Of a stretch of 64,000 bases of DNA, positions 1 to 64,000 are shown one piece after another. The position numbers and the translations under genes are program-made. Below the pieces are notes generated by a model, which did no database searches, was not told where the DNA came from, and worked only from the letters and a program-made list of their open reading frames with translations. This DNA is from a virus. The stretch lies in the IMG/VR virus record IMGVR_UViG_3300025648_000013; one strand, given 5' to 3'. Numbering within the stretch: position 1 is the first letter of the stretch; each line of letters starts with the position of its first letter.

Positions 1-1
1 C

Positions 2-85
2 GCGCATGTGCTAGCTGCGCTCGCGGGGGCCGCTCCTAAGAAAATCATTGTGGTGCCCGACCGATTGGTGAACATCGTCGCATGA
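2..85 (+). CDS. leuS: Leucine--tRNA ligase, 3' end only (host DNA)
   Basis: Translates to AHVLAALAGAAPKKIIVVPDRLVNIVA*, the typical LeuS C-terminus (KKxIVVPxRLVNIV). GC-rich; stop overlaps the next ATG as in leuS-lptE operons. Confidence 0.85.
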   Translation, partial: AHVLAALAGAAPKKIIVVPDRLVNIVA

Positions 86-195
86 TAAAACGCCTCGCGC
101 CCCTGCTGCTCACCCTCGCACTGCCTGCCTGCGGGCTGCACCCGCTCTATTCGAATGGGTCACACGGCGCGGCCGGGCAGTTCCTCGGCGATGTC
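82..195 (+). pseudogene. lptE: LPS assembly lipoprotein LptE, N-terminal fragment cut by a junction near 195 (host DNA)
   Basis: MIKRLAPLLLTLALPACGLHPLY: lipobox plus the CGxxPLY motif, directly after leuS. The frame stops at 222 after unrelated sequence. Confidence 0.75.
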
Positions 196-242
196 GGCGG
201 AGGAGCCACTGCGGGCGTGTAAGGCTGTGGAGCCAGCATGAT

Positions 243-297
243 ATGCCAACCTTGCTGCGCATTGGCGCGTTCCGCTTTTACTTTTTCAGCCACGATA
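243..297 (+). pseudogene. DUF4160-family protein, N-terminal fragment (host DNA)
   Basis: MPTLLRIGAFRFYFFSHD resembles DUF4160 N-termini; the frame then runs into antisense SulP sequence. Confidence 0.6.
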
Positions 298-800
298 CCG
301 ACAATGAGGCTGACAATGTTGATATCTTGAGCCCGCTCGCACATCGCGAGGAGCAATCGAGCGACGTTGGGCGCGTGGATATCGACCCCGAACAAAATCG
401 GCAATTGCTTGACAATAATCGTGATTGCCAAACCAAACGCGAAGCCCCGCAAAACGGGGCGTGCGATGAAGCCGGACAGACTGCCCAACCGCAAATAGCC
501 GGCAGCCACAAAGATCACCCCGGTCAGCGCGACAATCAGCGTTGCGAATACTTCCGGAGCTTCAATGGTTGTTCCTAGCCCGCCGATGGCTGCGGCGAGC
601 ATCGCCGCTGACGAGGAGGTTGGCGCGACAATCGCGAACCGGCTCGTTCCAACGAGTGCATAAACGAGCCCACCGATGATCGCGGCGAAAATCGCATGTT
701 GCGGTGCAAACCCCGCAATCGCCGCATAGGCGACCGCTTCCGGCAACATCAACCCTGCAACCGAAACACCCGCAATGAGATCGGCGCTACGCCCGCTCAT
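289..800 (-). pseudogene. SulP-family anion permease, N-terminal ~170 aa only (host DNA)
   Basis: DLIAGVSVAGLMLPEAVAYAAIAG...GTSR...PVLRGF...IIVKQLP are SulP motifs; similarity stops abruptly at IVGIVA. Confidence 0.85.
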
Positions 801-812
801 GCGCCCATCCGC

Positions 813-1112
813 TTACATTTTTTCAATCTTCGCCTGCAGTGCTGCCAATTGTGCTTTCAGATCAGCAACCTCATCCTTAATCTCCGGCGATGTCGAAGGC
901 GCTGGTTGCGCGGCACCGGATGCAAGTCCGAACATTTCCATGTTGCGCTTGGCCAGTTCCGCGATTGGCCCTGCGGTAAAGGCACCTTCTAACGCCGAAC
1001 GGAACTGCTGCTGGTTCCGCTGGAAGGCTTCCATTGATGCTTCGAGATATTGTGGCACCATCGCCTGCATCGAATCACCGTACATCGAAATGAGTTGGCG
1101 CAAGAAATTGGC
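813..1112 (-). pseudogene. phaR: Polyhydroxyalkanoate synthesis repressor PhaR, C-terminal part; 5' end replaced by phage DNA
   Basis: NFLRQLISMYGDSMQAMVPQYLEASM is the alphaproteobacterial PhaR signature; GC content drops sharply beyond ~1112. Confidence 0.85.
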
Positions 1113-1413
1113 TGCAATATATCTAGATTGCACAGATGAAGAGTTTCATGGTATTCACGAATCTGTGGACAAGTATCTGAAGCGCAAGGCTCCTAATGCT
1201 CCTGTTGATAAGGAAGCACTTAACAAGCTTCTAATGGATCATAGTAAGATTATTCGTGAACTGCGATCCAAGGGTATTATTATTTTGTATCACAGCAAGC
1301 AACCAGACAAACCCAAACCACCACGTAAGCCTAGGGCACCAAAGGTAGCACCAGAGCCATCTGCACCTGCTGCTCCAAAAAAGACTAGACAACCACGAAA
1401 GACTCGTGTATAA
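1108..1413 (+). CDS. Phage hypothetical protein, C-terminal part with Lys/Pro-rich tail; 5' end lost at the junction
   Basis: The AT-rich portion of ORF 775..1413; the upstream part of that ORF is antisense phaR. Confidence 0.6.
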   Translation: MAAIYLDCTDEEFHGIHESVDKYLKRKAPNAPVDKEALNKLLMDHSKIIRELRSKGIIILYHSKQPDKPKPPRKPRAPKVAPEPSAPAAPKKTRQPRKTRV

Positions 1414-1474
1414 GTAAAGTCAATAGCGCAGACGTATTCACGATCAACCTAGGCACTGTCAAGAATACGTCTCA

Positions 1475-1482
1475 TATAAATA
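1475..1482 (+). promoter_or_regulatory. T4-type late promoter TATAAATA
   Basis: Exact gp55 consensus. Other exact copies: 16109, 23400, 35638, 38966, 47208, 47867, 49286, 56820, 57862 (+) and 15109-15116, 56898-56905 (-). Confidence 0.75.
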
Positions 1483-1486
1483 CTAC

Positions 1487-1741
1487 TGGAAGTTTCTACT
1501 TCCATTGTACTCTTACAACGCTTCAAGTCTGCGATGGCTAGTAAGCATTATATCTACAGTATCACGTTATACTATCGATATGATTCAAACGAAACAACGA
1601 CGATCTTGCATTTCCAGTAAGAGGGAAATGGATGTAGAAGATACCATATACATTTACTTTGTATCTTCTCATAGCATAGCTGTCTGTACGGGTTGAGATA
1701 CCCTATAAGACTTTCAGTTGTCGCCTAGGTCTTCGAACCTA
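1487..1741 (+). ncRNA. Candidate multibranched structured RNA or 5' leader
   Basis: Nested long-range stems and at least five local hairpins (see findings); no credible ORF. Confidence 0.55.
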
Positions 1742-1752
1742 AGAGGGAAGAA

Positions 1753-2202
1753 ATGTCTTACCTAAATAAAATCTTCAAGGCGATTGCCACTCTCGCACTG
1801 TTGGTTGTAATACCACAAGCAATGGCACAAACACCAAAACACGATCAAGCGCAACTAGAATGCGTAGCACAGACAATCTATTTTGAAGCCCGTGGTGAGC
1901 CACTAAATGGCCAGGTTGCAGTTGCAAATGTAATAATGAATCGTGTAAAACAAGGCTATGCTAAAACTCCATGTGAAGTTATTGCTATGAAACACCAGTT
2001 TAGCTGGATTCATCACCATCCTAAGATTGTATATCAAGACCTATATGAAAAGAATAAGCAAGTTGCTCGTTCTGTTTACTACGGACATGTAGGAGACAAC
2101 ATTAATGGCGCAATCTTCTATCATGCAAACTATGTAAATCCACATTGGAAGTACAAGAGAGTTGTGACGATAGGTCATCACATATTCTATAAAATCGCAT
2201 AA
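1753..2202 (+). CDS. SleB-like cell wall hydrolase (Hydrolase_2) with signal peptide
   Basis: CVAQTIYFEARGE...VANVIMNRV...QFSW...GAIFYHA...IGHHIFY. Confidence 0.9.
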   Translation: MSYLNKIFKAIATLALLVVIPQAMAQTPKHDQAQLECVAQTIYFEARGEPLNGQVAVANVIMNRVKQGYAKTPCEVIAMKHQFSWIHHHPKIVYQDLYEKNKQVARSVYYGHVGDNINGAIFYHANYVNPHWKYKRVVTIGHHIFYKIA

Positions 2203-2210
2203 ATAGATTT

Positions 2211-2234
2211 AGGGGTGGCTTCGGCTGCCCCTTT
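2211..2234 (+). terminator. Intrinsic terminator with cUUCGg loop
   Basis: AGGGGTGGC-TTCG-GCTGCCCCT followed by T residues. Confidence 0.75.
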
Positions 2235-2263
2235 ATCTCTTGACAAAACATACAGGATCGACT

Positions 2264-2509
2264 ATGTATACTATATATTCAAAGCCAGGTTGCTCAAACT
2301 GTACAGCAGCCATAAATCTTCTCACATCAAAGTCCATTCCATTCGTTGAAATGGATATTACAGACGAAGAGACAAAGAATCGTCTACTAACTGAAGTGCC
2401 ACATGCGCGCACAGTACCACAGATTTTTTATAACGAAACATACATTGGAGGGTATAATGAACTCAATGAACGAATCAAAAACGAATCTACCAACGTCCTA
2501 TTTGGATAG
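2264..2509 (+). CDS. Glutaredoxin (NrdC-like)
   Basis: YSKPGCSNC (CxxC), RTVPQIF, IGGY. Confidence 0.9.
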   Translation: MYTIYSKPGCSNCTAAINLLTSKSIPFVEMDITDEETKNRLLTEVPHARTVPQIFYNETYIGGYNELNERIKNESTNVLFG

Positions 2510-2741
2510 TCTAAAACATTTCGAGTGTAAGGTCAAGTTTCAGAAGAAAGATGGTTCAGAAAGGACCATGCTTTGTACCTTGCGCCCAGATGCTCTACCG
2601 ATCCAGACTGACCTAGAAGAGCAGATCCAAAATCGTAAGATCAATGCTGATGTTGTATCAGTATGGGATCTAGAGAACAATGGCTGGCGATCATTCCGCA
2701 AAGATTCTGTTGTTGATTTCAGTGTAGGGGGTTTTGTATAA
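2457..2741 (+). CDS. Conserved T4-like SH3/WYL_2-type small protein
   Basis: VKFQKKDGSERTMLCTL...VWDLENNGWRSFR; GGAGG RBS before ATG 2457. Confidence 0.7.
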   Translation: MNSMNESKTNLPTSYLDSLKHFECKVKFQKKDGSERTMLCTLRPDALPIQTDLEEQIQNRKINADVVSVWDLENNGWRSFRKDSVVDFSVGGFV

Positions 2742-3556
2742 TGAAAACTTTTAAAGGCTTCTTGGAAGAAGCTCCCATAACAATTAATAATACACCAATG
2801 CACGGGTCACATTCTAAACCACCTATCGTAATCAATGTGCCTCCTATGCATGGTGATCATGCGAATGTGAAAGAAATTTCAGAAGCAGGTCATGGAGGAT
2901 TTGGAGATTTTAGACCTACAATTGATCCTCCAGACTTTGACAAAGAATATCCAAATCAAAATTCTCATCTCGGAGAAACTCATAAAGATGTTGATGGTGC
3001 ATTGGAGAAAGAGTATTCAAATATTCACCAGAACAATAGTTCTTTTTCCAATGCGCTTAAATCATACACAAAAGATTCAACTACAATAAACAATCACCTT
3101 ACACACAACGAAAGTCTACTACATAAATATTTACATCCTATAACGCACTCCAGGATAAGTGCTTTGGATTCTCAGTTGACTTCTCCAGACACAAAATTGA
3201 AACATGATTTACACGTATATCATGGAACATCTGCTTTTAATCCAGATCAAGAAGCATCAAAGCATCCAGACCGAAAGATCAAAATGCCGATGTTTTTATC
3301 AACATCTATTAATCCAAAAATTGCACATAATTTTGCGGCATCTGGTGATGGACACAAAGATGGTACTAAAAGACATATATTGCATATTCACTTAAAAAAG
3401 GGTCAGCAGGGTGGAGTGTATATAGGAAGAAAAAGTAAATTCTCCAATAATGAATATGAGCAACTTTTACCAAGAGATACAACTCTAAAGGTTCATACAT
3501 TGCCTACTGTACTAAGTGATGGTACACATATATGGCATGCTCATTTAGCAGATTAG
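2741..3556 (+). CDS. ADP-ribosyltransferase (Alt/VIP2-like) with capsid-targeting-like N-terminus
   Basis: VYHG, FLSTS and EYEQLLPR (ExE) motifs; N-terminus MKTFKGFLEE. Confidence 0.75.
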   Translation: MKTFKGFLEEAPITINNTPMHGSHSKPPIVINVPPMHGDHANVKEISEAGHGGFGDFRPTIDPPDFDKEYPNQNSHLGETHKDVDGALEKEYSNIHQNNSSFSNALKSYTKDSTTINNHLTHNESLLHKYLHPITHSRISALDSQLTSPDTKLKHDLHVYHGTSAFNPDQEASKHPDRKIKMPMFLSTSINPKIAHNFAASGDGHKDGTKRHILHIHLKKGQQGGVYIGRKSKFSNNEYEQLLPRDTTLKVHTLPTVLSDGTHIWHAHLAD

Positions 3557-3567
3557 GAACATAGAAT

Positions 3568-3747
3568 ATGAACGAACTAACACGCTGGGAATATATCCGA
3601 GCATTTATTGCTAAGTGGATTGTGATCAACATTGCAGCACGTATTAGCAGTCTCGCAGTGGCGTCACTGATGATAGAAACATATGAACTTTATCATCAAA
3701 AACTAACAGAAGAAATGGAAGCGGTGGAACCAAATGAGCAATCATGA
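3568..3747 (+). CDS. Small hypothetical protein (59 aa)
   Basis: AGGA RBS; fills the gap and overlaps the next start. Confidence 0.55.
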   Translation: MNELTRWEYIRAFIAKWIVINIAARISSLAVASLMIETYELYHQKLTEEMEAVEPNEQS

Positions 3748-4693
3748 CCTAATGGAACGCAATGAGTTAAACAAGAACTCAAAGGGTGGTACAGAACTAC
3801 TACAAGAACGTCTATATGCGGGTGGTGTTCCTCGTGAACTTCTAGAAGACACACAGATTGTTTTCTCACGCGCTCGTGAACTAGACGAAACCAAGACGAA
3901 GATTTACTACTGCCATGATCTACCAGAAGATCCAGAGTCGTCGCGACTTTCTGATCCAATGTATCGTAAGAAGTTTGATAAGTTTGTTTTCGTTTCAAAC
4001 TGGCAGATGGAACAATACAACAACGTTCGTGGTGTACCATATAGCGATTCTGTTGTCATTAAAAACTCTATTGAACCTATCGACACTATAGCAAAGACTA
4101 TTGATGATAAAAAGATCCGATTGATCTACACACCTACTCCACATCGTGGTCTAGATATTCTGGTACCAGTCTTCATCAAGCTAGCCGAGAACGATCCCAA
4201 CATCGTTCTGGATGTTTATTCATCATTCAAACTTTATGGATGGGAACAGCGCGATCAACAGTATGAAGAGTTGTTTGAAATCTGTCGCCAGCATCCACAG
4301 ATTAACTATCACGGCTCTGTAAGCAACGAAGATTTGCGCAACGCATTGTTGAACGCAGACATCTTTGCATATCCTTCAATCTGGAAAGAAACATCCTGTC
4401 TTTGTTTGATCGAAGCCATGTCTGCTGGTCTACTCTGCATTCATCCTAATCTAGCAGCACTACCAGAAACTTCTATGGGCTTGACATGGATGTATCAGTG
4501 GAGCGAAGATAAGAATCATCATGCAAACTCATTCTATCAGGTTCTTTCACAGGGTATCAACGTTATGCGTAATCAAAGAGACTTGATTGCACAGGATCTT
4601 TATCTACAGAAAATCCAAGCAGATCGTACATACAACTGGAACACTAAAGCAATGGAATGGTCAGGCCTTCTAGAATCTCTAAAAAATAAATAA
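3734..4693 (+). CDS. Glycosyltransferase (GT-B, family 4-like)
   Basis: GGTE, FVFVSNWQ, RGLDIL, YPSIWKETSCLCLIEAMSAG. Confidence 0.85.
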   Translation: MSNHDLMERNELNKNSKGGTELLQERLYAGGVPRELLEDTQIVFSRARELDETKTKIYYCHDLPEDPESSRLSDPMYRKKFDKFVFVSNWQMEQYNNVRGVPYSDSVVIKNSIEPIDTIAKTIDDKKIRLIYTPTPHRGLDILVPVFIKLAENDPNIVLDVYSSFKLYGWEQRDQQYEELFEICRQHPQINYHGSVSNEDLRNALLNADIFAYPSIWKETSCLCLIEAMSAGLLCIHPNLAALPETSMGLTWMYQWSEDKNHHANSFYQVLSQGINVMRNQRDLIAQDLYLQKIQADRTYNWNTKAMEWSGLLESLKNK

Positions 4694-4712
4694 AGTTAGA
4701 CAGGAGACTTGT

Positions 4713-5081
4713 GTGAATACCAACACAGCCATTTCTACTAATGTGTCTATTGAGATAAAATCAAACATAATCCAGTTCCCGTTGAAGAACAGAACAAACT
4801 TCACGCAAGAACACTTAGAAGAGATGCGAGAGCAGGCGCTTCTAAACAAGATTGATTTTGTTGGATTTGTAACCGATGAGTTGATGGAAGAGTTGTTCTT
4901 CAAAGTTGGTATGCTTGGGTTCAACTTTGATGACGATGACTTCACCAAAGATGTTGCATTAGTGATCGAATCTTTACGATCTTTGATTCTAAAGAGTATG
5001 GGTGTCAATCATGGGCTGCAACAGGCGGCTCAGCAGTTGATTGATTTCCCAGAAATTGATGATGAAGATTTTGAGGAATAA
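4713..5081 (+). CDS. Conserved T4-like hypothetical protein
   Basis: NIIQFP motif, GGAG RBS, acidic tail. Confidence 0.65.
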   Translation: MNTNTAISTNVSIEIKSNIIQFPLKNRTNFTQEHLEEMREQALLNKIDFVGFVTDELMEELFFKVGMLGFNFDDDDFTKDVALVIESLRSLILKSMGVNHGLQQAAQQLIDFPEIDDEDFEE

Positions 5082-5143
5082 CTCTTTATATTATATCAAA
5101 AATGTTGTATATATAGAATGTAACAACATGAAAGCAACCTACT

Positions 5144-5989
5144 ATGATTATCGTGGATTTTTCACAGATTATGATTTCGACTCTTATGGTACAGATTGGA
5201 AACCATAAGAATGTAAAGATTGAAGAAGATATTATTCGGCATATGGTGTTGAATGCTCTTCGCGCACACAAGGTGAAGTTTACTGCCGAGTTTGGTGAGA
5301 TGGTCATTGCCTGCGATGACAAGAACTATTGGCGCAAGCAGGTTTACCCCTATTACAAAGCCAATCGCAAGAAGGAACGCGATGCGTCCGAACTTGACTG
5401 GAATGCAGTGTTTGAAACGCTGAACAAGATTCGTCAAGAAATCAAAGACTTCTTTCCCTATAAAGTCATTCAGGTAGAACATGCCGAAGCGGATGACATC
5501 ATTGCAACTCTTGTCAAGCAATATCATTTGCGCGAAAACATTCTGATTCTTTCAGGCGACAAAGACTTTGGTCAGTTGCAGAAGTATCCTAACGTCAAGC
5601 AATACAGCCCTGTACTCAAAAAGTACATCACTTGTACAAATCCTGACTTGTTTCTCAAGGAACATATCATGAAGGGCGATGCGTCTGACGGCATTCCTAA
5701 CTTTCTGTCTGCTGACAATGTTTTTGTGATGGGAGTTCGTCAATCGCCTATCACCTCTAAGAAGTTGTCGGCTTGGATTCTACAAGAACCCGAACAGTTT
5801 TGTAATGAAAATATGTTGCGCAATTACAAGCGCAATCAACTGTTGATTGATCTTGATTGTATTCCTACTGAAATCTCAGAGCAAGTTCTGGAACAGTACA
5901 ATACTCAGAAGAAAGATCGTAGCAAACTGTTCAACTATTTTGTAGAAAATCGTTTGAAGAATCTCCTAGAGTGTGTTGGTGATTTTTAA
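5144..5989 (+). CDS. rnh: T4-type RNase H (5'-3' exonuclease)
   Basis: IIVDFSQI, YWRK...YKANR, EADDII, SGDKDF, GDASDGIPN. Confidence 0.93.
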   Translation: MIIVDFSQIMISTLMVQIGNHKNVKIEEDIIRHMVLNALRAHKVKFTAEFGEMVIACDDKNYWRKQVYPYYKANRKKERDASELDWNAVFETLNKIRQEIKDFFPYKVIQVEHAEADDIIATLVKQYHLRENILILSGDKDFGQLQKYPNVKQYSPVLKKYITCTNPDLFLKEHIMKGDASDGIPNFLSADNVFVMGVRQSPITSKKLSAWILQEPEQFCNENMLRNYKRNQLLIDLDCIPTEISEQVLEQYNTQKKDRSKLFNYFVENRLKNLLECVGDF

Positions 5990-6046
5990 GATGGATATTT
6001 TAAAACATATTGATGATACGACAAACACTATTCGTGAAGATTGCTA

Positions 6047-6190
6047 ATGAGTCGAAAAAGAGTTGGGCCACCAAAGATCAGTAAAGTTAAAACAACAAAA
6101 AGCGGCTCAACTCGCACATACACAAAAAGTTTGAGCGGTAAATGGTCTATTACAGGTTGGAGTGGAAAGACTCCTCGAAGAAAGAAATGA
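6047..6190 (+). CDS. Small, highly basic protein (47 aa)
   Basis: MSRKRVGPPKISKVKTTKSGSTRTYTKSLSGKWSITGWSGKTPRRKK; fills the intergenic gap. Confidence 0.45.
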   Translation: MSRKRVGPPKISKVKTTKSGSTRTYTKSLSGKWSITGWSGKTPRRKK

Positions 6191-6203
6191 TAGGGAATAA
6201 ACA

Positions 6204-6704
6204 ATGTTAGGTATCTCAGAGATTTTGAATAAGATTGACGCTGAACCAGATTACGAAAAGCGTCGTAGTATGCTAGCCGCAAACGTAAACAATCCTACGT
6301 TTATGGAAATCCTAAAGATGACATATCATCCTGGTGTTCGCTGGCTTCTACCAGAAGGTGCACCTCCATACAAGCCATGTCAGTTTCTAGATCAGCAAGC
6401 AATGCTCTATAACACTTTCCGCAAGATGTATCTTTGGGTTGGGCCAGAAAATCCAAACATCTCGAAGGCAAAGCGTGAAGCATTGTTCGTAAACTTTTTG
6501 GAAGCACTTGATCCTGCTGATGCTAAACTTATCTTGGCAGTCAAGGACCGCAATCTTCCATATGTAAACATCGATGAACAACTCGTTCGTAGTGTATTCA
6601 CACTTTTGCTTCCACCTAAGCAGGAAGCAGATACAACAGTAGCAGAACCAGCCCCAGTCAATCGTCATCGCGGTCGCCCTAAGAAAGTAGCCGTAAATGC
6701 ATAA
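6204..6704 (+). CDS. Conserved T4-like hypothetical protein
   Basis: WLLPEGAPPYKP...KREALF...LEALDPADA; this family usually follows rnh. Confidence 0.75.
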   Translation: MLGISEILNKIDAEPDYEKRRSMLAANVNNPTFMEILKMTYHPGVRWLLPEGAPPYKPCQFLDQQAMLYNTFRKMYLWVGPENPNISKAKREALFVNFLEALDPADAKLILAVKDRNLPYVNIDEQLVRSVFTLLLPPKQEADTTVAEPAPVNRHRGRPKKVAVNA

Positions 6705-6867
6705 GTCTAAGAAGGTCATGAAGTTCAAGGATTGGTACGAAGAATACGAAGTGAACAATACTTCTCAGTTGAGAGAGTATCGTGAACACAAGAAAAATAA
6801 ACGTCTAAGTAGAGCAATCAAAACACTTGATATTGACCAACTTTTACAAATGGAAGACGATGAATAG
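6697..6867 (+). CDS. Small hypothetical protein (56 aa)
   Basis: MHKSKKVMKFKDWYEE...EDDE*; overlaps or abuts both neighbours. Confidence 0.55.
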   Translation: MHKSKKVMKFKDWYEEYEVNNTSQLREYREHKKNKRLSRAIKTLDIDQLLQMEDDE

Positions 6868-7230
6868 ATGAGTTATTGGGGTTATCACCTACTTTTGGAT
6901 TGCGGCGGATGTGATATCGCTTCAATCACAAATCCAGAAAAACTAGAGCATTGGGTAAAGGAACTTGTCAAACGTATTGACATGATTCCTTATGGTGAAC
7001 CCCAGATTCTTCACTTCGGTCACAATGAAGTTCATCTAGAAGGATGGACAGTGATTCAACTCATAGAGACAAGCAACATCATTGCACACTTCAATGATCA
7101 CACAGGAGAAGGATACATCGACATCTTCTCTTGCCGTGAATATGACATCGATGATGCTATCAATGTTGTCAATGAGTTTTTCAGCCCAGCTAGAATCCGC
7201 AAGACTTTTATCACGCGGCAAGCAGACTGA
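6868..7230 (+). CDS. speD: S-adenosylmethionine decarboxylase proenzyme family
   Basis: GYHLLLD, G-x-T-x-x-QLIETS-x-I-x-x-H, YIDIFSC. Confidence 0.8.
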   Translation: MSYWGYHLLLDCGGCDIASITNPEKLEHWVKELVKRIDMIPYGEPQILHFGHNEVHLEGWTVIQLIETSNIIAHFNDHTGEGYIDIFSCREYDIDDAINVVNEFFSPARIRKTFITRQAD

Positions 7231-7259
7231 TTTTATAAGTAATCGTAAGGAGTAACTAC

Positions 7260-7571
7260 ATGCCAATGTACCAATACCTCATTCCTGAAACACAAGAAAC
7301 GTGGGACGAGTTGTGGTCTTATGCATCACACAAGCAGTTTCTCCAAGACAATCCACACATTCAGCAAGTATTTCATATGCCTATGCTCGTAGGTGGTACT
7401 GGTGATCGTGTAAAAACCGACAGTGGTATGAACGATGTTCTAAGTCGCATCGCCGCTGCTAATCCATTTTCTCCACTCGCAGAGAAACATGGCTCTAAGG
7501 GGATTAAAGAAACAAAGACTCGTCAAGCGGTCAACAAAGTAAAGCAGAAGCTTGGCGGTGCTTTGACATAA
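7260..7571 (+). CDS. Conserved T4-like hypothetical protein (FmdB-like N-terminus)
   Basis: MPMYQY...FLQDNPHIQQ...DVLSRI; AAGGAG RBS; usual neighbour of phoH. Confidence 0.65.
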   Translation: MPMYQYLIPETQETWDELWSYASHKQFLQDNPHIQQVFHMPMLVGGTGDRVKTDSGMNDVLSRIAAANPFSPLAEKHGSKGIKETKTRQAVNKVKQKLGGALT

Positions 7572-7610
7572 TGTGCCGGTGACTTAACGTAAAACCGATT
7601 AAGGAGTCTT

Positions 7611-8381
7611 ATGGCTACGACAAGAGCGGAAAAGCGAGACCGTAATAGACAAAGTAGACAAAACAGAGAGAGAACATCAGAAGATAAACTAAAACTGTAT
7701 CTATCTAAAATATCACCTGCGACGGACAACCAACGCAGATCCTTTGAATACTATGATGGTGGTAAGAACCTTTTGCTCCATGGAGTTCCTGGTTCTGGCA
7801 AATCCTTCATCAGTCTATATCTTGCTCTTGAAGAGGTAATGGAAGACTTAAACAAACCTCGTAAAGTAGTCATCATTAGAAGCGCACAATCATCTAAGGC
7901 TATCGGTTTTCTACCAGGTAGCGCGGCTCAAAAGATGGAAGTCTTTGAAGCGCCTTACATCTCCATTTGCGCAAAACTATTCGGCCGCGGAGATGCGTAC
8001 AACATCCTAAAACAAAAAGGCATTGTTGAGTTTGAGTCAACATCATTCCTTCGTGGAACCACAATCGACAATGCGATTATTATTGTTGACGAAGCACAAA
8101 ATCTATCGTATATGGAGTTAAAGACGATTCTTACCCGAGTCGGGGAAGGGTCGCGCGTGATCGTATGCGGAGACATCAATCAAGATGACTTGACAAGTTC
8201 GCGTTACAATGAGACATCTGGGCTTAAAGCTATGCTGTTGATTCTGATGAAGATTCCTTCTATCAGAAAAGTTGAGTTCGAAGTGGATGATATCGTTCGT
8301 TCTGGATTTGTCCGTGAGTTTATTTTAGCAGAACTACAACAGATTGGTTATTTTCGTGATACAGAAGAAGTTCAGGCATAA
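7611..8381 (+). CDS. phoH: PhoH-family ATPase
   Basis: GVPGSGKS (Walker A), IGFLPG, SFLRGTT, VDEAQN, CGD, DIVRSG. Confidence 0.92.
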   Translation: MATTRAEKRDRNRQSRQNRERTSEDKLKLYLSKISPATDNQRRSFEYYDGGKNLLLHGVPGSGKSFISLYLALEEVMEDLNKPRKVVIIRSAQSSKAIGFLPGSAAQKMEVFEAPYISICAKLFGRGDAYNILKQKGIVEFESTSFLRGTTIDNAIIIVDEAQNLSYMELKTILTRVGEGSRVIVCGDINQDDLTSSRYNETSGLKAMLLILMKIPSIRKVEFEVDDIVRSGFVREFILAELQQIGYFRDTEEVQA

Positions 8382-9057
8382 TCTTGTAACACTGCCTGGT
8401 ATTGATAGGATTGATGGTGATGATACCACGGGAAGGCTTTATCGTCTTCCCGATGGTTCTAAAGTTCCGTCTGTAACCACTGTCCTAGGGTGGTACAAGA
8501 GACCACAGTTGGCGGAATGGCGCAAGAGGCTTGGTGAGGAAGAAGTTCAAAAGGTTTTGAAAAGAACTTCTAGTCGTGGTACCAAAGTTCATGCTATCTG
8601 TGAAGATTATCTACACAATAAAGAGATTGACAAAGACAAAGTAGATCCATTTGCATTGTTTTTGTTTACATCCATTCAAAAGTTTATTGATCGTATTGAC
8701 AATGTTCTTGGTGTTGAGTTGCAGATGTACTCCAATCATCTTGGAGTTGCTGGAACTGCTGACGTTATTGCAGACTTTGATGACCGTAGGTCTATCATCG
8801 ACTTCAAGACATCAGATAAACCTAAGAAAGAGGAGTGGATTGATACATACTTCATGCAGATGGCCATCTATGCGGTCATGTATGAAGAACTAACTGGTGT
8901 ACCTGTGAATAATCTTGTTGTTATCATTGCAGTAGAGAACAGCGAACCTCAGTTGTTCATCCAAAGAAGAAACCAGTGGATTGGAAAAGCAGTCAATGTC
9001 ATCAACACATACTACGATTATCACGGATTAACTCGTGGACAAATCACCAAAGTTTAA
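8344..9057 (+). CDS. PD-(D/E)XK (Cas4-like) exonuclease
   Basis: PSVTTVL, RGTKVH, AGTAD, IIDFKTS, YFMQ...Y; typical position after phoH. Confidence 0.85.
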   Translation: MVIFVIQKKFRHNLVTLPGIDRIDGDDTTGRLYRLPDGSKVPSVTTVLGWYKRPQLAEWRKRLGEEEVQKVLKRTSSRGTKVHAICEDYLHNKEIDKDKVDPFALFLFTSIQKFIDRIDNVLGVELQMYSNHLGVAGTADVIADFDDRRSIIDFKTSDKPKKEEWIDTYFMQMAIYAVMYEELTGVPVNNLVVIIAVENSEPQLFIQRRNQWIGKAVNVINTYYDYHGLTRGQITKV

Positions 9058-9223
9058 GAAACGCTATTTTCTGATTTTTATAACAGAAGAATCGGGTCGT
9101 GAAACCGATATCGACTATATCGGGCTGAACGCAAAGTCATTCAAAGACGCAAAACGAATCGCTAGATGTGTCTATGGTGAGCATGGACCAAATCATATAG
9201 TTTACAAAAACGTAGAGGTGTGA
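9035..9223 (+). CDS. Small hypothetical protein
   Basis: ORF overlapping the upstream gene end. Confidence 0.5.
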   Translation: MDKSPKFKKRYFLIFITEESGRETDIDYIGLNAKSFKDAKRIARCVYGEHGPNHIVYKNVEV

Positions 9224-9235
9224 GACGAATCTAGC

Positions 9236-9295
9236 TTGACATTTTATCGCGAATCGTCTATTGTCAGAAAGTAGACAAAGAGAGAAAGTGATTCG
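9236..9295 (+). promoter_or_regulatory. Sigma70-type early promoter with paired GANTC sites
   Basis: TTGACA-17-TATTGT; CGAATC in the spacer; TGATTCG at 9289-9295. Confidence 0.8.
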
Positions 9296-9297
9296 CG

Positions 9298-9582
9298 ATG
9301 GTCAAGTTTGAAAAAGCCAACTTCGAATATCACGGTGGATACCTTCACTACAACCACAACGGCGAACGTAAGTTTGTCGCCCGCTTCAAGCATCGTGGTC
9401 CAGTCAACAAGGCTAAGTTTCTTGCGGTTCTGAAAAAGCACTACAGCGTTGACGAATATTTTGCCAAGATTGCTGCTGGTCGCGCTCCTCTTCAGATTTT
9501 TAAAGATGATGGTCTTCTGTCGTTTCATTACGGTGAGCATGGCGCTCACAACTACTTTGTTCTTGATGGAAAGGTGATCTAA
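9298..9582 (+). CDS. Early hypothetical protein
   Basis: Directly downstream of the early promoter and a purine-rich RBS. Confidence 0.7.
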   Translation: MVKFEKANFEYHGGYLHYNHNGERKFVARFKHRGPVNKAKFLAVLKKHYSVDEYFAKIAAGRAPLQIFKDDGLLSFHYGEHGAHNYFVLDGKVI

Positions 9583-9935
9583 TGACTGTTGAAGTACGAA
9601 ATCGTTCCCCAGAATCATGGGGACCACTAGCTGACACTGATGAAAAGACTTTTTGTTCTATTATCAATGGTCGTGATGCCAAAGATAATCTGAAGGCACA
9701 TATCAAGAAGCAGAAGAAACTGAAGACATTTCGGGTGACATACGTCCGTCAACTGGTGTCGGACTTCTTTGAAGTTCGATCGGTAGACAGTTATGGTGTT
9801 GACGCCGCAGCCCGAAAGTTTTATCAAGAAAACAAAGACCAGATTGTGTTTCGTGAAAAGGTGAAGTCCGACTGGGCGAAAAGGTATAATGATGACGAAT
9901 ACGATTCTATTTCTTTTAAACAGGTGAGTAAATGA
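9582..9935 (+). CDS. Hypothetical protein
   Basis: TAATG coupling to the upstream gene. Confidence 0.65.
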   Translation: MTVEVRNRSPESWGPLADTDEKTFCSIINGRDAKDNLKAHIKKQKKLKTFRVTYVRQLVSDFFEVRSVDSYGVDAAARKFYQENKDQIVFREKVKSDWAKRYNDDEYDSISFKQVSK

Positions 9936-10043
9936 AAACTTTTCTATATGCAGCCGGCATTCCTCTGGCTTTATTCACAATCTTTTATGGGCTTCCTCGT
10001 CTGGATCGTGACGGCAAACCCATGTGTAATACAGGAAACTGAA

Positions 10044-10190
10044 ATGACTGTTACTGAAATCGTTAATGAACTTCTACTAGAAATGGAACTTCTAGAAATG
10101 CAAGAATACACGCTAGCCGCTGAAACCATTCGGAAGTTTCTTCGCATCGCCACTCCGATTCAGGTCAAGGCTCTCGAAGATTTCGTTTGA
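10044..10190 (+). CDS. Small hypothetical protein
   Basis: AGGA RBS before the internal ATG of ORF 9948..10190. Confidence 0.5.
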   Translation: MTVTEIVNELLLEMELLEMQEYTLAAETIRKFLRIATPIQVKALEDFV

Positions 10191-10244
10191 CATTATTCAC
10201 GAATCGTGTATGGTGAGAATGTAGCAAAGAGAAAAGGTGATTCG
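10187..10244 (+). promoter_or_regulatory. Early promoter with paired GANTC sites
   Basis: TTGACA-16-TATGGT; GAATC 10201-10205; TGATTCG 10238-10244. Confidence 0.8.
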
Positions 10245-10246
10245 TT

Positions 10247-10612
10247 ATGGAAGTTCAAGTTCTTCATTTTGATCGCGACGGTCTCGGCAATCGTTGGTTT
10301 GAGCATATGGCTACGATTGATCTGTCAAGCTACATGTTTGATAATATGGGAGTAGAAGACGCTCTGGAATATGCCTATCGTCACACTCAGAATCTCGGTG
10401 GTTCCTGGGCGATGGAACGAATGATCGATCATAAGGGCGAACTTTATGAGAATCCCGATTTCAATCCTCATGTGATTGTTGTAAAGCCTCTTGATGGTGA
10501 AAATGGCAAAAAGTGGGGTCATCGCTCGTCTATGGTCGGTGACCGTATGATCATTGATGGTGAAGTTTTTGAGGTTGATACGTTCGGCTTCAAGAATGTG
10601 GAGGGCGAATAA
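10247..10612 (+). CDS. Early hypothetical protein
   Basis: ALEYAYRHTQN...GSW...RSSMVGD, a phage family motif. Confidence 0.7.
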   Translation: MEVQVLHFDRDGLGNRWFEHMATIDLSSYMFDNMGVEDALEYAYRHTQNLGGSWAMERMIDHKGELYENPDFNPHVIVVKPLDGENGKKWGHRSSMVGDRMIIDGEVFEVDTFGFKNVEGE

Positions 10613-10821
10613 TGTCTTTTAATCCTCGTCACGGTGGTCCTTATGATCGTGGTAGTGCTGATGCCTATTATGGTCGCCCCTACAAGCCACACTTTTATGA
10701 AAAAGCTACGTATGCATCACCTCTTGTGGAAAAGTCTGATATGACCCCAGAGCAGATTAAAGAATATGAGGTTGGCTTTTATGGGTTGACATCCATCGCG
10801 AATCGTGCTAGGTATACATAA
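10612..10821 (+). CDS. Conserved phage hypothetical protein
   Basis: RHGGPYDRGSADAYY motif. Confidence 0.7.
   Translation: MSFNPRHGGPYDRGSADAYYGRPYKPHFYEKATYASPLVEKSDMTPEQIKEYEVGFYGLTSIANRARYT
10786..10814 (+). promoter_or_regulatory. Early promoter with spacer GANTC
   Basis: TTGACA-tccatcgCGAATCgtgc-TAGGTA; the -10 is weak. Confidence 0.6.
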
Positions 10822-10839
10822 TAGAAAACGGAGATTGTC

Positions 10840-11076
10840 ATGAACGCAGATTATTTTTCAATTTCAACAGACACATCTTTCATGAACGATGTCTGCACTG
10901 CTTCCAAGATGATCCTAAACACTCCAGAGAACGTTCGCGATATTCCCTGCGATACATGCCCGAACGCTGACATATGCGCTCTGGCCGTGACTGACTGCGT
11001 TGCATCTCGTGTTTGGTACACTACTGGTGATTTTCTTGACAAAGACGTTGCGCGTCTCATCCGAAAGGCTAAGTGA
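10840..11076 (+). CDS. Cys-rich hypothetical protein
   Basis: PCDTC...C...C; GGAG RBS. Confidence 0.6.
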   Translation: MNADYFSISTDTSFMNDVCTASKMILNTPENVRDIPCDTCPNADICALAVTDCVASRVWYTTGDFLDKDVARLIRKAK

Positions 11077-11193
11077 TGGAAACGGAAAAATCATTCTCAT
11101 CCTTTGAAGCACTAACACACTTCTCAGAAGTATATGATCTACTTGACAATATTACATATTATGATCCTATTCGCGGTTGGGTGTTGATTCTCG

Positions 11194-11604
11194 ATGAAGA
11201 TTTCGATGAAGATTATGAAGGTCCTCAGCAAGGTTGCTGAAGCCTCGGAACCGTTTGCTAGGGCCAAGATAGCCGCTGCTCTCGTTTACAAAAACGAAAT
11301 CATCGCGATTGGCACTAACAAGAACAAAACGCATCCACTTCAAGGCAGATATGCAAAACATGAAGAAGCTATATATCTTCATGCAGAAATAGATGCAATC
11401 GCTAACGCACTGCGTAGGCATGATGCTGATACCGTGGCTAAATCCAAACTCTACATCTATCGGTGTAAGTGGACACATAGCAAGAAACCTATGATCACTC
11501 AGGGATTGGCTAAGCCGTGTGAAGGCTGTATGCGCGCTATTGCAGCGTTTGATATCAAGCATGTTTGTTATACATTAGAGGACGAAGGTTATGAGTGGCT
11601 ATAA
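11194..11604 (+). CDS. Cytidine/dCMP deaminase-family zinc protein
   Basis: LHAEIDAI and AKPCEGC. Confidence 0.8.
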   Translation: MKISMKIMKVLSKVAEASEPFARAKIAAALVYKNEIIAIGTNKNKTHPLQGRYAKHEEAIYLHAEIDAIANALRRHDADTVAKSKLYIYRCKWTHSKKPMITQGLAKPCEGCMRAIAAFDIKHVCYTLEDEGYEWL

Positions 11605-12137
11605 TGGGTAAACGAAGTGACTTTGACAGAGTAGAACGTGACTTCTATCCTACTCCGATGAAAGCCGTTCTGCCTCTGTTGCCACATCTGAAGAAGTATT
11701 CTAACTTCTATGAACCATGCGCTGGCGATGGCAGATTGATTGATCATCTTGATTATCACAATCATACTTGTATTGAAGCATGGGATATTGAACCACAAGA
11801 AAAGTGGATTCTACAGTCAAATGCTCTTGACATTCAGTTCAATCCAGTATATTATGGATGGAATATAGATTACATCATCACCAATCCACCTTGGGATCGC
11901 AAGATTCTTCATCCCATGATCGAACACTTCAGCAATCAACTTCCCACTTGGTTGCTGTTTGATGCAGACTGGATGCACACCAAGCAATCATCCGCGCTGA
12001 TGAAACGCTGCGAAATGGTTGTATCTGTGGGTCGTGTAAAGTGGATTGAGGGAAGTAAGACAAGCGGGAAAGACAACTGTGCTTGGTATCTGTTTACAAA
12101 TACAACAAACGCTAAAACTGTTTTTTATGGAAGGTAA
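11604..12137 (+). CDS. Amino (probably N6-adenine) DNA methyltransferase
   Basis: DFYPTP, EPCAGDG (motif I), ITNPPW (motif IV). Confidence 0.8.
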   Translation: MGKRSDFDRVERDFYPTPMKAVLPLLPHLKKYSNFYEPCAGDGRLIDHLDYHNHTCIEAWDIEPQEKWILQSNALDIQFNPVYYGWNIDYIITNPPWDRKILHPMIEHFSNQLPTWLLFDADWMHTKQSSALMKRCEMVVSVGRVKWIEGSKTSGKDNCAWYLFTNTTNAKTVFYGR

Positions 12138-12370
12138 TGATTATGGATAAGTTTATTATTGGTTTGTTTACTGTTTTTGGCACTATCGTTCTCGGTTGTG
12201 CTTATGGTCTGCTGATGGCATGGCCTGTTATGTGGCTATGGAATGCTGATCTTGTTCCTGCTATGACTATTTTGCGCCCTATTGGTTGGATTCAAGCATG
12301 GTGCATCTCGATTCTAGTATCGCTTCTTGGTTCTCATGTGAGTGTGAGTAAAGATTGGAGTAAGGATTAA
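12137..12370 (+). CDS. Small membrane protein
   Basis: Hydrophobic; MWLWN...IGWIQAW motif. Confidence 0.65.
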   Translation: MIMDKFIIGLFTVFGTIVLGCAYGLLMAWPVMWLWNADLVPAMTILRPIGWIQAWCISILVSLLGSHVSVSKDWSKD

Positions 12371-12372
12371 TC

Positions 12373-12687
12373 ATGGCAATCTTTATTATTGAAACTGTTT
12401 CTTCACACCGTATGCGTTATGCGGTAGAAGCACATACTCTTGAAGATGCTAAGAATGAAGTTGCCCTTAAGACATCATTCTATGATGATGACTGGCGTGA
12501 AATGTCACAATATCATATTGGTGAAGTTATCTCCAGTGGTCATGAAGTCACACCTGAAGAATATTTGACTATGTTCGATGAGGACAACGATTATCTCCGA
12601 GACGCATGGCAAGATGAACGTAAGTTTCAACAGATCAATCATATCGAGTATCCTGGCATCAAGGCTATCGATCTGGACGATATCTGA
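12373..12687 (+). CDS. Conserved T4-like hypothetical protein
   Basis: ETVSSHRMRYAVEA...SQYHIGE...FDEDNDYL. Confidence 0.7.
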   Translation: MAIFIIETVSSHRMRYAVEAHTLEDAKNEVALKTSFYDDDWREMSQYHIGEVISSGHEVTPEEYLTMFDEDNDYLRDAWQDERKFQQINHIEYPGIKAIDLDDI

Positions 12688-12706
12688 TTTTTTCTGAAAA
12701 AACTGG

Positions 12707-12734
12707 TTGACATTTATCTCCCTTTTGCTATGAT
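12707..12734 (+). promoter_or_regulatory. Early promoter, same family but without spacer GANTC
   Basis: TTGACAttt-16-TATGAT. Confidence 0.7.
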
Positions 12735-12765
12735 GAGTTATCAGAGAGCGAGAGGGAGATTTTTT

Positions 12766-12960
12766 ATGATCAAGGTTGGTGATTCGGTCCGTTCGTGCAT
12801 TTGGCCCAACAAAGATCGCGTTGGTGTTGTCGCTGAGATTGACGGCGCTCTAATCTCGGTGTTTTTCGGTCGTGAACATGCCCCGCCCTTTCCTGATCCA
12901 TTCTGGTTGTACTGCAAAGAAGAACTGAGGGCCGTTGATCCTCTTGAACTGTATAAGTGA
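12766..12960 (+). CDS. Small early hypothetical protein
   Basis: GAGGGAG RBS; MIKVGDSVR (SH3/KOW-like start). Confidence 0.6.
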   Translation: MIKVGDSVRSCIWPNKDRVGVVAEIDGALISVFFGREHAPPFPDPFWLYCKEELRAVDPLELYK

Positions 12961-12966
12961 GGCTTT

Positions 12967-13536
12967 ATGATTGATCCTGATGTGTATGAAGATGCGTATG
13001 GTCGTCGCGGCTGCAATCCTGTTGATTGTATGTCCTGTGGTGGCAGTGGTGTAGAATATGGTGAAACTTGCATCACTTGTGGTGGTGAAGGTTTCCTGAT
13101 CGATGACGAGGAAGCTATCCTGCAAGATCGTAACATCGTTGAACTGATTCTGGATGAAAAACTGGATGACATCAAGGCTCATCTGCCCGCCGAAGATCGT
13201 GATCGTCTGACTCAGTTTGAGAGCAATATCCATTTTGATATTGCTCGTCGCGTAAGGCTGATTGGCATGAAGCTGGAATATCTCCGTGAGCGTGGTATTG
13301 ATCGTAAAACGTTTGCAATCGATCCGAAGCACAGTGTTGGTGTTGATGCTTTCCTGCGTAGTGTTGGTGTTGATGCTTTCATGCGTCCTATTATTTTCAA
13401 GAACTTTGATAACGACATTATCAGTGGTCTGAAGATTGGTGAAGACGTTCGCAACACGATCCGCAATAACCTTGGTCGCACGGCAAAGTACGAAGCGATT
13501 CGTGATGCTTGGTTTCCTGGTGTAATCTTTAACTAA
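12967..13536 (+). CDS. Hypothetical protein with DnaJ-type CxxCxGxG zinc motifs
   Basis: CMSCGGSG and CITCGGEG. Confidence 0.65.
   Translation: MIDPDVYEDAYGRRGCNPVDCMSCGGSGVEYGETCITCGGEGFLIDDEEAILQDRNIVELILDEKLDDIKAHLPAEDRDRLTQFESNIHFDIARRVRLIGMKLEYLRERGIDRKTFAIDPKHSVGVDAFLRSVGVDAFMRPIIFKNFDNDIISGLKIGEDVRNTIRNNLGRTAKYEAIRDAWFPGVIFN
13333..13386 (+). repeat. 27-bp in-frame tandem duplication
   Basis: AGTGTTGGTGTTGATGCTTTC(C/A)TGCGT twice (SVGVDAF[L/M]R). Confidence 0.85.
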
Positions 13537-13761
13537 GGATGTTCGCGGTGGTAAAGATTCGGTGTAAAAATACGGGTGAGGTGTATGAAGCTGTAGAAAA
13601 CTATAGCGGAGGCACATATAAACAGAAGCGGGGTACTTTTCGCCCATTGCTTCTAGAAGAATGGATTGAAATATCCTGATATCGCCCTGCCTTTTCTCTT
13701 GACAGTTTGTTTTATTTTTGTTACACATTGCGTATACAAGATGTACGAAAGGTCTCTGTAA

Positions 13762-14316
13762 GTGAATATCTTTTATATCGATGAGTCTGCACAGCAATGC
13801 GCTGAGTGGATGGTTGATAAACATTGCGTCAAGATGATCGTTGAGACGGCACAACTGTTGTCTACTGCACATCGCATTCTTGACGGTGATGAGTATGTTG
13901 GTGAATCTAAAACTGGTCGTAAAGCAAAGCGTTGGCGATTGAATGATGGTCGTCAAGATGTTTTGTATTCTGCTAGTCATATCAATCACCCTTCTGCTGT
14001 GTGGGTGCGACAGTCGGTAGAAAACTATAACTGGCTTGTAGATCATCTGTTTGCTCTTGGCGATGAGTACACTTATCGTTACGGCAAGAAACATTCGACA
14101 ATCGAAAAGCTTGGTTATCAGTTGCAGTCTCCACCTTACAAGTTGAAAGAATGGGACTGGACTCCAATGCCTTGCTGTATGCCAGACGAATACAAAGTGT
14201 CAGATGATCCTGTATTGAACTATCGAAACTATTATGTCAATGCGAAGGCATATCTGAAAAGTTATAAGAATCGTCAACCACCGCCATGGTGGCCAGACGA
14301 TTCTGGTGTCTTTTAA
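13762..14316 (+). CDS. Pyrimidine-dimer DNA glycosylase / endonuclease V-like family protein
   Basis: MNIFY...DKHCVKMIVETAQLLSTAH...HINHPS..WVR...EYTYRYGKKH. Confidence 0.75.
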   Translation: MNIFYIDESAQQCAEWMVDKHCVKMIVETAQLLSTAHRILDGDEYVGESKTGRKAKRWRLNDGRQDVLYSASHINHPSAVWVRQSVENYNWLVDHLFALGDEYTYRYGKKHSTIEKLGYQLQSPPYKLKEWDWTPMPCCMPDEYKVSDDPVLNYRNYYVNAKAYLKSYKNRQPPPWWPDDSGVF

Positions 14317-15049
14317 AATTACCAGGGTCGTACATTTTACCACAGTGCTTACATTCTATTTTTGCTGGTTTGGTAAATGATGTAACTTTACGTCCCTTTC
14401 TACTCCTTAGAATTTTTAATTCTTTGGCACGCTCTTCTCCGTGAATTTCTTCATACGTTTTCCCTTTGAGATATTCTTTCGAAACGCCAGTGGTACGTTT
14501 TCGTATTTGTTCTTTTAGCACTTGCGCCTTTTCCTCGCCGTAAATCTCCTCATATCTCTTACCCTGTCTTTTGGAACGCAGAGCGTCTTTCGTAATTTCT
14601 GTATGATGCTTTCCAAGCATTCCTCTCGGATGAGTTTTATCTGGACTTTTATTCCACGACATTAACGAGTTGCTGTCCAATTCTTCTTTCATTTTATCAC
14701 TCCGGCGCTGTCGTCTATTTTTGGTCCAGTATTTTTTCGCGCCTTCTTGCATCTTTTGTTTTTGTACGGTGGATCTTGGAGAACTATTACCCTCTCCACC
14801 CTCGCATACATTATGCAATATTCCGTTTGGATCTATATTTTTCCTACCATACCACCTAATATATCGTCTTTCAAGAGCACATGCTCCTACATTACTAAGG
14901 CGTGTTTCGAGAAATACAATTTTAGATGTGTCTTTAGGAGTAGATATTCTACCATGATCTATAAATGCCCTTGTGCCTTTACCTTTACCGATATAGTATG
15001 GTGTGTTAGCCGAAGATCGTAAATAGGCATATACGTAATAAATAAACAT
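14237..15049 (-). mobile_element. Free-standing GIY-YIG homing endonuclease with NUMOD3-type repeats
   Basis: YYVYAY...PYYIGKGKGTRA...ERRYIRWYGR...N..EGGEG; GKHHTE; own late promoter; antisense overlap with the upstream gene end. Confidence 0.85.
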
Positions 15050-15108
15050 TGCTGGTGCTCCTTAATAGCAGTAGTGCGGTTGGACATGCCACTGTCGCGA
15101 ACCGTATC
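15050..15108 (-). promoter_or_regulatory. Structured endonuclease leader, copy 1
   Basis: Two-stem element plus an SD-containing hairpin; covaries with 56828-56892. Confidence 0.6.
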
Positions 15109-15115
15109 TATTTAT

Positions 15116-15172
15116 ATGAAAACACATCTTCACAAGTGGACTAAGCGTGATGCACCGGAATGGATAGCATAA
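15116..15172 (+). pseudogene. Displaced original C-terminus of the 13762 glycosylase-like gene
   Basis: KTHLHKWTKRDAPEWIA* aligns with the current tail KAYLKSYKNRQPPPWW. Confidence 0.6.
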
Positions 15173-15195
15173 ATACTCCTAAAAAGGAGTATACT

Positions 15196-16113
15196 ATGGC
15201 ACAGTTAAGTGCAGCCGAACTAAGAAAATATAGTTGGCGCCCAGAAGTCTTTATCAAAAAGATTCAAGACAAATCGCCATTTGAAATATCTGGGGGTAAG
15301 AAGGTAACTCTTCTTGCCCCTGCTTCTGTTATTACTACTTTACGTTCAGGATCTAACTCAGAACTAAATGCACTTAGGATTGCGGATATCGAAGGAAATC
15401 TATACAAACTAAGTGATTTTGTAAAAAATAAAGAGTTTGGTGGTAAAGGCGAAGGATCTGGTATGATCAAAGAAGATCGTGCTTTGGCTTCACTTAGAGA
15501 GCAGATAAATAAAGCAAAGACTGATATAGGCAAAGCAACGATACAAATCAAAATAGGAAACACAACCTATGATGTATTTGATGTTGTCTCTACACCAGGA
15601 ACACCAAAGTCAGACTTTCATCTGATAGACAACGACGGTAAAGAAGTTGCATGGATATCACATAAAGACGGCTCAAGGGCAAAAGACTTTCAGCAATGGG
15701 GCGGCGTATCACAAAGCAAAGAGCCGACGATATACTCCGATAGAGAAACACAAGCCCTTATTAAGGACATCAAAAACAAATATCCTAATGGATTGCCCAA
15801 TGTCACAACAGTCGCAAGAAAGATCAAAGAGAAGCGTTTAAAGATGTTGTCTGTATATGGCAACGAATATGGTAAAAGATATAGCCGTCAAAATGTCACT
15901 TTGATGTTACAGGGTGATATCAAGCTATCAAAATCTGGTTCATATTATATCATAACTGCTACTCATACACATTTGAATGGTGAAGATATGACAAATGATT
16001 ATGAACCTGTGTTTATGGCAATATATAAAGGCGATAGAAGTGACTTTGGTATTAGAGGAACTCGCGTCGTTATTGCTCCTCTTGGATGCAGAAAGATTAC
16101 AGAGTTTATATAA
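15196..16113 (+). CDS. Hypothetical protein, possible PD-(D/E)XK fold
   Basis: GTPKSDF...ISHK motif; AAGGAG RBS. Confidence 0.6.
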   Translation: MAQLSAAELRKYSWRPEVFIKKIQDKSPFEISGGKKVTLLAPASVITTLRSGSNSELNALRIADIEGNLYKLSDFVKNKEFGGKGEGSGMIKEDRALASLREQINKAKTDIGKATIQIKIGNTTYDVFDVVSTPGTPKSDFHLIDNDGKEVAWISHKDGSRAKDFQQWGGVSQSKEPTIYSDRETQALIKDIKNKYPNGLPNVTTVARKIKEKRLKMLSVYGNEYGKRYSRQNVTLMLQGDIKLSKSGSYYIITATHTHLNGEDMTNDYEPVFMAIYKGDRSDFGIRGTRVVIAPLGCRKITEFI

Positions 16114-16142
16114 ATACAACATAATCCAGCAATCAAGGCATA

Positions 16143-17306
16143 ATGATGATCAACTTCCTATCATTCTTATCAGAAGCAGTAGAACACATCGGTGGTATCC
16201 AACATATTGAGCATCCATCCGATAGAACATTTGACGGACCAGAAGCGGCACAACATGCAGTAGACACGCTACGTGGTGCAGCAACAGGAACTGCTCCAAT
16301 CTCACGTAAGATTGACGATAAGATGTCATACAATGTCATCAAGACTCCTGATGGTCGCGTTGGTGTAAAATACAAGGGCAAAGGTTCGCATTACAACTTC
16401 ACCAGCGAAGATGTCGATACACAGCATGGGCACAAGCCATATCTTGCTCATCCTCTGAAGCTATTACTAGAGCATCTACCAAAAGTCCTACCTGATCGCC
16501 CAGGCGAGTGGCAGGGTGGTTATATGAGCGATCCATCAATGAGAACAATCTCAAATGGTCGTATCTCACATCAACCAAACACAATCGAATATTCTGTACC
16601 AACAGACACGAAAGAGGGGCAGAAGCTTCGCAACTCTAAAGTCTCTACAGTTATTCACAGCGAACTTACAGGTCCGAACAGGGAAGCACATCCTGTTACG
16701 GACCTTTCTGAGTTTAAAGAGCATCCAGACGTTCACATGGTGAGTCATCTAGTATCACACGATGAACAACATGGCATTGATCCTGTTGCAAAGCGTCAAG
16801 CATTGACACATCTAGACCGCGCTGAAAAGCTAATGAAGAATCACACCTATGATCATTTAGCTGGCCACGAGATTCCACTTCGCACTTATATCAACTCAAC
16901 AGTATCGTCTGGTGAAGAGCCAACGGTTGAAGGATATAAAGAGCATCTTGGTCGTTCTCATCAAAAGAAAATCGATGCTGTTAAGATGCAAAAGACCAAA
17001 GACGCTAAGACAGCCGAACGCGATGCTGCAATGAAACACGTTGAAGAGAATGCAAAGTCTTTTGGTAAGTCGCTAAAGATTCATGGGCACGTTCAAAATG
17101 CCACCAACATTCTAGCAAGAGCATTGGCCAAGTCTGCACATGGCGGATATGGGCACGCGATTGAAGGCAAAGAAACTGGACCAGAAGGTTTCGTTTCAAA
17201 CGGGCTAAAGATCGTTGATCGTGGTGAAGGTGGCTTCAGTCAAGCGAATCGTGCTCGAAGTGCCATTCTTCGCCATTCTCCCAAACTCTCAAAGATGGTA
17301 AGTTAA
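16143..17306 (+). CDS. Conserved T4-like protein (DUF6267-like) with capsid-targeting-like N-terminus
   Basis: MINFLSFLSE, HIEHP, KxD, PNTIEY, PEGFV, KIVDR...FSQAN; late promoter upstream. Confidence 0.7.
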   Translation: MMINFLSFLSEAVEHIGGIQHIEHPSDRTFDGPEAAQHAVDTLRGAATGTAPISRKIDDKMSYNVIKTPDGRVGVKYKGKGSHYNFTSEDVDTQHGHKPYLAHPLKLLLEHLPKVLPDRPGEWQGGYMSDPSMRTISNGRISHQPNTIEYSVPTDTKEGQKLRNSKVSTVIHSELTGPNREAHPVTDLSEFKEHPDVHMVSHLVSHDEQHGIDPVAKRQALTHLDRAEKLMKNHTYDHLAGHEIPLRTYINSTVSSGEEPTVEGYKEHLGRSHQKKIDAVKMQKTKDAKTAERDAAMKHVEENAKSFGKSLKIHGHVQNATNILARALAKSAHGGYGHAIEGKETGPEGFVSNGLKIVDRGEGGFSQANRARSAILRHSPKLSKMVS

Positions 17307-17307
17307 T

Positions 17308-18126
17308 ATGGGCGATTTTTACGATAAGATTACAAAGAGAATCGAAGCTGCCAAGGGCACACAGTCTGCTATTCAAGCTGGTGCAACTATGACTGGTTCT
17401 CAGCCAAATCAGATTCTAATCAATCCAGACGTACAACTTCGTACCGAAGCTGCTGATCCTGATATGTTTCGCAAGCATCACACACTGTTCTGGGGTCGTG
17501 CAAATCCACCACATGCTGGTCATGAAGCAGCATATGATGTTGTGAAAAAAACAGCAAAGAAGAATGGTGGCACATCGTCAATGGTTCTCACGCGATCACA
17601 AGATCCAAAGAAGAACCCATTAACACCAGAACAAAAAGAAGAACACGCTAAGGCTGCTTTTCCTGATGTCAATACTTCTGTAACAGATAAAGACCATCCT
17701 ACACTAATGCATCACTTGTCAAAGCTACACGAGAATGGTGTTACTGATCTACATCTTGTTGCTGGTTCAGATCGTATTCCAGAATATCAAAGACTACTTG
17801 ACCAATACAATGGTGTTCATGGTCCACATGGGTACTACAACTTCAAAAAAATCAACATCCATTCGTCTGGTGATCGCGATCCAGACGCGGAAGGCGTTGC
17901 TGGTATCTCTGCATCAGTCATGCGCGGGCACGCTGGTGCTGGTCGCCAGAAAGAGTTTGAAGCTGGTGCACCATCTGCAATGAAGCCAGAACAAAGAACA
18001 AAAATGTATAATGACGTTCGCGCTGGCATGGCTGCTGGTAAGGGCAAGAAGGGTCTGAAAGAAAGCATGGAAGACTGTGATATCTGCGGCAGAACGGGAT
18101 GCTTGGTTCACAGAAGAAAGTACTAA
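17308..18126 (+). CDS. Cytidylyltransferase-like (HxGH) nucleotidyltransferase
   Basis: GRANPPHAGH, SQDPKKNPL, VAGSDR, GDRDPDAEGVAGISAS. Confidence 0.85.
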   Translation: MGDFYDKITKRIEAAKGTQSAIQAGATMTGSQPNQILINPDVQLRTEAADPDMFRKHHTLFWGRANPPHAGHEAAYDVVKKTAKKNGGTSSMVLTRSQDPKKNPLTPEQKEEHAKAAFPDVNTSVTDKDHPTLMHHLSKLHENGVTDLHLVAGSDRIPEYQRLLDQYNGVHGPHGYYNFKKINIHSSGDRDPDAEGVAGISASVMRGHAGAGRQKEFEAGAPSAMKPEQRTKMYNDVRAGMAAGKGKKGLKESMEDCDICGRTGCLVHRRKY

Positions 18127-18128
18127 TC

Positions 18129-19199
18129 ATGGATCCAAGAGTGTTTAAACCTAAGTTACCACATGTACTCAAAACTGGCTCAGTTGGTAACAACCCTGGA
18201 TTTCAAAGCAAACCTCGCGTTTCTGAACCTGCGATGGCAGTATCTAAGCAACAGCATTCTATTAAAAAGAAAATCACAGGCACAGATATTCGTTCTGATC
18301 GACCATATGGTGCACAACCAACTAAAGCTGATGCTGTGACAAAACACCTTAAAGACCAGCAACATGCTTTAAAGATACACAAACAAAACTTTGCTAATGC
18401 TGCTCGTGCTAAAACGAATCCAGCTAAACCACATAATCCACAGAATGCTGGAGACAAAAATCCACTTTCGGTGTTTGAAGATGTGAAGCCAAAGAAGTAC
18501 AAGAAAGCACCAAACTACAAAGATAAGCAGATCATGGGGCTTAATGCCACTTTTGGTGGTAACAATCAGAGTCAAGGGGATACAACAGGCGTGACTACAA
18601 ATCCATACGAAAGTGCCCGATACAACATTCCTTTTGATCGTGCTGGCTCAGACGATAAGCCTATTGGTCTAGACAAAGACCTCGAATCAAAAGATACCAC
18701 AAAGCAACTGAAGCGCCGCAAAGCAATGAAGCTTGTGAAAGCGTATGTTGATGAAGAAGGCATTGGCGGTGAAGGCACTTCAGGTGGTTGGGGAGCAGAG
18801 AATGCTGGTGACCCAGGTGCTTCTGCTAGTGGTGGTCAGAACTATACACTAGCAAAGAATGCAAACTCTAAAGGCTACAAGAAAGCCAAGACATTCAAGG
18901 CGATGAAAGAATCGCTTTTTTCTGAAATGGGTTTCGATGGCATCTCTGGTGCAACTGATGCAAGCCCAAATCAAGACGAAATAAATACTGGTACTATCGG
19001 TCAGCCATTGACGATTGACTCAGCTATCAGCAATGAGAAGCGCAAAGCCAAGAAAAAGGCAGTCAAAGAGGAAATCGAAGTATCACTTGGAACCACAGGG
19101 AAACGCAAGAAAGTGTTTTCATCAAAAGTTCCTATTCGTATGGCAGACGGTTCTATTAAATCATTACCACCTGGTAAAAGTGGAAGTTCAGGGCATTAA
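18129..19199 (+). CDS. Hypothetical basic protein, probably virion-internal
   Basis: Low-complexity Lys-rich ORF in the late cluster. Confidence 0.65.
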   Translation: MDPRVFKPKLPHVLKTGSVGNNPGFQSKPRVSEPAMAVSKQQHSIKKKITGTDIRSDRPYGAQPTKADAVTKHLKDQQHALKIHKQNFANAARAKTNPAKPHNPQNAGDKNPLSVFEDVKPKKYKKAPNYKDKQIMGLNATFGGNNQSQGDTTGVTTNPYESARYNIPFDRAGSDDKPIGLDKDLESKDTTKQLKRRKAMKLVKAYVDEEGIGGEGTSGGWGAENAGDPGASASGGQNYTLAKNANSKGYKKAKTFKAMKESLFSEMGFDGISGATDASPNQDEINTGTIGQPLTIDSAISNEKRKAKKKAVKEEIEVSLGTTGKRKKVFSSKVPIRMADGSIKSLPPGKSGSSGH

Positions 19200-19201
19200 T
19201 A

Positions 19202-19924
19202 GTGAATGAGAAAGAGCAAAAACTTCTGAATAATCTATCTAGACTTCTGGGCAATCCAGAAGTTTCAGAAAGTGCATTTAAGCAGATTGAAGAAGCGGCT
19301 GCAAAGAAAGAGAAAGAGCGCAAACTATTAGAACAGTTTGAGAATGCTCTACTTGGTGTTGCTGCTCCAAAGAAGATTGAAGAGAAGTCTGAAGTTATTG
19401 TAGAGACATTTGTTGATAAGCGCAATGAGACTACTCGACAAATAACACAACCTAACTCTGCTGCCACTCCAGTTGAACCACAACCAAAAGTTCCTGAGAC
19501 GATTATTAAATCTGCGCCGCCAGAGATTCCGCCAGCAATGCGGAAAGAGATAGATCAACTCAAAAAGACAGTGCTGAATCTACATCAGTTTGCCTCGCGT
19601 ATCTCTCAAATGGGAGGCGGCGGGGCTGGTTCTGTTGATGAACTAACCTTTCGCGCAATCGGTGTTAATACAAACTATACAGCAAAGAACCATGATTATT
19701 ATATCGGTGTTAACTGTCCTACAACATGTACGATCACATTACCACCATTGAAGAAAAGTGGATATCAGATTGTCGTGAAAGATGAGAGTGGTCAGTGTGC
19801 TATAAATAACATCACAGTGGTTGCATCGAACGGCGACACAATCGACAACGACACTTCTGCAATAATGGGTATTAATAATATGAGTTTGACTTTTATCTAT
19901 CGTAATGGCTGGAGAATTATCTAA
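19202..19924 (+). CDS. Hypothetical structural protein
   Basis: GGGGAG linker and a C-terminal beta domain (TITLP...VKDESG...GWRII). Confidence 0.65.
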   Translation: MNEKEQKLLNNLSRLLGNPEVSESAFKQIEEAAAKKEKERKLLEQFENALLGVAAPKKIEEKSEVIVETFVDKRNETTRQITQPNSAATPVEPQPKVPETIIKSAPPEIPPAMRKEIDQLKKTVLNLHQFASRISQMGGGGAGSVDELTFRAIGVNTNYTAKNHDYYIGVNCPTTCTITLPPLKKSGYQIVVKDESGQCAINNITVVASNGDTIDNDTSAIMGINNMSLTFIYRNGWRII

Positions 19925-21399
19925 TGTCTTTTGTTTTCACTAATAACGTTGCCATAGAAAACAGCAATAGTTCTCCTATTACCAATACAACACCGCTTCC
20001 AGTAGTTGGTAATATTGCTATCTCTGGTGTATCTAACACAAACATCTACAATAGCAATGGCACATCAATTGCCAACACAACACCACTTCCTGTTGGTGTA
20101 CAATCAAACACAACAAACTACGTCTATGTTCAACAAGCTCCAACGTGGTCACAAGATGCATTATCAAAGACTAGAACATCAGCTACACTAAACCAAGAAT
20201 GGTATGTTCCTGTAGTTGATGACGATACGTCATTTAGATGGTCACAAGCACTAAACGGAACAAATGCAAACAGCCAATTCTTAGCAAACACTGCCGAAAT
20301 TCAAATGACTAGTGGTAACACTGCTGCTGGTTATACATATCGTCAGACTTTTTCTAAGTTCAAGATTGTTCCTGGTACATCACACCTAATCTATACTACA
20401 CTAAACTTCACAGCTAACACAACTGAATCGGGTGTTACTAGACGATCTGGTATGTTTGATCCATCAAATGGTATCTATTGGGAACAGGGTGGTGCATCAG
20501 CAAATACTCTTGCCATTGTTGTAAGAAGAACTGTTGCTAATGGTTCTGTCATTGAAGATCGTGTATATGCAAACAGCTTTAATACAGATAAGCTAGATGG
20601 CACTGGTCCTTCTGGTTTTAACATCTTTACAAATGGATTCAACAAATACTATACGTTCTGGTTCGACTTTATTGGTGGTAGAACTGGTCGTATTCGTTTT
20701 GGTATGGGCACACCTATTGGTCCACAAATCTGTCACGTTCAAAGCTATACTGCACCTGGGCTAACAACAAACTTTATCACTGACAACAGCTTACCGCTTC
20801 GTAGAGAAATCTTCAACTCATCTACACAAACGACACCACCCACATTCAACATGTCTGGTATTTCGTTTCAAGCAGAATCACCGTCATCGTTTAATCCATC
20901 ACCTACTACTGCATATAATACGAATGGATACATTTCAGGCACAACACTAACACCAATCATGTCTATTGGGTTACGAGCTGGTGTACCGTATCAAAGCGCA
21001 GATATTACTCCTGGTGAGTTTAATCTTGTTGATATTAACAACCAAGGCAAAAACTCTACTGCCGCAACGTTCTTATATACAGTCGTATATAATGCCAATG
21101 TAAACGGAACATATGCATTTAATGGCAATAGTGCGGTATCTAATTCAAATACAGGCAGAGCAAGTCAGTATTGGACCTGGAGCAACACAGCAACAATAAC
21201 TGGTGGATTGACTGTACTTTCTGGCATCACACAATCAGGTGCAATATCGGCAGCATTTGATGGTCTACCTGGAACGTTTAACTTGGGCGCAGATATCAAT
21301 CAAAACCCTGCAACACTGACCTTGTGTGTGAGACAGTTGGCGGCTGGTGGCGGTACGTCAAACGTTGTGTCATCTTGGAACTTTATCGAGCAACTATAA
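19924..21399 (+). CDS. Virion structural protein (Asn/Thr-rich, beta-rich)
   Basis: Composition and late-cluster context. Confidence 0.65.
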   Translation: MSFVFTNNVAIENSNSSPITNTTPLPVVGNIAISGVSNTNIYNSNGTSIANTTPLPVGVQSNTTNYVYVQQAPTWSQDALSKTRTSATLNQEWYVPVVDDDTSFRWSQALNGTNANSQFLANTAEIQMTSGNTAAGYTYRQTFSKFKIVPGTSHLIYTTLNFTANTTESGVTRRSGMFDPSNGIYWEQGGASANTLAIVVRRTVANGSVIEDRVYANSFNTDKLDGTGPSGFNIFTNGFNKYYTFWFDFIGGRTGRIRFGMGTPIGPQICHVQSYTAPGLTTNFITDNSLPLRREIFNSSTQTTPPTFNMSGISFQAESPSSFNPSPTTAYNTNGYISGTTLTPIMSIGLRAGVPYQSADITPGEFNLVDINNQGKNSTAATFLYTVVYNANVNGTYAFNGNSAVSNSNTGRASQYWTWSNTATITGGLTVLSGITQSGAISAAFDGLPGTFNLGADINQNPATLTLCVRQLAAGGGTSNVVSSWNFIEQL

Positions 21400-22277
21400 T
21401 GAAAAACTTTGGCACATTCACAGAACAAAAGATCAAACTGATTCAAGAGAAGTTGAAGTATGGTATTGGCGATCTTGATCCTGTTCTAAGCAAAGACACA
21501 ATGGATTATCACTATCACGGGCTGGCTGCCAAATATGTTGAAAGGTATAATAAGAATGAAGGTGATAAAGACTTTAACTTTGGTGGCGCTATTCTGCATA
21601 ACTTGTATTTCGCTCAGTTCTGCGAATCAGGATCTTCTGAGTTTGGAGGCACAGCAAAAGAAAAGATTGGCGGAATACAGAGCCTATATGAAAAGATAGA
21701 AGAAGTCGCAAAGGGCATTCAAGGATCTGGATGGATCTATCTTGATGATAAGTGTGATATTCATGTTATTCCAAATCACGAATATCATTCAGGAATGAAA
21801 ATAGTTCTTTTGATTGATTGGTGGGAACACGCTTGGGCGCTTGACTATAAAGCAGACAAGATGGAGTATCTGAAGAACATCTTCAAGATCATTGACTGGT
21901 CGGTAATCTCTGGTCGATTTGTTTCAATGCTAAAAGAAGAAAGCGAAGTTGCTTCTATTCCTGCTGGTCCACAAGGGCAGATGCAGGATGTATTGAAGAA
22001 TCCATCTCTAATGCACAACGACAAGAATCAAGCATATGCCGCTGCTGAAAAGATGGCATCAGAACAAACCAACATAGATGATCGCGCATACATTCTTTCA
22101 TACAGAGACTACCAGCGCGCTCATGTCAAGCAATTTGTTGTCATATATAATAAGACATTACTCTCACAGGCTCCAGACTGGAAAGAACGTGGGTACACGA
22201 TTATTGGCTGGGTTTCAAGAAAAGACGGCAAAGTAATCAAAACACCAGATGGCAGATACGTAAAGGAACAACAATGA
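21399..22277 (+). CDS. Fe/Mn superoxide dismutase with capsid-targeting-like N-terminus and extra C-terminal region
   Basis: TMDYH, NFGGAILHNLYF, QGSGW, DWWEHAW metal-ligand motifs; starts MKNFGTFTEQ. Confidence 0.85.
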   Translation: MKNFGTFTEQKIKLIQEKLKYGIGDLDPVLSKDTMDYHYHGLAAKYVERYNKNEGDKDFNFGGAILHNLYFAQFCESGSSEFGGTAKEKIGGIQSLYEKIEEVAKGIQGSGWIYLDDKCDIHVIPNHEYHSGMKIVLLIDWWEHAWALDYKADKMEYLKNIFKIIDWSVISGRFVSMLKEESEVASIPAGPQGQMQDVLKNPSLMHNDKNQAYAAAEKMASEQTNIDDRAYILSYRDYQRAHVKQFVVIYNKTLLSQAPDWKERGYTIIGWVSRKDGKVIKTPDGRYVKEQQ

Positions 22278-22735
22278 GCGATCTTGGCGATGCACTTAGG
22301 GTAGCACTAGCAGACACATTTGCTTTTTATTTGAAGATTCATGGGTATCATTGGAATGTAACTGGCGAAGACTTCTATGAGTTTCATAAGTTTTTCAATA
22401 AACTATATGATGAAGTGTGGGAAGCAGTTGATGCTATAGCAGAACACATTAGAGCAATTGATGAATATGCTCCAGGATCACTCAGTCGTTTCTCAGAACT
22501 GACAAATATTGAAGATGCTGTAACTATTCCATTGAAAACAGGAAATGTTTCTACTGCTGTGCAAATGGCATCACAACTTTTACATGACAATGAAATCGTT
22601 ATTCAATCGCTTACTCGTGCATATCATGAAGCAGAAGCAGAAAAAGAACTTGGTGTCAGCAACTTTCTACAAGATCGCATTGACATTCACCACAAACACG
22701 GTTGGCAACTTCGTTCTACGGTAAAAAACAGATGA
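22274..22735 (+). CDS. dps: Dps / ferritin-like DNA-protection protein
   Basis: HGYHWNVTG..F..H, DAIAEHIRAI, HHKHGWQLRS. Confidence 0.9.
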   Translation: MSDLGDALRVALADTFAFYLKIHGYHWNVTGEDFYEFHKFFNKLYDEVWEAVDAIAEHIRAIDEYAPGSLSRFSELTNIEDAVTIPLKTGNVSTAVQMASQLLHDNEIVIQSLTRAYHEAEAEKELGVSNFLQDRIDIHHKHGWQLRSTVKNR

Positions 22736-23391
22736 AAGATAGAATACCATACACATATAGAGTAACACATATTACTTCTGGCAAACAATATTATGGTTGC
22801 AGATTTGCAAAAGGTTGTCATCCTGACGATTTGGGTAAAGAATATTTTACTTCTTCTAAAGTGATAAAGGATATCATAGATAAAGAAGGAAAAGATGTTT
22901 TGATATTTGAAGTAAGAAAGACCTTTGATTGTGTAGTAAAGTGTCAAAAGTATGAAAATGAAGTTTTAAAAAGATTGAAAGTTACTCAAAACGAAAAGTG
23001 GTTAAATCGTTACTATGGTCACATATACAAAACTGAAGATCAGTCTTTGGGTGGCTTAAACCTTAAAGAAAGACGAAAATCTGATAAGTTATTTGATGAA
23101 AACGTTCGTAACAATATTTCTAAATCAATAAAGATCGCCAATGAAGAAGGAAAGTGTGGCTTTTCATTAGGACATGCAAATATCGCGGGTAGTATAGGCG
23201 GAAAAAGCAAAAGCGCAGAAAAACTAAAATCATGTGAAGCCAACGTCAAGAAAGCACAACAAAGTATAATGGGTTCTGTGTGGATATTTAATCCCACTAT
23301 ATCAAAAAGAAAACGAATAAGAAAAGAAGATTTAGAACAATATCTTCAGATCGGTTGGATCGACAAGATGGGTTCCACAAAGAATCGATAA
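22732..23391 (+). mobile_element. GIY-YIG-like (Seg-type) homing endonuclease
   Basis: PYTY...QYYG.R...YFTSS...E..L...WLN; AT-rich; ATGA overlap with the dps stop. Confidence 0.7.
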
Positions 23392-23434
23392 TCAGTTTTT
23401 ATAAATACAGAAAAGAATCCTGTAGGAGCGCCCG

Positions 23435-25144
23435 ATGCCAATCAATAAAGATACACCAACATCTGAAATCATTCATGACTTTGTGAAATCAAAGAATCCA
23501 AAGTTCGCGGGCAAGAGTAAGGCCGAGCGAGTGAAGCAGGCTGTTGCTGCATCTTATAAGGTTCATGGTGAAGAAGTTGAAGAATCAAACAACACACCAT
23601 ATGTAAGAAAGAGCAAGACAAATCCAAATGCTTGGGATGCAATGAACAAGCACGGTAAGGTAAAGACGTTTGGTGCAGAGTTTAAAGATTCTGCTATGCG
23701 TCATGCCGGTCTCACTAATGAAGAAGTTGAACATATTGATGAGATATTCAGCGATGGACCTGAAAAATTTACAGATGATCATCCAGCACAAAAAGAGTTC
23801 TACAGCAGACTTAAAAGTGAAGCACATCCTTTTTTGAATACAAGTTTTAGAAAGTATGCCGACAAAAGAGATTCTATTAAAAATGAAGTCGCAAAAAAAC
23901 ACAATGTTGATCCAAAAAGCTTTTCAGATTTTTCATCCGATGATATTTCAAATTTGACTGGCAGAAAATCTACGAAAGAAGAAACCGAACTAGAAGAAGC
24001 ACGAGGTCGCCCAAAGAAGGATCTTGGATACACAATCAATCCTAATAATAAAGAAAAACTCTATCATGATAATCCCGAGCATATGGATCGCATTCGCAGG
24101 CTTCGCAAGAATGGTGTATTGCCGCCAGAACAACACGCGCCATCAGAACACATCATCAACATACTAAGGCAAGCTTCTACCAATCAGACTGGTGGTCAAG
24201 ACATCAAGTATGAGAATGGTAAGACACATCACGTATCAGGCTCTATGGCATCAAAGACATTAGATCACTATAATAGTCTACCAAAGCCTGCGGATAAAGA
24301 AGCATTTCAAGCCAAGATTCGTAAATCACATGAAGAACACAAATCATCCTTAGGGGAAGAAGTAATGTCAGAAGAAACAAAAGCGCCACTTTGGGGTGTA
24401 AGTTCATCAAACAAGTTCCGTAATCTGGAAGAAATGGATAAATCTCCAGAAACCAAGTTTGATCGTGCAGGACAAGATCGTGCTAAAGATAAAACAGCAA
24501 CTCCAATCGGTGCAAAGAAGTTTGTCAAAGATGCCGAATCTGCAATGAATAAGTCTTTCAGTAAAGAAGAAGCCGAACTAGAAGAAAAGAAGCTAATCGG
24601 CAAGCAGAAGAAGCTTGATAAAAACGACAATGGTCATCTAGACGCTGAAGACTTCAAGATGCTTCGTAAAGAAGAGTTGATGTCTCTGTTCGCAGATGCA
24701 CTTGAAGAAGGTATCTTTGACGAGTCAGATATTGATCGTCGAGTTGAGAAGGAACTAGAAAATCTGGAAGTCCAGATTTTAAATCTGGAAGAGTTGTCAA
24801 AAGGAACTCTAGGTTCTTATGTTAAGAAAGCAACCGTTGACGTTCATAATAATGCATATAATGCTGGCAAAAAAGAAGGAAGCGGTAAGCGATTTGATCA
24901 AGAGAAACTTATGAATGGATTTGGTCGACAAATCGGTATTCAAAAGGCAGTAACTAAACTTGCCAAAGAAGAAACCATCAGCGAATCAAATGAACAAAAG
25001 GTAACACCTTATACTGCTGCTTCGCGCTATCATGCTGTCGAATCTGCTGTTCGTGATATCATGTCACAAAATCAGAATCTAAAGAAGATCGCTGAAGAAG
25101 AAACATTTCGTAGAAACAATCCAGGTCTATTCAAGGATAAATAA
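23435..25144 (+). CDS. Large charged late protein, probable processed internal head protein, with an EF-hand-like motif
   Basis: Late promoter at 23400; modules separated by (L/V)EE motifs; LDKNDNGHLDAEDF. Confidence 0.65.
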   Translation: MPINKDTPTSEIIHDFVKSKNPKFAGKSKAERVKQAVAASYKVHGEEVEESNNTPYVRKSKTNPNAWDAMNKHGKVKTFGAEFKDSAMRHAGLTNEEVEHIDEIFSDGPEKFTDDHPAQKEFYSRLKSEAHPFLNTSFRKYADKRDSIKNEVAKKHNVDPKSFSDFSSDDISNLTGRKSTKEETELEEARGRPKKDLGYTINPNNKEKLYHDNPEHMDRIRRLRKNGVLPPEQHAPSEHIINILRQASTNQTGGQDIKYENGKTHHVSGSMASKTLDHYNSLPKPADKEAFQAKIRKSHEEHKSSLGEEVMSEETKAPLWGVSSSNKFRNLEEMDKSPETKFDRAGQDRAKDKTATPIGAKKFVKDAESAMNKSFSKEEAELEEKKLIGKQKKLDKNDNGHLDAEDFKMLRKEELMSLFADALEEGIFDESDIDRRVEKELENLEVQILNLEELSKGTLGSYVKKATVDVHNNAYNAGKKEGSGKRFDQEKLMNGFGRQIGIQKAVTKLAKEETISESNEQKVTPYTAASRYHAVESAVRDIMSQNQNLKKIAEEETFRRNNPGLFKDK

Positions 25145-25345
25145 GTGCCTATTATAGCACATAATATCATTATCACGAATAAGCAGGAAGCCGTACCTCA
25201 GATCAAACACCAAGAAGAGGTGCATCTGAAAGTATCGGCTCCTCCTGTTGTGAAAGTAACGGCTAATGTTGCTGTGGTGCAAATCCCAGACTTTGTTGAG
25301 AAGCCATCTGACTACGTTTCAAGCATGTTTCATTTGCATAAATAG
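25145..25345 (+). CDS. Small hypothetical protein
   Basis: AAGGA RBS, GTG start. Confidence 0.5.
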   Translation: MPIIAHNIIITNKQEAVPQIKHQEEVHLKVSAPPVVKVTANVAVVQIPDFVEKPSDYVSSMFHLHK

Positions 25346-25382
25346 ATAAATAATCACAAAAGAACTCGCAAGGAGAATACGA

Positions 25383-27425
25383 ATGGCTTTATGGAAATCA
25401 ACAGATCAAGCAAACTCTGCACCAAAGTTTTATGGCATTACTGCAAAAGATAAAGCTTATGCACAGCAAGCTAACGTCACTACAACTGGAACATTTACTC
25501 AAGGTAGTAATGTCATCTCTTCAATGGCATCAACTGTAGGTGTTACAGTCAATCAGCTAGTCATTTCAAACACTGTGCTGGCTAACCTATCATCTGGTGC
25601 TATCGTTACAGGTATCATCAACTCAACCGCAGTTCAAATGTCACAGACATTTTCAGGTACAACTGCTGCTAGTGCAAATATTACTTTTGATTATAACCAC
25701 GTAACTGGTTATAACCTATACAACAACACTACACCAAATGCATTCCAGAACAACCAAGCTCTTGGCGTATTCAATATGTTGAATATTCCAAACTATGTTA
25801 CTGTAACTGCAAACACCATTGCTGGCAATAACATTCTAACCAATCCAACACCAGCATTTGCAAACACACAGACGGGTGCCCTTTCACAGGGTAACGCGAT
25901 TATGACTGGTCTAACATCGACCGCAAACATTGCTCCTGGTATGGCAATCTATGGTACTGCTGCTAATACAACTGGCGGTTCACCAGTTTGGTCAAACACT
26001 GGCTCATATGCTGCTGTTGCTAACGTGATCAACTCAACCGCTGTTCTATTGAACACCACATCACCACTAACAAACGCATCATCAACTTTCTTCTTCTCAA
26101 AGATTGCACCAGGTATGGTCGCTTCTGGTAATAACCTACCAGTACTACCAACACTTTATGGTACAACTTCAACAAACACCGCAACAATCACTGGCACCAT
26201 TTCAAATGGTACAATCGGTTCAAATGGTAACATTCTAAACGTTACATCATTTACTGGTCCAGTACTTGCTGTTGGTCAAGAACTACTTGCTAACGCAACT
26301 CTCGGTATCGCAAACGGCACTTATGTTGTTTCATCAACTGCCACAAACGGTATCGGTAACTATGTACTAAGCGGCAACTCAATCTCAAACGGCGCTTCTG
26401 GTGCTACTGTTACAATGTCAACTGTTCTTCCTAAGGTTGTTGCAGTCAACGCTACTACAGTTACACTATCATCAAACGCTTATGCGACTGGTTCTTCTAC
26501 TGGCAACACTGTAAACTTCTCAACATATGAACAAACAGTATTTGGCCACAGCCAACATGCTGGTTGGACAGAAGTTCGTTACGGTTCAGGTCCAGTTGCT
26601 ACATTCACTGTTAACTCAACTTCAACTTCAGGTTATGCTAACGGAGAAACAGTCATCGTATCTGGTGGTTCTGCTAATGCTCTCGGCATTATCACAACTA
26701 ACGCTGGTGCTGCTGGTTCAGGCGCTAACATCGCTTCTGTTGCACTTGCTTATCCAGGTGCTGGTTTCACCAACACTTCAGTTGCTTCACTAACCTATCA
26801 GCATCAGCTACACGTTGCTAACGTTACAGCAACTGGTACGCCTTCAGGCTATGTTGTTGGCGACAAAGTTACTGTCACTGCTACTTTTGCTCTCGCATCA
26901 TTCACTGGTGTTATTGCTAATGGTATCCTAACTGCATCATCAGTAACAGGTACGATCACAGTCGGCAATATCATCACTGGTACAGGCGTTGCTACAGGTA
27001 CACAGATCCTTGCACAGCTATCAGGTACTGCTGGTGGTGCTGGAACATATGTCGTAACCAACAGCGTCAACGTTGCTAGTGCTTCTATGGCATCATCTGG
27101 TCAGATTGTTGCTGCTACTGCAAACCTAACATCAACTTCAGTTGCAAACTCAAACATCACGATCACAAACCCAGGATTGTTCACAAACGGTCTAACAACT
27201 GCTAACCTAGTATTCACTTACTCAAATTCGAGCGGTGGTACAGGTACAGGTACAGGCATTACGTTTGCTGGTTCATTTGGTGCAGCATCTTCAGGTGCAC
27301 CAGTCAACGTGACACTTGGTGGTCGTTCTGGTCGTACATACGTTGAAACACTAGTTGCTCTAACTGGCACTTCACCTTATGTAACTGAAAACGCTGCTGA
27401 TAATGGTACATTCCCTAACTCATAA
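25383..27425 (+). CDS. Virion structural / fibre protein
   Basis: MALW N-terminus, HAGW, GGRSGR...ETLVA; Thr/Asn/Gly-rich. Confidence 0.75.
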   Translation: MALWKSTDQANSAPKFYGITAKDKAYAQQANVTTTGTFTQGSNVISSMASTVGVTVNQLVISNTVLANLSSGAIVTGIINSTAVQMSQTFSGTTAASANITFDYNHVTGYNLYNNTTPNAFQNNQALGVFNMLNIPNYVTVTANTIAGNNILTNPTPAFANTQTGALSQGNAIMTGLTSTANIAPGMAIYGTAANTTGGSPVWSNTGSYAAVANVINSTAVLLNTTSPLTNASSTFFFSKIAPGMVASGNNLPVLPTLYGTTSTNTATITGTISNGTIGSNGNILNVTSFTGPVLAVGQELLANATLGIANGTYVVSSTATNGIGNYVLSGNSISNGASGATVTMSTVLPKVVAVNATTVTLSSNAYATGSSTGNTVNFSTYEQTVFGHSQHAGWTEVRYGSGPVATFTVNSTSTSGYANGETVIVSGGSANALGIITTNAGAAGSGANIASVALAYPGAGFTNTSVASLTYQHQLHVANVTATGTPSGYVVGDKVTVTATFALASFTGVIANGILTASSVTGTITVGNIITGTGVATGTQILAQLSGTAGGAGTYVVTNSVNVASASMASSGQIVAATANLTSTSVANSNITITNPGLFTNGLTTANLVFTYSNSSGGTGTGTGITFAGSFGAASSGAPVNVTLGGRSGRTYVETLVALTGTSPYVTENAADNGTFPNS

Positions 27426-27461
27426 GTAATAGTATAACAACAACACACTAGGGGTTTGAAT

Positions 27462-29027
27462 ATGTCAAATGGTCCGATTAAGATTACACAACTACCTGTT
27501 GCAACGACAACAAATCCTACACAGGACTTGATGATCATTGTGCAGAATACTGCCGGTACCAATACGACATATTCTATTACTCCTAGTGTGTTGTTAGCAC
27601 AAACTGCTTATTATACTGCAAACAACGCAAACTATCTAGGTGGAGTTGCTGCTGCTTCTTATCAGCTAAACTCCACCCTTGCTGCAAACATCGCATCATA
27701 TCTTCCAACATATGCTGGCGTAGTCAATGCATCCACTTATACTGTTGGTTCTTTCTTCTTAGCAAACTCAACCGCAACTTACATTGGCAACACTTCTGCA
27801 AACGTACAGATCAGTGGGCTAAACGTTGCTGGTACACCATCCGCACTTGCTGGTTTTGGTAGTTCTAATAGTTCTGTTGATATCGTCATCACCAATGCCA
27901 ACAATGGCGTCAATGCATCATCCGACTTTGCTGCTTATGATAATAACGGTCTAGTTGGAAACAACTTCATTGATATGGGTATCAGTAGTTCCACATTCAG
28001 CGAATCATTCTGGACTATCAATGGACCATCAGATGGTTATCTCTATACTGGCAACACCAATCTTTCAATTGGTGTTGCTGCTTTGGGTGGCGGCACAACA
28101 AATTACATCAACTTCTTTGCCAATGGCACCCTCATCACAAATGAAGTGATGAAAATCACAGCAACCAAAGTAAACATCGGCAACCAAGCTGCTGGTGCAG
28201 TATCGCTTACTGTTGGTAACGGTTCAGTCAATGCTGTAATCAACTCAACGACTGTTGTTACTTCTATTGTCAATGCAACTACAAACGTTTCTACCGTAAC
28301 CGTCTATGCCTCAAATGCGGCAGTATATGCTAGTGCGAATGTTGTAATCAACTCTTCTGGTGTAGCTGTTGCAAATGCTACTGGATCTCTTCTTGTTTCA
28401 ACTATTGGAACAACTCAAGGTTTCTCTGCAAACGCAGCACTAGTTACATTAGGTAACAATACAGTAAACACACAGATCAATGCCACTCACTTCTTTACTG
28501 GTAACTCAACTAACTACGGCTTTGGCAACTCAACATATGAAGCTTTAGTTACTGCGGCTGGTGGGGTAAACACCAGTGTCTATCTGATCAACTCATCTTC
28601 TGCCAATGTTGGTAATAGCACAGTTTATGGATTCGGGAACTCAACTGTTGAAGGATTGTATAATACAGTAGCAAACACTAGCGGTGTATTGACAGCATCA
28701 AACTTGTCTATCGGCAACTCAACATCAAACGTTACAATCAACTCAACTGTAGTTGCTATTGGATCCGCGACATCGGCCGCGAATGGTGCTAGTTATCTTC
28801 CAAATGGGCTAAAGCTAAATTGGGGTTGGGTATCAGCCAGTTCTTCTGCCGGCGCCGTTACTTTTACATCACCTTACACCACAAACGCATGGGTTGTTAT
28901 TGCAACAAGCAACACCGCAGTCGCTACATATGGTGCCGCTGTTACCGCGTGGACAAAGACAGGTGCAACAATCTTAACAGCAAACGCCGCGGCAACTAAT
29001 GTGTTCTGGCAAGCAATCGGAACATAA
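27462..29027 (+). CDS. Tail-fibre-like protein
   Basis: IKITQLP start; C-terminal LPNGLKLNWG...VTF...WQAIG fibre-tip domain. Confidence 0.75.
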   Translation: MSNGPIKITQLPVATTTNPTQDLMIIVQNTAGTNTTYSITPSVLLAQTAYYTANNANYLGGVAAASYQLNSTLAANIASYLPTYAGVVNASTYTVGSFFLANSTATYIGNTSANVQISGLNVAGTPSALAGFGSSNSSVDIVITNANNGVNASSDFAAYDNNGLVGNNFIDMGISSSTFSESFWTINGPSDGYLYTGNTNLSIGVAALGGGTTNYINFFANGTLITNEVMKITATKVNIGNQAAGAVSLTVGNGSVNAVINSTTVVTSIVNATTNVSTVTVYASNAAVYASANVVINSSGVAVANATGSLLVSTIGTTQGFSANAALVTLGNNTVNTQINATHFFTGNSTNYGFGNSTYEALVTAAGGVNTSVYLINSSSANVGNSTVYGFGNSTVEGLYNTVANTSGVLTASNLSIGNSTSNVTINSTVVAIGSATSAANGASYLPNGLKLNWGWVSASSSAGAVTFTSPYTTNAWVVIATSNTAVATYGAAVTAWTKTGATILTANAAATNVFWQAIGT

Positions 29028-29039
29028 TGATATTCCATA

Positions 29040-29432
29040 ATGCATGAAAAACTTGATGAAACAAACTTTTTATTATATTCAGCTAAACATTATGAAAATG
29101 CACAATGTTATGACACTGTGGAGTTTTATGATGACTTGAAGAGATTCAAGTATCTGAAAAGACTATTCAACATCTATTCTGAAAATGGTGATTTGAGGGA
29201 GAGGCTGATACTAAATCATATTATCGTCATTTATAATGTGTTTGGTTTAGTACCAGCCACTCGTATGTTGTTCTTCAAGTTATATGAATACAAAGAAATG
29301 TTGAAGCCCTTCCTTGAACTTCTAAACTATATGCCAGATCATGTTTTAAATATTGGGCTCCAAGGTATAAACATTAAAAACACAGACATTGAGTCTGATA
29401 TATACATCAAGAAGAGGCTAGAGTCAATATGA
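29040..29432 (+). CDS. Conserved T4-like hypothetical protein
   Basis: EFYDDLKRFKYLKRL...ERLILNHII..YNVFG. Confidence 0.8.
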   Translation: MHEKLDETNFLLYSAKHYENAQCYDTVEFYDDLKRFKYLKRLFNIYSENGDLRERLILNHIIVIYNVFGLVPATRMLFFKLYEYKEMLKPFLELLNYMPDHVLNIGLQGINIKNTDIESDIYIKKRLESI

Positions 29433-29713
29433 AAAGCTTAAGAGAACTTCAAGAAGAAGTCAAAAAGACCCCATGCAAGGTATGTCACGAAGTCAAGTGT
29501 GATTGCAGCAAAGAAGTCAAGGAAGACGTCGAGTACCAAATGGCTCGTACAGAACTTGAAACAGCAAAGCGCGCTTGTGAGAATCTAATGAAGATGCTCA
29601 AAGGTGAAGGCGATCTTCCTGCTTGGGTACAAACAAAGATCGCTAAAGGCTCTGGCATGTTAGATGCTGCTGCTGACTATATGATGTCAGGCAAAGAAAC
29701 GGGCGACGAATAA
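29429..29713 (+). CDS. Conserved hypothetical head-associated protein
   Basis: EYQMA...LPAWVQTKI...ADY. Confidence 0.65.
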   Translation: MKSLRELQEEVKKTPCKVCHEVKCDCSKEVKEDVEYQMARTELETAKRACENLMKMLKGEGDLPAWVQTKIAKGSGMLDAAADYMMSGKETGDE

Positions 29714-30096
29714 TGGAAAGCTTTGCTTCTTTTTGTGAAATGAAAGATGATCCTTGCTGGAAGGGTTATCAGATGGTGGGCAAAAAGAAAAAGAATGGCA
29801 AAGAAGTTCCTAACTGTGTCCCCGTCAAGGAAGATGTTCTTGTAGAGCGCGGCGCAGACTCTAAGGGATACTATCGTTCTACCGAATCTGGTGCTGGATT
29901 GACAGCAAAGGGCGCTAAACACTTTGGTATTCATACTGCCGTTACAAAGAAGCCAAGCGAACTAAATCCTGAAGGCAAAGCAGCGAAGCGCAGAAAATCA
30001 TTTTGTGCTAGAATGAAAGGCAATCCAGGTCCAATGAAAGACGAAAAGGGTCGCCCAACACGCAAAGCAATGTCTCTAAGAAGGTGGCACTGCTAA
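29713..30096 (+). CDS. Conserved phage protein (DUF6321-like)
   Basis: PCWKGY...VPNCV; GLTAKG; KRRKSFCARM...SLRRW.C. Confidence 0.7.
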   Translation: MESFASFCEMKDDPCWKGYQMVGKKKKNGKEVPNCVPVKEDVLVERGADSKGYYRSTESGAGLTAKGAKHFGIHTAVTKKPSELNPEGKAAKRRKSFCARMKGNPGPMKDEKGRPTRKAMSLRRWHC

Positions 30097-30347
30097 TGAA
30101 AAAGTTTAGAGATTTCAGAAGCGATCTAAACGAGACTTCTGGTGCGGCACCAGCAGTGGTGGACGCAGGTCTTGCTAGTGTGATAGATCCCAACACAGGA
30201 AAGCCAGCATCGCCTCCAGTGTACAGGAAAAAGCAAAAAACCTACCAAGAAAAAGAAGCTGATCGCCAGAAAGAATACGCTAAAGGTCCATCACAGATGC
30301 AAAGACGTGTAATGGGTGGAGTAAACATGGGAGGGTTCGGTGCTTAA
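30096..30347 (+). CDS. Small protein with capsid-targeting-like N-terminus
   Basis: MKKFRDFRSDLNE. Confidence 0.55.
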   Translation: MKKFRDFRSDLNETSGAAPAVVDAGLASVIDPNTGKPASPPVYRKKQKTYQEKEADRQKEYAKGPSQMQRRVMGGVNMGGFGA

Positions 30348-30747
30348 CTTTGTTTCAAATCTTTGGAATACTATCAAGGGATTTTCACCTTCTGGTATTC
30401 TTATGTCTTTGGCACCATATGGCATTGCACTATTGATTGGTGTACTTGGATACAACTATGTTTATGATAAAGGATACAATGCAGCTAAGGCACAATGCAA
30501 TGCTGCTGTGATCCAATCTACGGTAGATGCTCAAACGATACAAATAAATAACTTGAAGAAACAACTTTCTGATGAGCAAACCGCTTTACAGAATGCCCAG
30601 ACAAGTAAACAGATTGTCGTCCAGAAAGTTATACAGGCAAAACAGGTGATCGACCATGAAGTACAAGACATTCCTAGCTGCGATGTTGATGCTACCGTTA
30701 TCGGCGTGCTTAACGGCGCCCGCACGACCACCAGTAATAGTAACTAA
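30340..30747 (+). CDS. Inner-membrane spanin (Rz-like)
   Basis: Single N-terminal TM, coiled coil, C-terminal Cys; overlapped by a lipoprotein ORF. Confidence 0.7.
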   Translation: MLNFVSNLWNTIKGFSPSGILMSLAPYGIALLIGVLGYNYVYDKGYNAAKAQCNAAVIQSTVDAQTIQINNLKKQLSDEQTALQNAQTSKQIVVQKVIQAKQVIDHEVQDIPSCDVDATVIGVLNGARTTTSNSN

Positions 30748-30925
30748 TCCTTGCAATCCACCTGTTGCTTTCACAACAAAGCACGGTGACTTGCCAAAGG
30801 TAACACAAACAAAGTTAACAGAAAAACAAGTGATCGATTTGTGGTTAGATGATATTCAATCATATAATGACCTTAATGTTGATCATTCGTCATTGATAGA
30901 CTGGGTTCAGACTCACTGCAAATAA
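30656..30925 (+). CDS. Outer-membrane spanin lipoprotein (Rz1-like)
   Basis: Lipobox LSAC, Pro-rich; overlaps the i-spanin 3' end in another frame. Confidence 0.7.
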   Translation: MKYKTFLAAMLMLPLSACLTAPARPPVIVTNPCNPPVAFTTKHGDLPKVTQTKLTEKQVIDLWLDDIQSYNDLNVDHSSLIDWVQTHCK

Positions 30926-30935
30926 GAGGAATACA

Positions 30936-31286
30936 ATGTCTGATTTAGAAACCAAAGTTGCCGTATTGGAACGCGATATCACACAACTTACAAGTTATTG
31001 TGACAAAATAGACGTAACAATGGAAAAACTCACGGACATTTCCATTTCTCTTAAGGAAATGCTTGCTGTTCATGAACATAAACTTGGGCAACATGCACGT
31101 GCAGATGAAGACCTTTATGCTCTTCACCAGGAAACCAACAAACGAATCGATTCGCTTCATGTTGATCTTACTGGCATCAAAAACAAGCAGGACCTACATA
31201 AGTGGTATTTCACAGCGACAGGCGTTGTGGCTTGCTTTATTCTTTTCAAAATGGGACTTATCCCATTCATGGCACCTTTTCTCTAA
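30936..31286 (+). CDS. Coiled-coil protein with C-terminal TM helix
   Basis: KVAVLE...MLAVHE.K; usual neighbour of gp61. Confidence 0.65.
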   Translation: MSDLETKVAVLERDITQLTSYCDKIDVTMEKLTDISISLKEMLAVHEHKLGQHARADEDLYALHQETNKRIDSLHVDLTGIKNKQDLHKWYFTATGVVACFILFKMGLIPFMAPFL

Positions 31287-31338
31287 AAAACCCTTGACAT
31301 TGGTCTACAGTTGGCGTATTATACAACTGTAGATTCAG

Positions 31339-32376
31339 ATGTATAGGATGAATATGAGTGACTTGTACCTAGATGTTATGTATTGTAATATTCTATCCAA
31401 CAGGCTAGAACGATTCAAAGTAAAGAAGTCTAGCCCATATGTAGCCAACTTTAGGTGCCCGTTCTGTGGTGATTCGCAGAAGAGCAAATACAAAGCCCGT
31501 GCATATTTATTTCAGCACAAGGGCAAGACGTATTTCAAGTGCTACAACTGTGGGCTTGCTCATGGGTTCTCCAACTTCCTTAAGAGCATAGATCATACTC
31601 TACACCACGAATATGTTGTAGAGAAGTTCAAGAACAGGGCTGATATCAAGACCAAAGAACCACCAAAACAAGACATTGCTAGGTTTACACCACCAGCTTT
31701 CCTGAAGTCTGGTTCACCTCTACGTAAGCTGAAGAAGATATCTCAACTGACATACGATCATCCTGCTAAGAAGTATATACTCTCTAGGAAGATCGAAAAC
31801 AAACATCATGCAAAGTTGTTCTACTGCACCAAGTTTGCGGAGTGGACTAACAGCATGATTCCAGATAAGCTGGATACGAAACAAGATGAGTCTAGACTGA
31901 TCATTCCGTTTCTTGATGAAGACGGAAACATGTTTGGCTATCAGGGTAGAAGTTTTAATCCAAAGTCAAATCTACGCTATATAACTATCATGCTGGATGA
32001 CAGGCCAAAGATTTTTGGTCTTGACACTGTTGATAAAAACAAAAGGGTATACTGCTTTGAAGGACCACTCGACGCTACTTTTGTGGCAAACAGTATTGCT
32101 ATGTGCGGCGCTGATGTTACTCTGGATCAATCCTTTGTGGACGTTGTTTACGTTCTTGATAATGAGCCTCGCAATAAAGAAATCGTAAAACGTCTTGACA
32201 AAATGATCGATAAGGGTTATAGTGTAATGATATGGGACGATACGTTCAAGGGCAAAGATATCAATGACATGATTCTGAATGGAGCAGATGTTGAACACAT
32301 CACAATCGTCCTAGAGAAGCGAACATTTAGCGGGCTAGAGGCTCGTGTGGAGTTGATGAAATGGAAGAAAGTATGA
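31339..32376 (+). CDS. 61: DNA primase (T4 gp61)
   Basis: NFRCPFCGDS...CYNC zinc ribbon; GYQGR; EGPLD; DNEPRN; KDINDM. Confidence 0.93.
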   Translation: MYRMNMSDLYLDVMYCNILSNRLERFKVKKSSPYVANFRCPFCGDSQKSKYKARAYLFQHKGKTYFKCYNCGLAHGFSNFLKSIDHTLHHEYVVEKFKNRADIKTKEPPKQDIARFTPPAFLKSGSPLRKLKKISQLTYDHPAKKYILSRKIENKHHAKLFYCTKFAEWTNSMIPDKLDTKQDESRLIIPFLDEDGNMFGYQGRSFNPKSNLRYITIMLDDRPKIFGLDTVDKNKRVYCFEGPLDATFVANSIAMCGADVTLDQSFVDVVYVLDNEPRNKEIVKRLDKMIDKGYSVMIWDDTFKGKDINDMILNGADVEHITIVLEKRTFSGLEARVELMKWKKV

Positions 32377-33059
32377 GCAGCGTTAATCTTGTAGGCATTA
32401 CTCAGCCAGATTACGAAACAACAGGGTGCATCGATGCATCAGAGTTGGTTGCTTGGGCCGCGCGAGTTAGCAATCCTAGTAATCAACAAAATCACGAAAC
32501 TGCTCCAAAACTGCTTCAATATTTAATCAAGAATCAGCATTGGAGTCCCTTAGAATGCGTACATATTAGTATGCGTATTTCTACCACGCGTGACATCGCC
32601 CGACAGATTCTTCGCCATCGTTCGTTCTCGTTTCAAGAGTATAGCCAGCGATATGCTGATCCTACTAAGGACTTGAAGTTCGTTACTCGTGAAGCGCGTT
32701 TGCAGGATCCAAAGAACCGGCAAAATAGTGTTGAGACAGATGATCTAGAATTGGCTTCGATGTGGGAAGATGCCCAAGCCGATGTTCTAATCGCAAGCAA
32801 GAAAGCATATCAGTGGGCTATTGATAATGGTATTGCGAAGGAACAGGCTCGTGGAGTGTTGCCCGAGGGACTTACAGAATCCGTACTAATCCTGTCTGGT
32901 AGTTTAAGGAGTTTTGTCCATTATATTGCGGTCAGGAATCATCCCGATACTCAGAAAGAACATCGTATTGTTGCCGAACAGATTACTGAAGTAATCCTAG
33001 AACGGTTTCCAGATATGCGGGAATATCTGGAAAAGGTCATATCTGATAACTATTCTTGA
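32373..33059 (+). CDS. thyX: Flavin-dependent thymidylate synthase
   Basis: ARVS, HWSPLE, RHRSFSFQEYSQRY, EQAR..LP, TQKEHR. Confidence 0.93.
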   Translation: MSSVNLVGITQPDYETTGCIDASELVAWAARVSNPSNQQNHETAPKLLQYLIKNQHWSPLECVHISMRISTTRDIARQILRHRSFSFQEYSQRYADPTKDLKFVTREARLQDPKNRQNSVETDDLELASMWEDAQADVLIASKKAYQWAIDNGIAKEQARGVLPEGLTESVLILSGSLRSFVHYIAVRNHPDTQKEHRIVAEQITEVILERFPDMREYLEKVISDNYS

Positions 33060-33077
33060 TTCTTTTCGCAGAAAGTA

Positions 33078-33164
33078 ATGAAACACCGTATTATAGCAGA
33101 ACAATGTTGGGAAATCATCACCGAACGGTTCCCTGCTATTGTGGAAGCATTGAAAGATGTGTAA
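33078..33164 (+). pseudogene. Second, displaced copy of the ThyX C-terminus
   Basis: KHRIIAEQCWEIITERFPAIVEALKDV* versus EHRIVAEQITEVILERFPDMREYLEKV in thyX. Confidence 0.75.
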
Positions 33165-33324
33165 GACTTATACCACGACAGTATTTGAAGATGAAGACGG
33201 CGAAGCATACGTTGAAATTCCACTAGACATTCTCAATCAAATGGGATGGGATGAAGAAACTTTGTTAGATTATCATTTACATGATGACGGTTCTGTGATA
33301 CTAAGGAAGAATGATGACACATAA
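33157..33324 (+). CDS. AbrB/MazE-like small DNA-binding protein
   Basis: EDEDGEAYVEIPLDILNQMGWDE...DGSVILRK. Confidence 0.6.
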   Translation: MCKTYTTTVFEDEDGEAYVEIPLDILNQMGWDEETLLDYHLHDDGSVILRKNDDT

Positions 33325-33781
33325 TGAACGAATTGAGATTCTAGGCAAAACTGGTGAAAAGATTGTATCTAACTGGTTAAGTCGAAATGGGCATCTAGTG
33401 GAGATGTCGTTGGACAACTATGATCGAACCAAAGACATGATTGTTGACGGCGATAGGCTGGTTGAAGTTAAGACAGAACAACCCTATGTATACAAGGATT
33501 GCGTTTCTTTTCGTAAAACTCAATTGACAAAGTGTAGCAAGGTAGATGATCTATATGTCGTCACTTCGCCTGCTTTGATTAATCCTAGATATAAGCACAA
33601 TGGAAAGATTTTCAGAATCGATCCAAAGAGTTTTCACAGTTTCTCTTATCGAACCAAGTTTGGTATTGAAATGGTTGGTATTCCATTTGATCAACCTGCG
33701 GTGGAAGAAGTATATGTATTGAGTGAACAGGAAAGGAATGAGTTGATGAAGTATTCTCATTCTGAATATAAGTCTAGGTAG
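33311..33781 (+). CDS. Hypothetical PD-(D/E)XK-like protein
   Basis: G..GE, KD...VEVKT...Q. Confidence 0.55.
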   Translation: MMTHNERIEILGKTGEKIVSNWLSRNGHLVEMSLDNYDRTKDMIVDGDRLVEVKTEQPYVYKDCVSFRKTQLTKCSKVDDLYVVTSPALINPRYKHNGKIFRIDPKSFHSFSYRTKFGIEMVGIPFDQPAVEEVYVLSEQERNELMKYSHSEYKSR

Positions 33782-33792
33782 GAGAATAAGTA

Positions 33793-34005
33793 ATGTCAGT
33801 AAGTTATTCAGCAGTGTTTCTAGCGAATGGTACACAGGTAGGTACTACTACAGGTCAAACATCAGGCATTGACATTCAAGAAGAAATGAATGATGTTGCC
33901 AACTACTTCAGAGGTAATACACTTGGAGTTTCGTCTCTAGGAGTACAAAACTGGGACACTTTGAACATTACAGCGAACAGTCAACAATATACATTCAATA
34001 GGTAA
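33793..34005 (+). CDS. Small hypothetical protein
   Basis: AGGAG RBS. Confidence 0.55.
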   Translation: MSVSYSAVFLANGTQVGTTTGQTSGIDIQEEMNDVANYFRGNTLGVSSLGVQNWDTLNITANSQQYTFNR

Positions 34006-34011
34006 TAATGC

Positions 34012-35619
34012 ATGATTTATGTTTCTAAGCGCGATGGAAGTAAAGAACCACTAGACCTAAACAAGTTCCATCGTGTATGTCAGTTTGCGTGTGAAGGGCT
34101 TTCTGGTGTATCTGTATCAGAACTTGAAATCAAAACAAAGATTCAGTTTCACAATGGCATCACGTCCAAGGACATTCAAGAAACACTGATCAAAGCCGCG
34201 GCTGATCTTATCTCTGAAGAAACACCTAACTATCAATACGTTGCTGGTCGTCTAATCAACTATCAGTTGCGTAAGGAAGTGTATGGACATTATGAACCTG
34301 TATCATTATTTGTTCATTATGGGACCGTAAAAAATGCTGGTTATTATGACAAGGAACTAGATGATTCATATTCAGATGAAGAGTGGATTGAACTTTCCAA
34401 CTACATCGACCATGATCGTGACAATCTTCTTACCTATGCTGCTATGGAGCAGTTTCGTGGTAAGTATCTAATCAAGAATCGTGTTACTGGTCAGTTCTAT
34501 GAAACGCCTCAGATGGCATTCATGTTGATCGCCATGACATTGTTTCAAAACTACAAGAATGACCGTATCAAGTGGGTAAAGGAACTATATGATGCTATCT
34601 CTACATTTGACATTAGCTTGCCTACTCCTATTATGGCTGGAGTTCGTTCTCCTCAGCGTCAGTTTAGTTCTTGCGTGCTTATTGAGTCGGATGATTCTCT
34701 CGACTCGATTAATGCCACATCGTCTGCAATCGTTAAGTACGTTTCTCAGAAAGCTGGAATCGGAATCGGCGGTGGTCGCATTAGGGCTATTGGCTCTCCC
34801 ATTCGCGGTGGGGATGCTGTTCATACTGGCGTTGTACCATTCTGGAAACATTTTCAATCTGCTGTTAAATCGTGTTCGCAGGGTGGCGTAAGAGGTGGTG
34901 CAGCAACCATCTACTATCCTCTTTGGCATCTTGAAGTTGAAGAACTTCTAGTTCTTAAGAACAATAAGGGCACTGAAGACAATCGTATTCGACATATGGA
35001 CTATGGCGTTCAGTTCAATAAGGTGATGTACGAACGACTTCTATCTGGTGGTGTAATCACTCTATTCTCGCCTTCTGATGTGCCTGATCTGTATGAATGT
35101 TTCTTTAATGATAATGACAAGTTTCGTAGTCTCTATGAGAAATACGAACGCAATCCAAAAATCAGAAAGAAGTCTATTCCTGCGATTGATCTATTCTCAG
35201 CTTTCATGCAAGAAAGAAAGGATACTGGTCGAATCTATCTGATGAATGTTGACCATGCTAACGATCATGGTTCATTTGATAAGAAGAAGGCATTGATCAA
35301 GATGAGCAATCTCTGCTGCCTTAGCGGAGATACTTGGATTACGGTTGAGCATTCTGATGGTTCTATAGAAGATATTAAGCTGAAAGATGCTGTAGTTGGT
35401 GATAAAGTTTATAGTAGAAATATCAAGACGGGCAAAAATGAGTTCAAGAATATCAATGCTTCATTGAAAACCAGAGAAGGCGCGAAGGTCATGCGTATCA
35501 CAGACATGGAAACCGGAAACTCTATTGTTTGTACTCCCGACCATCGAGTATACACAAAAAATAGAGGATATGTTGAGGCTAAAGACTTGCTAGAAACAGA
35601 TCAACTGTTAATAGAATAA
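34012..35619 (+). CDS. nrdA: Class Ia ribonucleotide reductase alpha, N-terminal part fused to split intein N-half
   Basis: ATP cone (VSKRDG), PTPIMAG, QFSSC, SQGGVRGG, SNLC; then CLSGDT...CTPDHRVYT..RG.VEA.DL (intein blocks A and B). Confidence 0.93.
   Translation: MIYVSKRDGSKEPLDLNKFHRVCQFACEGLSGVSVSELEIKTKIQFHNGITSKDIQETLIKAAADLISEETPNYQYVAGRLINYQLRKEVYGHYEPVSLFVHYGTVKNAGYYDKELDDSYSDEEWIELSNYIDHDRDNLLTYAAMEQFRGKYLIKNRVTGQFYETPQMAFMLIAMTLFQNYKNDRIKWVKELYDAISTFDISLPTPIMAGVRSPQRQFSSCVLIESDDSLDSINATSSAIVKYVSQKAGIGIGGGRIRAIGSPIRGGDAVHTGVVPFWKHFQSAVKSCSQGGVRGGAATIYYPLWHLEVEELLVLKNNKGTEDNRIRHMDYGVQFNKVMYERLLSGGVITLFSPSDVPDLYECFFNDNDKFRSLYEKYERNPKIRKKSIPAIDLFSAFMQERKDTGRIYLMNVDHANDHGSFDKKKALIKMSNLCCLSGDTWITVEHSDGSIEDIKLKDAVVGDKVYSRNIKTGKNEFKNINASLKTREGAKVMRITDMETGNSIVCTPDHRVYTKNRGYVEAKDLLETDQLLIE
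35317..35616 (+). mobile_element. Split intein, N-half (100 aa)
   Basis: Starts Cys1 CLSGDTWI; block B TPDH; ends at a stop codon. Confidence 0.88.
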
Positions 35620-35683
35620 TCTCTAAAAAGTAAAATATATAAATAGTCATGAAACAACTAAACCTACTATTAGGAAACATTTT

Positions 35684-36385
35684 ATGGCTATTGTATATAA
35701 AATAACAAATAAAACAAATGGTAAAGGTTATGTCGGTTACACTGTTAGAAATTTAGATCAAAGATGGAAAGCTCACCAATCTTCTGTTAGACAGGGCAGT
35801 AAGTTTAGATTTCATTCTGCTATTCGCAAATATGGTGTGGACGATTGGACTTTAGAGATTCTCTTTGAGTCTGATGATGTTGAAGAATGTAAAAGAACAG
35901 AAGAACGTTATATAAAAGAACTTTTTCTGATGGATAATAAGTTTGGATATAATGCTAAGCCAGGCGGTTGTGGTGGATGGATTGTTCCCGATGAAAAATA
36001 CTCACAGTGGCTTTCATTAATGAAAATAAGATCAGATGGGATAAAAAACGGAAATAGCACAAAATACACTAATGATGATTTGGTTGATATTGCCATACAA
36101 GTATTTTATGATTTAGGTAGAATCGTTGGACATTCAGCTTTAGTAGAAGAATGTAAAAAGCGAGACATTAGATTTCCTAAATCATTTAGACCATTTAGAT
36201 TTAATGGTAAATATGAGAACATGATAAAAATCATTGAAGAAAAATCAGGTATGTCGTATAATCCATTCTTTAGATCAGAAGAACATCGTGATAAGTTACG
36301 TCAAGCAAATCTAGGTAAATCCAGTCACAATAAAAATACCAAAGTTATTGTATTAGAAGGTAAAAGAAAACATGTTAAGTATTGA
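35684..36385 (+). mobile_element. GIY-YIG homing endonuclease between the two nrdA halves
   Basis: IVYKITNKTNGKGYVGYT...RWKAH...AIRKYG...E..YI...GYN..GG; late promoter at 35638. Confidence 0.88.
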
Positions 36386-36470
36386 ATATCTGGATCAAAC
36401 AGAAGATGTATATGATATTGAGGTGGAAAAGAACTCAAACTTCTTTGCTAATGGTATTCTAGTACATAAC
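36372..36470 (+). mobile_element. Split intein, C-half (33 aa)
   Basis: VYDIEV...NFFANGILVHN followed by +1 Cys. Confidence 0.9.
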
Positions 36471-37433
36471 TGTGAGATCACCCTTCCCACAACACCACTA
36501 AAGGATATTAATGATGAACAAGGTGAAATATCGTTGTGTACGTTAAGTGCGATTAATTGGGGAAAGATTAGAAAGCCAGCTGACTTCGAAAAGCCATGCA
36601 CCATTGCTGTACGCGCTTTGGATGCCCTACTGGATTATCAGGACTATCCTGTTAGAGCCGCTGAGATTGGTACTCGCAACCGTCGTCCTCTTGGCATCGG
36701 CATCATTAATTTTGCTTATTGGTTGGCTCGTAATGATAGCAATTACTCTAATCCAAATCTCGATCTTGTGCACGAATATGCTGAAGCATGGAGTTACTAT
36801 CTTATCAAAGCCTCGGTCGACCTGGCAGAAGAAGTAAATCCATGTCCTAAGCATGCTGATACGCTTTACTCAAGTGGTATCTTGCCTATTGATACGTACA
36901 AGAAGGAAGTTGACGAGATAGTTCAACCAAACTATAAGATGGATTGGGATAGCCTTGCTCTTCGCGCAGCTACAGTTGGTATTCGTAACTCGACTTTGAT
37001 GGCTCTAATGCCGGCAGAGACATCGGCACAAATTTCAAATTCAACGAATGGTATTGAGCCTCCTCGTGCGTTGGTATCAATCAAGCAGAGTAAAGACGGT
37101 GTTCTAAAGCAGGTTGTTCCTGATATCAAGAAACTAAAGAATAAGTATGAACTACTGTGGGACCAGAAGTCACCAGAAGGTTATCTGAAGATCATGGCAG
37201 TTCTACAGAAGTTTGTTGATCAAGCTATCTCCGTGAACACCTCCTACAATCCAGCGCACTATCCAGATGGTAAGATTCCTTTGTCTGAAATGATCGGGCA
37301 CTTGTTGATGCATTACAAACTCGGAGGCAAAACCCTATATTATTTTAATACCAATGATCAGTCTGGTGAGATTGAAGATTCACTATCACCAGGTAAAGTT
37401 GATGATGAACAATGTGATAGTTGCACTATTTAA
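36372..37433 (+). CDS. nrdA: Split intein C-half fused to ribonucleotide reductase alpha C-terminal part
   Basis: CEITLPT, LCTL, RPLGIG, MPAETS, NGIEP, DQAIS, KTLYY, terminal CDSC. Confidence 0.93.
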   Translation: MLSIEYLDQTEDVYDIEVEKNSNFFANGILVHNCEITLPTTPLKDINDEQGEISLCTLSAINWGKIRKPADFEKPCTIAVRALDALLDYQDYPVRAAEIGTRNRRPLGIGIINFAYWLARNDSNYSNPNLDLVHEYAEAWSYYLIKASVDLAEEVNPCPKHADTLYSSGILPIDTYKKEVDEIVQPNYKMDWDSLALRAATVGIRNSTLMALMPAETSAQISNSTNGIEPPRALVSIKQSKDGVLKQVVPDIKKLKNKYELLWDQKSPEGYLKIMAVLQKFVDQAISVNTSYNPAHYPDGKIPLSEMIGHLLMHYKLGGKTLYYFNTNDQSGEIEDSLSPGKVDDEQCDSCTI

Positions 37434-37545
37434 GGAGTTTTTATTATGCGTTACTGGATCGATATTGACTTTGTTTTAAAAGATGAAACTCATGTTTGGC
37501 GACAAACTTTTCCTGCAAATCAAGTAGAATGGATAGACGAAAGCG

Positions 37546-38643
37546 ATGTCAGTATTCAATAAAAATCGATTTGACGCAACACAACAGACTTGCTTCTTTG
37601 GTGAGAATGTAAACATCGCTAGATATGACAAACAACGCTATCCAATCTTCGAAAAACTAACTGATAAACAACTTGGTTTCTTTTGGCGACCAGAAGAAGT
37701 TGATCTGTCTCGTGATGGCAAAGACTTCAAGGCACTAAATGACCATGAAAAACACATTTTTACCTCGAACCTTAAGCGTCAGATTCTACTTGATTCTGTA
37801 CAAGGTCGGGCTCCTTCGCTTGCTTTCCTCCCTGTGTGTTCGCTACCAGAGTTGGAGACCTGGATCCAAACTTGGGCGTTTAGTGAGACGATTCATAGTA
37901 GATCGTACACTCACATCATTCGCAATGTATACAGTGATCCAAGTAGAGTATTCGATGAGATGCTCAACATCCCAGAAATCTTAGACTGTGCTGGTGATAT
38001 CAGCAAGTATTATGATGATTTGATTACTCTAAACAATACACTTGGTTGTCCAGAATCAGAATATGGTTATACGCCAAAGTATCGATATGATCACAAGAAA
38101 GCATTATGGCTATGTCTCAATGCTGTCAATGCATTAGAAGGAGTTAGATTCTATGTCTCATTCGCATGCTCTTGGGCATTTGCTGAAGTCAAGAAAATGG
38201 AGGGCAATGCTAAGATCATTAAACTCATTGCCCGCGACGAGAACGTTCACCTTGCCTCAACTCAAAACCTCCTCAAGATTCTACCGAAAGAGGATGAAGA
38301 CTTTGCGAGAATACGGGAAGAGACACGGGCTGATTCCATTGATATCTTTCAGCGAGTTATCGATCAAGAGAAGAAGTGGGCACACTATCTCTTTCATCAG
38401 GGATCTATGATTGGTCTTAATGAACAACTACTTTGTGATTATGTTGATCATATTGCTGCAAAGCGTATGGGAACGATTGGTCTAAATGGTAAAGCTGGTC
38501 TTAATCCTCTACCATGGACTGCTAAATGGATTAGTGGTTCTGATGTACAAGTAGCGCCGCAACAAACGCAGATTACCAGTTACGTTTCTGGCGGAGTTAA
38601 TAAAGACGTAACTGAAGAAACGTTCAAAAGTTTTACCCTATAA
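37546..38643 (+). CDS. nrdB: Class Ia ribonucleotide reductase beta subunit with Q340/Q342 where Glu is conserved
   Basis: FFWRPEE, LDSVQGR, ETIHSRSY, LEGVRFYVSF, RDENVH; tail VAPQQTQITSY. Confidence 0.93.
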   Translation: MSVFNKNRFDATQQTCFFGENVNIARYDKQRYPIFEKLTDKQLGFFWRPEEVDLSRDGKDFKALNDHEKHIFTSNLKRQILLDSVQGRAPSLAFLPVCSLPELETWIQTWAFSETIHSRSYTHIIRNVYSDPSRVFDEMLNIPEILDCAGDISKYYDDLITLNNTLGCPESEYGYTPKYRYDHKKALWLCLNAVNALEGVRFYVSFACSWAFAEVKKMEGNAKIIKLIARDENVHLASTQNLLKILPKEDEDFARIREETRADSIDIFQRVIDQEKKWAHYLFHQGSMIGLNEQLLCDYVDHIAAKRMGTIGLNGKAGLNPLPWTAKWISGSDVQVAPQQTQITSYVSGGVNKDVTEETFKSFTL

Positions 38644-39812
38644 TGTATTTTATTCCTAATATTGAAGAATGTCTACCTTTTGCTCGGGCTCTAGGCGCGA
38701 AAACACTTAGAGAAATTGTAATATCTCCTAGAGAAAATGATAAGCCGTTTAATTGTCATAATAACTGTGAGATAAATCCCATATTAGGATATTATATAGT
38801 AAAAGATGGGCATAATATTTTACATGCATTCAAGCATTCCGTGCTTGATGTCGGGGATAAACTTGTAGACATAACACCAACTCTTGACCATCGTACATAT
38901 AATGTGTTTTGTTATGGCACCGAACACCGAGAAGAACACATTACGTATGTGAATAATACAGTCTTTATAAATAGAATAAAGGAGACTGATATGTGTTACT
39001 ACGTTTATGGTTTGATCGATCCAAGAAACAATCAAGTGTTTTATATCGGTAAAGGAAAAGACGATAGAGCATTGTCACACTTTACAGAACATGAACTTGC
39101 TCGATCAGGAAACAATAGAAAAACAGCAAAAATAAGAAAACTAAAGACACTGGGATATTATCCTGTTATAGAGTTTTATGCCCAAAATATTGAAGACGAA
39201 AATCTTGCCTACGATATCGAGTCATCACTCATAAAAAAATATGGCAGAATAGGATATGAGGAATATGGCACACTTACAAATATCTGTGAGGACAATAGAC
39301 CTCCTAACCACAAAGGAAAGACATATCTAGACATATACGGGGCCCGCGCAGAAGAACAAAGAAAAAAACGACACGATTTGCAGTTGTCTGTCGGGGGTTG
39401 GTTCAAAGGACATACGCACACAAAGGAAACTCGCACAAAAATTAGCAAAAAAAGTTCTGGTGAGAACAATCCTAGATTTGGTGTTATCGTAAAGGGAACT
39501 GAAACTGCAAATAAAATAGGCGATGCGAATAGGGGCAAGAAACACTACAAGCGTCCGGACGTAAAATTGCTATACGTAGATGGATTAGATTTATTCATTT
39601 ATAGCAACGATCTTAGAGACTATTGCAGAGAAAATGGATACTCTTATGCCACCTTTAGTAAACAACTTTCTGATTCGTGGCCAAGAAGTAAACGGGGAAA
39701 AAATATGGGACTGTTGATAAGGTATGCTACCACCGATGAAATCACCAGTTATGTTTCTGGTGGCGTGAAAAAAGATATCACGGACACGACATTTTCTAAC
39801 TTTACCCTATGA
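38643..39812 (+). mobile_element. Fusion of a Cys-His-Asp transglutaminase/deamidase-like domain, a GIY-YIG endonuclease and a duplicate NrdB tail
   Basis: NCHNN (C38), HSV (H65), VDITP (D76); YYVYGLIDPR...FYIGKG from ATG 38991 with its own late promoter and RBS; NUMOD3 GHTHTKE; ends EITSYVSGGVKKDITDTTFSNFTL. Confidence 0.8.
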
Positions 39813-40258
39813 CAACTTATATAAGTATACGTGAAGCAACCGAGGTTGACTATCCTAGAATGATAGAGATAGAGAAAGCCTCATTTGAAACAGACACGAT
39901 TACGATTGATGAACTTGAAGACTACCAATCATTTGGTTGTAATGTCAATGTTCTTCAGATCAATGATGATATAGCAGGCTTCTATATAAGTTATGTCTAT
40001 GATGACGATCAAGATCAATCTGAATATCTAGAAACTTTAGAGATTGACCCACAATACCGCGGGCAAGGATACTCTAAACTGCTTTTACAACACTATATCG
40101 ATAATAAGACTATACCATGGTCCCCTCTCACTTTACACTGTAGAGTAGAGAACGATGTGGCTCTGTCTTTATATAATGCATACGGCTTTACTATTACTGA
40201 AATGGTCCTTGGCTTTTACGATGACGGAGGTAATGCATACAAACTCGTAAGGAGCTAA
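39809..40258 (+). CDS. GNAT acetyltransferase (RimI-like)
   Basis: IDPQYRGQGYSKLL, N..AL.LY...GF, FYDDG. Confidence 0.85.
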   Translation: MTTYISIREATEVDYPRMIEIEKASFETDTITIDELEDYQSFGCNVNVLQINDDIAGFYISYVYDDDQDQSEYLETLEIDPQYRGQGYSKLLLQHYIDNKTIPWSPLTLHCRVENDVALSLYNAYGFTITEMVLGFYDDGGNAYKLVRS

Positions 40259-40267
40259 TACAAAGAA

Positions 40268-40954
40268 ATGAAAACCAAGATACACCCTATCTTTGGTAAT
40301 GTTTCGCAATACGATTTACAAGTTTACGAATTAGAACTAGACCTGGAAAACTCGCGTGAAGTGGACGCCCTCGAACAAGGTTGGTTGATCAACGACAATA
40401 AGTGGTATAACTCACGTTCTGTCCGTATCGACTGCAATCTATTCGATAAGAAAACTAAACCACTAAAGGGTTATAAAGTAACCCACGTTGAATCGATTGA
40501 GGATATGTCAGACGTTGGTACCGTATTCGGTATGTTTACAGCCAGACGTAACCTCGATGACATTTATACAATAGAAATCGATCTAGATCGTGCAACATGG
40601 ATTCTTGTGTATAACAATGCAGGAGACTTGGTTGCATTTTCTAAGATGACAACTTATGACGGTGGGCTTGAAACACAGTTTACCGCATGGGACTACTCAG
40701 AACCAAAAGCTTCTATCTCACGCCACTTAGTGGCATATGAAGTAGAGTTAGCCAAGAAGATGGGATATTCTCATCTTTACATTGGTTCTGGTTATGGAAA
40801 TATTGGTATCTACAAGTCACAGTTCAAAGGCTTTGAATGGTGGGATGGAGAACAGTGGTCAACCGACATTGATAAATATGTCGAAGTTTGCTACAGAGAC
40901 GACTCCATCAAAACCCTTCAAGACTTATCTGGATTGATTAATGGCCCTACCTAA
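40268..40954 (+). CDS. ATE/Bpt-like aminoacyl-tRNA--protein transferase
   Basis: ALEQGW, SRSVRID, LVAF, EVELAKKMGYSHLYIG...YKSQF..FE resemble the ATE C-terminal domain. Confidence 0.6.
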   Translation: MKTKIHPIFGNVSQYDLQVYELELDLENSREVDALEQGWLINDNKWYNSRSVRIDCNLFDKKTKPLKGYKVTHVESIEDMSDVGTVFGMFTARRNLDDIYTIEIDLDRATWILVYNNAGDLVAFSKMTTYDGGLETQFTAWDYSEPKASISRHLVAYEVELAKKMGYSHLYIGSGYGNIGIYKSQFKGFEWWDGEQWSTDIDKYVEVCYRDDSIKTLQDLSGLINGPT

Positions 40955-41414
40955 AGTTCATAGTTTTCGTGTCCATACGATGCTTCACGATCCTGCCTTT
41001 CAGAAAGAGATTGGTAGGACCGTGAAGATCATCGACAAGTATGATGTTCCTTATGTCGCTGGTTATTCCAAAGACGGTAAAGACATCTACATTGATAGAC
41101 ACTTAAACGTAAACTTTAATGGTACAAATATTACAAAATACCTCCTTGTTCACGAAAGAGTGGAGAAGGCCTTGATAGATGTGTTTGGGCTTCGATACCA
41201 AGAAGCCCATCACATTGCGTTAGCAGTAGAGCATGACGCGGTTGTTGGTGATGGTATCAATTGGAGAGATTATTCCAAGTTTGTTGATAAATACGTCAAG
41301 AAACTTGATCATGAAAACCTCAAGTTATCACCACCAAATCTAGACCTCACGCCCTACGAAGACGAAAAGGACTTCTCCAAGTTCGTGAAAAAACGGAGTA
41401 AACAAAATGATTGA
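40941..41414 (+). CDS. Hypothetical protein with HExxE...H motif
   Basis: VPYVAGYS, LVHERVEK, YQEAHHIA. Confidence 0.6.
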   Translation: MALPKVHSFRVHTMLHDPAFQKEIGRTVKIIDKYDVPYVAGYSKDGKDIYIDRHLNVNFNGTNITKYLLVHERVEKALIDVFGLRYQEAHHIALAVEHDAVVGDGINWRDYSKFVDKYVKKLDHENLKLSPPNLDLTPYEDEKDFSKFVKKRSKQND

Positions 41415-41568
41415 TTGGATCGAATGTTCTATATGTGAAACAGAATACAAGTTGATTAGTAAAGAACCAGGCATACAAGTTGAGTTTTGTCCATTTTGTG
41501 GCGTTGATGCTGATAGCCAGTTCACACCAGAAGAAGTAGACGACGAAGATGAAGAGTTCGACAGTTAA
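41407..41568 (+). CDS. Small zinc-ribbon protein with acidic tail
   Basis: CSIC...FCPFCG; usual neighbour of endonuclease II. Confidence 0.65.
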   Translation: MIDWIECSICETEYKLISKEPGIQVEFCPFCGVDADSQFTPEEVDDEDEEFDS

Positions 41569-41988
41569 ATGGATTATGAAAATCCATGGATCTATGATGG
41601 GGAACCCTTTACTGATGCACAGGCTGATGGTCATTTTGCATTTGTTTACTTGATCACAAATAAAGTTTCTGGTCGAAAATATCTGGGCAAAAAACTCTTC
41701 ACAATGGCTGGATATAAGACTATAAAGGGTAAGAAGAAGAAGATTCGCAAGCCTAGCGATTGGAAGACCTATTATGGTTCTTCTCCAAGTCTGAAAGCAG
41801 ATGTTGAAGATTTAGGCAAAGAAAACTTTTCTCGCGAGATACTAAAAGTTGTTGACAATAGATCATCCGCCAGTTATTATGAAGCGAAAGAGATGTTTGC
41901 TGTGGATGCGATTCTTTCAGATGAATATTATAATGATTGGTGTACTATAAAGATTTCATCGATGCATGTGAAAGCAATCTATAAATGA
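41569..41988 (+). CDS. Endonuclease II (DenA)-like GIY-YIG protein
   Basis: FVYLITN..SGRKYLGKK...SDWKTYYGSS...FSREIL...YYN. Confidence 0.8.
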   Translation: MDYENPWIYDGEPFTDAQADGHFAFVYLITNKVSGRKYLGKKLFTMAGYKTIKGKKKKIRKPSDWKTYYGSSPSLKADVEDLGKENFSREILKVVDNRSSASYYEAKEMFAVDAILSDEYYNDWCTIKISSMHVKAIYK

Positions 41989-42063
41989 GATAGGTTCTGT
42001 CAGTTGTACCTTAAACGACTGTCAAATGTTATAACATTGTTTTATTTTAATGGAGAATACTGA

Positions 42064-42537
42064 ATGAAGAATCTTATGTTTGCCCTCGCGGCTCTTACCG
42101 CTGTTGCTGCTGCTCCTGCAATGGCAGATAGCTTTACTGGTCCTCGTGTAACGGGTGTTGTTGGTTATCAGAACGTCACCGATCTTCCTGCAAATCGTAG
42201 CTTCACCTATGGTGTCGAAGCTGGCTACGATCACAAGCTTGTAGGTCCTGTTACCGTAGGTGTCGAAGCTGGTCTAGACAACGTGTTTGATCGCACCGAT
42301 GTTAACGTTGGTGGTCGTCTTGGCTATGAAGTAACTCCACATACTCTAGTGTATGCCGGTCTAGGTTATGACAACCTCCGTGATCTAGAAGCACACAATC
42401 TCCAGGGTCTTCGCGCTACCGCAGGGCTTGACGTTAATGTGATTGGTCATGTCTCGGTTGGTGCACAGTACACCCACACCGATCTTGGCGCTGTCAAGAA
42501 CAATGGTGCGGCTGGTACGGTCACTCTCCGCTTCTGA
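42064..42537 (+). CDS. Outer-membrane beta-barrel protein (OmpA-like TM family)
   Basis: Signal peptide ending AMA, FTGPRV, YGVEAGYD, GGRLGY, LVYA..GY, terminal Phe. Confidence 0.8.
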   Translation: MKNLMFALAALTAVAAAPAMADSFTGPRVTGVVGYQNVTDLPANRSFTYGVEAGYDHKLVGPVTVGVEAGLDNVFDRTDVNVGGRLGYEVTPHTLVYAGLGYDNLRDLEAHNLQGLRATAGLDVNVIGHVSVGAQYTHTDLGAVKNNGAAGTVTLRF

Positions 42538-42563
42538 TAAATAGAAGACCACACCCCAGTGAG

Positions 42564-42586
42564 AATGCCCTCCGGGGGCATTTTTT
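42564..42586 (+). terminator. Intrinsic terminator
   Basis: AATGCCC/GGGCATT stem followed by a T run. Confidence 0.75.
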
Positions 42587-42590
42587 GTGG

Positions 42591-42649
42591 TTGACATTTT
42601 TATCGAATCAGCTATGATGAAAAAGTAGTCAGAGAGAGAAAGTGATTCG
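42591..42649 (+). promoter_or_regulatory. Early promoter with paired GANTC sites
   Basis: TTGACA-16-TATGAT; GAATC 42605-42609; TGATTCG 42643-42649. Confidence 0.8.
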
Positions 42650-42653
42650 TTTC

Positions 42654-42830
42654 ATGAAAATGTTTGTTGCTCGTAATCACAATGGGACTTTCATTGCTAA
42701 AGGTGTTGACCTTGGAAATCTGATGGAAGAAGTCATGCTCTATGAAGAAGTGACTGGCAATCGGTGCACCGTCGGCCGAGAAGAGTTTGAAGTTGAACCC
42801 AAGCGCAACATTATCGCTGAGGAGATTTAA
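42654..42830 (+). CDS. Small early protein
   Basis: Directly after the promoter and RBS. Confidence 0.6.
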   Translation: MKMFVARNHNGTFIAKGVDLGNLMEEVMLYEEVTGNRCTVGREEFEVEPKRNIIAEEI

Positions 42831-42831
42831 T

Positions 42832-43050
42832 ATGGCTGACAAGTACGGTCGCGGATATACTTTCACCCACGATTGGGCTGGTGGTATTGTTCTTGCTGAA
42901 ACGGAAACGGGCTGGACCATCTATTTTCAGCCTGGCGATGACGCTGCAAAGATTGATGATTATTTCGATCTTCTCGTTGGTGAATGCGGATACGATGGAC
43001 AGTCTGCATTACGAATCATCTGGGAAGAATATAAAGGAATGGCTGCTTAA
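42832..43050 (+). CDS. Small early protein
   Basis: GAGGAG RBS; YFQPGDDA motif. Confidence 0.6.
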   Translation: MADKYGRGYTFTHDWAGGIVLAETETGWTIYFQPGDDAAKIDDYFDLLVGECGYDGQSALRIIWEEYKGMAA

Positions 43051-43051
43051 T

Positions 43052-43450
43052 ATGACAATGCATCTCCTAGGTCCTGCTTATACCACAAACTCAACTAAGA
43101 AGCGTAAGCCGCAACTAAACACGGCGAAGTATGCTCAAGATTGGGTGGACTATAATAAGCAGATGAAGCGGCTTGGTTTTAAAACCAAGACGTTCCAAGA
43201 GTATGTTGCATATCGACAAGGCAATGCCGCATACAAAACAAAGACCGTTAAGACTGGTATGGAAGCTTCCACATACGTTCGCAATGCGCCCAAGTATGAG
43301 ACTGGTGATGGCATCGGTGTGACGTTTGCCAAAGCGCCTAACACATATACGGGCGACAAGCTGCTCGGCATCGCCACGATGCATAAGAGCAATCTGGTAC
43401 CTGTCTTCAGTCAGGAAGACGCGGAAGATATTTCTAAAATGAGGCGATGA
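43052..43450 (+). CDS. Conserved T4-like hypothetical protein
   Basis: YTG..LLGIATMHKSNLVPVF. Confidence 0.75.
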   Translation: MTMHLLGPAYTTNSTKKRKPQLNTAKYAQDWVDYNKQMKRLGFKTKTFQEYVAYRQGNAAYKTKTVKTGMEASTYVRNAPKYETGDGIGVTFAKAPNTYTGDKLLGIATMHKSNLVPVFSQEDAEDISKMRR

Positions 43451-43454
43451 CCGC

Positions 43455-43513
43455 TTGACATTTATCGCGAATCTGTTATGATGAAAATATAGACAATGAG
43501 AAGGAATGATTCG
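43455..43513 (+). promoter_or_regulatory. Early promoter with paired GANTC sites
   Basis: TTGACA-16-TATGAT; GAATC 43469-43473; TGATTCG 43507-43513. Confidence 0.8.
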
Positions 43514-43515
43514 TT

Positions 43516-44241
43516 ATGACTGATATCCAAAGCAAGATCAAGGCTCGCATTCGCGCTCTCTCGGCTAAGACCGTCAAGAATGGTTGCTCGGAAGAAGAAG
43601 CACTTACCGCAATCAACATGGTGGGTAAGTTGCTCTCGCAATATAATCTGTCCATGAACGAGGTCGAACTTCGTGATGAAGTTTGTGACACTTTGAAGAT
43701 TGATATTGGCAGCAAGGTCCGCAACGGCGTCTATTACGCTCTCTCGGATATCGCTGGCTTTACCGATTGTAAGGTGTGGACCAATCGTGGTGCCACTCTG
43801 AAGTATTGCTTCTTTGGTCAAGAAAGCGATCTACTGATGGTGAAGTATCTTTATGATATTATCCTGTCGGCTATGGCAACTGAACTGGCAAAGTTCAAGA
43901 AGACTCCTGAATATAAGGGAGCATATAGCAAGAAGGGTGCTACCAGTTCGTTTACCACTGGTATGGCAATGCGTATTGGTCGTCGTCTGAACGAAATGAA
44001 GGCTCAGATGAACGGCGAAGAAAAAGCTGCACGAGGCGGCAGCAATGCTTTGATTGTTCTGAAGAATCAGGTTGTCAATCAGGCATATCGTGAACTTGGC
44101 TTGCGTCTTAAGAAGAACTATGGTGGTACCACCATTCGTGATGGTGCAGCATATCGCAGCGGTCAGTCTGCTGGTGATCGTGTCAATCTTTCTCGCCCGA
44201 TCAATGGTCCTGGCGGCAATGTTTTGCGCATTGCTGCTTGA
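43516..44241 (+). CDS. DUF2786-domain protein
   Basis: IRAL.AKT..NGCSEEEA...LL.QYNLS; FFG..SD; SF..G; AY..G..AG..V.L. Confidence 0.75.
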   Translation: MTDIQSKIKARIRALSAKTVKNGCSEEEALTAINMVGKLLSQYNLSMNEVELRDEVCDTLKIDIGSKVRNGVYYALSDIAGFTDCKVWTNRGATLKYCFFGQESDLLMVKYLYDIILSAMATELAKFKKTPEYKGAYSKKGATSSFTTGMAMRIGRRLNEMKAQMNGEEKAARGGSNALIVLKNQVVNQAYRELGLRLKKNYGGTTIRDGAAYRSGQSAGDRVNLSRPINGPGGNVLRIAA

Positions 44242-44265
44242 CATTTAAATCGAATCAGTTATAGT
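44238..44265 (+). promoter_or_regulatory. Early promoter with spacer GANTC
   Basis: TTGACA-16-TATAGT; GAATC 44252-44256. Confidence 0.8.
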
Positions 44266-44313
44266 AAAAATATGAGGTCGAGTGGTTCGACCGATTTGAA
44301 AGGTGATTTGATT

Positions 44314-45291
44314 ATGGCACATATGATTGAACAACTCTCTGATGGATCTTTTAGTCATGCATACGCTGGCGATCTGCCCTGGCACGGTCTCGGCTTCAAG
44401 GTCTCTAATGACCTCACTCCTGAACAGATGATGGAAGCTGCTCGGCTTGACTGGACAGTTGACACTGTTCCTCTTCCTGCAATGTATAACGGTCAGAAGA
44501 TCAACACTGGTCACTCTGCTCTGATCCGTAGCAGCGATAGCAAGGTGCTTGACGTTATCACGGATGACTGGAAGCCTCTTCAGAACCTTGAAGCTTTCCA
44601 GTTCTTCAATGATTTTGTTGGCGCTGGTGATATGTCCATGCACACTGCTGGTTCTCTGATGGACGGCAAGATGGTATGGGGTCTTGCAAAGATCAACGAC
44701 TCTTTTGAACTGTTTGGTGGAGACAAGGTTGAAGGCTTCCTGCTCTTCAGCAATCCTCATCAGTATGGTAAGTCGATTGACGTTCGTTTTACTCCCATCC
44801 GTGTTGTCTGCAATAACACTCTGACACTTGCTCTTGGTGGCAAAGCTTCTAACATGGTGAAGATCAATCACCGTCGTGAGTTTGATCCTGATATGGTCAA
44901 GGAAACTCTCGGTATTGCTAGTGATAAGCTTGCTAAGTACAAGGAAATGGCTGCCTTTCTCGGCACCAAGAAATACAGCAATGAAAACATCGTTGAATAC
45001 TTCAATCGTATTTTCCCCAAAACCTCTGACAAGAAGAACTCTGTTGCAGAAAAGGCTGGCCAGTTGCACAGTCGCGCTGCACAGTTTGCGATGGAAGCAC
45101 TCCATGAACAGCCTGGTGCACAGTTTGCAGAAGGTTCGTGGTGGCAGGCAATAAATTCGATAACATATTTGACTGACCACGTTCTTGGTCGGTCAAACGA
45201 TACTCGCCTTGCTTCTGCTTGGTACGGTGTCAATCAAAAGAAGAAGATTGATGCTCTAAATCTTGCGATGGAATACGCTGAAGCTTCTTAA
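44314..45291 (+). CDS. DUF932-family (LGT-associated) protein
   Basis: PWHGLG, LDWTV, QN.EAF.F, TAGSL..GK.VW, TPIRVVCNNTL. Confidence 0.85.
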   Translation: MAHMIEQLSDGSFSHAYAGDLPWHGLGFKVSNDLTPEQMMEAARLDWTVDTVPLPAMYNGQKINTGHSALIRSSDSKVLDVITDDWKPLQNLEAFQFFNDFVGAGDMSMHTAGSLMDGKMVWGLAKINDSFELFGGDKVEGFLLFSNPHQYGKSIDVRFTPIRVVCNNTLTLALGGKASNMVKINHRREFDPDMVKETLGIASDKLAKYKEMAAFLGTKKYSNENIVEYFNRIFPKTSDKKNSVAEKAGQLHSRAAQFAMEALHEQPGAQFAEGSWWQAINSITYLTDHVLGRSNDTRLASAWYGVNQKKKIDALNLAMEYAEAS

Positions 45292-45296
45292 GTCTC

Positions 45297-45325
45297 CTGT
45301 CCTGAGCATGACGGTAAAATGCTCA
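45297..45325 (+). other. Compact H-type pseudoknot candidate
   Basis: Stem 1 CTGTC/GACGG and stem 2 TGAGCAT/ATGCTCA, interleaved. Confidence 0.45.
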
Positions 45326-45344
45326 TCTTCCTGGAGATTATGTT

Positions 45345-45572
45345 ATGAACCCTGTTATTAAGAAAATCGGTGAAAGAACTGGATTATACATGGAAAATCA
45401 CTTCTCTGGTGGTTTTCCTAATGATTCTTTAACTATTGTCGAAGATTTTGCTGAGGAAATTATTAGAGAAGTTATCTCTGTTCTACATAAGCGATACATG
45501 GGTGACCATAATCGAGAAGATATGGAAGTTCTTAATTGTATTGTTGATATTAAAAAACATTTTGGAGTTTAA
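45345..45572 (+). CDS. Small hypothetical protein
   Basis: FAEEIIRE...IKKHFGV phage motif; GGAG RBS. Confidence 0.65.
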   Translation: MNPVIKKIGERTGLYMENHFSGGFPNDSLTIVEDFAEEIIREVISVLHKRYMGDHNREDMEVLNCIVDIKKHFGV

Positions 45573-45576
45573 TAAA

Positions 45577-46344
45577 ATGACTAAAAGTGATAAGATTAAG
45601 TGGGGTCCAGCAATCGACGTCAAGGTAGTCCGCGAGCGGCCCGACTGGCTGAAGGCCAGCGAAATCTGCGCGATCAAGGATCGTGGCACGTGGTTAGGCG
45701 AGGGCGGCACATGCAAGGCGTCGATGTGGTCGGCCATCAGCTTGAGCAGGTCGGCGGCGATGTGGTCCTGGCATGAAGACATCACCCAGATCAAGCTGAT
45801 GGTCGATCATGACTACTACACCTTGCAGAAGTACAACGAGATGTACGGCACGTCCTTCACGTACTGGGGCGGGCAGAAAGAGAAACCCGACGACTGGGAC
45901 GGCATCGCCGTAGTGCTGCGTAATGGCAGTACGATCCCCAGCCCAATCAGTTGGAGCTCCAACTTCTCGGGCAGCCCAATCAGTTGGAGCCACCCATGCC
46001 ACCCTTGGATGAAAGGCGTCAATGGGAAGGGCGACGTCATCGGCTACACGCGCAAGGTGGAACCTGTAACCAAGAATAATACTGAAGAAGCAATCCCGCA
46101 GTGGGCGCTGGACGAGGCGAAGACGCGGTTGAACGAGGAAGTTGGTTGGCATCTTTATACGGCCGAAAGCTCCGCACCCAAAATCCTCGCCCGCATGATC
46201 GTGAAGCTGAAGCAGCCACCTGTTGATCCTGACGAGGAAGCTTTGAAGCGGATACTTAAGACTGTCTGCGTAGTAAAAGAACACTGTGGTGGAAACTGGC
46301 ATTCCGCCCTCGCTCAGTACAAGAAGGAGATTGGCCGTGGTTGA
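45577..46344 (+). CDS. Mosaic hypothetical protein with a GC-rich interior
   Basis: GGAG RBS; marked GC3 shift; 19-bp internal repeat CAGCCCAATCAGTTGGAGC. Confidence 0.6.
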   Translation: MTKSDKIKWGPAIDVKVVRERPDWLKASEICAIKDRGTWLGEGGTCKASMWSAISLSRSAAMWSWHEDITQIKLMVDHDYYTLQKYNEMYGTSFTYWGGQKEKPDDWDGIAVVLRNGSTIPSPISWSSNFSGSPISWSHPCHPWMKGVNGKGDVIGYTRKVEPVTKNNTEEAIPQWALDEAKTRLNEEVGWHLYTAESSAPKILARMIVKLKQPPVDPDEEALKRILKTVCVVKEHCGGNWHSALAQYKKEIGRG

Positions 46345-46531
46345 TAATATGCGAGTTGTGCGTTTTTATAAGAATCGATTCGTGTCAACTACTCAAGGTG
46401 CTGTGAACCAAAAAGAGTATACAGGTCGAACTGAAATCCAAATCAAAGTACATGTTAACAGTGTAGTAGGCGATAAAGTTGTAAGTTCTATGGAATGGCA
46501 AACTGTACCAACTGTAGATATGGAAGGTTGA
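46337..46531 (+). CDS. Small hypothetical protein
   Basis: AAGGAG RBS before GTG; ends EWQTVPTV. Confidence 0.5.
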   Translation: MVDNMRVVRFYKNRFVSTTQGAVNQKEYTGRTEIQIKVHVNSVVGDKVVSSMEWQTVPTVDMEG

Positions 46532-46534
46532 AGT

Positions 46535-46789
46535 ATGTCTTGTAGTGTTCCAGACTTGCTGGTGTCTCTACCAGCCGTCTTAATGTTGGCCATGTTCGTG
46601 TATATCTTTAAGCGACATCTAACGTTGGATGCTGCTTGGAATGAAGGCTTTGATGCTGCTAGTATGACACACGATAATAATAACCCTATCGGGCATATTA
46701 TTGGTCAAAATACTGTTGACAATCATGTTGAAATCATGGTAGAACATAGAGACGGAACATGTGCCCGCTATAGAAAGGTTGAAGTATAA
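46535..46789 (+). CDS. Small membrane-anchored hypothetical protein
   Basis: N-terminal hydrophobic segment. Confidence 0.55.
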   Translation: MSCSVPDLLVSLPAVLMLAMFVYIFKRHLTLDAAWNEGFDAASMTHDNNNPIGHIIGQNTVDNHVEIMVEHRDGTCARYRKVEV

Positions 46790-47046
46790 TGTCATATAAG
46801 ACTGTTGAACTATCGTATGAGCAACTTGATCGGATTGTCTGGAAGACTCTTGAAGAGACCCGAGACAATCTTACTAAAGACCTAGGTGCAAATAACAACG
46901 TGTTTGTCTTTGGTGATCCAGAGGCAGATGATATTGAAATCCAGAAAGCCATTGATGCGTTTGATCTAGTCATTGACTGGTACGTACCACTGGTACAGGA
47001 TTCCAGGAGTCCTGGAATATTCCAGGAGAGTAATCCGATAACTTAA
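46789..47046 (+). CDS. Small hypothetical protein
   Basis: TAATG coupling to the upstream gene. Confidence 0.6.
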   Translation: MSYKTVELSYEQLDRIVWKTLEETRDNLTKDLGANNNVFVFGDPEADDIEIQKAIDAFDLVIDWYVPLVQDSRSPGIFQESNPIT

Positions 47047-47252
47047 AGTATATTGATGGAGAATATGTAATGAAAACGGATGATGGCGGCTTTGGTATTT
47101 GTGTTGTATATCTTTTAATCGGTGTACTAGTAGGATATGCTATCGCATTTGATCGCATTTTGTCTTGTTACTAACACCTGGAAGAATGATGCAATAAAGC
47201 ATCATGATATAAATACCTAGGTATCATTGCCACTTTATAATAGGAGAAAACT

Positions 47253-47468
47253 ATGAGTATTGCATTAGGAATCGCGATTGCTATTATCGCATTTGTCGCT
47301 GGTCTTTTTCTAAGCCCAAAGGCTACCGCTGAAGTTGAACAGTTGAAGGCTGATCTTGCCACTGCTGAAGCAGACATCAAGGATCTGGAAGACCGTATCA
47401 AGGAACTTCTTACTCCAGCACCACCTCCAGCGCCTGCTACGAAGGTATCAAAGCGCAAGGTAAACTAA
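47253..47468 (+). CDS. Small late membrane protein with coiled coil
   Basis: Late promoter at 47208, AGGAG RBS, N-terminal TM. Confidence 0.65.
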   Translation: MSIALGIAIAIIAFVAGLFLSPKATAEVEQLKADLATAEADIKDLEDRIKELLTPAPPPAPATKVSKRKVN

Positions 47469-47509
47469 TCTCTTGACATTTTATCATTGAAGTTTTGGAG
47501 TTTTGAGTC

Positions 47510-47824
47510 ATGTCTTTGATTGCTTTTCTTGAAGATGATGATCCTATGGTCAATGAGATTCAGACATTATCAGAAAAAATTCGCCAAAGACGAATACAGA
47601 TGCTAGTTCATTCATACCTCTATTATGAGATGGATAATAGTATCATTGATGACCACAAATGGCAACAATGGGCAGATGAACTAGTAGAACTACAAAGAAA
47701 GAAGCTTCTGATTGGCTTCTATGATGAAATGTTTAAAGATTGGACGGGCGATTCTGGTGCTTTTCTAAAGTTTGATCCTTGGGTCAAGAAGCGCGCGTTG
47801 CAACTTTTGAAATATAAAAGATAG
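47510..47824 (+). CDS. Stand-alone protein resembling NAD-dependent DNA ligase domain Ia
   Basis: HSYLYYEMDNSIIDD.KW resembles LigA H-x-Y-x-YY-x-x-D-x-P-x-I-x-D. Confidence 0.55.
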   Translation: MSLIAFLEDDDPMVNEIQTLSEKIRQRRIQMLVHSYLYYEMDNSIIDDHKWQQWADELVELQRKKLLIGFYDEMFKDWTGDSGAFLKFDPWVKKRALQLLKYKR

Positions 47825-47843
47825 ATATTGATTGAGTTTGCTC

Positions 47844-47874
47844 TTGACATTTTATCACGAATCGTATATAAATA
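47844..47874 (+). promoter_or_regulatory. Dual early/late promoter of tmRNA with spacer GANTC
   Basis: TTGACA-17-TATAAA, where the -10 is also TATAAATA; GAATC 47859-47863. Confidence 0.75.
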
Positions 47875-47877
47875 AGT

Positions 47878-48212
47878 TATCAGTTGTTTGAACGCGGACT
47901 GAAAGATGTAAAGACGGGAGTTCGATTCTCCCCATCTCCACCATCTACAATGCTAGTGGAATATGACTGTGATCTGCCATTGAAAGAGATGGCCAAACAG
48001 ATACAGATTAGTATTGTAGTTGATGGGGATGACCTGGGATCGATTTGCATTGGATAGGAAAGTCTAGACTGATTCGCTGGCCGAGTGGCTAAAACTGTAA
48101 ATGTCAACCTAGTTGCACATAATGATAATGATTTTGCCGCGATGAAAATCGCCGCCTGATCTAAACATCATTCGGAGTTTTGGTGCTGTACTCTGTCAAA
48201 TAAACAGCACCA
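47878..48212 (+). ncRNA. ssrA: Circularly permuted (two-piece) tmRNA
   Basis: Acceptor piece with T arm and CATCTCC-A-CCA (ends 47943); hairpin spacer; coding piece from GGGGATG (48025, G3.U70 pair); tag frame ...AHNDNDFAAMKIAA* (stop 48157-48159). Confidence 0.9.
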
Positions 48213-48923
48213 CCGTATCTTGCTTTATATCTGCAAGCATTACCGCACAACTTTTTGTTTGGATTTCTTGTCTCAATCCGAGTTTTACATACAGGACAAT
48301 CAAATATCCTATAAGGTCTAACATTCGGATTATTTTTCCAGTATTCCTTTTTCAGGTCTGACATTAACTTCTTTGTTTGCTCTGTATGTGGTTTTACGCC
48401 TTTTTGTCCCCTGTTCCAAGCTGGATGAGACTTGCCTTTATTAGAACTACCATTACCTCCAGAAGAATGTTTCTTCTGATTGTAATATCTAACAGTTTTG
48501 TTGTAAATATTGGGTGTCCAATAAAGTTGTTCGTCTTTGATCATGTTTAGCCAACGCTGTTCTGCTTCACGCAAATCTTTGTTGTCTCCTTTTAAAGATT
48601 CTGCGTGTTCTTTTCTAATATAATCATACATTGAAGAATTGAAATATCTAGTTCCATGTTTTTTGGTATGCATTCTAAATGAGTTATATGCAAACAACAT
48701 TTTCTGTCTGTGTATACTTCCTCGTTCACACATTCTAATCAGAAGTAAATGACATATATAATGTTCTTTTGGTGTCAACAAACCCAAATTAGCATTAGAG
48801 TTGCTTCCATTGAATGGACTACACTTTGGAATTATGTGGTGCTTCTCAAAATATCCTTGACTTTTGTTTAGCATTGTTTATAATAGAAAAGTAACATTTT
48901 GAGTATTTGTTGGTTAAAAACAT
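48161..48923 (-). pseudogene. HNH homing endonuclease split by a frameshift near 48860
   Basis: AAGGAG RBS plus MFLTNKYSKCYFSIINNAK in one frame; GYFEKHHIIPK...N...LTPKEHYICHLLL in the next frame. Confidence 0.75.
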
Positions 48924-49056
48924 TATGGACTCCTTTATTATATTGTATATATTTATGAAATTTGTAATGGTGGTAGAGATTATACCAAAACAAACTGTTG
49001 CAAAACTGTTGAGATTGTGGTAAAAGGAGATAAGTTCATTATTAAGGAGAACGTGA

Positions 49057-49290
49057 ATGGATGAGTTGAAGATCAAAACACCAGCAGAGTTTGCTGAAGA
49101 GATTGAAGAGTTAATATGGCAGTATGATATTGATTATATTGATGCTGTTATGCTATACTGTGAACGAAACAATCTAGAAGTTGAGACAGTGGCGTCTCTA
49201 GTAAAGGGCAATGCCAATCTGAAGTCGCGAATGCAGAGTGATGCCGAGAACTTAAACTTTCTGCCAAAAGTCGCCAGATTGCCTGTATAA
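49057..49290 (+). CDS. 33: Late transcription coactivator (T4 gp33)
   Basis: F..EIE...YIDA...YCE.N.LE.E...LK.....AE.LNFL. Confidence 0.85.
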   Translation: MDELKIKTPAEFAEEIEELIWQYDIDYIDAVMLYCERNNLEVETVASLVKGNANLKSRMQSDAENLNFLPKVARLPV

Positions 49291-49391
49291 ATACATTGAC
49301 ACCAGAAGATATATGGTGTACAACAAGATATACATTATGAATACTGTGGATAATAAACATACAACAACTATACAAACATAAGGAAATATAT

Positions 49392-50315
49392 ATGGACTTT
49401 AGCAACCTCAAGCGTAATAGCGGTTCAAGCATCAACAAGCTTAACGACCAGCTGAAGAAACTCAACACAAATGAAAACCAGTCAAGCAAAGACGACCGCT
49501 TCTGGTATCCTGCAACAGATAAGACTGGTAATGGCTATGCTGTTATCCGCTTCCTTCCTGCTCCAGGCGAAGAAGATGTGCCATTCGTTCGTGTGTTTGA
49601 ACATGGCTTCAAGGGCCCAAGCGGCACTTGGTATATCGAAAAGTCTCTGACCACACTCGGTCAGAACGATCCAGTTTCTGAGTATAACACTCAACTCTGG
49701 AACTCAACTACCGATGAGCAGTCACCAGCCCGTAAGCAGGCTCGTGAACAGAAGCGTAAGCTAAACTACGTTTCGAACATCTATGTTATCAAGGATCCTG
49801 CGAACCCAGAGAATGAAGGCCAGGTTAAGCTTTTCAAGTATGGTAAGAAGATTTTTGATAAGATCAACGAATCAATGAATCCTGCTTTTGCGGATGAAGA
49901 AGCAATCAATCCATTTGATCTTTGGACTGGTGCTAACTTCAAGATCAAGATTCGTCAAGTTGCTGGTTATCGCAACTACGACTCTTCAGAGTTTGAAGCT
50001 GCTGGTCCTCTGTCAAAGGATGACAATAAGCTTGAACAGATTTGGAAGTCAGAGCATTCTCTACAAGAGTTTGTTGATCCAAAGAACTTCAAGGACTATG
50101 ATACATTGAAGCGTAAGTTGCACGCGGTTCTTGGCTTGAATGAAGCGGCTGCGGCTCGTCGTGAAGTCTTCGAAGATCCTATCGCTCGTGCTGAAGCACC
50201 GGTGCAGAGTCAAGCTGCTGCACCAAAGATTGCAGCCGCACAAGATGATGTGCCATGGGCAACAGATGATGAAGACGATGATCTAGCTTATTTCAAGAAG
50301 CTGATATCAGACTAA
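49392..50315 (+). CDS. 32: Single-stranded DNA-binding protein (T4 gp32)
   Basis: DDRFW...DKTGNGYAVIRFLPAP, HGF.GP.G.WYIE, KYGKKIFDKI, NYDSSEF, acidic tail; A-rich unstructured leader. Confidence 0.95.
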   Translation: MDFSNLKRNSGSSINKLNDQLKKLNTNENQSSKDDRFWYPATDKTGNGYAVIRFLPAPGEEDVPFVRVFEHGFKGPSGTWYIEKSLTTLGQNDPVSEYNTQLWNSTTDEQSPARKQAREQKRKLNYVSNIYVIKDPANPENEGQVKLFKYGKKIFDKINESMNPAFADEEAINPFDLWTGANFKIKIRQVAGYRNYDSSEFEAAGPLSKDDNKLEQIWKSEHSLQEFVDPKNFKDYDTLKRKLHAVLGLNEAAAARREVFEDPIARAEAPVQSQAAAPKIAAAQDDVPWATDDEDDDLAYFKKLISD

Positions 50316-50325
50316 ATAGAATACT

Positions 50326-50417
50326 GGAGCAATGGCAGAGTCTGGCTTATTGCACTCGCCTTGAAAGCGAGAGAACCCGAAAGTCTACCGTGGGTTCGAA
50401 TCCCACTTCTTCCTCCA
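50326..50417 (+). tRNA. tRNA-Ser(TGA) with an imperfect acceptor stem
   Basis: Anticodon arm CTCGC-CTTGAAA-GCGAG, long variable arm, GTGGG-TTCGAAT-CCCAC, encoded CCA. Confidence 0.8.
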
Positions 50418-50426
50418 GAGTAACTT

Positions 50427-50453
50427 AGGGGTAGCTTCGGCTACCCCTTTTTT
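50427..50453 (+). terminator. Intrinsic terminator between convergent units
   Basis: AGGGGTAGC-TTCG-GCTACCCCT-TTTTT. Confidence 0.85.
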
Positions 50454-50733
50454 ATTGTGATGATGAATCGTCTGGTGTTGGATCGTTTGGTCTACTAGTG
50501 AACTTCTCAGCGCCAGCAAAACCAATACCAGCAATCGCGATGTCACGAAACGACTCAAAGATAAACTGTTCAACATGAAGATTGAAGAACGTATTGGAAA
50601 TACCTAAACCCATCATAAAGAATGTTGATATGAATGCCAAAACACGCTTTGATGATGGATAACCATCGATGTCTTTAAGTAGTTCTGCTATCCATGGAAA
50701 AAACTGTGATAGCCATGCGAATAGTTTTATCAT
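50452..50733 (-). CDS. Small two-TM membrane protein (holin-like)
   Basis: SSKR followed by two hydrophobic helices, ending G...EKF. Confidence 0.55.
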   Translation of the reverse strand: MIKLFAWLSQFFPWIAELLKDIDGYPSSKRVLAFISTFFMMGLGISNTFFNLHVEQFIFESFRDIAIAGIGFAGAEKFTSRPNDPTPDDSSSQ

Positions 50734-50742
50734 AATGATTCC

Positions 50743-52173
50743 TTATGTTCCTGCGTGATGTTTATTGCCCTGTGCTGGTTCTTCTGCACCAAAATAAGAT
50801 TCTACTGATTGCCACCAACTACTTGAAGACGAACTTTTGTTGCCCTTAGAACCACCTGGTGGTGTTGGTGAAATAGGCGAAATATCTGGCATCTTACCTG
50901 CATAAGAGTCTGATAAGATTTTCTGCTGCTCTTGGTCGAACGTTCCCCAATGGTTCCTAAGTTTAGGTTGTTTCAACTTGATCGCTGCTATATCTATATG
51001 CATGTGATCGCGTTCAAATCCTATACCAGTGATACCTTCTTTTAGTGCTGCTTTGAGAACTAGCGTTCTACCCGCATTTGATTGTAGAATAGGATTTCTA
51101 GAGTAACCTATGTCTAATGCTGTACCAGAATCGTGTCTTGTGTCAGGTCCTACAGCGCGACGGTGATCGTCTCTCGCGCCTGTAATGATGAACTTGGTGC
51201 CGACATCTTTTTCTATTCTTTTGAATGCACCAATGATATCTGGATCAATGCCGTGAAGTGTGACGGGATTAGAAGGATCGGTTTTGAGATTAACTCCCTC
51301 AACTTCTTGTGCAGTTAATGGCCTTACTTTTGGTAAAGGCATATTAGGCAAATCAGAACGACTGTTAGGATTTCTTCTTGGACCAGATGCTGGCTTACCT
51401 GAAAGACTTATTTTTGTCGTTTCTTCATTTTTAGACACAGACACAGTAGAACCATATTCATCTCCTTCAGTATAGTCTATCTGTTCACCTGCTCCCATAG
51501 GAACTGATGTAACGTCTAGTCTTTTAATGTCAGATTCTTTTTGTTGTGAAACTAATGTGGGAGCAGATTTCTTTTGATTCGTTTGCCCAGCGGTGCCTGA
51601 TATATTCGAAGCAGCTTCTTTTACCTTGCGTTCGTCATCTTTTCTTTCATCTTCAACTGTATAAGGCTTACTCTTATCGCCTTGATCTACATTTGATGTC
51701 TGTTCATATTGTGACACATTCGCAGCTTTTGTTTGTCCTCTATCACTCACTCCGATATTAACAATAGACATCAAAATGTCATATACATTGTCCATAACTG
51801 TTGATAGTGTAGTCTCTACCGTAACGAACATCTTCTTTAACATTTTGAAAATGTTTTCGCCGAATCCTGCAATCAATACAGATGCAGCAACAACAATGCC
51901 AGCAATCATGCCTCCCATGTCACCATCATCATTCTGTTCTTTGGTTACAGCAAGTTCTTCTGGGTTTGTTTCCATTTTTGGCTGCAACTTAACAGCATCT
52001 ATTTTCTTTGTTATAGAAAATATTCCAACGGCAGACAGAATAGCAACACCCAAATCATGCGTAAGCGCACTAATGCGGTTCTCTTCAGTGAGAACTTTAG
52101 TTACGACCTCTACTTCTTCTTTAGGCTTTTTGGATTTAGACCAAAAAGAGTTGATGGTTACATTCGGTATCAT
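50743..52173 (-). CDS. Tail/baseplate-hub protein with a peptidase M15-like domain
   Basis: ITGAR...RHDSGTALDI...GITGIG....HMHID zinc motif. Confidence 0.7.
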   Translation of the reverse strand: MIPNVTINSFWSKSKKPKEEVEVVTKVLTEENRISALTHDLGVAILSAVGIFSITKKIDAVKLQPKMETNPEELAVTKEQNDDGDMGGMIAGIVVAASVLIAGFGENIFKMLKKMFVTVETTLSTVMDNVYDILMSIVNIGVSDRGQTKAANVSQYEQTSNVDQGDKSKPYTVEDERKDDERKVKEAASNISGTAGQTNQKKSAPTLVSQQKESDIKRLDVTSVPMGAGEQIDYTEGDEYGSTVSVSKNEETTKISLSGKPASGPRRNPNSRSDLPNMPLPKVRPLTAQEVEGVNLKTDPSNPVTLHGIDPDIIGAFKRIEKDVGTKFIITGARDDHRRAVGPDTRHDSGTALDIGYSRNPILQSNAGRTLVLKAALKEGITGIGFERDHMHIDIAAIKLKQPKLRNHWGTFDQEQQKILSDSYAGKMPDISPISPTPPGGSKGNKSSSSSSWWQSVESYFGAEEPAQGNKHHAGT

Positions 52174-54596
52174 TAGCCCATACCGACGCCCATAGCAGGC
52201 TCATTTGCATTGAAGAATACTGAGACACGATCTTCATACGATGTTGAAGCAAATGGAGAAGGAATACCGTATTGCTGTGATTGGTTCAACTTAACACCTC
52301 TCATAGGCATTGTACTTCTCATTGATCCTGAACTGGATTCCATAGTTTTAGAAGAATAAGGTGGTGAAGATCCCTTTTCAGATTTATCTGGTCGAACATT
52401 TCTATCTGTTCCTTCAGCATGTACGATAGAAGATTTCGCTTGTTCGAATGACATACCAGAAGCATCTGGATGCTTTCTAAAGAAGTTCCAGGTGTTCTGT
52501 AGTTTGTGATTCTTCTGATTGTGTTCGTATAACCATTTAGCTGCTTTGTCTTGTGTAGTCTTATCAAAAGTATCATTAGGAGAAATGATACCATTGTCCA
52601 TAATAGTTTGTAGTGTAACACTGTTTATAGAATATGCACCTAATCCACTATCAGCACCATGTGGCAACTTACCTCTAGAGTTAGGTATCAAAACGTTTTT
52701 TTGGAAATCGAATACTTCTGATACTTTTAGTTGAGTTAACTTCTTACCTGGGAACTTATCTTGGATTTTACCAAACTTTCCATATCCCAATACAATATCA
52801 TATGAAGAATCGGCGATTTCTGTCTGTCCACCGCCGCCACCGACTGTATTTTTTTTGTCTCCAGCAGTTGCAGGATTGAATCCTCCAGCAGTTGCAATGT
52901 TGCCAGCAGTTACTGGTGTTGTACCTGTGATTAGACCAGCAGCTATTTTTGCTTGGTTCAATGCATCAGAAGCCATATCAGATGCTACATCAACTACTGT
53001 CTTTTCGCCAGTGATGATCTGCCAAATCTTTGTTGCAAGATACTCACCTACACTAGCACCGCCAAAGCCTCCGATAAGTCCACCCACCACGCTGCCTACT
53101 GCGGCACCAACTAGATTGCCCACACCTGGTATGACAGTACCCAAAGCACCAAAGAGCGCACCACCTGCCGCAGCACCACCAATGGCACCTAACTCTGCTC
53201 CAATGAATGCACCTAATGCTCTCACGAAAGCCTTTTCGACTTCATTCCATGATCCTGTACCAATACCAACTTTTAACAAAGCAATCAATGGATCTAAGAA
53301 CATCAGAAACTTAGCATACTTTGCTATTCCCTGAAGTATTCCTCTAATAGGGACAAGATAGCTGAGTGCCTTTGCCGCTTTACTTGACATTTTCATTGCG
53401 CCACGACCGGCACCTTTTGCAAGCATTTTGCCTAATGAGTCCGCTTCTCTGGTAACAACTTCATCTTGTGCCATCGCGATTGGTTTGCCAGACTCATAAG
53501 CTTGTTTATCTGAAAACATATTCTTGAAAGATTCGTTGAACTTTTTAGGATCTTTCAATACTACGTTTCTTAGCAATGCTCTTTGTGCAGACTTCAATGA
53601 TTGTTTTGTGCCTTGCCCAAACTCACCGCGACTTTGCTTATAATATGTGTCAAACATGCTGCGAAGATACTTCTCTTCTGCACCAACTTGTGATATCTTA
53701 GTTACACTGCCTTCAAATGGCTGCAACTTTGCTAACAGTGTACTTCCTGTTCTGGAAGCCCATTGAGACAAACCCTCTAAAGATCGTGTCAGAGTTTTAG
53801 ATGCAACTAGTAATCCAGCAGCTAATCTTTGTGTACCATCCCATGTCCATTTTGCGAACTTGTTATACCAATCAAGTATCGTCGGCATCAAAGCAACGGT
53901 TAGAAATGGAAGAATAGAACCGCCAGACTTATCGTTTAGTCCTTTGGCTTTGGCTAGCCATGGATAAGAATCTTTAGTAGAATATTTTAGAGTTTCTTCC
54001 TGGCTCGATATCTCTTGCTCTGCTATGCGATCACGTTCTAGTGTGAGGTGATCGCTCAAAACTTTCTTGATGCCGAGCATATGGTTGTCTAGTCGTGACA
54101 ACTTGTTATCAATAAGCGTAAGTCTAGAAACGATCAACGCCATAGTGTTGCGTTGCATCGCTTGTTCAACATCACGAGGATCTGGCTTTTGATTTCTGCC
54201 GAACCAGAATCCTTTTGTCAAAAGAGATTCTTGTTTTGAGATGTTTCGATTTACATCATCAAAGTTTTCTGAAGCAGAGGTGCTAGTTGAGCCAGCATAT
54301 GTGCCCGATGATGTTTCTTTTTCTACCGATTCTGTGCTATCTGCTTTATCGTCTTTGTTTTTACCAAAGATCGACCTAACTGTCTTCCCAATCTCACCTA
54401 TCTCTTCAGCACCAATCAACTTGTTAATGATGCCACCGCCTCTTTTAGCAGCGACACCAGCTTCTGCTGCTTCACCTGCAATAGCGCCACCTTCAGCGGC
54501 CATGGCGCCACCTTCTGCTGCAATCCCACCAACTTCAGCGGCACCAGCAATCATCTCGCCAGCTTCGATAGCACCTATGATTAGAGGAAGAACCAT
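52173..54596 (-). CDS. Tape-measure / hub-like protein with glycine zippers and a lysozyme-like domain
   Basis: G/A zipper repeats; SYD.V.G...LTQLKVSEV...GAY.I...TL...FD..TQDK.A. Confidence 0.65.
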   Translation of the reverse strand: MVLPLIIGAIEAGEMIAGAAEVGGIAAEGGAMAAEGGAIAGEAAEAGVAAKRGGGIINKLIGAEEIGEIGKTVRSIFGKNKDDKADSTESVEKETSSGTYAGSTSTSASENFDDVNRNISKQESLLTKGFWFGRNQKPDPRDVEQAMQRNTMALIVSRLTLIDNKLSRLDNHMLGIKKVLSDHLTLERDRIAEQEISSQEETLKYSTKDSYPWLAKAKGLNDKSGGSILPFLTVALMPTILDWYNKFAKWTWDGTQRLAAGLLVASKTLTRSLEGLSQWASRTGSTLLAKLQPFEGSVTKISQVGAEEKYLRSMFDTYYKQSRGEFGQGTKQSLKSAQRALLRNVVLKDPKKFNESFKNMFSDKQAYESGKPIAMAQDEVVTREADSLGKMLAKGAGRGAMKMSSKAAKALSYLVPIRGILQGIAKYAKFLMFLDPLIALLKVGIGTGSWNEVEKAFVRALGAFIGAELGAIGGAAAGGALFGALGTVIPGVGNLVGAAVGSVVGGLIGGFGGASVGEYLATKIWQIITGEKTVVDVASDMASDALNQAKIAAGLITGTTPVTAGNIATAGGFNPATAGDKKNTVGGGGGQTEIADSSYDIVLGYGKFGKIQDKFPGKKLTQLKVSEVFDFQKNVLIPNSRGKLPHGADSGLGAYSINSVTLQTIMDNGIISPNDTFDKTTQDKAAKWLYEHNQKNHKLQNTWNFFRKHPDASGMSFEQAKSSIVHAEGTDRNVRPDKSEKGSSPPYSSKTMESSSGSMRSTMPMRGVKLNQSQQYGIPSPFASTSYEDRVSVFFNANEPAMGVGMG

Positions 54597-54611
54597 TCTT
54601 ACTTGCTTTCT

Positions 54612-54770
54612 TTACTGACTGTTCTTTTCGGCTTCTATTTCCTCTTTGATCATATTAACGTAGATATCACGCTCAAAGGGTATTAGACTTTCTATTTCAT
54701 CAATAGTGTAATTATGATATTTTTTCATAGAAAATATCAAAGAATAGTAACCACCCAGATCATTGTGCAT
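54612..54770 (-). CDS. Baseplate hub assembly protein (gp51-like, 52 aa)
   Basis: MHNDLGGYYSLIFSMKKYHNYTIDEIESLIPFERDIYVNMI; follows gp26. Confidence 0.8.
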   Translation of the reverse strand: MHNDLGGYYSLIFSMKKYHNYTIDEIESLIPFERDIYVNMIKEEIEAEKNSQ

Positions 54771-55492
54771 CAAACCAAGGTAAAAAAATCATCTAGCGAA
54801 GACAGTTCGATTTCTCGTTCTGTTCCCATGCTGTTTGTATATTCGATCTTGTAATATAACTTAGGCATAGTATCAAAGAACTTCTGAATATCGGTAAAGG
54901 CAGACACACTTAAAGATTCCACAAATGTCTGTAGTTCTTCTGGCGTTTCATCTTTCGCTGGATAAACGTTCTCGGCATCATAGACGTAATCAATACATGA
55001 AGATATCATGAACAATGCAGCATCTTCTTCCGCGATGTCCAGTTCTTCCATTTTGAGAATCATAGTTGCAGTTGGATACTTTAGAACAACGCCGACTTCT
55101 TTGTCTACTTTGATCTTGTTCTTGTGTTCTGGTGTATGAACGATTTCGATTTGATCTAGAGGAACTTCGAAGTCATAATGCTTTTGGTCTTCATGATCCA
55201 TATATCTCAGCTTCACCATGTTGTCCACAGATTTGGCTCTGATTTTGATGAAAAGGTATTCTAGATCAAATGTGGTGAGGTTATCCACATCGACAGATGA
55301 ACCGTCAGATAACACCACACAGTTGTTGATGATCTGCTTAAGCGCGTTGACGATTTCTTTCTTTGTTCCGCCTGCTTGTGCCATGAGAAGAATCTTCTCT
55401 TCTTTGACAAGAAACGGGCGAAACTTGGCATTCTTGTTTGTTGAAGGAATAGTCACATCAAACAAAGGCACTTTGAGTTTTGGTAAAGCCAT
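54770..55492 (-). CDS. 26: Baseplate hub subunit (T4 gp26)
   Basis: MALPK...FRPFLVKEEKILL...FDLEYLF.KIRAKSV...FF.TMPKL...DFF. Confidence 0.9.
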   Translation of the reverse strand: MALPKLKVPLFDVTIPSTNKNAKFRPFLVKEEKILLMAQAGGTKKEIVNALKQIINNCVVLSDGSSVDVDNLTTFDLEYLFIKIRAKSVDNMVKLRYMDHEDQKHYDFEVPLDQIEIVHTPEHKNKIKVDKEVGVVLKYPTATMILKMEELDIAEEDAALFMISSCIDYVYDAENVYPAKDETPEELQTFVESLSVSAFTDIQKFFDTMPKLYYKIEYTNSMGTEREIELSSLDDFFTLV

Positions 55493-55507
55493 AATAATCT
55501 CCTTGTA

Positions 55508-56200
55508 TTATGATAGATAAAAGTCAGTGTAACTTATAGTCATGTCTACTTTGACGTATTGATCTGTTGCACTCCACGATAAATCGATAGGTGACATTGA
55601 TCTAAGAAAACATTTATTGAAGTTGTATGTAATCAACTCCTTGGCACCAGCAGTATAAACAATAACTTTTGTTGTAAAAACAATATCATCTTTATACGCA
55701 ACTTCATAAGGAGATGCTGTATTTGAGAATAATCCGCTGCCACGACTTACATTCAGATCGGTGTTGGCCATAGAATATGATTTATTAAATGCTGCTGTCC
55801 CTGAAAGTGTGTTAACAAGATCAACGATACCTATTGGCCGACTTTCTGGAGCAATGATAGTCACACGTAATGGCTGAAATACTGGTCGATAAGGAACATC
55901 TTCTAATGGACCATATCCATAACGTCTGATCTTTTCGGTGTCTAGAGAAACATCTGGAAGTTCAACTCTTTCTGCCAAGAACTTATACACCTCATTGTCT
56001 AATTTAGAACCAGTAAAAACGACTCTATATAAAGTCGATCTTAAAGTTCCTCCTGCGCCAGATAGCTCTGTTTTGAACCTTTCGATAGAAAACTCTTGAG
56101 GATCTACAGGCGGTGGCGCGCGGCGGGCAGTTACCACAATATCCGGATCTACGGGCGAGTCTGGACCTGTTGGTGTATTAGTAGGTGGATTAGATGCCAT
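55508..56200 (-). CDS. Tail tube-like / gp54-like baseplate-tube protein
   Basis: ELP...YG....PY...F; I.LSW...V..SY; position between gp2 and gp26. Confidence 0.6.
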   Translation of the reverse strand: MASNPPTNTPTGPDSPVDPDIVVTARRAPPPVDPQEFSIERFKTELSGAGGTLRSTLYRVVFTGSKLDNEVYKFLAERVELPDVSLDTEKIRRYGYGPLEDVPYRPVFQPLRVTIIAPESRPIGIVDLVNTLSGTAAFNKSYSMANTDLNVSRGSGLFSNTASPYEVAYKDDIVFTTKVIVYTAGAKELITYNFNKCFLRSMSPIDLSWSATDQYVKVDMTISYTDFYLS

Positions 56201-56802
56201 TATCTTGAACCTCTATTGATAATCTGCTTAGAATCTTTCCAGACTTGATCTTTGCTTGCTTTCGCGAAGTTCTCAACAGGTAGAAACAATGCGATGTCCC
56301 ATTCTGCTGGAACAATATAGATAAACTTCGATCTTAGATGACCTGTTAGATACTGCTTGATGCAAGGCTTGATGTACTTATTCGTAGCCGCAGCATTCAA
56401 TATGTTATAACTGATATTCAACTTAGCGTTATCACTCAGATTTGCATCATTAACATACGGATAGAGCATGTCCATCAACTTCGCTCTCAGAACTGGTGGT
56501 AGATAGTGTAGATTGATGCCGATGAAGCCGTCTGGAGTCTTCTTCAGAGGGAAAATCAATGGGAACATATCGTAGTAGGGCAAAGTCTTTTTGTACTTTG
56601 GATCGTATTGGAACATGTACATACGACCAACCTGAATCTGATTGGTGATTGCAGTCTTGTTCGCTAGTAGTCGCGTCTCGGTAATACTGGAAAGCTTCTT
56701 GGCGGTGTTTCGAAACCAGTTACGTGCCTCTGTTGTTCGCCCAGGAACTTGCCCCTGTCGAATGCCTTGTGCTAATGTCTGATCGAATAAACCTATTGCG
56801 AT
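56200..56802 (-). CDS. 2: DNA end protector (T4 gp2); start codon uncertain (ATC 56802 or ATG 56862)
   Basis: YDPKYK.TLPYYD.FPL, GINLHYLPP..RA, PCIK.YL..H, W..ALFLP. Confidence 0.88.
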   Translation of the reverse strand: MAIGLFDQTLAQGIRQGQVPGRTTEARNWFRNTAKKLSSITETRLLANKTAITNQIQVGRMYMFQYDPKYKKTLPYYDMFPLIFPLKKTPDGFIGINLHYLPPVLRAKLMDMLYPYVNDANLSDNAKLNISYNILNAAATNKYIKPCIKQYLTGHLRSKFIYIVPAEWDIALFLPVENFAKASKDQVWKDSKQIINRGSR

Positions 56803-56827
56803 GTCGAATATCCTAAAACTATAAATA

Positions 56828-56892
56828 ATAATGTAGATCGCGGTGCCCGCCAAGAAACCCATCTACTCTAACGCTTACAAGGAGCATCAGCT
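56828..56892 (+). promoter_or_regulatory. Structured endonuclease leader, copy 2
   Basis: GTAGAT-CGC-GGT..ACC-C-ATCTAC, GCT..AAGG-AGC, ATCAGC. Confidence 0.6.
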
Positions 56893-57831
56893 ATGTCTAT
56901 TTATACATCTGATATGGAATGTCGAATATGTTTTCGAGATTTCAAGTCTACTTTATCTCTAGCTAGACACATATCACAAAAACACAATATACCATCAGAG
57001 ACATATTATCTTACTTACATCGGCGACAACAAATGTGCGCTCTGTTCGTCTGCTACCAAGTTCAAACGACTAGGAGTTGGATTTTCATCCACATGTGGAC
57101 ACAAATGCGGCGCAAAGTTTTTTAGAGAAAATCTAAAAAATGATGATATACGCTATGATAAGTTTATCGATAAAGTCAAAACAAATCAAACTAAAATATG
57201 GAAAGAACGTTATGCGGACGGCAGTATTGTCGAACTAAAAGAAAAGATGAGAGAAAGCAATACTGCCTCTCATCTTTCTCCGCAAGAACGAAAAGAGCAA
57301 TACAGTAGATACTACACCTGTGATGAAGAAACTATCGCTAGACTAAATAAAACAGGCGCAGAACAATGTATTAATAATATAACAACAGGAAAAGCTGGAT
57401 ACGTATCCATGTCAAAAGGTAAGTTCACTCCCAAAAATCCAAGTAAGTATATGGGAGATCCCACAAACATAATATACAGAAGTTCTTGGGAACTACACTT
57501 CTTTATGTATTGTGACAAGCATCCAGAGATATCAGGATGGGCATCAGAAGAAATGACAATACCTTATGTCTCTCCTATAGACGGTAGATATCACCGATAC
57601 TTTCCAGACGTACTAATAAAGAAAAAAGACGGCAAAGTCATATTGGTTGAAATCAAACCATATACGCAAACACAGGAACCAAAAAGACCTAAAACACAAA
57701 CAAAGCGATACATTGAAGAAGTAAAGACGTATGTTGTTAACCAAGCCAAATGGAAAGCAGCGAAAGAACACGCGGATGACAAAGGATGGGAGTTTGTTGT
57801 GATGACGGAAAGAGAACTTTACTCAAAATAG
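56893..57831 (+). CDS. 4: C2H2 zinc-finger / endonuclease-type N-terminal region fused to head completion nuclease (T4 gp4, from ~57409)
   Basis: CRIC...HISQKH, CALC, CGHKC; then KGKF.PKNP.KY.GD...IYRSSWE...W.SEE..IPY...HRYFPD...EIKP...NQAKW. Confidence 0.85.
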   Translation: MSIYTSDMECRICFRDFKSTLSLARHISQKHNIPSETYYLTYIGDNKCALCSSATKFKRLGVGFSSTCGHKCGAKFFRENLKNDDIRYDKFIDKVKTNQTKIWKERYADGSIVELKEKMRESNTASHLSPQERKEQYSRYYTCDEETIARLNKTGAEQCINNITTGKAGYVSMSKGKFTPKNPSKYMGDPTNIIYRSSWELHFFMYCDKHPEISGWASEEMTIPYVSPIDGRYHRYFPDVLIKKKDGKVILVEIKPYTQTQEPKRPKTQTKRYIEEVKTYVVNQAKWKAAKEHADDKGWEFVVMTERELYSK

Positions 57832-57898
57832 AGAAGATGAACTTGCCTTTCATTTTTTCTCTATAAATAGTTTGTGCATCGTATTTATAGGGAACGAA

Positions 57899-59227
57899 AT
57901 GGCCGATACATCAAACTATCAATCATTTGCAAACATTACGGCAGTTCCACAAGGTCTTGTTCCAAGTGCAGGCAATGGCATCAGCCCAGGCGGTGTTCCT
58001 AGTACAACTCAGTATTCGATGGCGGCTGCTGGTGTTGTTATGAATAGTGTCAGCAATATATCTTCTCCTATTTCAGATGCGGCTTTATCTGGAAGTGCTA
58101 CATTCAACCCATCTACAAACCCATTAGATACGGGCGACAATAGCAACTCTAATCCTGCACAAAAAACAGCAACTACACAACAAGCTACTTCTGGTGCTTA
58201 TGCGATTTCTTATCCTGGAGATTTGCCAAAATATTATATGACACTTGGCGTCTATGATTATGTTCGACAAAAACCTTTAGAATCTACATTGGTAACTCCA
58301 AAGTACACTATTGCTTTGCCTCTTCCTGATGGTGAAGGACTAACAGACAATACAAGTACACAGTGGAATGATAGTTCTTTGGGTCATTGGGGTAATGCTC
58401 TAGAAAACTCAAACGCAATACAAAGTGTTTTAAGGAACTTTCTTGGCAACAAAAACGCTTCTGCGCCAGATAATGACTCAGCAAAAACCATGATATCCGA
58501 TTTAGGAGGTGATGCTCTATTATACATCGCAGATAGTTTTGCTAAAAATGCTTCTGCTGAAATGGCTGGCACAATAGAATCTGCAACTGGTTTGGCACCA
58601 AACCCAGCACTTGCTATGACGTTCAAGCAAGTTGATTTCAGAAAGTTTCAGTTTTCTTGGCTACTGTCTGCTAGAAATAATGCAGAAACAGATATTATCA
58701 AAAATATTGTTGTTGCCCTAAAACAAGCACAGTTGCCAAACTTTACTAAAGGGTCAAGTCTGATCTTTCAGTATCCAAATATCGTTCAGCCTGCCTTTTT
58801 TCCTAAAAATGCACAGAACTATATGACAGACTTCAAGCCTTGTGTTATCACTGCGGTTAATGTTAGATATTCGCCTGCCTCCAAATCACCTTCATTTTAT
58901 AGCACTACAGGAGCACCTGTGTTTGTGGAGTTGTCTATCGCATTAGAAGAAATGCAGATCAGATTGCCAGGCGATTACCAGCTGGTAAACCAGTCTAACA
59001 CAAGTCCAGTAACAGCTAAAGCAAGTCAAGGTGCGCAGACAGGGCTTGAAATACTAGGCATATCAGCAAGAGGCATTACGCCACCAACATCGGGCAATAA
59101 AAACACAAAACCAACAGATCCTGGTGCATCTGACGCGCAACAGCCAGGAATGACTTCTGCACATCAAGCGGCAGAGGCTGCCCGCGCCAAAGGACAGAGT
59201 GGTTATGAACCTGTACATGGTGGTTAA
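57899..59227 (+). CDS. Baseplate tail tube cap (gp48-like)
   Basis: IALPLP, NP....F..V.FRKFQFSW....RN.AE, YP, FKPCVIT.VNV.Y. Confidence 0.75.
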   Translation: MADTSNYQSFANITAVPQGLVPSAGNGISPGGVPSTTQYSMAAAGVVMNSVSNISSPISDAALSGSATFNPSTNPLDTGDNSNSNPAQKTATTQQATSGAYAISYPGDLPKYYMTLGVYDYVRQKPLESTLVTPKYTIALPLPDGEGLTDNTSTQWNDSSLGHWGNALENSNAIQSVLRNFLGNKNASAPDNDSAKTMISDLGGDALLYIADSFAKNASAEMAGTIESATGLAPNPALAMTFKQVDFRKFQFSWLLSARNNAETDIIKNIVVALKQAQLPNFTKGSSLIFQYPNIVQPAFFPKNAQNYMTDFKPCVITAVNVRYSPASKSPSFYSTTGAPVFVELSIALEEMQIRLPGDYQLVNQSNTSPVTAKASQGAQTGLEILGISARGITPPTSGNKNTKPTDPGASDAQQPGMTSAHQAAEAARAKGQSGYEPVHGG

Positions 59228-59285
59228 ATGACAAAAATGAAAACGATTAATAAAATAACAAGCAAACGCATTTTAAGAGCCAAAC

Positions 59286-60233
59286 ATGACACAATACTTT
59301 AAGAAGTTTCCCGTAATCAACTACAATGGTAGCCCAGCTATCAACTTGATGTCGCGTGTCAACATGTCCAAGCTAGCCTTAGACAACCTACAGTCATATT
59401 ATGATTATACCATTCCAGACAACACAAGACCAGACAATCTATCTTATGATTACTATGGCGATCCAGATTATGTATGGCTAATCTCTTTAGCAAATCAGAT
59501 CACAGATCCATATTATGACTTTCCTCTCACTGATACAAACTTAAATCAGTTTATCATTCAAAAATATGGTTCGGTCAGCTTCGCGCAAAGTTACATTCAA
59601 TACTTCCAGACAAACTGGGCAACAGATAGTTCTATCATATCACCCACAGAGTTTAACTTGTTGTCGACAAGTTTTCAGAAATACTGGTCACCAAACTTAG
59701 ATTATAACAACAACATCTACGAGTATGTGCGCAAACAAGAAGATTGGATTGTATCAACAAACATGATCCAACAGCTTCAGGTTTCTTATTCAAATGAAAT
59801 AACCACAGAAGGTGGATTGGTCATTGACACAGAGAGTGGATATGACATGACAGGACCAGAAGGCGTTAACACTATTTCATTCAACGTGGGTGAGACTGTT
59901 CAGCAGAATGGTTACACAATAGGTACCGTTGTATATGCCAATACTTCAGAGATGACAATCCAACACATCTCTGGTCAAGTAGTGGGCAACACTTCTATCT
60001 ATGGTGCAACAACTGGACCAATCACAGGGTTCTACTCAAACGCATCTGCAACTGTTTCTTCAGTTACAACAGTTGCAACAAATATTCCAACAAATGAATG
60101 GTATTATTGGACACCAGTAACCGCATATGATGTTGAGACTTCGAAGAACACATCAAACAAGAGCATCAATCTTCTAGACAATAGATATGCAATCCAAGCA
60201 ACACAACAACTTAAAGACCTATTGCTGACATAA
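59286..60233 (+). CDS. 53: Baseplate wedge protein (gp53-like)
   Basis: YFKKFP.I.Y, RPDNLSY.YYGD....WLI..AN.I.DPYYD.P. Confidence 0.85.
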   Translation: MTQYFKKFPVINYNGSPAINLMSRVNMSKLALDNLQSYYDYTIPDNTRPDNLSYDYYGDPDYVWLISLANQITDPYYDFPLTDTNLNQFIIQKYGSVSFAQSYIQYFQTNWATDSSIISPTEFNLLSTSFQKYWSPNLDYNNNIYEYVRKQEDWIVSTNMIQQLQVSYSNEITTEGGLVIDTESGYDMTGPEGVNTISFNVGETVQQNGYTIGTVVYANTSEMTIQHISGQVVGNTSIYGATTGPITGFYSNASATVSSVTTVATNIPTNEWYYWTPVTAYDVETSKNTSNKSINLLDNRYAIQATQQLKDLLLT

Positions 60234-61489
60234 TGACACAACAATATACAAAACCAGATTCGGTACAAATCAATAAAGTCATGCTCTCATCGGTGAGTGG
60301 GAGCAAGCAGTCTATTGATATTACACAGTATGTTGTTTCTATTGACATCTATGAAGATATGATGTTTCCATGTATGCGCGCTGATATTCTATTCATCGAT
60401 TCGGTGGACATCATTACATCTTATCCGATCATTGGTGAAGAACTCATTGAAGTATCATTTCAAAACCCTGGAGTTGATACAATATTCGACCACACCTTTC
60501 AAGTTGTAAGACAAGGTGGTCATATGTTCAATCAGACAGGTACTTCAAGAACGTATGCTGTTCATTGTATTAGCCCAGAGTTTGTCACAAACACTTCACA
60601 ATATATTAGTGAAAAGCAAACGGGCACGATTGATTCTATTATCGATAATATTCTGAAGAAACATCTGAATACCAAAAAGAAGTTCACCACAGAGCCTACT
60701 AAGGGTTCTCAGACAAATCTAATCAGCCGACTAAGGCCATTCCAAGCGATTGACTTTCACAGAAAGCGTGCAGTCTCACAGCAGTACGCTTCGTCTTCAT
60801 ATTGTTTTTTTGAAAATCAAGATGGGTTCAATCTACTGTCCATGGAATATTGCTTAGATCGTGGTCAAAACAACATTAGAGCATCGTTCATCTATGACAA
60901 GACACAGACCACAGATTCGTTAAAGAACAACTATCGCAGTCTTCTGGATATTCAGCAAGTGACATTGGTAGACAATACCAAGAAGCACACTCAAGGTTCA
61001 TTGAATAACACAGTTCGCAGGTTTGATTTACTTACAGGTAAAGTGCAGACAACAAACTATGTAAATATTCAGCAACAAAACAAGTTCAAATTTGCTTCCA
61101 AAAAGCCTATTGCATTGAACACTTCTACATATGAACAGAAGTATGGTAACACGGCTGCGACCACATTACTTGTACCACATAGCAGTGAATATGCAGAAAA
61201 CTATATTGATACATCAATAGGTCCAAAGCATTCATTTGTTACCAAAATGGGGCAGAATATATATCAGATGTATATCAATGGTGATGTGACAATCAGAGCA
61301 GGTGATGTTATTACGGTGAATGTGCCAAATACAACTGGCGATACTTCACCAACATCAGACAATAGATTATATGCAGGCAACTATCTTGTAAAGAGCCTTA
61401 GACATATTATTTTGAATACACCATTATCTGGCCAATCGTATACCATGTCAATGGAACTTGTGAAGGGGTTTTACGAAGATTATGCATAA
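60233..61489 (+). CDS. Baseplate hub / tail protein (gp27-like position)
   Basis: IDIYED...P, P.IGEE, PF.AI, FFEN..GF, GD.....GD.I, GNYLV..LRH. Confidence 0.7.
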   Translation: MTQQYTKPDSVQINKVMLSSVSGSKQSIDITQYVVSIDIYEDMMFPCMRADILFIDSVDIITSYPIIGEELIEVSFQNPGVDTIFDHTFQVVRQGGHMFNQTGTSRTYAVHCISPEFVTNTSQYISEKQTGTIDSIIDNILKKHLNTKKKFTTEPTKGSQTNLISRLRPFQAIDFHRKRAVSQQYASSSYCFFENQDGFNLLSMEYCLDRGQNNIRASFIYDKTQTTDSLKNNYRSLLDIQQVTLVDNTKKHTQGSLNNTVRRFDLLTGKVQTTNYVNIQQQNKFKFASKKPIALNTSTYEQKYGNTAATTLLVPHSSEYAENYIDTSIGPKHSFVTKMGQNIYQMYINGDVTIRAGDVITVNVPNTTGDTSPTSDNRLYAGNYLVKSLRHIILNTPLSGQSYTMSMELVKGFYEDYA

Positions 61490-62322
61490 TGACCACAACT
61501 AGAATGGGCGAGAATGGAATGCGTTGGTGGCATGGCGTCGTTGAAGATATCAACGATCCAAAGCAACTTGGGCGCGTTCGTGTTCGTATTACCAATGAGC
61601 ATGATGATCCCAAGATCAAAACAGCAGACTTGCTTTGGGCTACTCCTATTCAGTCTCCCACTTCAGCCGCGAATGCTGGTGTCGGTCAAGCACCTGTTGG
61701 TATGGTCAATGGTACACACGTATTTGGTTTTCATTTAGACGGCAATGAAAAGCAGCTTCCGATGATCTGGGGCACATATGCTAAACTACCAGACGGCACA
61801 CAAGCGACAAATGACGTGCCTGGTCTTGCTCGTGGTATCAACACACTTAACATACATAAGTTTGGCACAGAACCAGGCTCAGCATATGCAGCAAAGTATC
61901 CGTACAATCAAGTGACAGTCACACGATCTGGTCATGTTATAGAATATGACGATACTCCTGGTCACGAAAGAATCCGCGTATTTCATAAATCAGGCACATA
62001 CACTGAAATAAATAGTGCAGGACAAAGTGTTTCCAAGATTGTTGATGATGGATGGGAAATCATAGTCAAGAATAAACATGTTTTTGTTGGAGGCGACACT
62101 ACAGTTATTGTAACTGGAAACTGCAACATGATTGCTAATAGTATTACAATGACATCTGCAACAGACATTTCAATGTATGCTCCAGGTGGATTGCATGTTC
62201 TAGGTTCTGGTATAACTACAAGCGGCGCCATTGTTTCTGATTTATACCCATCAGGAACATTCACAACACCGACAGGCGATAACGTATATTTTGATAGTGG
62301 TATTATTACAGGAATAGATTAA
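61489..62322 (+). CDS. 5: Baseplate central spike (gp5-like; OB fold and beta-helix, no lysozyme domain)
   Basis: WW.GVVEDINDP..LGRVRVR, L.WA, V.GF.LDG...Q.P, YPYN.V..TRSGH..EYDDTPG.ERI...H.SGT..E. Confidence 0.88.
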   Translation: MTTTRMGENGMRWWHGVVEDINDPKQLGRVRVRITNEHDDPKIKTADLLWATPIQSPTSAANAGVGQAPVGMVNGTHVFGFHLDGNEKQLPMIWGTYAKLPDGTQATNDVPGLARGINTLNIHKFGTEPGSAYAAKYPYNQVTVTRSGHVIEYDDTPGHERIRVFHKSGTYTEINSAGQSVSKIVDDGWEIIVKNKHVFVGGDTTVIVTGNCNMIANSITMTSATDISMYAPGGLHVLGSGITTSGAIVSDLYPSGTFTTPTGDNVYFDSGIITGID

Positions 62323-62324
62323 TC

Positions 62325-63785
62325 ATGGCATCAACTCCACCAGTAACTACATCAAATCTTACGGATTCGATAACAGCACTAAATGCTGCTGCTCCTTTGG
62401 CTATTAATATTCCTCCATTTAGTCAAAGCGAAATTGACTTGATTAATGCATCTGTGAAGACTTCTTTACAGATTGCCAAGATCAATAGTGACATTCAAGA
62501 CATCGATGTTAATATTGAACATATCAACAAACTCACTGCACAGATTCAATATACAACGAATTGTGATAACTTACAGAAGATTGTAAAGCGTAATCTGGCA
62601 GGCATTGAATCAAAAGCTAAAAAAGCAATACAACATGAACTGGATCTTGTAAAGCAATATCTTCCCATTTCTAGTTTACCTTCACCTAATCCTGTATCTA
62701 TTGTTAACTGGTTGGGAAAATTGATATTTGGTACAATATCACCACAACTTGAAGCACAGATCAAGTATACACTTGCTATTGGCAAACTTGGATTTGCAGT
62801 AGAGAAACTAGTAGTTGCCGTTGAGGCGGCAGCGCCTAGACTTGAAGCATGTGCTATTCAGACTTTACAGCAACTACAGAACGAGATTCTAAATCTAGAA
62901 AATCAAGCAATATCTGCCGCAACTAAACCAATCAATACAGTTATAAATAACATTGATACGGCGGTATCTCAGTTGCAAAATGCTGCTATTAGCACAGTTA
63001 CAGGTGCTTTAGGCAATAATAATATTGTGACAAATACACTTGTCAGTCAAATCAATGCAGTATCAAAAGCAGTTGATATTACAACAGGTACTGCTGCATT
63101 AAGTGTTGTTAATGGCATACAATCAACAGTTTCATCTGCCGCTGCTCCTGCTCTACAAAGAGTAAGCCAGATGCAACAACAAGTCACAACATTATTAGGA
63201 TCATCTGGCTCAAATGGATATCCTATATACGACACTTCAAACACTGCGAACTTCTTAACTAGCGCGATTGCTATTGGAAACACACACGCAGAGTTTTTGC
63301 AAAATTACGTATCAAACGTGACAATAACATCTTCTCCATTTACTGGCACCGTGACTTCTGGCAATAATCAGATTATACACTATGATGTAAACACGGCCGT
63401 ATCAATCGGTCAAGTGTTGGTTGCAGCCGATGGATCTATTCCAGCAAATACAACAGCAGTGTCTATAAGTAATACGCCTGGTTCATTCTCTGCAACTATC
63501 AGTACATCACAGTCCTCTGTCTTAACGATGTCGCCTATAGATAGTAATGTTGTGATTGGTTTGGCATTGACATCAACTGATCCCGCATTTGCTAATGGTT
63601 GTACAGTTACGAACGTATATAACAATCTAGTTACTGTTTCTGCTCCTTATTTAGGAACAACACCAAACACGATTACTTTAAACTATATTGTAAATGCTAT
63701 TATTATGTCTAATAATGCTACATCATCAAATACAAGTGCAAGTATTACATTCAATCAAATACCAATTCCCGTAGCAGGAACATAA
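62325..63785 (+). CDS. Hypothetical baseplate-region protein (helical N-half, beta-rich C-half)
   Basis: Long ORF between gp5 and gp25. Confidence 0.65.
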   Translation: MASTPPVTTSNLTDSITALNAAAPLAINIPPFSQSEIDLINASVKTSLQIAKINSDIQDIDVNIEHINKLTAQIQYTTNCDNLQKIVKRNLAGIESKAKKAIQHELDLVKQYLPISSLPSPNPVSIVNWLGKLIFGTISPQLEAQIKYTLAIGKLGFAVEKLVVAVEAAAPRLEACAIQTLQQLQNEILNLENQAISAATKPINTVINNIDTAVSQLQNAAISTVTGALGNNNIVTNTLVSQINAVSKAVDITTGTAALSVVNGIQSTVSSAAAPALQRVSQMQQQVTTLLGSSGSNGYPIYDTSNTANFLTSAIAIGNTHAEFLQNYVSNVTITSSPFTGTVTSGNNQIIHYDVNTAVSIGQVLVAADGSIPANTTAVSISNTPGSFSATISTSQSSVLTMSPIDSNVVIGLALTSTDPAFANGCTVTNVYNNLVTVSAPYLGTTPNTITLNYIVNAIIMSNNATSSNTSASITFNQIPIPVAGT

Positions 63786-63786
63786 T

Positions 63787-64000
63787 ATGGCACAGTCATC
63801 GTTTAACCAAGACAAGTTCACACCGACTACCAAGCAATCACTTCTCTTTAGTGACATGTTTGATAGCTTTCTGGTACATCCAGAGTTGCACGATCTTGTG
63901 TTAAGAAAAAACGAAGACTCTGTAAAACAATCTGTGATGAACATCATCTTGACTAACAAATATGAAAGACCGTTCAATCAACACTTTGGTTCGAACATTC
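63787..64000 (+). CDS. 25: Baseplate wedge subunit (T4 gp25), partial at the window end
   Basis: FSD...F..HP...D.....NEDSVKQSV.NII.T..YERPF...FGSNI. Confidence 0.85.
   Translation, partial: MAQSSFNQDKFTPTTKQSLLFSDMFDSFLVHPELHDLVLRKNEDSVKQSVMNIILTNKYERPFNQHFGSNI

Follow-up and report, generated by a model that had tools for sequence, protein, structure and literature searches.

Background

GcrA and CcrM form a chromosomal cell-cycle module of Alphaproteobacteria. In Caulobacter the zones of the GcrA regulon are 'narrowly centered around -20' and '+2 to +30', and the published GcrA consensus is TGATTCG (PMC4647560). T4-like phages are known for a repeated unit, the PeSL cassette (sigma70 promoter, Shine-Dalgarno, ATG), which has been described from phages of gammaproteobacterial hosts and without GANTC boxes or any factor-binding word (Arbiol 2010, PMC2839356; Comeau 2014, PMC4122927). 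Our literature search found no paper on GcrA-type GANTC boxes in phage early promoters.

The DNA analysed here, called the window throughout, is 64,000 nt of IMG/VR record IMGVR_UViG_3300025648_000013, and all site coordinates are window positions. It belongs to a T4-like myovirus; DNA searches against cultured phages, near and distant, gave no match, and a 71-nt cassette used as DNA query gave chance-level matches only. Its repeated promoter cassettes carry GANTC boxes whose sequence and placement suggest, short of proof, a link between the first phage genes and the host GcrA system.

GANTC boxes in seven window promoters

A preliminary description, made from the sequence by itself, had reported seven TTGACA promoters with CGAATC in the spacer. 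All seven read directly at the positions given for them (9236, 10187, 10786, 42591, 43455, 44238, 47844), with the layout TTGACA, 7-8 nt, CGAATC, -10; six have 3 nt between the end of CGAATC and the -10, and in the exception, 10786, the gap to TAGGTA is 4 nt. The inverted TGATTCG that it had placed between ribosome-binding site and start codon was likewise found 2-4 nt 5' of ATG at 9289, 10238, 42643 and 43507, the four two-box cassettes having GANTC-to-GANTC offsets of 39, 38, 39 and 39 bp. The features are as follows.

9236..9264, + strand: promoter; -35 at 9236-9241, CGAATCG at 9250-9256 (GANTC 9251-9255), -10 TATTGT at 9259-9264
9289..9295, + strand: downstream box TGATTCG, 2 nt 5' of ATG 9298 of a 94-aa ORF (phrog_22119)
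10187..10214, + strand: promoter; CGAATCG at 10200-10206, -10 TATGGT at 10209-10214
10238..10244, + strand: downstream box TGATTCG, 2 nt 5' of ATG 10247 of a 121-aa ORF
10786..10814, + strand: promoter; CGAATCG at 10799-10805, 4-nt gap, -10 TAGGTA at 10809-10814; without downstream box
42565-42586, 5' of promoter 42591: terminator-like hairpin, ATGCCC-N5-GGGCAT plus T5
42591..42618, + strand: promoter; CGAATCA at 42604-42610 (bottom strand TGATTCG), -10 TATGAT
42643..42649, + strand: downstream box TGATTCG, 4 nt 5' of ATG 42654 of a 58-aa ORF
43455..43482, + strand: promoter; CGAATCT at 43468-43474, -10 TATGAT
43507..43513, + strand: downstream box TGATTCG, 2 nt 5' of ATG 43516 of a 241-aa protein (phrog_421)
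44238..44265, + strand: promoter; CGAATCA at 44251-44257, -10 TATAGT
47844..47874, + strand: promoter; CGAATCG at 47858-47864, -10 TATAAA overlapping a late-type TATAAATA at 47867-74

These promoters have sigma70-type hexamers (TTGACA and TAnnnT, 16-17 nt apart), and five of the seven were among the best sites of a generic sigma70 consensus scan, scoring 10-11 of 12 (promoter 9236 scores 10 of 12). GANTC starts 8 nt 5' of the -10 in six; with the start site assumed 7 nt after the -10, the boxes are predicted to lie at ~-20..-16 and ~+19..+25, matching the two zones of the GcrA regulon (PMC4647560). An extra GAATC occurs at 9227-9231, just 5' of the -35 of promoter 9236. Promoter 10786 heads a + strand gene run with a dCMP deaminase and a small methylase, phage homologues of the 241-aa protein at 43516 carry DUF2786 annotation, the downstream word of the 44238 cassette has decayed to TGATTTG (44304-44310) before ATG 44314 of a phrog_1221 protein, and 47844 is the predicted promoter of a phage-borne permuted tmRNA. 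The spacer is box-free in at least three strong sigma70-like intergenic promoters of the window (12707, 31294, 48857).

The pattern TTGACA-N7-8-CGAATC has seven matches in the window, all on the + strand, vs 0.03 expected from 100 shuffles, and TGATTCG-N2-4-ATG has seven vs 0.74 expected. Shuffles are the wrong null model for these counts, since a single cassette has been repeated and its copies are homologous; conservation in relatives is better evidence. The GANTC count that the preliminary description had proposed shows no window-wide bias (226 sites vs ~233 expected from base composition); the sites are only denser between genes (7.3 vs 3.3 per kb), and TGATTCG occurs at 1.96 per kb between genes vs 0.18 per kb.

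Conservation of the boxes in relatives

The window and its relatives together yielded 147 unique cassettes with a conserved leader. Among 132 promoter-like sites from related viral contigs, all of them sites not matching the search pattern, GANTC starts 8 nt 5' of the -10 in 27, as against 0-1 at other spacer positions, and a second GANTC peak falls at +30..+34 from the -10 start. The downstream 7-mer is TGATTCG in 50 of 75 cassettes and its reverse complement CGAATCA in 10, and it keeps a 3-nt gap to ATG in 55 of the 75, with a looser tie to the -10. Upstream words are mainly CGAATCG or CGATTCG. YGAKTCK is present on one strand in 60/68 downstream and 53/81 upstream boxes, vs 25% by chance. 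In 33 cassettes picked by their downstream box only, the spacer positions G, A, n, T, C hold ~0.8, 1.4, 0.4, 1.2 and 1.2 bits and their neighbours 0-0.6. The complete 171.6-kb genome of a diverged relative (G002) has the promoter-plus-box pattern 14 times forward, with 0 reverse and 0 control matches.

Orthologous alleles keep GA.TC although flanks and central base, and in places the -10 itself, have changed. Promoter 9236 is near-identical in two relatives (L034, L079) and 10187 identical in two others (L073, L174); the box and 4-nt gap of 10786 are kept in three (L010, L035, L085). The 42591 orthologue in L090 has both flanks and the -10 altered with CGAATC kept, relatives have GATTCGAATC-ATG at the place of the 42643 box, and the 43455 orthologues (L014, L051, L063, L090) have CGATTCG at the same spot. 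Conservation covers the cassette from end to end, with the initial transcribed GTAGNCAGTGAGA and a purine tract among the kept parts, and that of the boxes may therefore in part reflect concerted evolution of the repeat.

The description of the boxes as a fixed-geometry inverted pair fits the four two-box cassettes of the window but does not name what is conserved in relatives, where both boxes occur in either orientation, direct repeats exist (L175; 148333 and 161371 in G002), 33 cassettes have the upstream box only and 27 the downstream box only, and box-to-box offsets range from 36 to 42 bp. Inverted orientation with a 39-bp offset is the commonest state in relatives and no fixed rule. The upstream box is absent in about a third of cassettes, some retaining one-mismatch relics such as TAATC, and is therefore not essential. 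Because central base, flanks and orientation vary, many cassettes have a single box and the spacing is not constant, we read the boxes as double-stranded DNA words and not as an obligate inverted pair, an RNA hairpin or a translational operator.

Multiple copies of the pattern turned up in just two clades, which are related and have the cassette in common, so a lineage-specific phage factor fits this distribution equally well. Three cultured T4-like phages, Cr30, phiM12 and vB_OspM_OC, of Caulobacter, Sinorhizobium and Ochrobactrum respectively, have 0, 0 and 1 strict matches, and a looser pattern shows only weak excess. A second viral scan, in which the spacer word was top-strand TGATTCG, returned single matches only, at about chance level, with a weak rise at -8/-9 (7/232) among other promoters at those loci, and did not demonstrate boxes in unrelated phage lineages. 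Five alphaproteobacterial genomes gave 0-1 matches to the strict promoter-plus-box pattern, with no enrichment, a count that is uninformative because promoters there are far from the E. coli-type consensus.

Host evidence and phage genes

Three features point to an alphaproteobacterial host: a captured block at one end of the window, which is the main clue, a permuted tmRNA gene, and the closest cultured relatives, which are Sinorhizobium phages. The first two are located as follows.

1..1112: captured host-derived block; its minus strand carries a SulP fragment (147-800)
47882..48159, + strand: permuted (two-piece) tmRNA gene (Rfam RF04321, 74.9 bits, E 1.5e-12; permuted tmRNA by ARAGORN)

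The best matches of the captured block are all Alphaproteobacteria (top amino acid identity 67%), and among the genomes compared the closest (G007, 68-77% DNA identity) encodes GcrA and two PF01555 (CcrM-type) methylases. The block is not in the phage's relatives, whose alignments begin at 1109.

The preliminary description had proposed a search for gcrA or ccrM homologues; neither the window nor the relatives searched (G001 and the complete G002) yielded a GcrA or PF01555 gene. The window encodes an adenine-methylase-like protein.

11595..12137, + strand: 180-aa adenine-methylase-like protein with motifs FYPTP, EPCAGDG and NPPW, ~0.8 kb 3' of promoter 10786

This protein matches phrog_799 'DNA methyltransferase' (E 2e-33), and Pfam, NCBIfam and PDB sequence searches gave no match revealing its target. 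Its AF2 model (pLDDT 88), with the cores of HsdM, M.TaqI, M.BseCI and CamA as closest folds, indicates a gamma-type adenine-methylase core only. Its 6853 homologues include some in phages without boxes, and it is not linked to the boxes, because it also occurs in box-less relatives (L177); it is a purely conjectural candidate for marking phage DNA.

Possible readers of the boxes

Judging from sequence, and with moderate confidence, we take the most likely reader of the boxes to be host GcrA, acting on sigma70 early cassettes in a T4-like phage with an alphaproteobacterial host. Each cassette would be a PeSL-like repeated unit of promoter, short conserved leader, ribosome-binding site and ATG, with one or two double-stranded GANTC boxes in YGATTCG-like flanks, one in the spacer (~-20..-16) and one just before the start codon (~+19..+25). 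GcrA, seated on sigma70 domain 2, would bind GANTC carrying m6A, both upstream and downstream of the -10, and speed open-complex formation; the injected genome would need GANTC methylation, from host CcrM or a phage enzyme, and the early genes would fire best in GcrA-containing hosts. The wiring to GcrA proposed in the preliminary description is partly supported: the GANTC unit with YGAKTCK flanks, the occupation of both GcrA zones and the very probably alphaproteobacterial host speak in favour; against it stand the failure to find a GcrA- or CcrM-type gene in the window or the relatives searched and the three cultured phages without the pattern. A further step, which we think distinctly improbable, is an epigenetic gate replacing a missing AsiA/MotA-type switch. 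Early cassettes would then fire only on fully GANTC-methylated injected DNA in a GcrA-containing (replicating) host, early transcription would fade by itself as un- or hemimethylated progeny DNA builds up, and the phage would read its timing from DNA methylation state and host cell-cycle phase.

We consider it unlikely that the boxes instead serve some other DNA-binding protein as operators, their likeness to GcrA sites being coincidental; a regulator encoded by the phage would be the most plausible such protein. It could turn the early cassettes off or on in the course of infection, or be a phage methylase. Positions ~-18 and ~+21 flank the stretch that RNA polymerase occupies, where repressors commonly sit, the palindromic upstream consensus CGAWTCG (perfect over 7 bp) suits a dimer, and the multi-copy pattern is limited to T4-like clades that share the cassette; AsiA has no match in the complete G002, though the identical search was equally blank in every control genome. 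No candidate protein was identified, however, single-box cassettes are common, and offsets that vary from 36 to 42 bp, off the helical phase, speak against cooperative binding to a pair; chance would have to account for the exact match to TGATTCG/YGAKTCK and for the use of both GcrA zones. A phage factor on the inverted repeat, the alternative named in the preliminary description, is thus weakened by flips and out-of-phase spacing, and a single-box binder may take its place. It is similarly doubtful that there is no dedicated reader and the words are simply part of a PeSL-type cassette homogenised by recombination or gene conversion, perhaps doubling as intrinsic promoter or ribosome-binding elements. 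The box words do sit in conservation that spans the whole 65-bp cassette, boxes decay without loss of the cassette, and GGTGAT just 5' overlaps what we take to be a Shine-Dalgarno-like word (16S 3' end), which favours this explanation, as does the presence of cassettes at indel borders between relatives of 93-97% identity, as in PeSLs (PMC4122927). Yet the spacer keeps GA.TC alone while its central base and neighbours drift, orthologues rewrite the flanks around a kept core, TGATTCG is constant while the preceding bases vary (GG, AG, AA, GT), and the same 7-mer is flipped at both places, a fact that homology and an RNA role both leave unexplained.

A signal at the RNA level, with the arms pairing over the start codon in read-through transcripts or with UGAUUCGUUAUG as a RegA operator, seems to us highly improbable. 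The 9236 cassette does fold strongly (-25.2 kcal/mol, z -4.6), its TTGAC and ATCGCGAATC pairing with GATTCGCGAT and GTCAA, but the other three two-box cassettes fold no better than shuffles (z -0.1 to -1.6), and the 98%-identical L034 allele has TC for CG in the 9236 3' arm, losing two pairs. No compensatory changes keeping the hairpin paired were seen across relatives, direct-repeat arrangements exist, and the upstream box lies outside the transcript of its own promoter; a hairpin as a general feature was rejected, 9236 alone folding beyond shuffles. As for RegA, G002 encodes it, the downstream box stands at a fixed 3 nt from ATG, and the T4 RegA SELEX consensus aaAAUUGUUAUGUAA resembles AUUCGUUAUG (PMC3014915). 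An operator of that type is an A+U-rich, unstructured RNA site of fixed orientation at or 5' of AUG; the word here contains G and C, resembles the SELEX consensus in part and is flipped in 10/75 cassettes, the flipped CGAAUCA being a different RNA, and this candidate was rejected. If host GcrA does read the boxes, this would be a first example of phage promoters that, as a class, rely on a host protein reading methylation, and a candidate answer to early-gene timing in T4-like phages without AsiA and MotA, and the box would offer a sequence-only host marker for uncultured phages.

Comparison with known systems

Hairpins of the T4 lysozyme, soc and I-TevI type hide the start codon in read-through transcripts. 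The 9236 cassette likewise has a promoter between arms that pair over ATG; unlike those of the T4 lysozyme type, its hairpin is not a general feature of the cassettes, and relatives do not conserve it. Caulobacter phages of the phiCbK-like group may also engage the host GcrA module (Gill 2012, PMC3556154), but they carry a GcrA homologue, whereas the window phage has candidate sites and no GcrA gene was found in it.

Like PeSLs, the cassettes stand before small variable ORFs and at the edges of indels that separate close relatives: in four of these (L014, L051, L090, L005), blocks matching the window at 92-98% identity break at cassettes, the inserted DNA carries more of them, and a ~7 kb insert in L014 between genes 43516 and 44314 has cassettes inside and at its edges. 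The upstream stem-loop of PeSLs is present at only one of the seven, 42591 (42565-42586), and the other six cassettes directly adjoin the preceding ORF or overlap its end. The GcrA/CcrM promoters of Caulobacter crescentus (Haakonsen 2015, PMC4647560; Fioravanti 2013, PMC3667746) are sigma70-type like the phage cassettes, and both have GANTC in TGATTCG/YGAKTCK flanks, in either orientation, in zones at ~-20 and +2..+30 (from a predicted start in the phage) and never over the -10. Unlike the Caulobacter sites, which are chromosomal, the phage boxes are in a virulent T4-like phage with an uncultured host and belong to a repeated cassette whose copies have -35 and -10 boxes close to consensus.

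Promoters and boxes in the window

All seven TTGACA promoters reported in the preliminary description as carrying CGAATC (named by -35 coordinate: 9236, 10187, 10786, 42591, 43455, 44238, 47844) were confirmed by direct reading. TTGACA-N7-8-CGAATC matches the window seven times against 0.03 expected, always on the plus strand. Between the end of this upstream box and the -10 there are 3 nt in six of the seven and 4 nt at 10786, whose -10 is TAGGTA. The downstream box, TGATTCG, lies 2-4 nt ahead of the ATG at 9289, 10238, 42643 and 43507, with GANTC-to-GANTC offsets of 39, 38, 39 and 39 bp as described. With 226 GANTC sites against ~233 expected, the window is neither enriched nor depleted; GANTC density is higher in intergenic DNA, where TGATTCG is about eleven times denser. 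The strong promoters at 12707, 31294 and 48857 have a spacer without a box. One box-bearing promoter drives an RNA gene:

47844-48159, phage-borne permuted tmRNA with a box-bearing sigma70 promoter

Its -10, TATAAA, overlaps a T4 late-type TATAAATA, so that early as well as late expression of the tmRNA is possible.

Half or decayed cassettes (the cassette being the repeated unit of TTGACA promoter, leader, SD and ATG) occur at 47478-47512, where TTGACATTTTATCA without a -10 precedes a GAGTC immediately 5' of an ATG, and at 11148-11196, where a TGATTCT downstream of TTGACA lies 2 nt 5' of the dCMP deaminase ATG. A 10-bp palindrome of two abutting GANTC, GAATCGATTC, in the intergenic gap at 46376-46393 adjoins a minus-strand TTGACA at a spacing unfit for a promoter. 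Some cassettes have a third GANTC (GAATC) 2-4 nt 5' of the -35, as at 9227-9231; in the complete diverged relative G002, a third GANTC lies upstream of the -35 at 82517, 84808, 153707 and 156718 (L183, L184).

Identity of the phage and host signal

Judged by its gene complement, the phage is a T4-like myovirus. The window has a G+C content of 41% and nearly all of its genes on the plus strand. Among 86 ORFs scanned against Pfam, there were matches to gp32, T4 baseplate, gp33 late co-activator, RNase H, gp5 OB, SegE-type endonucleases, ribonucleotide reductase, ThyX, PhoH and ADP-ribosyltransferase, and PHROGs contributed matches to virion proteins and a baseplate tail tube cap. The C-terminal end of the ribonucleotide reductase large subunit (34012-35619) is intein/HINT-like (Pfam Intein_splicing and PT-HINT, residues 452-534). 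DNA searches against cultured phages found no DNA-level relative of the window; at the protein level the closest are the Sinorhizobium phages phiM12, phiM7 and phiN3, at ~28% identity.

1-1112, captured host-derived block missing from all close relatives, with a minus-strand SulP fragment

Alignments of the relatives to the window begin at 1109. The SulP fragment has matches exclusively in Alphaproteobacteria (best 67% amino-acid identity), and the nearest genome among those searched, at 68-77% DNA identity to the block, is a MAG from an uncultured alphaproteobacterium (G007) that encodes GcrA, the sigma70 cofactor reading methylated GANTC, and two methylases of the CcrM-type family PF01555. 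Permuted tmRNA genes such as the one here are characteristic of Alphaproteobacteria and of a small number of further groups. Among cultured phages, the protein at 43516 has homologues only in those infecting Rhodobacteraceae, Sinorhizobium and Brevundimonas.

Conservation in related viruses

A promoter-pattern scan of viral contigs yielded 93 stretches; many are syntenic with the window at 93% identity, and others are diverged. The same cassettes are present in L174 and L175, contigs reached independently through a small methylase-like gene:

11595-12137, predicted 180-aa adenine-methylase-like protein with motifs FYPTP, EPCAGDG and NPPW (phrog_799)

The relatives' contigs contain 132 promoter-like sites that the search pattern does not match; in 27 of these a GANTC begins exactly 8 nt upstream of the -10, against 0-1 at other spacer positions, and a second GANTC cluster falls at +30 to +34. 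When cassettes were picked solely by their downstream box, 22 of 33 had an upstream box as well, with spacer information concentrated on the G, A, T and C of GA.TC and the central base nearly free. Orthologous alleles likewise keep GA.TC while flanks, central base and even the -10 change (42591 versus L090; 43455 versus L090 and L063). Complete G002 (171.6 kb) has 14 promoter-plus-box matches forward, none in reverse and none for the control; a second fragment of its clade (G414) has 8.

A word on double-stranded DNA

Upstream boxes vary among CGAATCG, CGATTCG, CGAATCA and TGATTCG; downstream boxes read TGATTCG in 50 of 75 cassettes and its reverse complement, CGAATCA, in 10, both boxes being found in either orientation. 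Of 147 unique cassettes, both boxes are present in 48, the upstream one alone in 33, the downstream one alone in 27 and neither in 39. Offsets run from 36 to 42 bp (mode 39, in 24 of 47), and inverted, direct and mixed arrangements are all present. The inverted pair of fixed geometry proposed earlier describes four window cassettes but does not hold as a rule in the relatives, with their flips, single boxes and 36-42 bp offsets. Because boxes are flipped or single, offsets vary and no hairpin is general, the conserved element is a double-stranded DNA word used once or twice, not an obligate inverted pair or an RNA structure.

A role of the boxes in RNA is accordingly most improbable: cassette 9236 does form a strong hairpin (-25.2 kcal/mol, z -4.6), but it is the only one, other cassettes folding no better than shuffles, and in the close relative L034 two bases (CG to TC) differ in the 3' arm of that stem.

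The extended inverted repeat at 9236-9305, TTGAC..ATCGCGAATC pairing with GATTCGCGAT..GTCAA, is specific to this copy; in a read-through transcript its predicted fold would hide the start codon. The likeness of the T4 SELEX consensus to AUUCGUUAUG, together with a RegA gene in G002, raised the possibility of a RegA-type operator; flipped box copies count against it. In a more distant relative (L177:9919-9990; also L179:9390), a promoter without a box has a 14-nt inverted repeat with arms in the spacer and immediately 5' of the ATG, placing the promoter inside a potential start-codon hairpin.

Proposed readers of the boxes

The proposal that these promoters are tied to host CcrM and GcrA is the best single explanation, and we give it about an even chance. 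Word, position and tolerance of orientation are its main support, and the absence of the pattern from cultured T4-like phages of Caulobacter, Sinorhizobium and Ochrobactrum tells against it. It is weakened further in that the upstream box is dispensable in about one third of cassettes, that the downstream box is tied in position to the ATG, and that the sole methylase-like gene encodes a putative 180-aa core enzyme and is present also in relatives without boxes. That protein has no target-recognition domain, no Pfam family and 6853 metagenomic homologues of 170-185 aa; its AF2 model (pLDDT 88) is closest to the catalytic cores of HsdM, M.TaqI, M.BseCI and CamA. The window, the related genome G001 and complete G002 contain no GcrA or PF01555 gene.

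Binding of the boxes by another protein is unlikely, a lineage-specific phage factor being a possible reader. A second viral scan, for TGATTCG in the spacer, gave only single hits near chance level. It is similarly doubtful that the boxes are simply an intrinsic feature of the cassette: concerted evolution of the repeat can account for the likeness of the whole unit, but not for spacer conservation confined to GA.TC or for the flipped copies.

Comparison with known systems

The GcrA consensus is TGATTCG, more broadly YGAKTCK, and sites in its direct regulon are 'narrowly centered around -20' and 'from +2 to +30', with nearly none at -10 (Haakonsen et al., PMC4647560). Placing the predicted start site 7 nt downstream of the -10 puts the phage boxes at -20 to -16 and about +19 to +25, and 88% of downstream and 65% of upstream boxes fit YGAKTCK on one strand (chance 25%); they thus agree with GcrA promoters in word, position and orientation tolerance. 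No publication on GANTC or GcrA boxes in promoters of phages came up in full-text literature searches; the nearest published link is the GcrA homologues encoded by phiCbK-like phages (PMC3556154).

Unlike PeSLs, the cassettes have an upstream stem-loop only at 42591. As in the PeSLs described from T4-like coliphages and vibriophages, the repeated unit runs promoter-leader-SD-ATG (PMC4122927). Homologous blocks 92-98% identical between the window and close relatives end at cassettes, and DNA inserted between blocks in relatives bears additional ones. Between the genes at 43516 and 44314, L014:2698-9652 holds ~7 kb of extra DNA relative to window 44242-44313, as do L051, L090 and L005; this DNA has cassettes inside and at its borders, as in modular shuffling of the PeSL type.

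Follow-up and report, generated by a model that had tools for sequence, protein, structure and literature searches.

Large phages have homing endonucleases as their main selfish elements, and control of nuclease expression is known only from a few T-even cases. Elsewhere among selfish elements, the RNA-OUT/RNA-IN pair of IS10/Tn10 uses convergent promoters and a short folded antisense RNA directed against the 5' end and translation start of the transposase mRNA. The T-even hairpins, described for I-TevI, I-TevII, I-TevIII, segB, mobE of Aeh1, and gene e, contain a promoter, so that late transcripts lose the inhibitory arm, and they cover the ribosome-binding site (PMC3014915, PMC2988022). A single case from Aeromonas phage 25, seg43(25), has a stable hairpin just upstream of its ribosome-binding site, which the hairpin does not sequester (PMC2988022). 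PeSL cassettes join an early promoter to a terminator stem-loop and are not tied to nuclease genes (PMC2839356, PMC4122927). For cyanophage S-PM2, the summary of Millard et al. 2010 given in PMC2984593 describes CfrI, an antisense RNA of ~225 nt that links a homing endonuclease gene to psbA.

Here we describe a portable cassette of ~90 bases that stands at the head of more than 100 selfish nuclease genes in uncultured T4-like phages. Two copies lie in the window, the whole 64,000-nt stretch of DNA analyzed, which is that of a T4-like myovirus: gp2, gp3, gp4, and baseplate genes were identified, and the late-promoter motif TATAAATA occurs 15 times against 3.4 expected. The initial annotation had described two structured leaders, and both were found exactly at the positions and with the architecture that it gave (Table 1). 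On the minus strand, hairpin P1 of copy 1 has outer and inner stems of 5 and 4 bp, set apart by a CGC bulge on the 5' side and a C bulge on the 3' side, and a loop of 6 nt; it is followed by CTA, AAGGAG, CCAGC, and the ATG at 15049-15047. On the plus strand, P1 of copy 2 shows the same two bulges between stems of 6 bp (outer) and 3 bp (inner), and its loop measures 12 nt; it is followed by TCTAAC, AAGGAGC, ATCAGC, and the ATG at 56893. Read on the other strand, P1' of copy 1 (+) has a 6-bp outer helix with a terminal G·U, the conserved G and GCG bulges, and an inner helix, and the loop of its P2' is the complement of the nuclease gene's ribosome-binding site. In copy 2 (-), the arms of the P2' helix are the complements of CAGC... 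and ...UCUAAC, and the loop again is the complement of the ribosome-binding site. Taken alone, the two window copies are weak evidence. Single-sequence folding of either strand of either copy did not go beyond shuffles (z -1.3 to +0.4), and a generic hairpin scan found that the bare hairpin architecture arises by chance several times in the window.

Table 1. Features of the two cassettes and adjoining genes, in window coordinates. P1 is the hairpin on the nuclease-gene strand; P1' and P2' are read on the opposite strand.
Feature	Positions	Strand	Remarks
Copy 1 gene, Seg-like putative homing endonuclease	14237-15049	-	270 aa
Copy 1 reversed late-promoter-like octamer AATAAATA	15037-15044	+	In codons 2-5 of the nuclease ORF; GCUG 6 nt downstream
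Copy 1 predicted antisense RNA	15051-15113	+	Covariance model R1, 59.0 bits, E 1.3e-12 (rough, from a shortened model calibration)
Copy 1 hairpin P2', 5' hairpin of the predicted antisense RNA	15051-15075	+	Begins GCUG
Copy 1 antisense-strand hairpin P1'	15076-15105	+	
Copy 1 gene-strand hairpin P1	15077-15104	-	Complement of P1'
Copy 1 promoter spacer			4 nt to the 5-bp stem; 3 nt counting the sixth pair
Copy 1 gene-strand late promoter TATAAATA	15109-15116	-	
Neighbor of copy 1	15196-16113	+	Own near-consensus late promoter CATAAATA at 15168-15175
Gene 2, DNA end protector (PHROG 429)	56200-56862	-	First ~14 codons encoded by the cassette's antisense side
Copy 2 gene-strand late promoter TATAAATA	56820-56827	+	5-nt spacer, then P1
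Copy 2 predicted antisense RNA, also predicted gene 2 leader	56825-56891	-	R1, 65.5 bits, E 3.3e-14 (rough, same calibration)
Copy 2 hairpin, P1 on + and P1' on -	56833-56866		
Copy 2 hairpin P2'	56867-56891	-	8-bp helix including G·U pairs
Copy 2 gene, gp4-type head-completion nuclease	56893-57831	+	312 aa; TnsA-like N domain, PHROG 218
Copy 2 reversed promoter, exact TATAAATA	56898-56905	-	In codons 2-5 of the gp4-type ORF; GCUG 6 nt downstream

The first clue from outside the window was a Seg-like homologue in Pseudoalteromonas phage vB_Psh_XG4, headed by the same bulged hairpin, though its outer stem differs. IMG/VR was searched by two pattern scans, which gave at least 120 loci each and together, with chance matches removed, at least about 103 distinct true homologues on viral contigs, a cassette total that is a lower bound; because copies were ascertained by patterns, some invariant positions are fixed by the search itself. 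In an alignment of 91 sequences, 92.9% of cells are paired, against 77.3% in shuffles, and the covariation score of 0.494 (0.182 when shuffled) was reached in none of 500 shuffles; slid controls gave 0.055-0.123. RNAalifold found compensatory changes at 8 of the 11 P1 pairs. Since MAFFT misaligned P2, RNAalifold missed that helix, and its pairs were counted instead from conserved-motif anchors in 107 copies, where pairs 4-8 covary. The comparative evidence for a conserved, covarying RNA element is decisive, and on this point the initial annotation is supported.

A covariance model and a comparison with Rfam were among the checks that this annotation had named. Model R1, built from the 91-sequence alignment, recovered two sites only in the window (65.5 and 59.0 bits), the next best scoring 11.5. 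Rfam 15 contains no match to the cassette at gathering score in the window, nor any with E <= 1 at the cassettes of six cassette-bearing loci, and its description was not found in full-text literature searches; megablast against the phage collection returned no match. R1 matches one site in XG4. It gave no cassette match in Stenotrophomonas phage Marzo, in five cyanophages other than S-PM2 that carry related Seg-like genes, or beside 40 homologues of the copy 1 neighbor gene, whose contigs are too diverged for defining an empty site. Some of these homologues (L220, L221, L224-L227, and L231) span ~1184 nt (match 3001-4184) against ~915, which suggests an insertion of ~270 nt within the longer ones.

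On the gene strand, the elements follow in the order late promoter (TAAATA core), spacer, P1, UCUA(A/U), P2, RYCAGC, start codon, and TATTTAT. About a third of the unbiased set has an exact TATAAATA as gene-strand promoter, and the spacer behind it is 5 nt long and A-rich with a T at its end. P1 consists of a variable 6-bp outer helix, an invariant U-CGCG...CC-A junction, and an inner helix of 3-6 bp; P2 encloses the purine-rich ribosome-binding site. TAAATA stands 5 nt from P1 in 69 of 107 copies, and the structure therefore lies wholly 3' of the late promoter and is no T4 bypass hairpin, a point on which the initial annotation was right. Both hairpins are downstream of the promoter rather than holding it inside a 5' arm, and the ribosome-binding site sits in the loop of a marginal, A·C-mismatched P2 rather than being sequestered. 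At the other end, CAGC and TAYTTAY are 5 nt apart in 68 of 107 copies, and in a variant cassette that places CAGC downstream of the ATG the distance to the heptamer is still 5 nt. The heptamer occurs in all three reading frames (offsets from the start codon of 5, 3, 4, 12, and 14), and most cassette-headed proteins begin M-x-I-Y whatever their enzyme family, HNH and TnsA-like included. The constraint thus falls on nucleotides, not on the peptide.

The cassette is common to at least three nuclease superfamilies, namely GIY-YIG, HNH, and gp4-type (TnsA-like), so that the earlier suggestion of an element traveling with endonuclease genes is upheld. Among 96 ORFs scanned behind it, 29 carry NUMOD3, 11 match GIY-YIG or SegE, 14 hits fall to HNH families, and 3 are TnsA-like. 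The initial annotation had taken both window genes to be of endonuclease type. This probably holds for copy 1, a Seg-like putative homing endonuclease gene, but the copy 2 gene encodes a gp4-type head-completion nuclease, not a classical homing endonuclease. The copy 1 protein combines a putative GIY-YIG-type domain at its N terminus with a C2H2-like finger at its C terminus. Pfam GIY-YIG models gave no match to it; a profile of its 15-member family reached GIY-YIG proteins in PDB with E 0.002 over the motif region, and NUMOD3 is present in close relatives. The family alignment shows Y-x-Y and YIG, then R, E, and N, without variation, which is consistent with a GIY-YIG core, and these residues probably correspond to the GIY-YIG catalytic residues. 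The copy 2 protein has a zinc-finger N-terminal extension of ~170 aa. In a close relative, L060 (4037-4597, -), the same cassette precedes the same gp4 core in a protein of 187 aa against 312, with 99% identity over the aligned part; this protein is without most of the zinc-finger extension, through an in-frame deletion after about residue 23. In Marzo (L001), a second tblastn piece at 2501-3003, unannotated and upstream of gp4, matches the extension and may be a missed or frameshifted ORF.

That one cassette, first codons included, heads GIY-YIG, HNH, and TnsA-like genes could also be the mark of a PeSL-like DNA module, in which recombination between copies moves nuclease genes and the RNA has no function; PeSL cassettes have themselves been proposed to mediate modular shuffling in T4-type phages (PMC2839356, PMC4122927). 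Recombination homology, however, predicts neither compensatory changes nor strand-specific wobbles, and the helices are most variable where homology would be needed. We consider such a purely DNA-level module very improbable.

The fold under selection belongs to the opposite strand, not to that of the nuclease gene. Among 77 copies taken with no rule on pairing, the outer helix of P1 has, on the gene strand, 438 Watson-Crick pairs, 22 A·C, no G·U, and 2 others, and the same 22 A·C are G·U on the opposite strand. P2 behaves alike across 107 copies. All 107 have A·C at gene-strand pair 3 and G·U opposite (partly fixed by the scan pattern), while 17 copies at pair 4 and 39 at pair 5 have A·C on the gene strand, with no G·U there, and G·U on the other. 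Identical segments fold at a mean of -17.45 kcal/mol on the opposite strand versus -12.17 on the gene strand, the opposite strand being better in 99 of 107 (p 2e-17); for the P2 region alone the values are -6.87 and -2.55 kcal/mol. In the window, the copy 1 segment folds at -19.1 kcal/mol on the opposite strand (+) versus -12.9, and that of copy 2 at -18.3 (-) versus -11.6. CTA and YCAGC, which had been noted as invariant, are indeed conserved, but they are the two halves of an 8-bp helix that closes, through G·U, on the opposite strand only. Given the strand-specific G·U pairs and the better folding of the opposite strand, the selected fold is the reverse complement of the nuclease leader, and the opposite-strand RNA is very probably the structure under selection. 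Control by antisense calls for a conserved, stably folded RNA on the antisense strand; the wobble asymmetry, the 99 better-folding segments of 107, and the covariation (0.494 vs 0.182) describe such an RNA.

The initial annotation had instead read the element as a conserved cis-regulatory RNA in a structured leader, riboswitch-like or protein-binding. On such a reading, which extends to a stabilizer of the 5' terminus, the element would control translation or decay of the nuclease mRNA. In most copies the gene strand, too, folds into P1, with a mean of -8.35 kcal/mol and a start at the predicted +1, but the wobbles in its outer helix all belong to the opposite strand (0 G·U vs 22 A·C on the gene strand), so the fold is not primarily there. 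Likewise, the ribosome-binding site does lie within the P2 loop, yet on the mRNA P2 is marginal, with one to three A·C mismatches and -2.55 kcal/mol. The invariant bulges suggest a binding partner; against this, the element has no Rfam match, nothing pointing to a riboswitch was found, and the presence of the same leader on unrelated enzymes makes autoregulation by the encoded protein unlikely. We therefore hold a cis-acting mRNA leader to be improbable.

TATTTAT is the reverse complement of ATAAATA and hence a reversed late-promoter motif, a feature absent from the initial annotation. Both strands carry late-promoter motifs at a conserved 5-nt spacing. Across 103 copies, the core of the reversed promoter is an exact TAAATA in 70, TAAGTA in 16, and nothing recognizable in 17. 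A reversed promoter defined as the full 8-mer was rejected, as the eighth base is unconserved and conservation is confined to the 6-7-mer core. In the diverged XG4 cassette the reversed promoter is not clear; this and the copies without an exact TAAATA core count against an antisense reading. A sigma-70 scan gave no match at copy 1 and a single one, below chance, at copy 2. T4 late promoters occupy positions -13 to -6. The conserved 5-nt spacers fit this placement and so predict that gene-strand transcripts start at the first G of P1 and opposite-strand transcripts at the G of GCUG; the two predicted transcripts would overlap over the entire 5' UTR, about 57 nt.

Behind P1' the predicted RNA reads ACUUUU, which comes from the A-rich spacer of the gene-strand promoter; the spacer of the other promoter is not A-rich. 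The tail averages 5.2 U in 9 nt, commonly ACUUUUAUU, a richness largely forced by the complement of the gene-strand promoter, and P1' has a mean energy of -10.1 kcal/mol. A simple terminator scan flagged P1' in neither window copy. P1' and its U tail plausibly form a leaky intrinsic terminator.

The complementarity of the two motifs also invites comparison with the T4-type mask against read-through, a principle established for T4 gene e and I-TevI (PMC3014915). Here UAUAAAU would pair with AUUUAUA (codons 2-5) in transcripts arriving from upstream, and only late-promoter transcripts would be translated. RNAfold draws this long-range helix for copy 1, but at a fold z of 0.02, and does not predict it for copy 2; the helix would be built of A-U pairs only, closing a loop of ~75 nt, and it leaves the opposite-strand fold unexplained. 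We give this mask very little credence. Pairing between promoter and heptamer as such was rejected for want of compensatory changes: 16 of 16 TACTTAT variants face an unchanged TAAATA, and the lone TAAGTA promoter faces TATTTAT.

We propose that convergent late promoters give rise to a structured cis-antisense RNA of ~65 nt that restrains the nuclease, a reading to which we assign roughly even chances. Two late promoters would face each other ~57 bp apart in each ~90-bp cassette. The gene-strand promoter would start the nuclease mRNA at the first base of P1, and the reversed promoter, within codons 2-5 of the ORF, would start the opposite-strand RNA at GCUG. Its 5' hairpin P2', a stable 8-bp helix, would expose a loop sequence complementary to the nuclease ribosome-binding site; the bulged 3' hairpin P1' and the U-rich tail would then bring about leaky termination and yield the ~65-nt RNA. 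This RNA would have full complementarity to the stretch of nuclease mRNA that runs from the 5' end up to the start codon; by construction, the match takes in the ribosome-binding site and start of the target. The nuclease would most likely be held down by RNA pairing, by head-on transcriptional interference, or by both, and the G·U/A·C asymmetry would keep the antisense RNA stable while leaving the mRNA's ribosome-binding site open, its helices weakened by A·C. The analysis shows the architecture, its covariation, the strand on which it folds, how the promoter motifs are spaced, and the link to three nuclease superfamilies; activity of both promoters, termination at P1', and repression by the RNA are inferred.

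The fully invariant bulges (G and GCG) go beyond simple antisense pairing and count against the antisense reading. Inspection by eye led us to drop a K-turn, a T-arm, and an RNase III site as readings of the bulge. The P2' region is near-identical between copies, so the RNA of one cassette could act in trans on other nuclease mRNAs. A tentative extension, which we regard as possible though doubtful, is that the cassettes make up a family-wide antisense regulator, with the same RNA-OUT-like small RNA for every homing-type nuclease, action in trans, and the bulged P1' as a protein dock. If true, this would amount to a genome-wide policing of selfish nucleases, with the P1' bulge docking a shared phage or host protein.

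The neighborhood of the cassettes bears on what else the opposite-strand RNA might do. Among 95 scorable cassettes, with orientation called from raw ORFs, the upstream neighbor is divergent in 63 (start within about 20-100 nt) and co-oriented in 32. The cassette could accordingly be a bidirectional promoter and leader for the neighbor that compensates the polar effect of a counter-inserted nuclease gene, any effect on the nuclease being a by-product; invading endonucleases can displace or add promoters of their neighbors (T4 mobile-DNA review, PMC2988022). Copy 2 fits this well. Its reversed TATAAATA, P2', P1', and the gene 2 start form one unit, an arrangement kept in L060 and L078, and the antisense transcript, predicted to be the only obvious late transcript of gene 2, must pass P1' to express that gene. 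The gene 2 start codon (56862-56860) sits in the 5' arm and bulge of P1'. With this start inside P1' and ~14 codons taken from the cassette, the cassette can double as a two-way promoter for essential genes. P2' moreover begins at nucleotide 2 of the predicted transcript, the place of a 5' stabilizing hairpin. P1' with its U tail, however, resembles a stop more than a leader.

Copy 1 speaks against a role as neighbor leader. Its nuclease gene is inserted against two plus-strand genes, of which the one beyond the cassette has a late promoter of its own and a hairpin that would silence read-through. This hairpin (15173-15192, +) has 8 bp, sequesters AGGAG and partly the AUG, and folds at -11.6 kcal/mol (z -4.5); CATAAATA overlaps its 5' arm, which makes it a textbook T4-type bypass hairpin (15166-15200, +). 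With its ribosome-binding site held in this hairpin, read-through from the cassette would not be translated. At its other end, the copy 1 gene (-) overlaps a convergent DenV-like pyrimidine-dimer glycosylase gene (13762-14316, +) by 80 nt (14237-14316). Across the family, the reversed heptamer is kept with co-oriented (97% of 29) and divergent (87% of 62) upstream genes, and the U tail is likewise kept equally in both groups. Heptamer and fold are thus retained as well in 29 co-oriented cassettes that have nothing to drive. We consider it rather unlikely that the cassette is primarily a leader for its neighbor. The equal retention in both orientations speaks for a separate role of the opposite-strand RNA, and under the antisense reading read-through may still serve a neighbor, as in copy 2, where gene 2 would owe its promoter, leader, and first codons to it.

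Facing late-promoter motifs occur a second time, with no hairpins between them, at 57862-57889, where TATAAATA, 12 nt, and TATTTATA directly precede the baseplate tail-tube-cap gene. The window also encodes a permuted (two-piece) tmRNA at 47851-48250 (+; Rfam RF04321, 74.9 bits), for which ARAGORN gives the tag peptide AHNDNDFAAMKIAA. It is probably a late transcript, since TATAAATA at 47867-47874 lies just upstream of the RF04321 match. Locus L007 has the same tmRNA beside a cassette-headed nuclease gene.

The cassette would be both a new RNA family and a new regulatory design, in which late promoters face each other and a fold is made strand-specific by G·U/A·C asymmetry. It is one abundant element with boundaries readable from sequence, found in at least about 100 copies across three nuclease superfamilies, and it offers a direct handle on the swapping of nuclease genes behind a common head. 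Copy 2 further illustrates how such a cassette may have come to serve gp4 and gp2, both essential genes, as promoter and leader.

Among described systems, the T-even hairpins share with the cassette the joining of a T4-type late promoter to an RNA hairpin ahead of a homing endonuclease gene; the purpose, presumed for the cassette, is limited nuclease expression. In the cassette, by contrast, the promoter is followed by both hairpins, a loop contains the ribosome-binding site, and selection acts on the fold of the other strand. The hairpin of seg43(25), a free-standing Seg-type gene compared by description only, likewise comes after a late-promoter region and before the ribosome-binding site, which it leaves free; the second hairpin, the reversed promoter, and the family-wide covariation of the cassette are not reported for it. 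PeSL cassettes resemble ours as composite promoter/stem-loop modules that recur throughout T4-type genomes on the flanks of variable genes and probably help modular exchange. They differ in that our cassette has two facing promoters of the late TATAAATA type where PeSL has an early sigma-70-type promoter, two covarying hairpins, and strict nuclease linkage. CfrI, as summarized in PMC2984593, is also an antisense RNA overlapping a homing endonuclease gene in a T4-like phage, as is predicted here, and it is not a repeated 5'-end cassette. With IS10 the cassette has no sequence relation; it has two hairpins, phage late promoters, and a nuclease, and its repression is presumed. By analogy, however, its logic is most like that of IS10 RNA-OUT, in which the gene of a selfish element encodes a harmful enzyme that is kept low.

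Follow-up and report, generated by a model that had tools for sequence, protein, structure and literature searches.

Why does a phage encode glutamine at two positions of the beta subunit of its class Ia ribonucleotide reductase (RNR) at which the relatives of the protein have glutamate, and what does the small Cys-His-Asp domain do that is encoded directly behind this gene? These questions are raised by the nrdB locus in a stretch of 64,000 nucleotides of viral DNA (IMG/VR record IMGVR_UViG_3300025648_000013), the whole of which we call the window. In E. coli, mutants affected in E350 of NrdB are inactive. The residue touches K154 and S647 of the alpha subunit and positions the tail of the beta subunit, and its substitution disrupts radical transfer (PMC11482829). 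The locus is composed of the following features, some of which were delimited by comparison with L001, a relative with an uninterrupted nrdB gene:

37546 to 38643, plus strand: nrdB, encoding the class Ia RNR beta subunit of 365 aa (PF00268, 150.7 bits)
38320 to 38555, plus strand: co-conversion tract, donor-like DNA upstream of the recoded codons (drop in identity to L001)
38560 to 38643, plus strand: replacement NrdB tail brought by the cassette, QQTQITSYVSGGVNKDVTEETFKSFTL plus stop (sequence reading, DNA and protein alignment)
38643 to 38990, plus strand: 116-aa Cys-His-Asp domain of an undescribed family, the start overlapping the nrdB stop (relatives and AF2 model)
38991 to 39743, plus strand: module of a GIY-YIG homing endonuclease, continuing the reading frame of the domain (PF22945, NUMOD3, phrog_314)
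39744 to 39812, plus strand: former nrdB tail, TSYVSGGVKKDITDTTFSNFTL plus stop, stranded here as the C-terminal end of the ORF with the endonuclease (DNA identity to L001)

NrdB of the window has the features of a class Ia beta subunit: It matches PF00268 and carries the di-iron ligands as well as the equivalents of Y122, W48 and Y356. In an alignment with the fetched E. coli NrdB, for which the literature numbering without the Met was used, the equivalents of W48, D84, E115, H118, Y122, E204, D237, E238, H241 and Y356 are all kept, and among the key residues checked the only departures affect E350 and E352, both of which are encoded as Gln. The C-terminus of the protein reads VAPQQTQITSYVSGGVNKDVTEETFKSFTL, i. 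e. the VAPQQTQITSY segment followed by the end of the tail. As stated in the original prediction, which had been made from the letters of the window, Q340 (codon CAA, 38563-38565) and Q342 (codon CAG, 38569-38571) precede Y346 (38581-38583); these residues map onto E350, E352 and Y356, respectively. The E350 position is occupied by Glu in 119/119 of the nearest NrdB relatives in a collection of 5.8 billion proteins and the E352 position in 118/119, the one exception being Asn. Given the invariant Glu in the relatives and the presence of the same recoding in dozens of independent assemblies, a chance origin of the Gln codons can be rejected. Sequencing errors, the occurrence of which had been named as an argument against the entire idea, can be dismissed as well, since the same bases are present in many independent assemblies and the exact protein sequence of the Q allele is encoded on 14 contigs; a variant differing in a single residue belongs to the same 90% cluster. 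There is no second nrdB gene within the 64 kb of the window. In an alignment of 26 Q-type tails (A3), the Tyr that matches Y356 is present throughout, as are the tail residues G29 and D34 and the Leu at the C-terminus; the Q-type tail is thus under constraint. Stranded tails, unlike the Q-type tails, decay to a few residues. Moreover, NrdA of the window has retained the equivalents of K154 and S647 in a context that is identical to that of an E-type relative and of E. coli.

How did the glutamine codons come into this gene? The TAA stop codon of nrdB overlaps the ATG of the next ORF (TAATG). This ORF (38643-39812) encodes a protein of 389 aa in which the 116-aa domain is followed by a GIY-YIG domain (about 38994-39248), a NUMOD3 module (about 39408-39485) and a second NrdB-like tail, and which ends in TDEITSYVSGGVKKDITDTTFSNFTL. 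The coupling of the two genes, the motifs of the domain and the GIY-YIG endonuclease had already been recognised; the NUMOD3 module can be added. The nuclease module has its own AGGAG (38980-38984) and ATG (38991). It reaches 31.2 bits with PF22945 (cut-off 27) and 36.8 bits with NUMOD3 (cut-off 20.4), PF01541 stays under its cut-off with 18.6 bits, and in the PHROGs the module matches phrog_314, "homing endonuclease", at 4e-10. The element combines a catalytic domain with a DNA-binding module, as GIY-YIG cassettes do, and it is also present in some relatives and absent from others at a defined site, with co-conversion of the flank: In the empty-site contigs L001-L004, nrdB is directly followed by a GNAT gene, and the same GNAT gene is located behind the insert in the window. 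The proteins of the 90% cluster that are about 93% identical and have no insert read QETE, and their tail, APQETEITSYVSGGVKKDITDTTFSNFTL, is the one that is stranded in the window; the stranded-tail peptide is the tail of the cluster mates P0121-P0134. The DNA of the stranded tail is 100% identical to the 3' end of the uninterrupted nrdB of L001; the match runs on into the GNAT gene, with 97-100% identity from 39744 onward. On the other side of the insert, the identity to L001 is 57-60/60 up to about 38320 but only 44-53/60 beyond this point, and 21 of the 24 amino acid differences between NrdB of the window and that of L001 lie in residues 262-362. A second tail that keeps its Glu (E-ITSY) had been predicted and is indeed present, but its DNA matches the empty allele only from ACC AGT TAT (39744) onward; the residues DE just before this point are found in GAT GAA ATC as opposed to the native ACA GAG ATT, and they have either drifted or are part of the junction.

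Judged by these DNA comparisons, the locus is the occupied state of a homing site that is empty in the relatives, with a co-conversion tract, and nrdB of the window is a chimera of a host-like body and a donor-derived C-terminal part. The proposal that an element had inserted at the QETE codons and supplied a replacement 3' end gains strong support from the identical tail in the empty-site contig L001 and from the co-conversion tract. We regard the anatomy and the spread of the cassette as firmly established, and a homing-endonuclease element of the tail-replacement type as the best explanation for it. Other kinds of mobile elements were considered and rejected: A group I intron finds no Rfam match at E<=1 in 34000-42000, and the insert is filled by ORFs; as to an intein at nrdB, the gene is closed by a stop codon of its own, and Pfam showed no Hint match in the insert. 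A SegE-like GIY-YIG ORF (139 aa) is located nearby at 41569-41988. It occupies the same place in the empty-site relatives L001-L004, and is thus older than the nrdB cassette.

The domain contains the motifs CHNN, GYY, HSV and VDITP in this order. An exhaustive search of 1.84 billion representative proteins identified 27 relatives; some of them are standalone proteins of 112-148 aa, others are fusions to GIY-YIG nucleases, and several end in NrdB-like tails. The conserved trio suggested for the domain is invariant in 52 distinct copies: H65 and D76 are present in 52/52 and C38 in 51/52, the remaining copy having a gap. Y51 and P79 never vary in these copies either, H39 (Glu in 4/52) and N41 (Ser in 3/52) are near-invariant, and G49 and T78 are invariant or nearly so in the alignments. 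In the AF2 model (pLDDT 93.2), one N-terminal helix is followed by mostly beta structure, in which a short helix begins with C38 and two neighbouring strands carry H65 and D76. An invariant Cys-His-Asp order, a Cys at the N-terminus of a helix, and His and Asp on adjacent strands are what would be expected of a deamidase-type enzyme, and all of this is seen in the aligned copies and the predicted structure. The residue pattern would suit a thiol hydrolase; the three residues could equally be metal ligands. A papain or transglutaminase fold had been predicted for residues 1-115. This part of the original prediction is not supported, as the confident model (pLDDT 93) matches no structure in the PDB and no link by fold or sequence to any known deamidase, transglutaminase or papain-like enzyme was found. 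The domain found no match in Pfam, the PHROGs or the PDB sequences, and a PDB profile search gave no relevant match. For none of 13 members was there a relevant match to CheD or the other deamidase families of Pfam at E<=10. The ESM Atlas contains only unnamed phage clusters for the domain, with YunG-like proteins below 0.9, and BFVD only a distant member of the family itself and unnamed phage proteins; in INPHARED the domain is present in no deposited phage genome, and P0161 and P0163, each used alone to search for loci, gave no match. The weak profile match to 9hth_A (E 0.23), a PDB chain annotated only as a DNA-directed DNA polymerase, which covers the HSV..DG..D.P stretch only, was dropped, and eight partial matches of P0159, an MBG-repeat surface protein, were spurious.

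Are the glutamine tails linked to this domain? In pattern searches with the motif of the tail fixed, VAPQQTQI identified 72 NrdB tails in the IMG/VR DNA, with the domain just downstream in 70/70 cases with enough sequence, and the same was true for 58/58 tails from the JGI metagenomes, a sample that is likely to overlap in part with the former; with the control pattern VAPQETEI, searched for with its motif fixed in the same manner, the domain was present within 2.5 kb in 0/70 cases. These numbers agree with the expected co-occurrence of APQQxQ and the domain, and QQTQ alleles without the domain, which would have weakened the idea if common, were not seen among the testable VAPQQTQ tails. A scan that is blind to the tail and relies on the domain motif DITPFxDxR yielded 33 distinct upstream tails: Q350 is present in 22 of them, E350 is combined with Q352 (and often with Q354 as well) in nine, and the remaining two, those of L403 and L425, are all-Glu. 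Further look-ups anchored at the domain revealed the tails QQGQ, QQTE and QETQ. At positions 350/352, the distinct tails with the domain (n=98) read QQ in 83 cases, EQ in 11, QE in two and EE in two, and the distinct tails without the domain are EE in 60 cases and never contain Q; only E or Q occurs at these two positions across the distinct tails. The L090 lineage illustrates the change at the downstream positions: Its stranded tail reads QETEKESY as compared to QETQKQSY in the new tail, so that E352 and E354 have become Gln.

There are limits to this linkage. Part of the co-occurrence is due to shared descent, because tail, domain and nuclease are physically one cassette. Moreover, 13 of the 98 domain-linked tails keep E350, and two of these are all-Glu. 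Dependence on the domain is therefore not universal, and the domain also accompanies genes in which position 350 needs no repair. The two all-Glu tails are the only exceptions to the rule that the domain implies Gln: In L403 (599-2857), an nrdB tail reading APQETEQETY is accompanied by an intact domain and a nuclease ORF with a NUMOD3 but no GIY-YIG match, and in L425 (110-2495), the tail APQETEVESY is found with an intact domain and a nuclease ORF with a GIY-YIG but no NUMOD3 match. These tails could be the result of reversion or gene conversion, or they could reflect the ancestral state, and the bases in question may be dispensable for the nuclease of this subfamily.

Phage contigs from freshwater and marine sources commonly carry the cassette. 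An NrdB tree that was built without the tails has 43 tips of the Q type and 97 of the E type and requires at least 20 state changes, as compared to 30-37 for shuffled labels on the same tree; because of these at least 20 changes we conclude that the cassette moves among NrdB lineages. Its architecture is variable: The domain is fused to the GIY-YIG nuclease at 65 loci, nuclease and domain follow each other as separate ORFs at ten, the domain precedes a separate nuclease ORF at two, and it stands alone at two. A full-length nuclease is present in 49/57 unique loci with 1 kb on both sides. In L398 (5858-7498), the domain forms the C-terminal end of an ORF of 547 aa with DUF723 repeats and treble-clef zinc fingers; this ORF, which has no GIY-YIG match, is located downstream of an nrdB gene ending APQESQLQSY. 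Domain and QQTQ are both retained at loci with a truncated or missing nuclease (L008, L010, L035). Conversely, the Cys-His-Asp domain is absent from a related GIY-YIG gene of the window (14240-15061, minus strand, HMM score 71.5). The modular architectures, the persistence after loss of the nuclease and this domain-free gene indicate that it is the nrdB tail, and not the nuclease, with which the domain is associated.

Two further loci carry additional insertions. In L005 (1318-3557), which has the same cassette, nrdB is split into two parts (1318-1869 and 3111-3557) by an HNH endonuclease ORF (2154-2990). In L333 (1-2037), nrdB contains a LAGLIDADG-type insert (product > 685 aa) and has the tail LPQETQIEDY, followed by a domain-GIY-YIG ORF; the RNR genes of such phages gather several mobile elements at once.

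The alpha subunit gene of the window has also been invaded. nrdA is fractured into a part encoding the N-extein and Int-N (34012-35619), with the intein beginning with CLSGDT after SNLC at the site of the catalytic C439, and a part encoding Int-C, which ends in ...VHN, and the C-extein (36372-37433); a GIY-YIG endonuclease gene (35684-36385) is located between the two pieces. nrdA holds a complete split intein, and since the gene, split by the GIY-YIG gene, is rescued by this intein, the phage evidently keeps its RNR working despite the invasion. Just upstream of the RNR cluster, the ORF 32361-33059 carries the RHRSFSFQEYSQRY motif; its counterpart in L001 is annotated as a flavin-dependent thymidylate synthase of the Thy1/ThyX family (PF02511).

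We suggest the following scenario. The cassette entered nrdB at the boundary of the Q349 and E350 codons by homing from a diverged donor phage, and its arrival co-converted about 100 upstream codons. It has given nrdB a new tail, with the old one being pushed downstream and fused to the nuclease ORF. In the new tail, two Glu codons are altered in their first base (GAR to CAR); at this base no synonymous change is available, and Gln is the only sense change besides Lys. The recoded bases are most likely those that the nuclease needs, and the left junction would thus not be cut again. The RNR would have to keep working with a Gln-coded tail, and for this reason the cassette would carry a small enzyme of the thiol type (C38/H65/D76), the translation of which is coupled to that of nrdB and which would turn the Gln residues of the tail back into Glu by deamidation. 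Conversion of the tail Gln to Glu by the domain after translation would be the simplest account, because Gln is found only beside the domain and because only Glu or Gln has ever been seen; we put the probability of this reading at about 0.55. More tentatively, and at slightly less than even odds, the entire locus may be viewed as a selfish cassette that has become indispensable at the protein level: Rewriting Glu as Gln would shield its own DNA, a new, structurally unassigned deamidase family would restore the Glu, and loss of the enzyme would kill RNR. We infer the cut site, the immunity, the chemistry of the enzyme and the dependence of RNR on the domain from the patterns described above, and there may be subfamilies in which immunity or dependence does not apply, since 13/98 tails keep E350 and two are all-Glu.

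It is conceivable that the Gln codons provide immunity against the nuclease only and are tolerated by RNR, and that the domain serves the element in another way, such as in homing efficiency, nuclease regulation or DNA handling. A domain without a recognisable deamidase fold that occurs also beside E350-keeping and all-Glu tails, and nearly all copies of which ride with a nuclease, would be in line with this idea. However, all tails with Q350 were accompanied by the domain, 119/119 neighbours have E350, the alpha-subunit partners of E350 are unchanged, and the related nuclease of the window (14240-15061) does without the domain, which in turn is also found in a second ORF architecture with no GIY-YIG match and persists where the nuclease has decayed. 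We consider this explanation rather unlikely, and a rescue of the Gln tail by other means than deamidation less likely still. Such a rescue might be a transglutaminase-type link between Q350 of the beta and K154 of the alpha subunit, or the domain might act as a chaperone or adaptor that places the tail; the linkage data would be the same as for deamidation. Thiol transglutaminases and glutamine deamidases have a common Cys-His-Asp acyl-enzyme chemistry, which would suit the first variant, as would the contact of E350 with K154. This contact is documented for the E. coli enzyme (PMC11482829). Yet, a covalent link between alpha and beta would block subunit turnover, and the restriction to E or Q at two or three neighbouring positions fits a conversion to Glu more simply.

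Two other ideas are far less probable. If the domain were a peptidase directed against the Glu-type NrdB tails of hosts or rival phages, to which the Gln tail is resistant, it would be a protein-level counterpart of homing. The invariant Cys, His and Asp and the recoding exactly within the tail segment would fit, but how a Q350 tail works would be left unexplained, and at the two loci with an all-Glu tail the intact domain would attack the phage's own NrdB; we regard this as very improbable. Marginally less credit still is due to the idea that the phage RNR is dead or dispensable and that the Gln codons are tolerated damage. This idea could be based on the inactivity of the E. coli E350 mutants, and the published work says only that radical transfer is disrupted (PMC11482829). 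It is at odds with the retention of all other catalytic NrdB residues and of the complete split intein in nrdA, as well as with the Q-type tails, which keep Tyr356, more tail residues and the C-terminal Leu where the stranded tails decay. Deamidation of the Gln tail by the domain thus remains the reading that we prefer.

If deamidation is confirmed, no mobile element known before would have found a way to deal with a target site in codons that no synonymous change can alter; the solution of the cassette would be to encode a precursor residue and to bring along the enzyme that matures it. This would be a new route to genetic addiction. The 116-aa domain would be the founding member of a new family of protein-editing enzymes with a short, defined peptide substrate. 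Moreover, an invariant residue of a textbook enzyme could then be written otherwise in the genome, which bears on annotation and on the way in which conservation is read.

A literature search yielded no published description of a Gln-recoded nrdB tail with a linked domain; there are, however, several systems that resemble parts of it. The free-standing GIY-YIG homing endonucleases of T4-like phages (seg genes, mobE) perform intronless homing with co-conversion (PMC2988022). The nrdB cassette shares with them the combination of GIY-YIG and NUMOD3, the presence/absence polymorphism, the co-conversion tract and the targeting of RNR genes, whereas the T4-like elements, unlike the cassette, sit between genes or split genes. 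To our knowledge, none of them involves the non-synonymous recoding of an essential residue or a second enzyme domain. In fungal mitochondria (Allomyces atp6 and others), mobile endonuclease ORFs with a C-terminal duplication are found. There as here, the insert brings a replacement end for the gene, and the old end is fused in frame to the nuclease. The replacement ends of the Allomyces atp6 type differ synonymously or conservatively, whereas the nrdB cassette changes two conserved Glu to Gln, and an extra Cys-His-Asp domain always accompanies this change. The maturation of an encoded Gln to Glu is known from the chemoreceptors, which are substrates of CheD/CheB, and from Pup, which is converted by Dop. 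In these cases as in our proposal, the gene specifies Gln where the working protein has Glu, with the conversion being assigned to a dedicated deamidase encoded nearby; in contrast to the domain described here, which has no sequence or fold relation to these enzymes (no Pfam match at E<=10), they belong to regulatory or maturation pathways of the host and are not selfish cargo. Finally, Dassa et al. 2009 (PMC2677866) described fractured genes with split inteins and a GIY-YIG endonuclease, and the arrangement of nrdA in the window matches these genes. Both there and in nrdB, a homing endonuclease has invaded an RNR gene, and the protein itself is, or in the case of nrdB would be, the level at which function is restored: In the fractured genes this is achieved by protein trans-splicing via Hint, whereas in the nrdB cassette, which has no splicing motifs, it would be achieved by the editing of a side chain.
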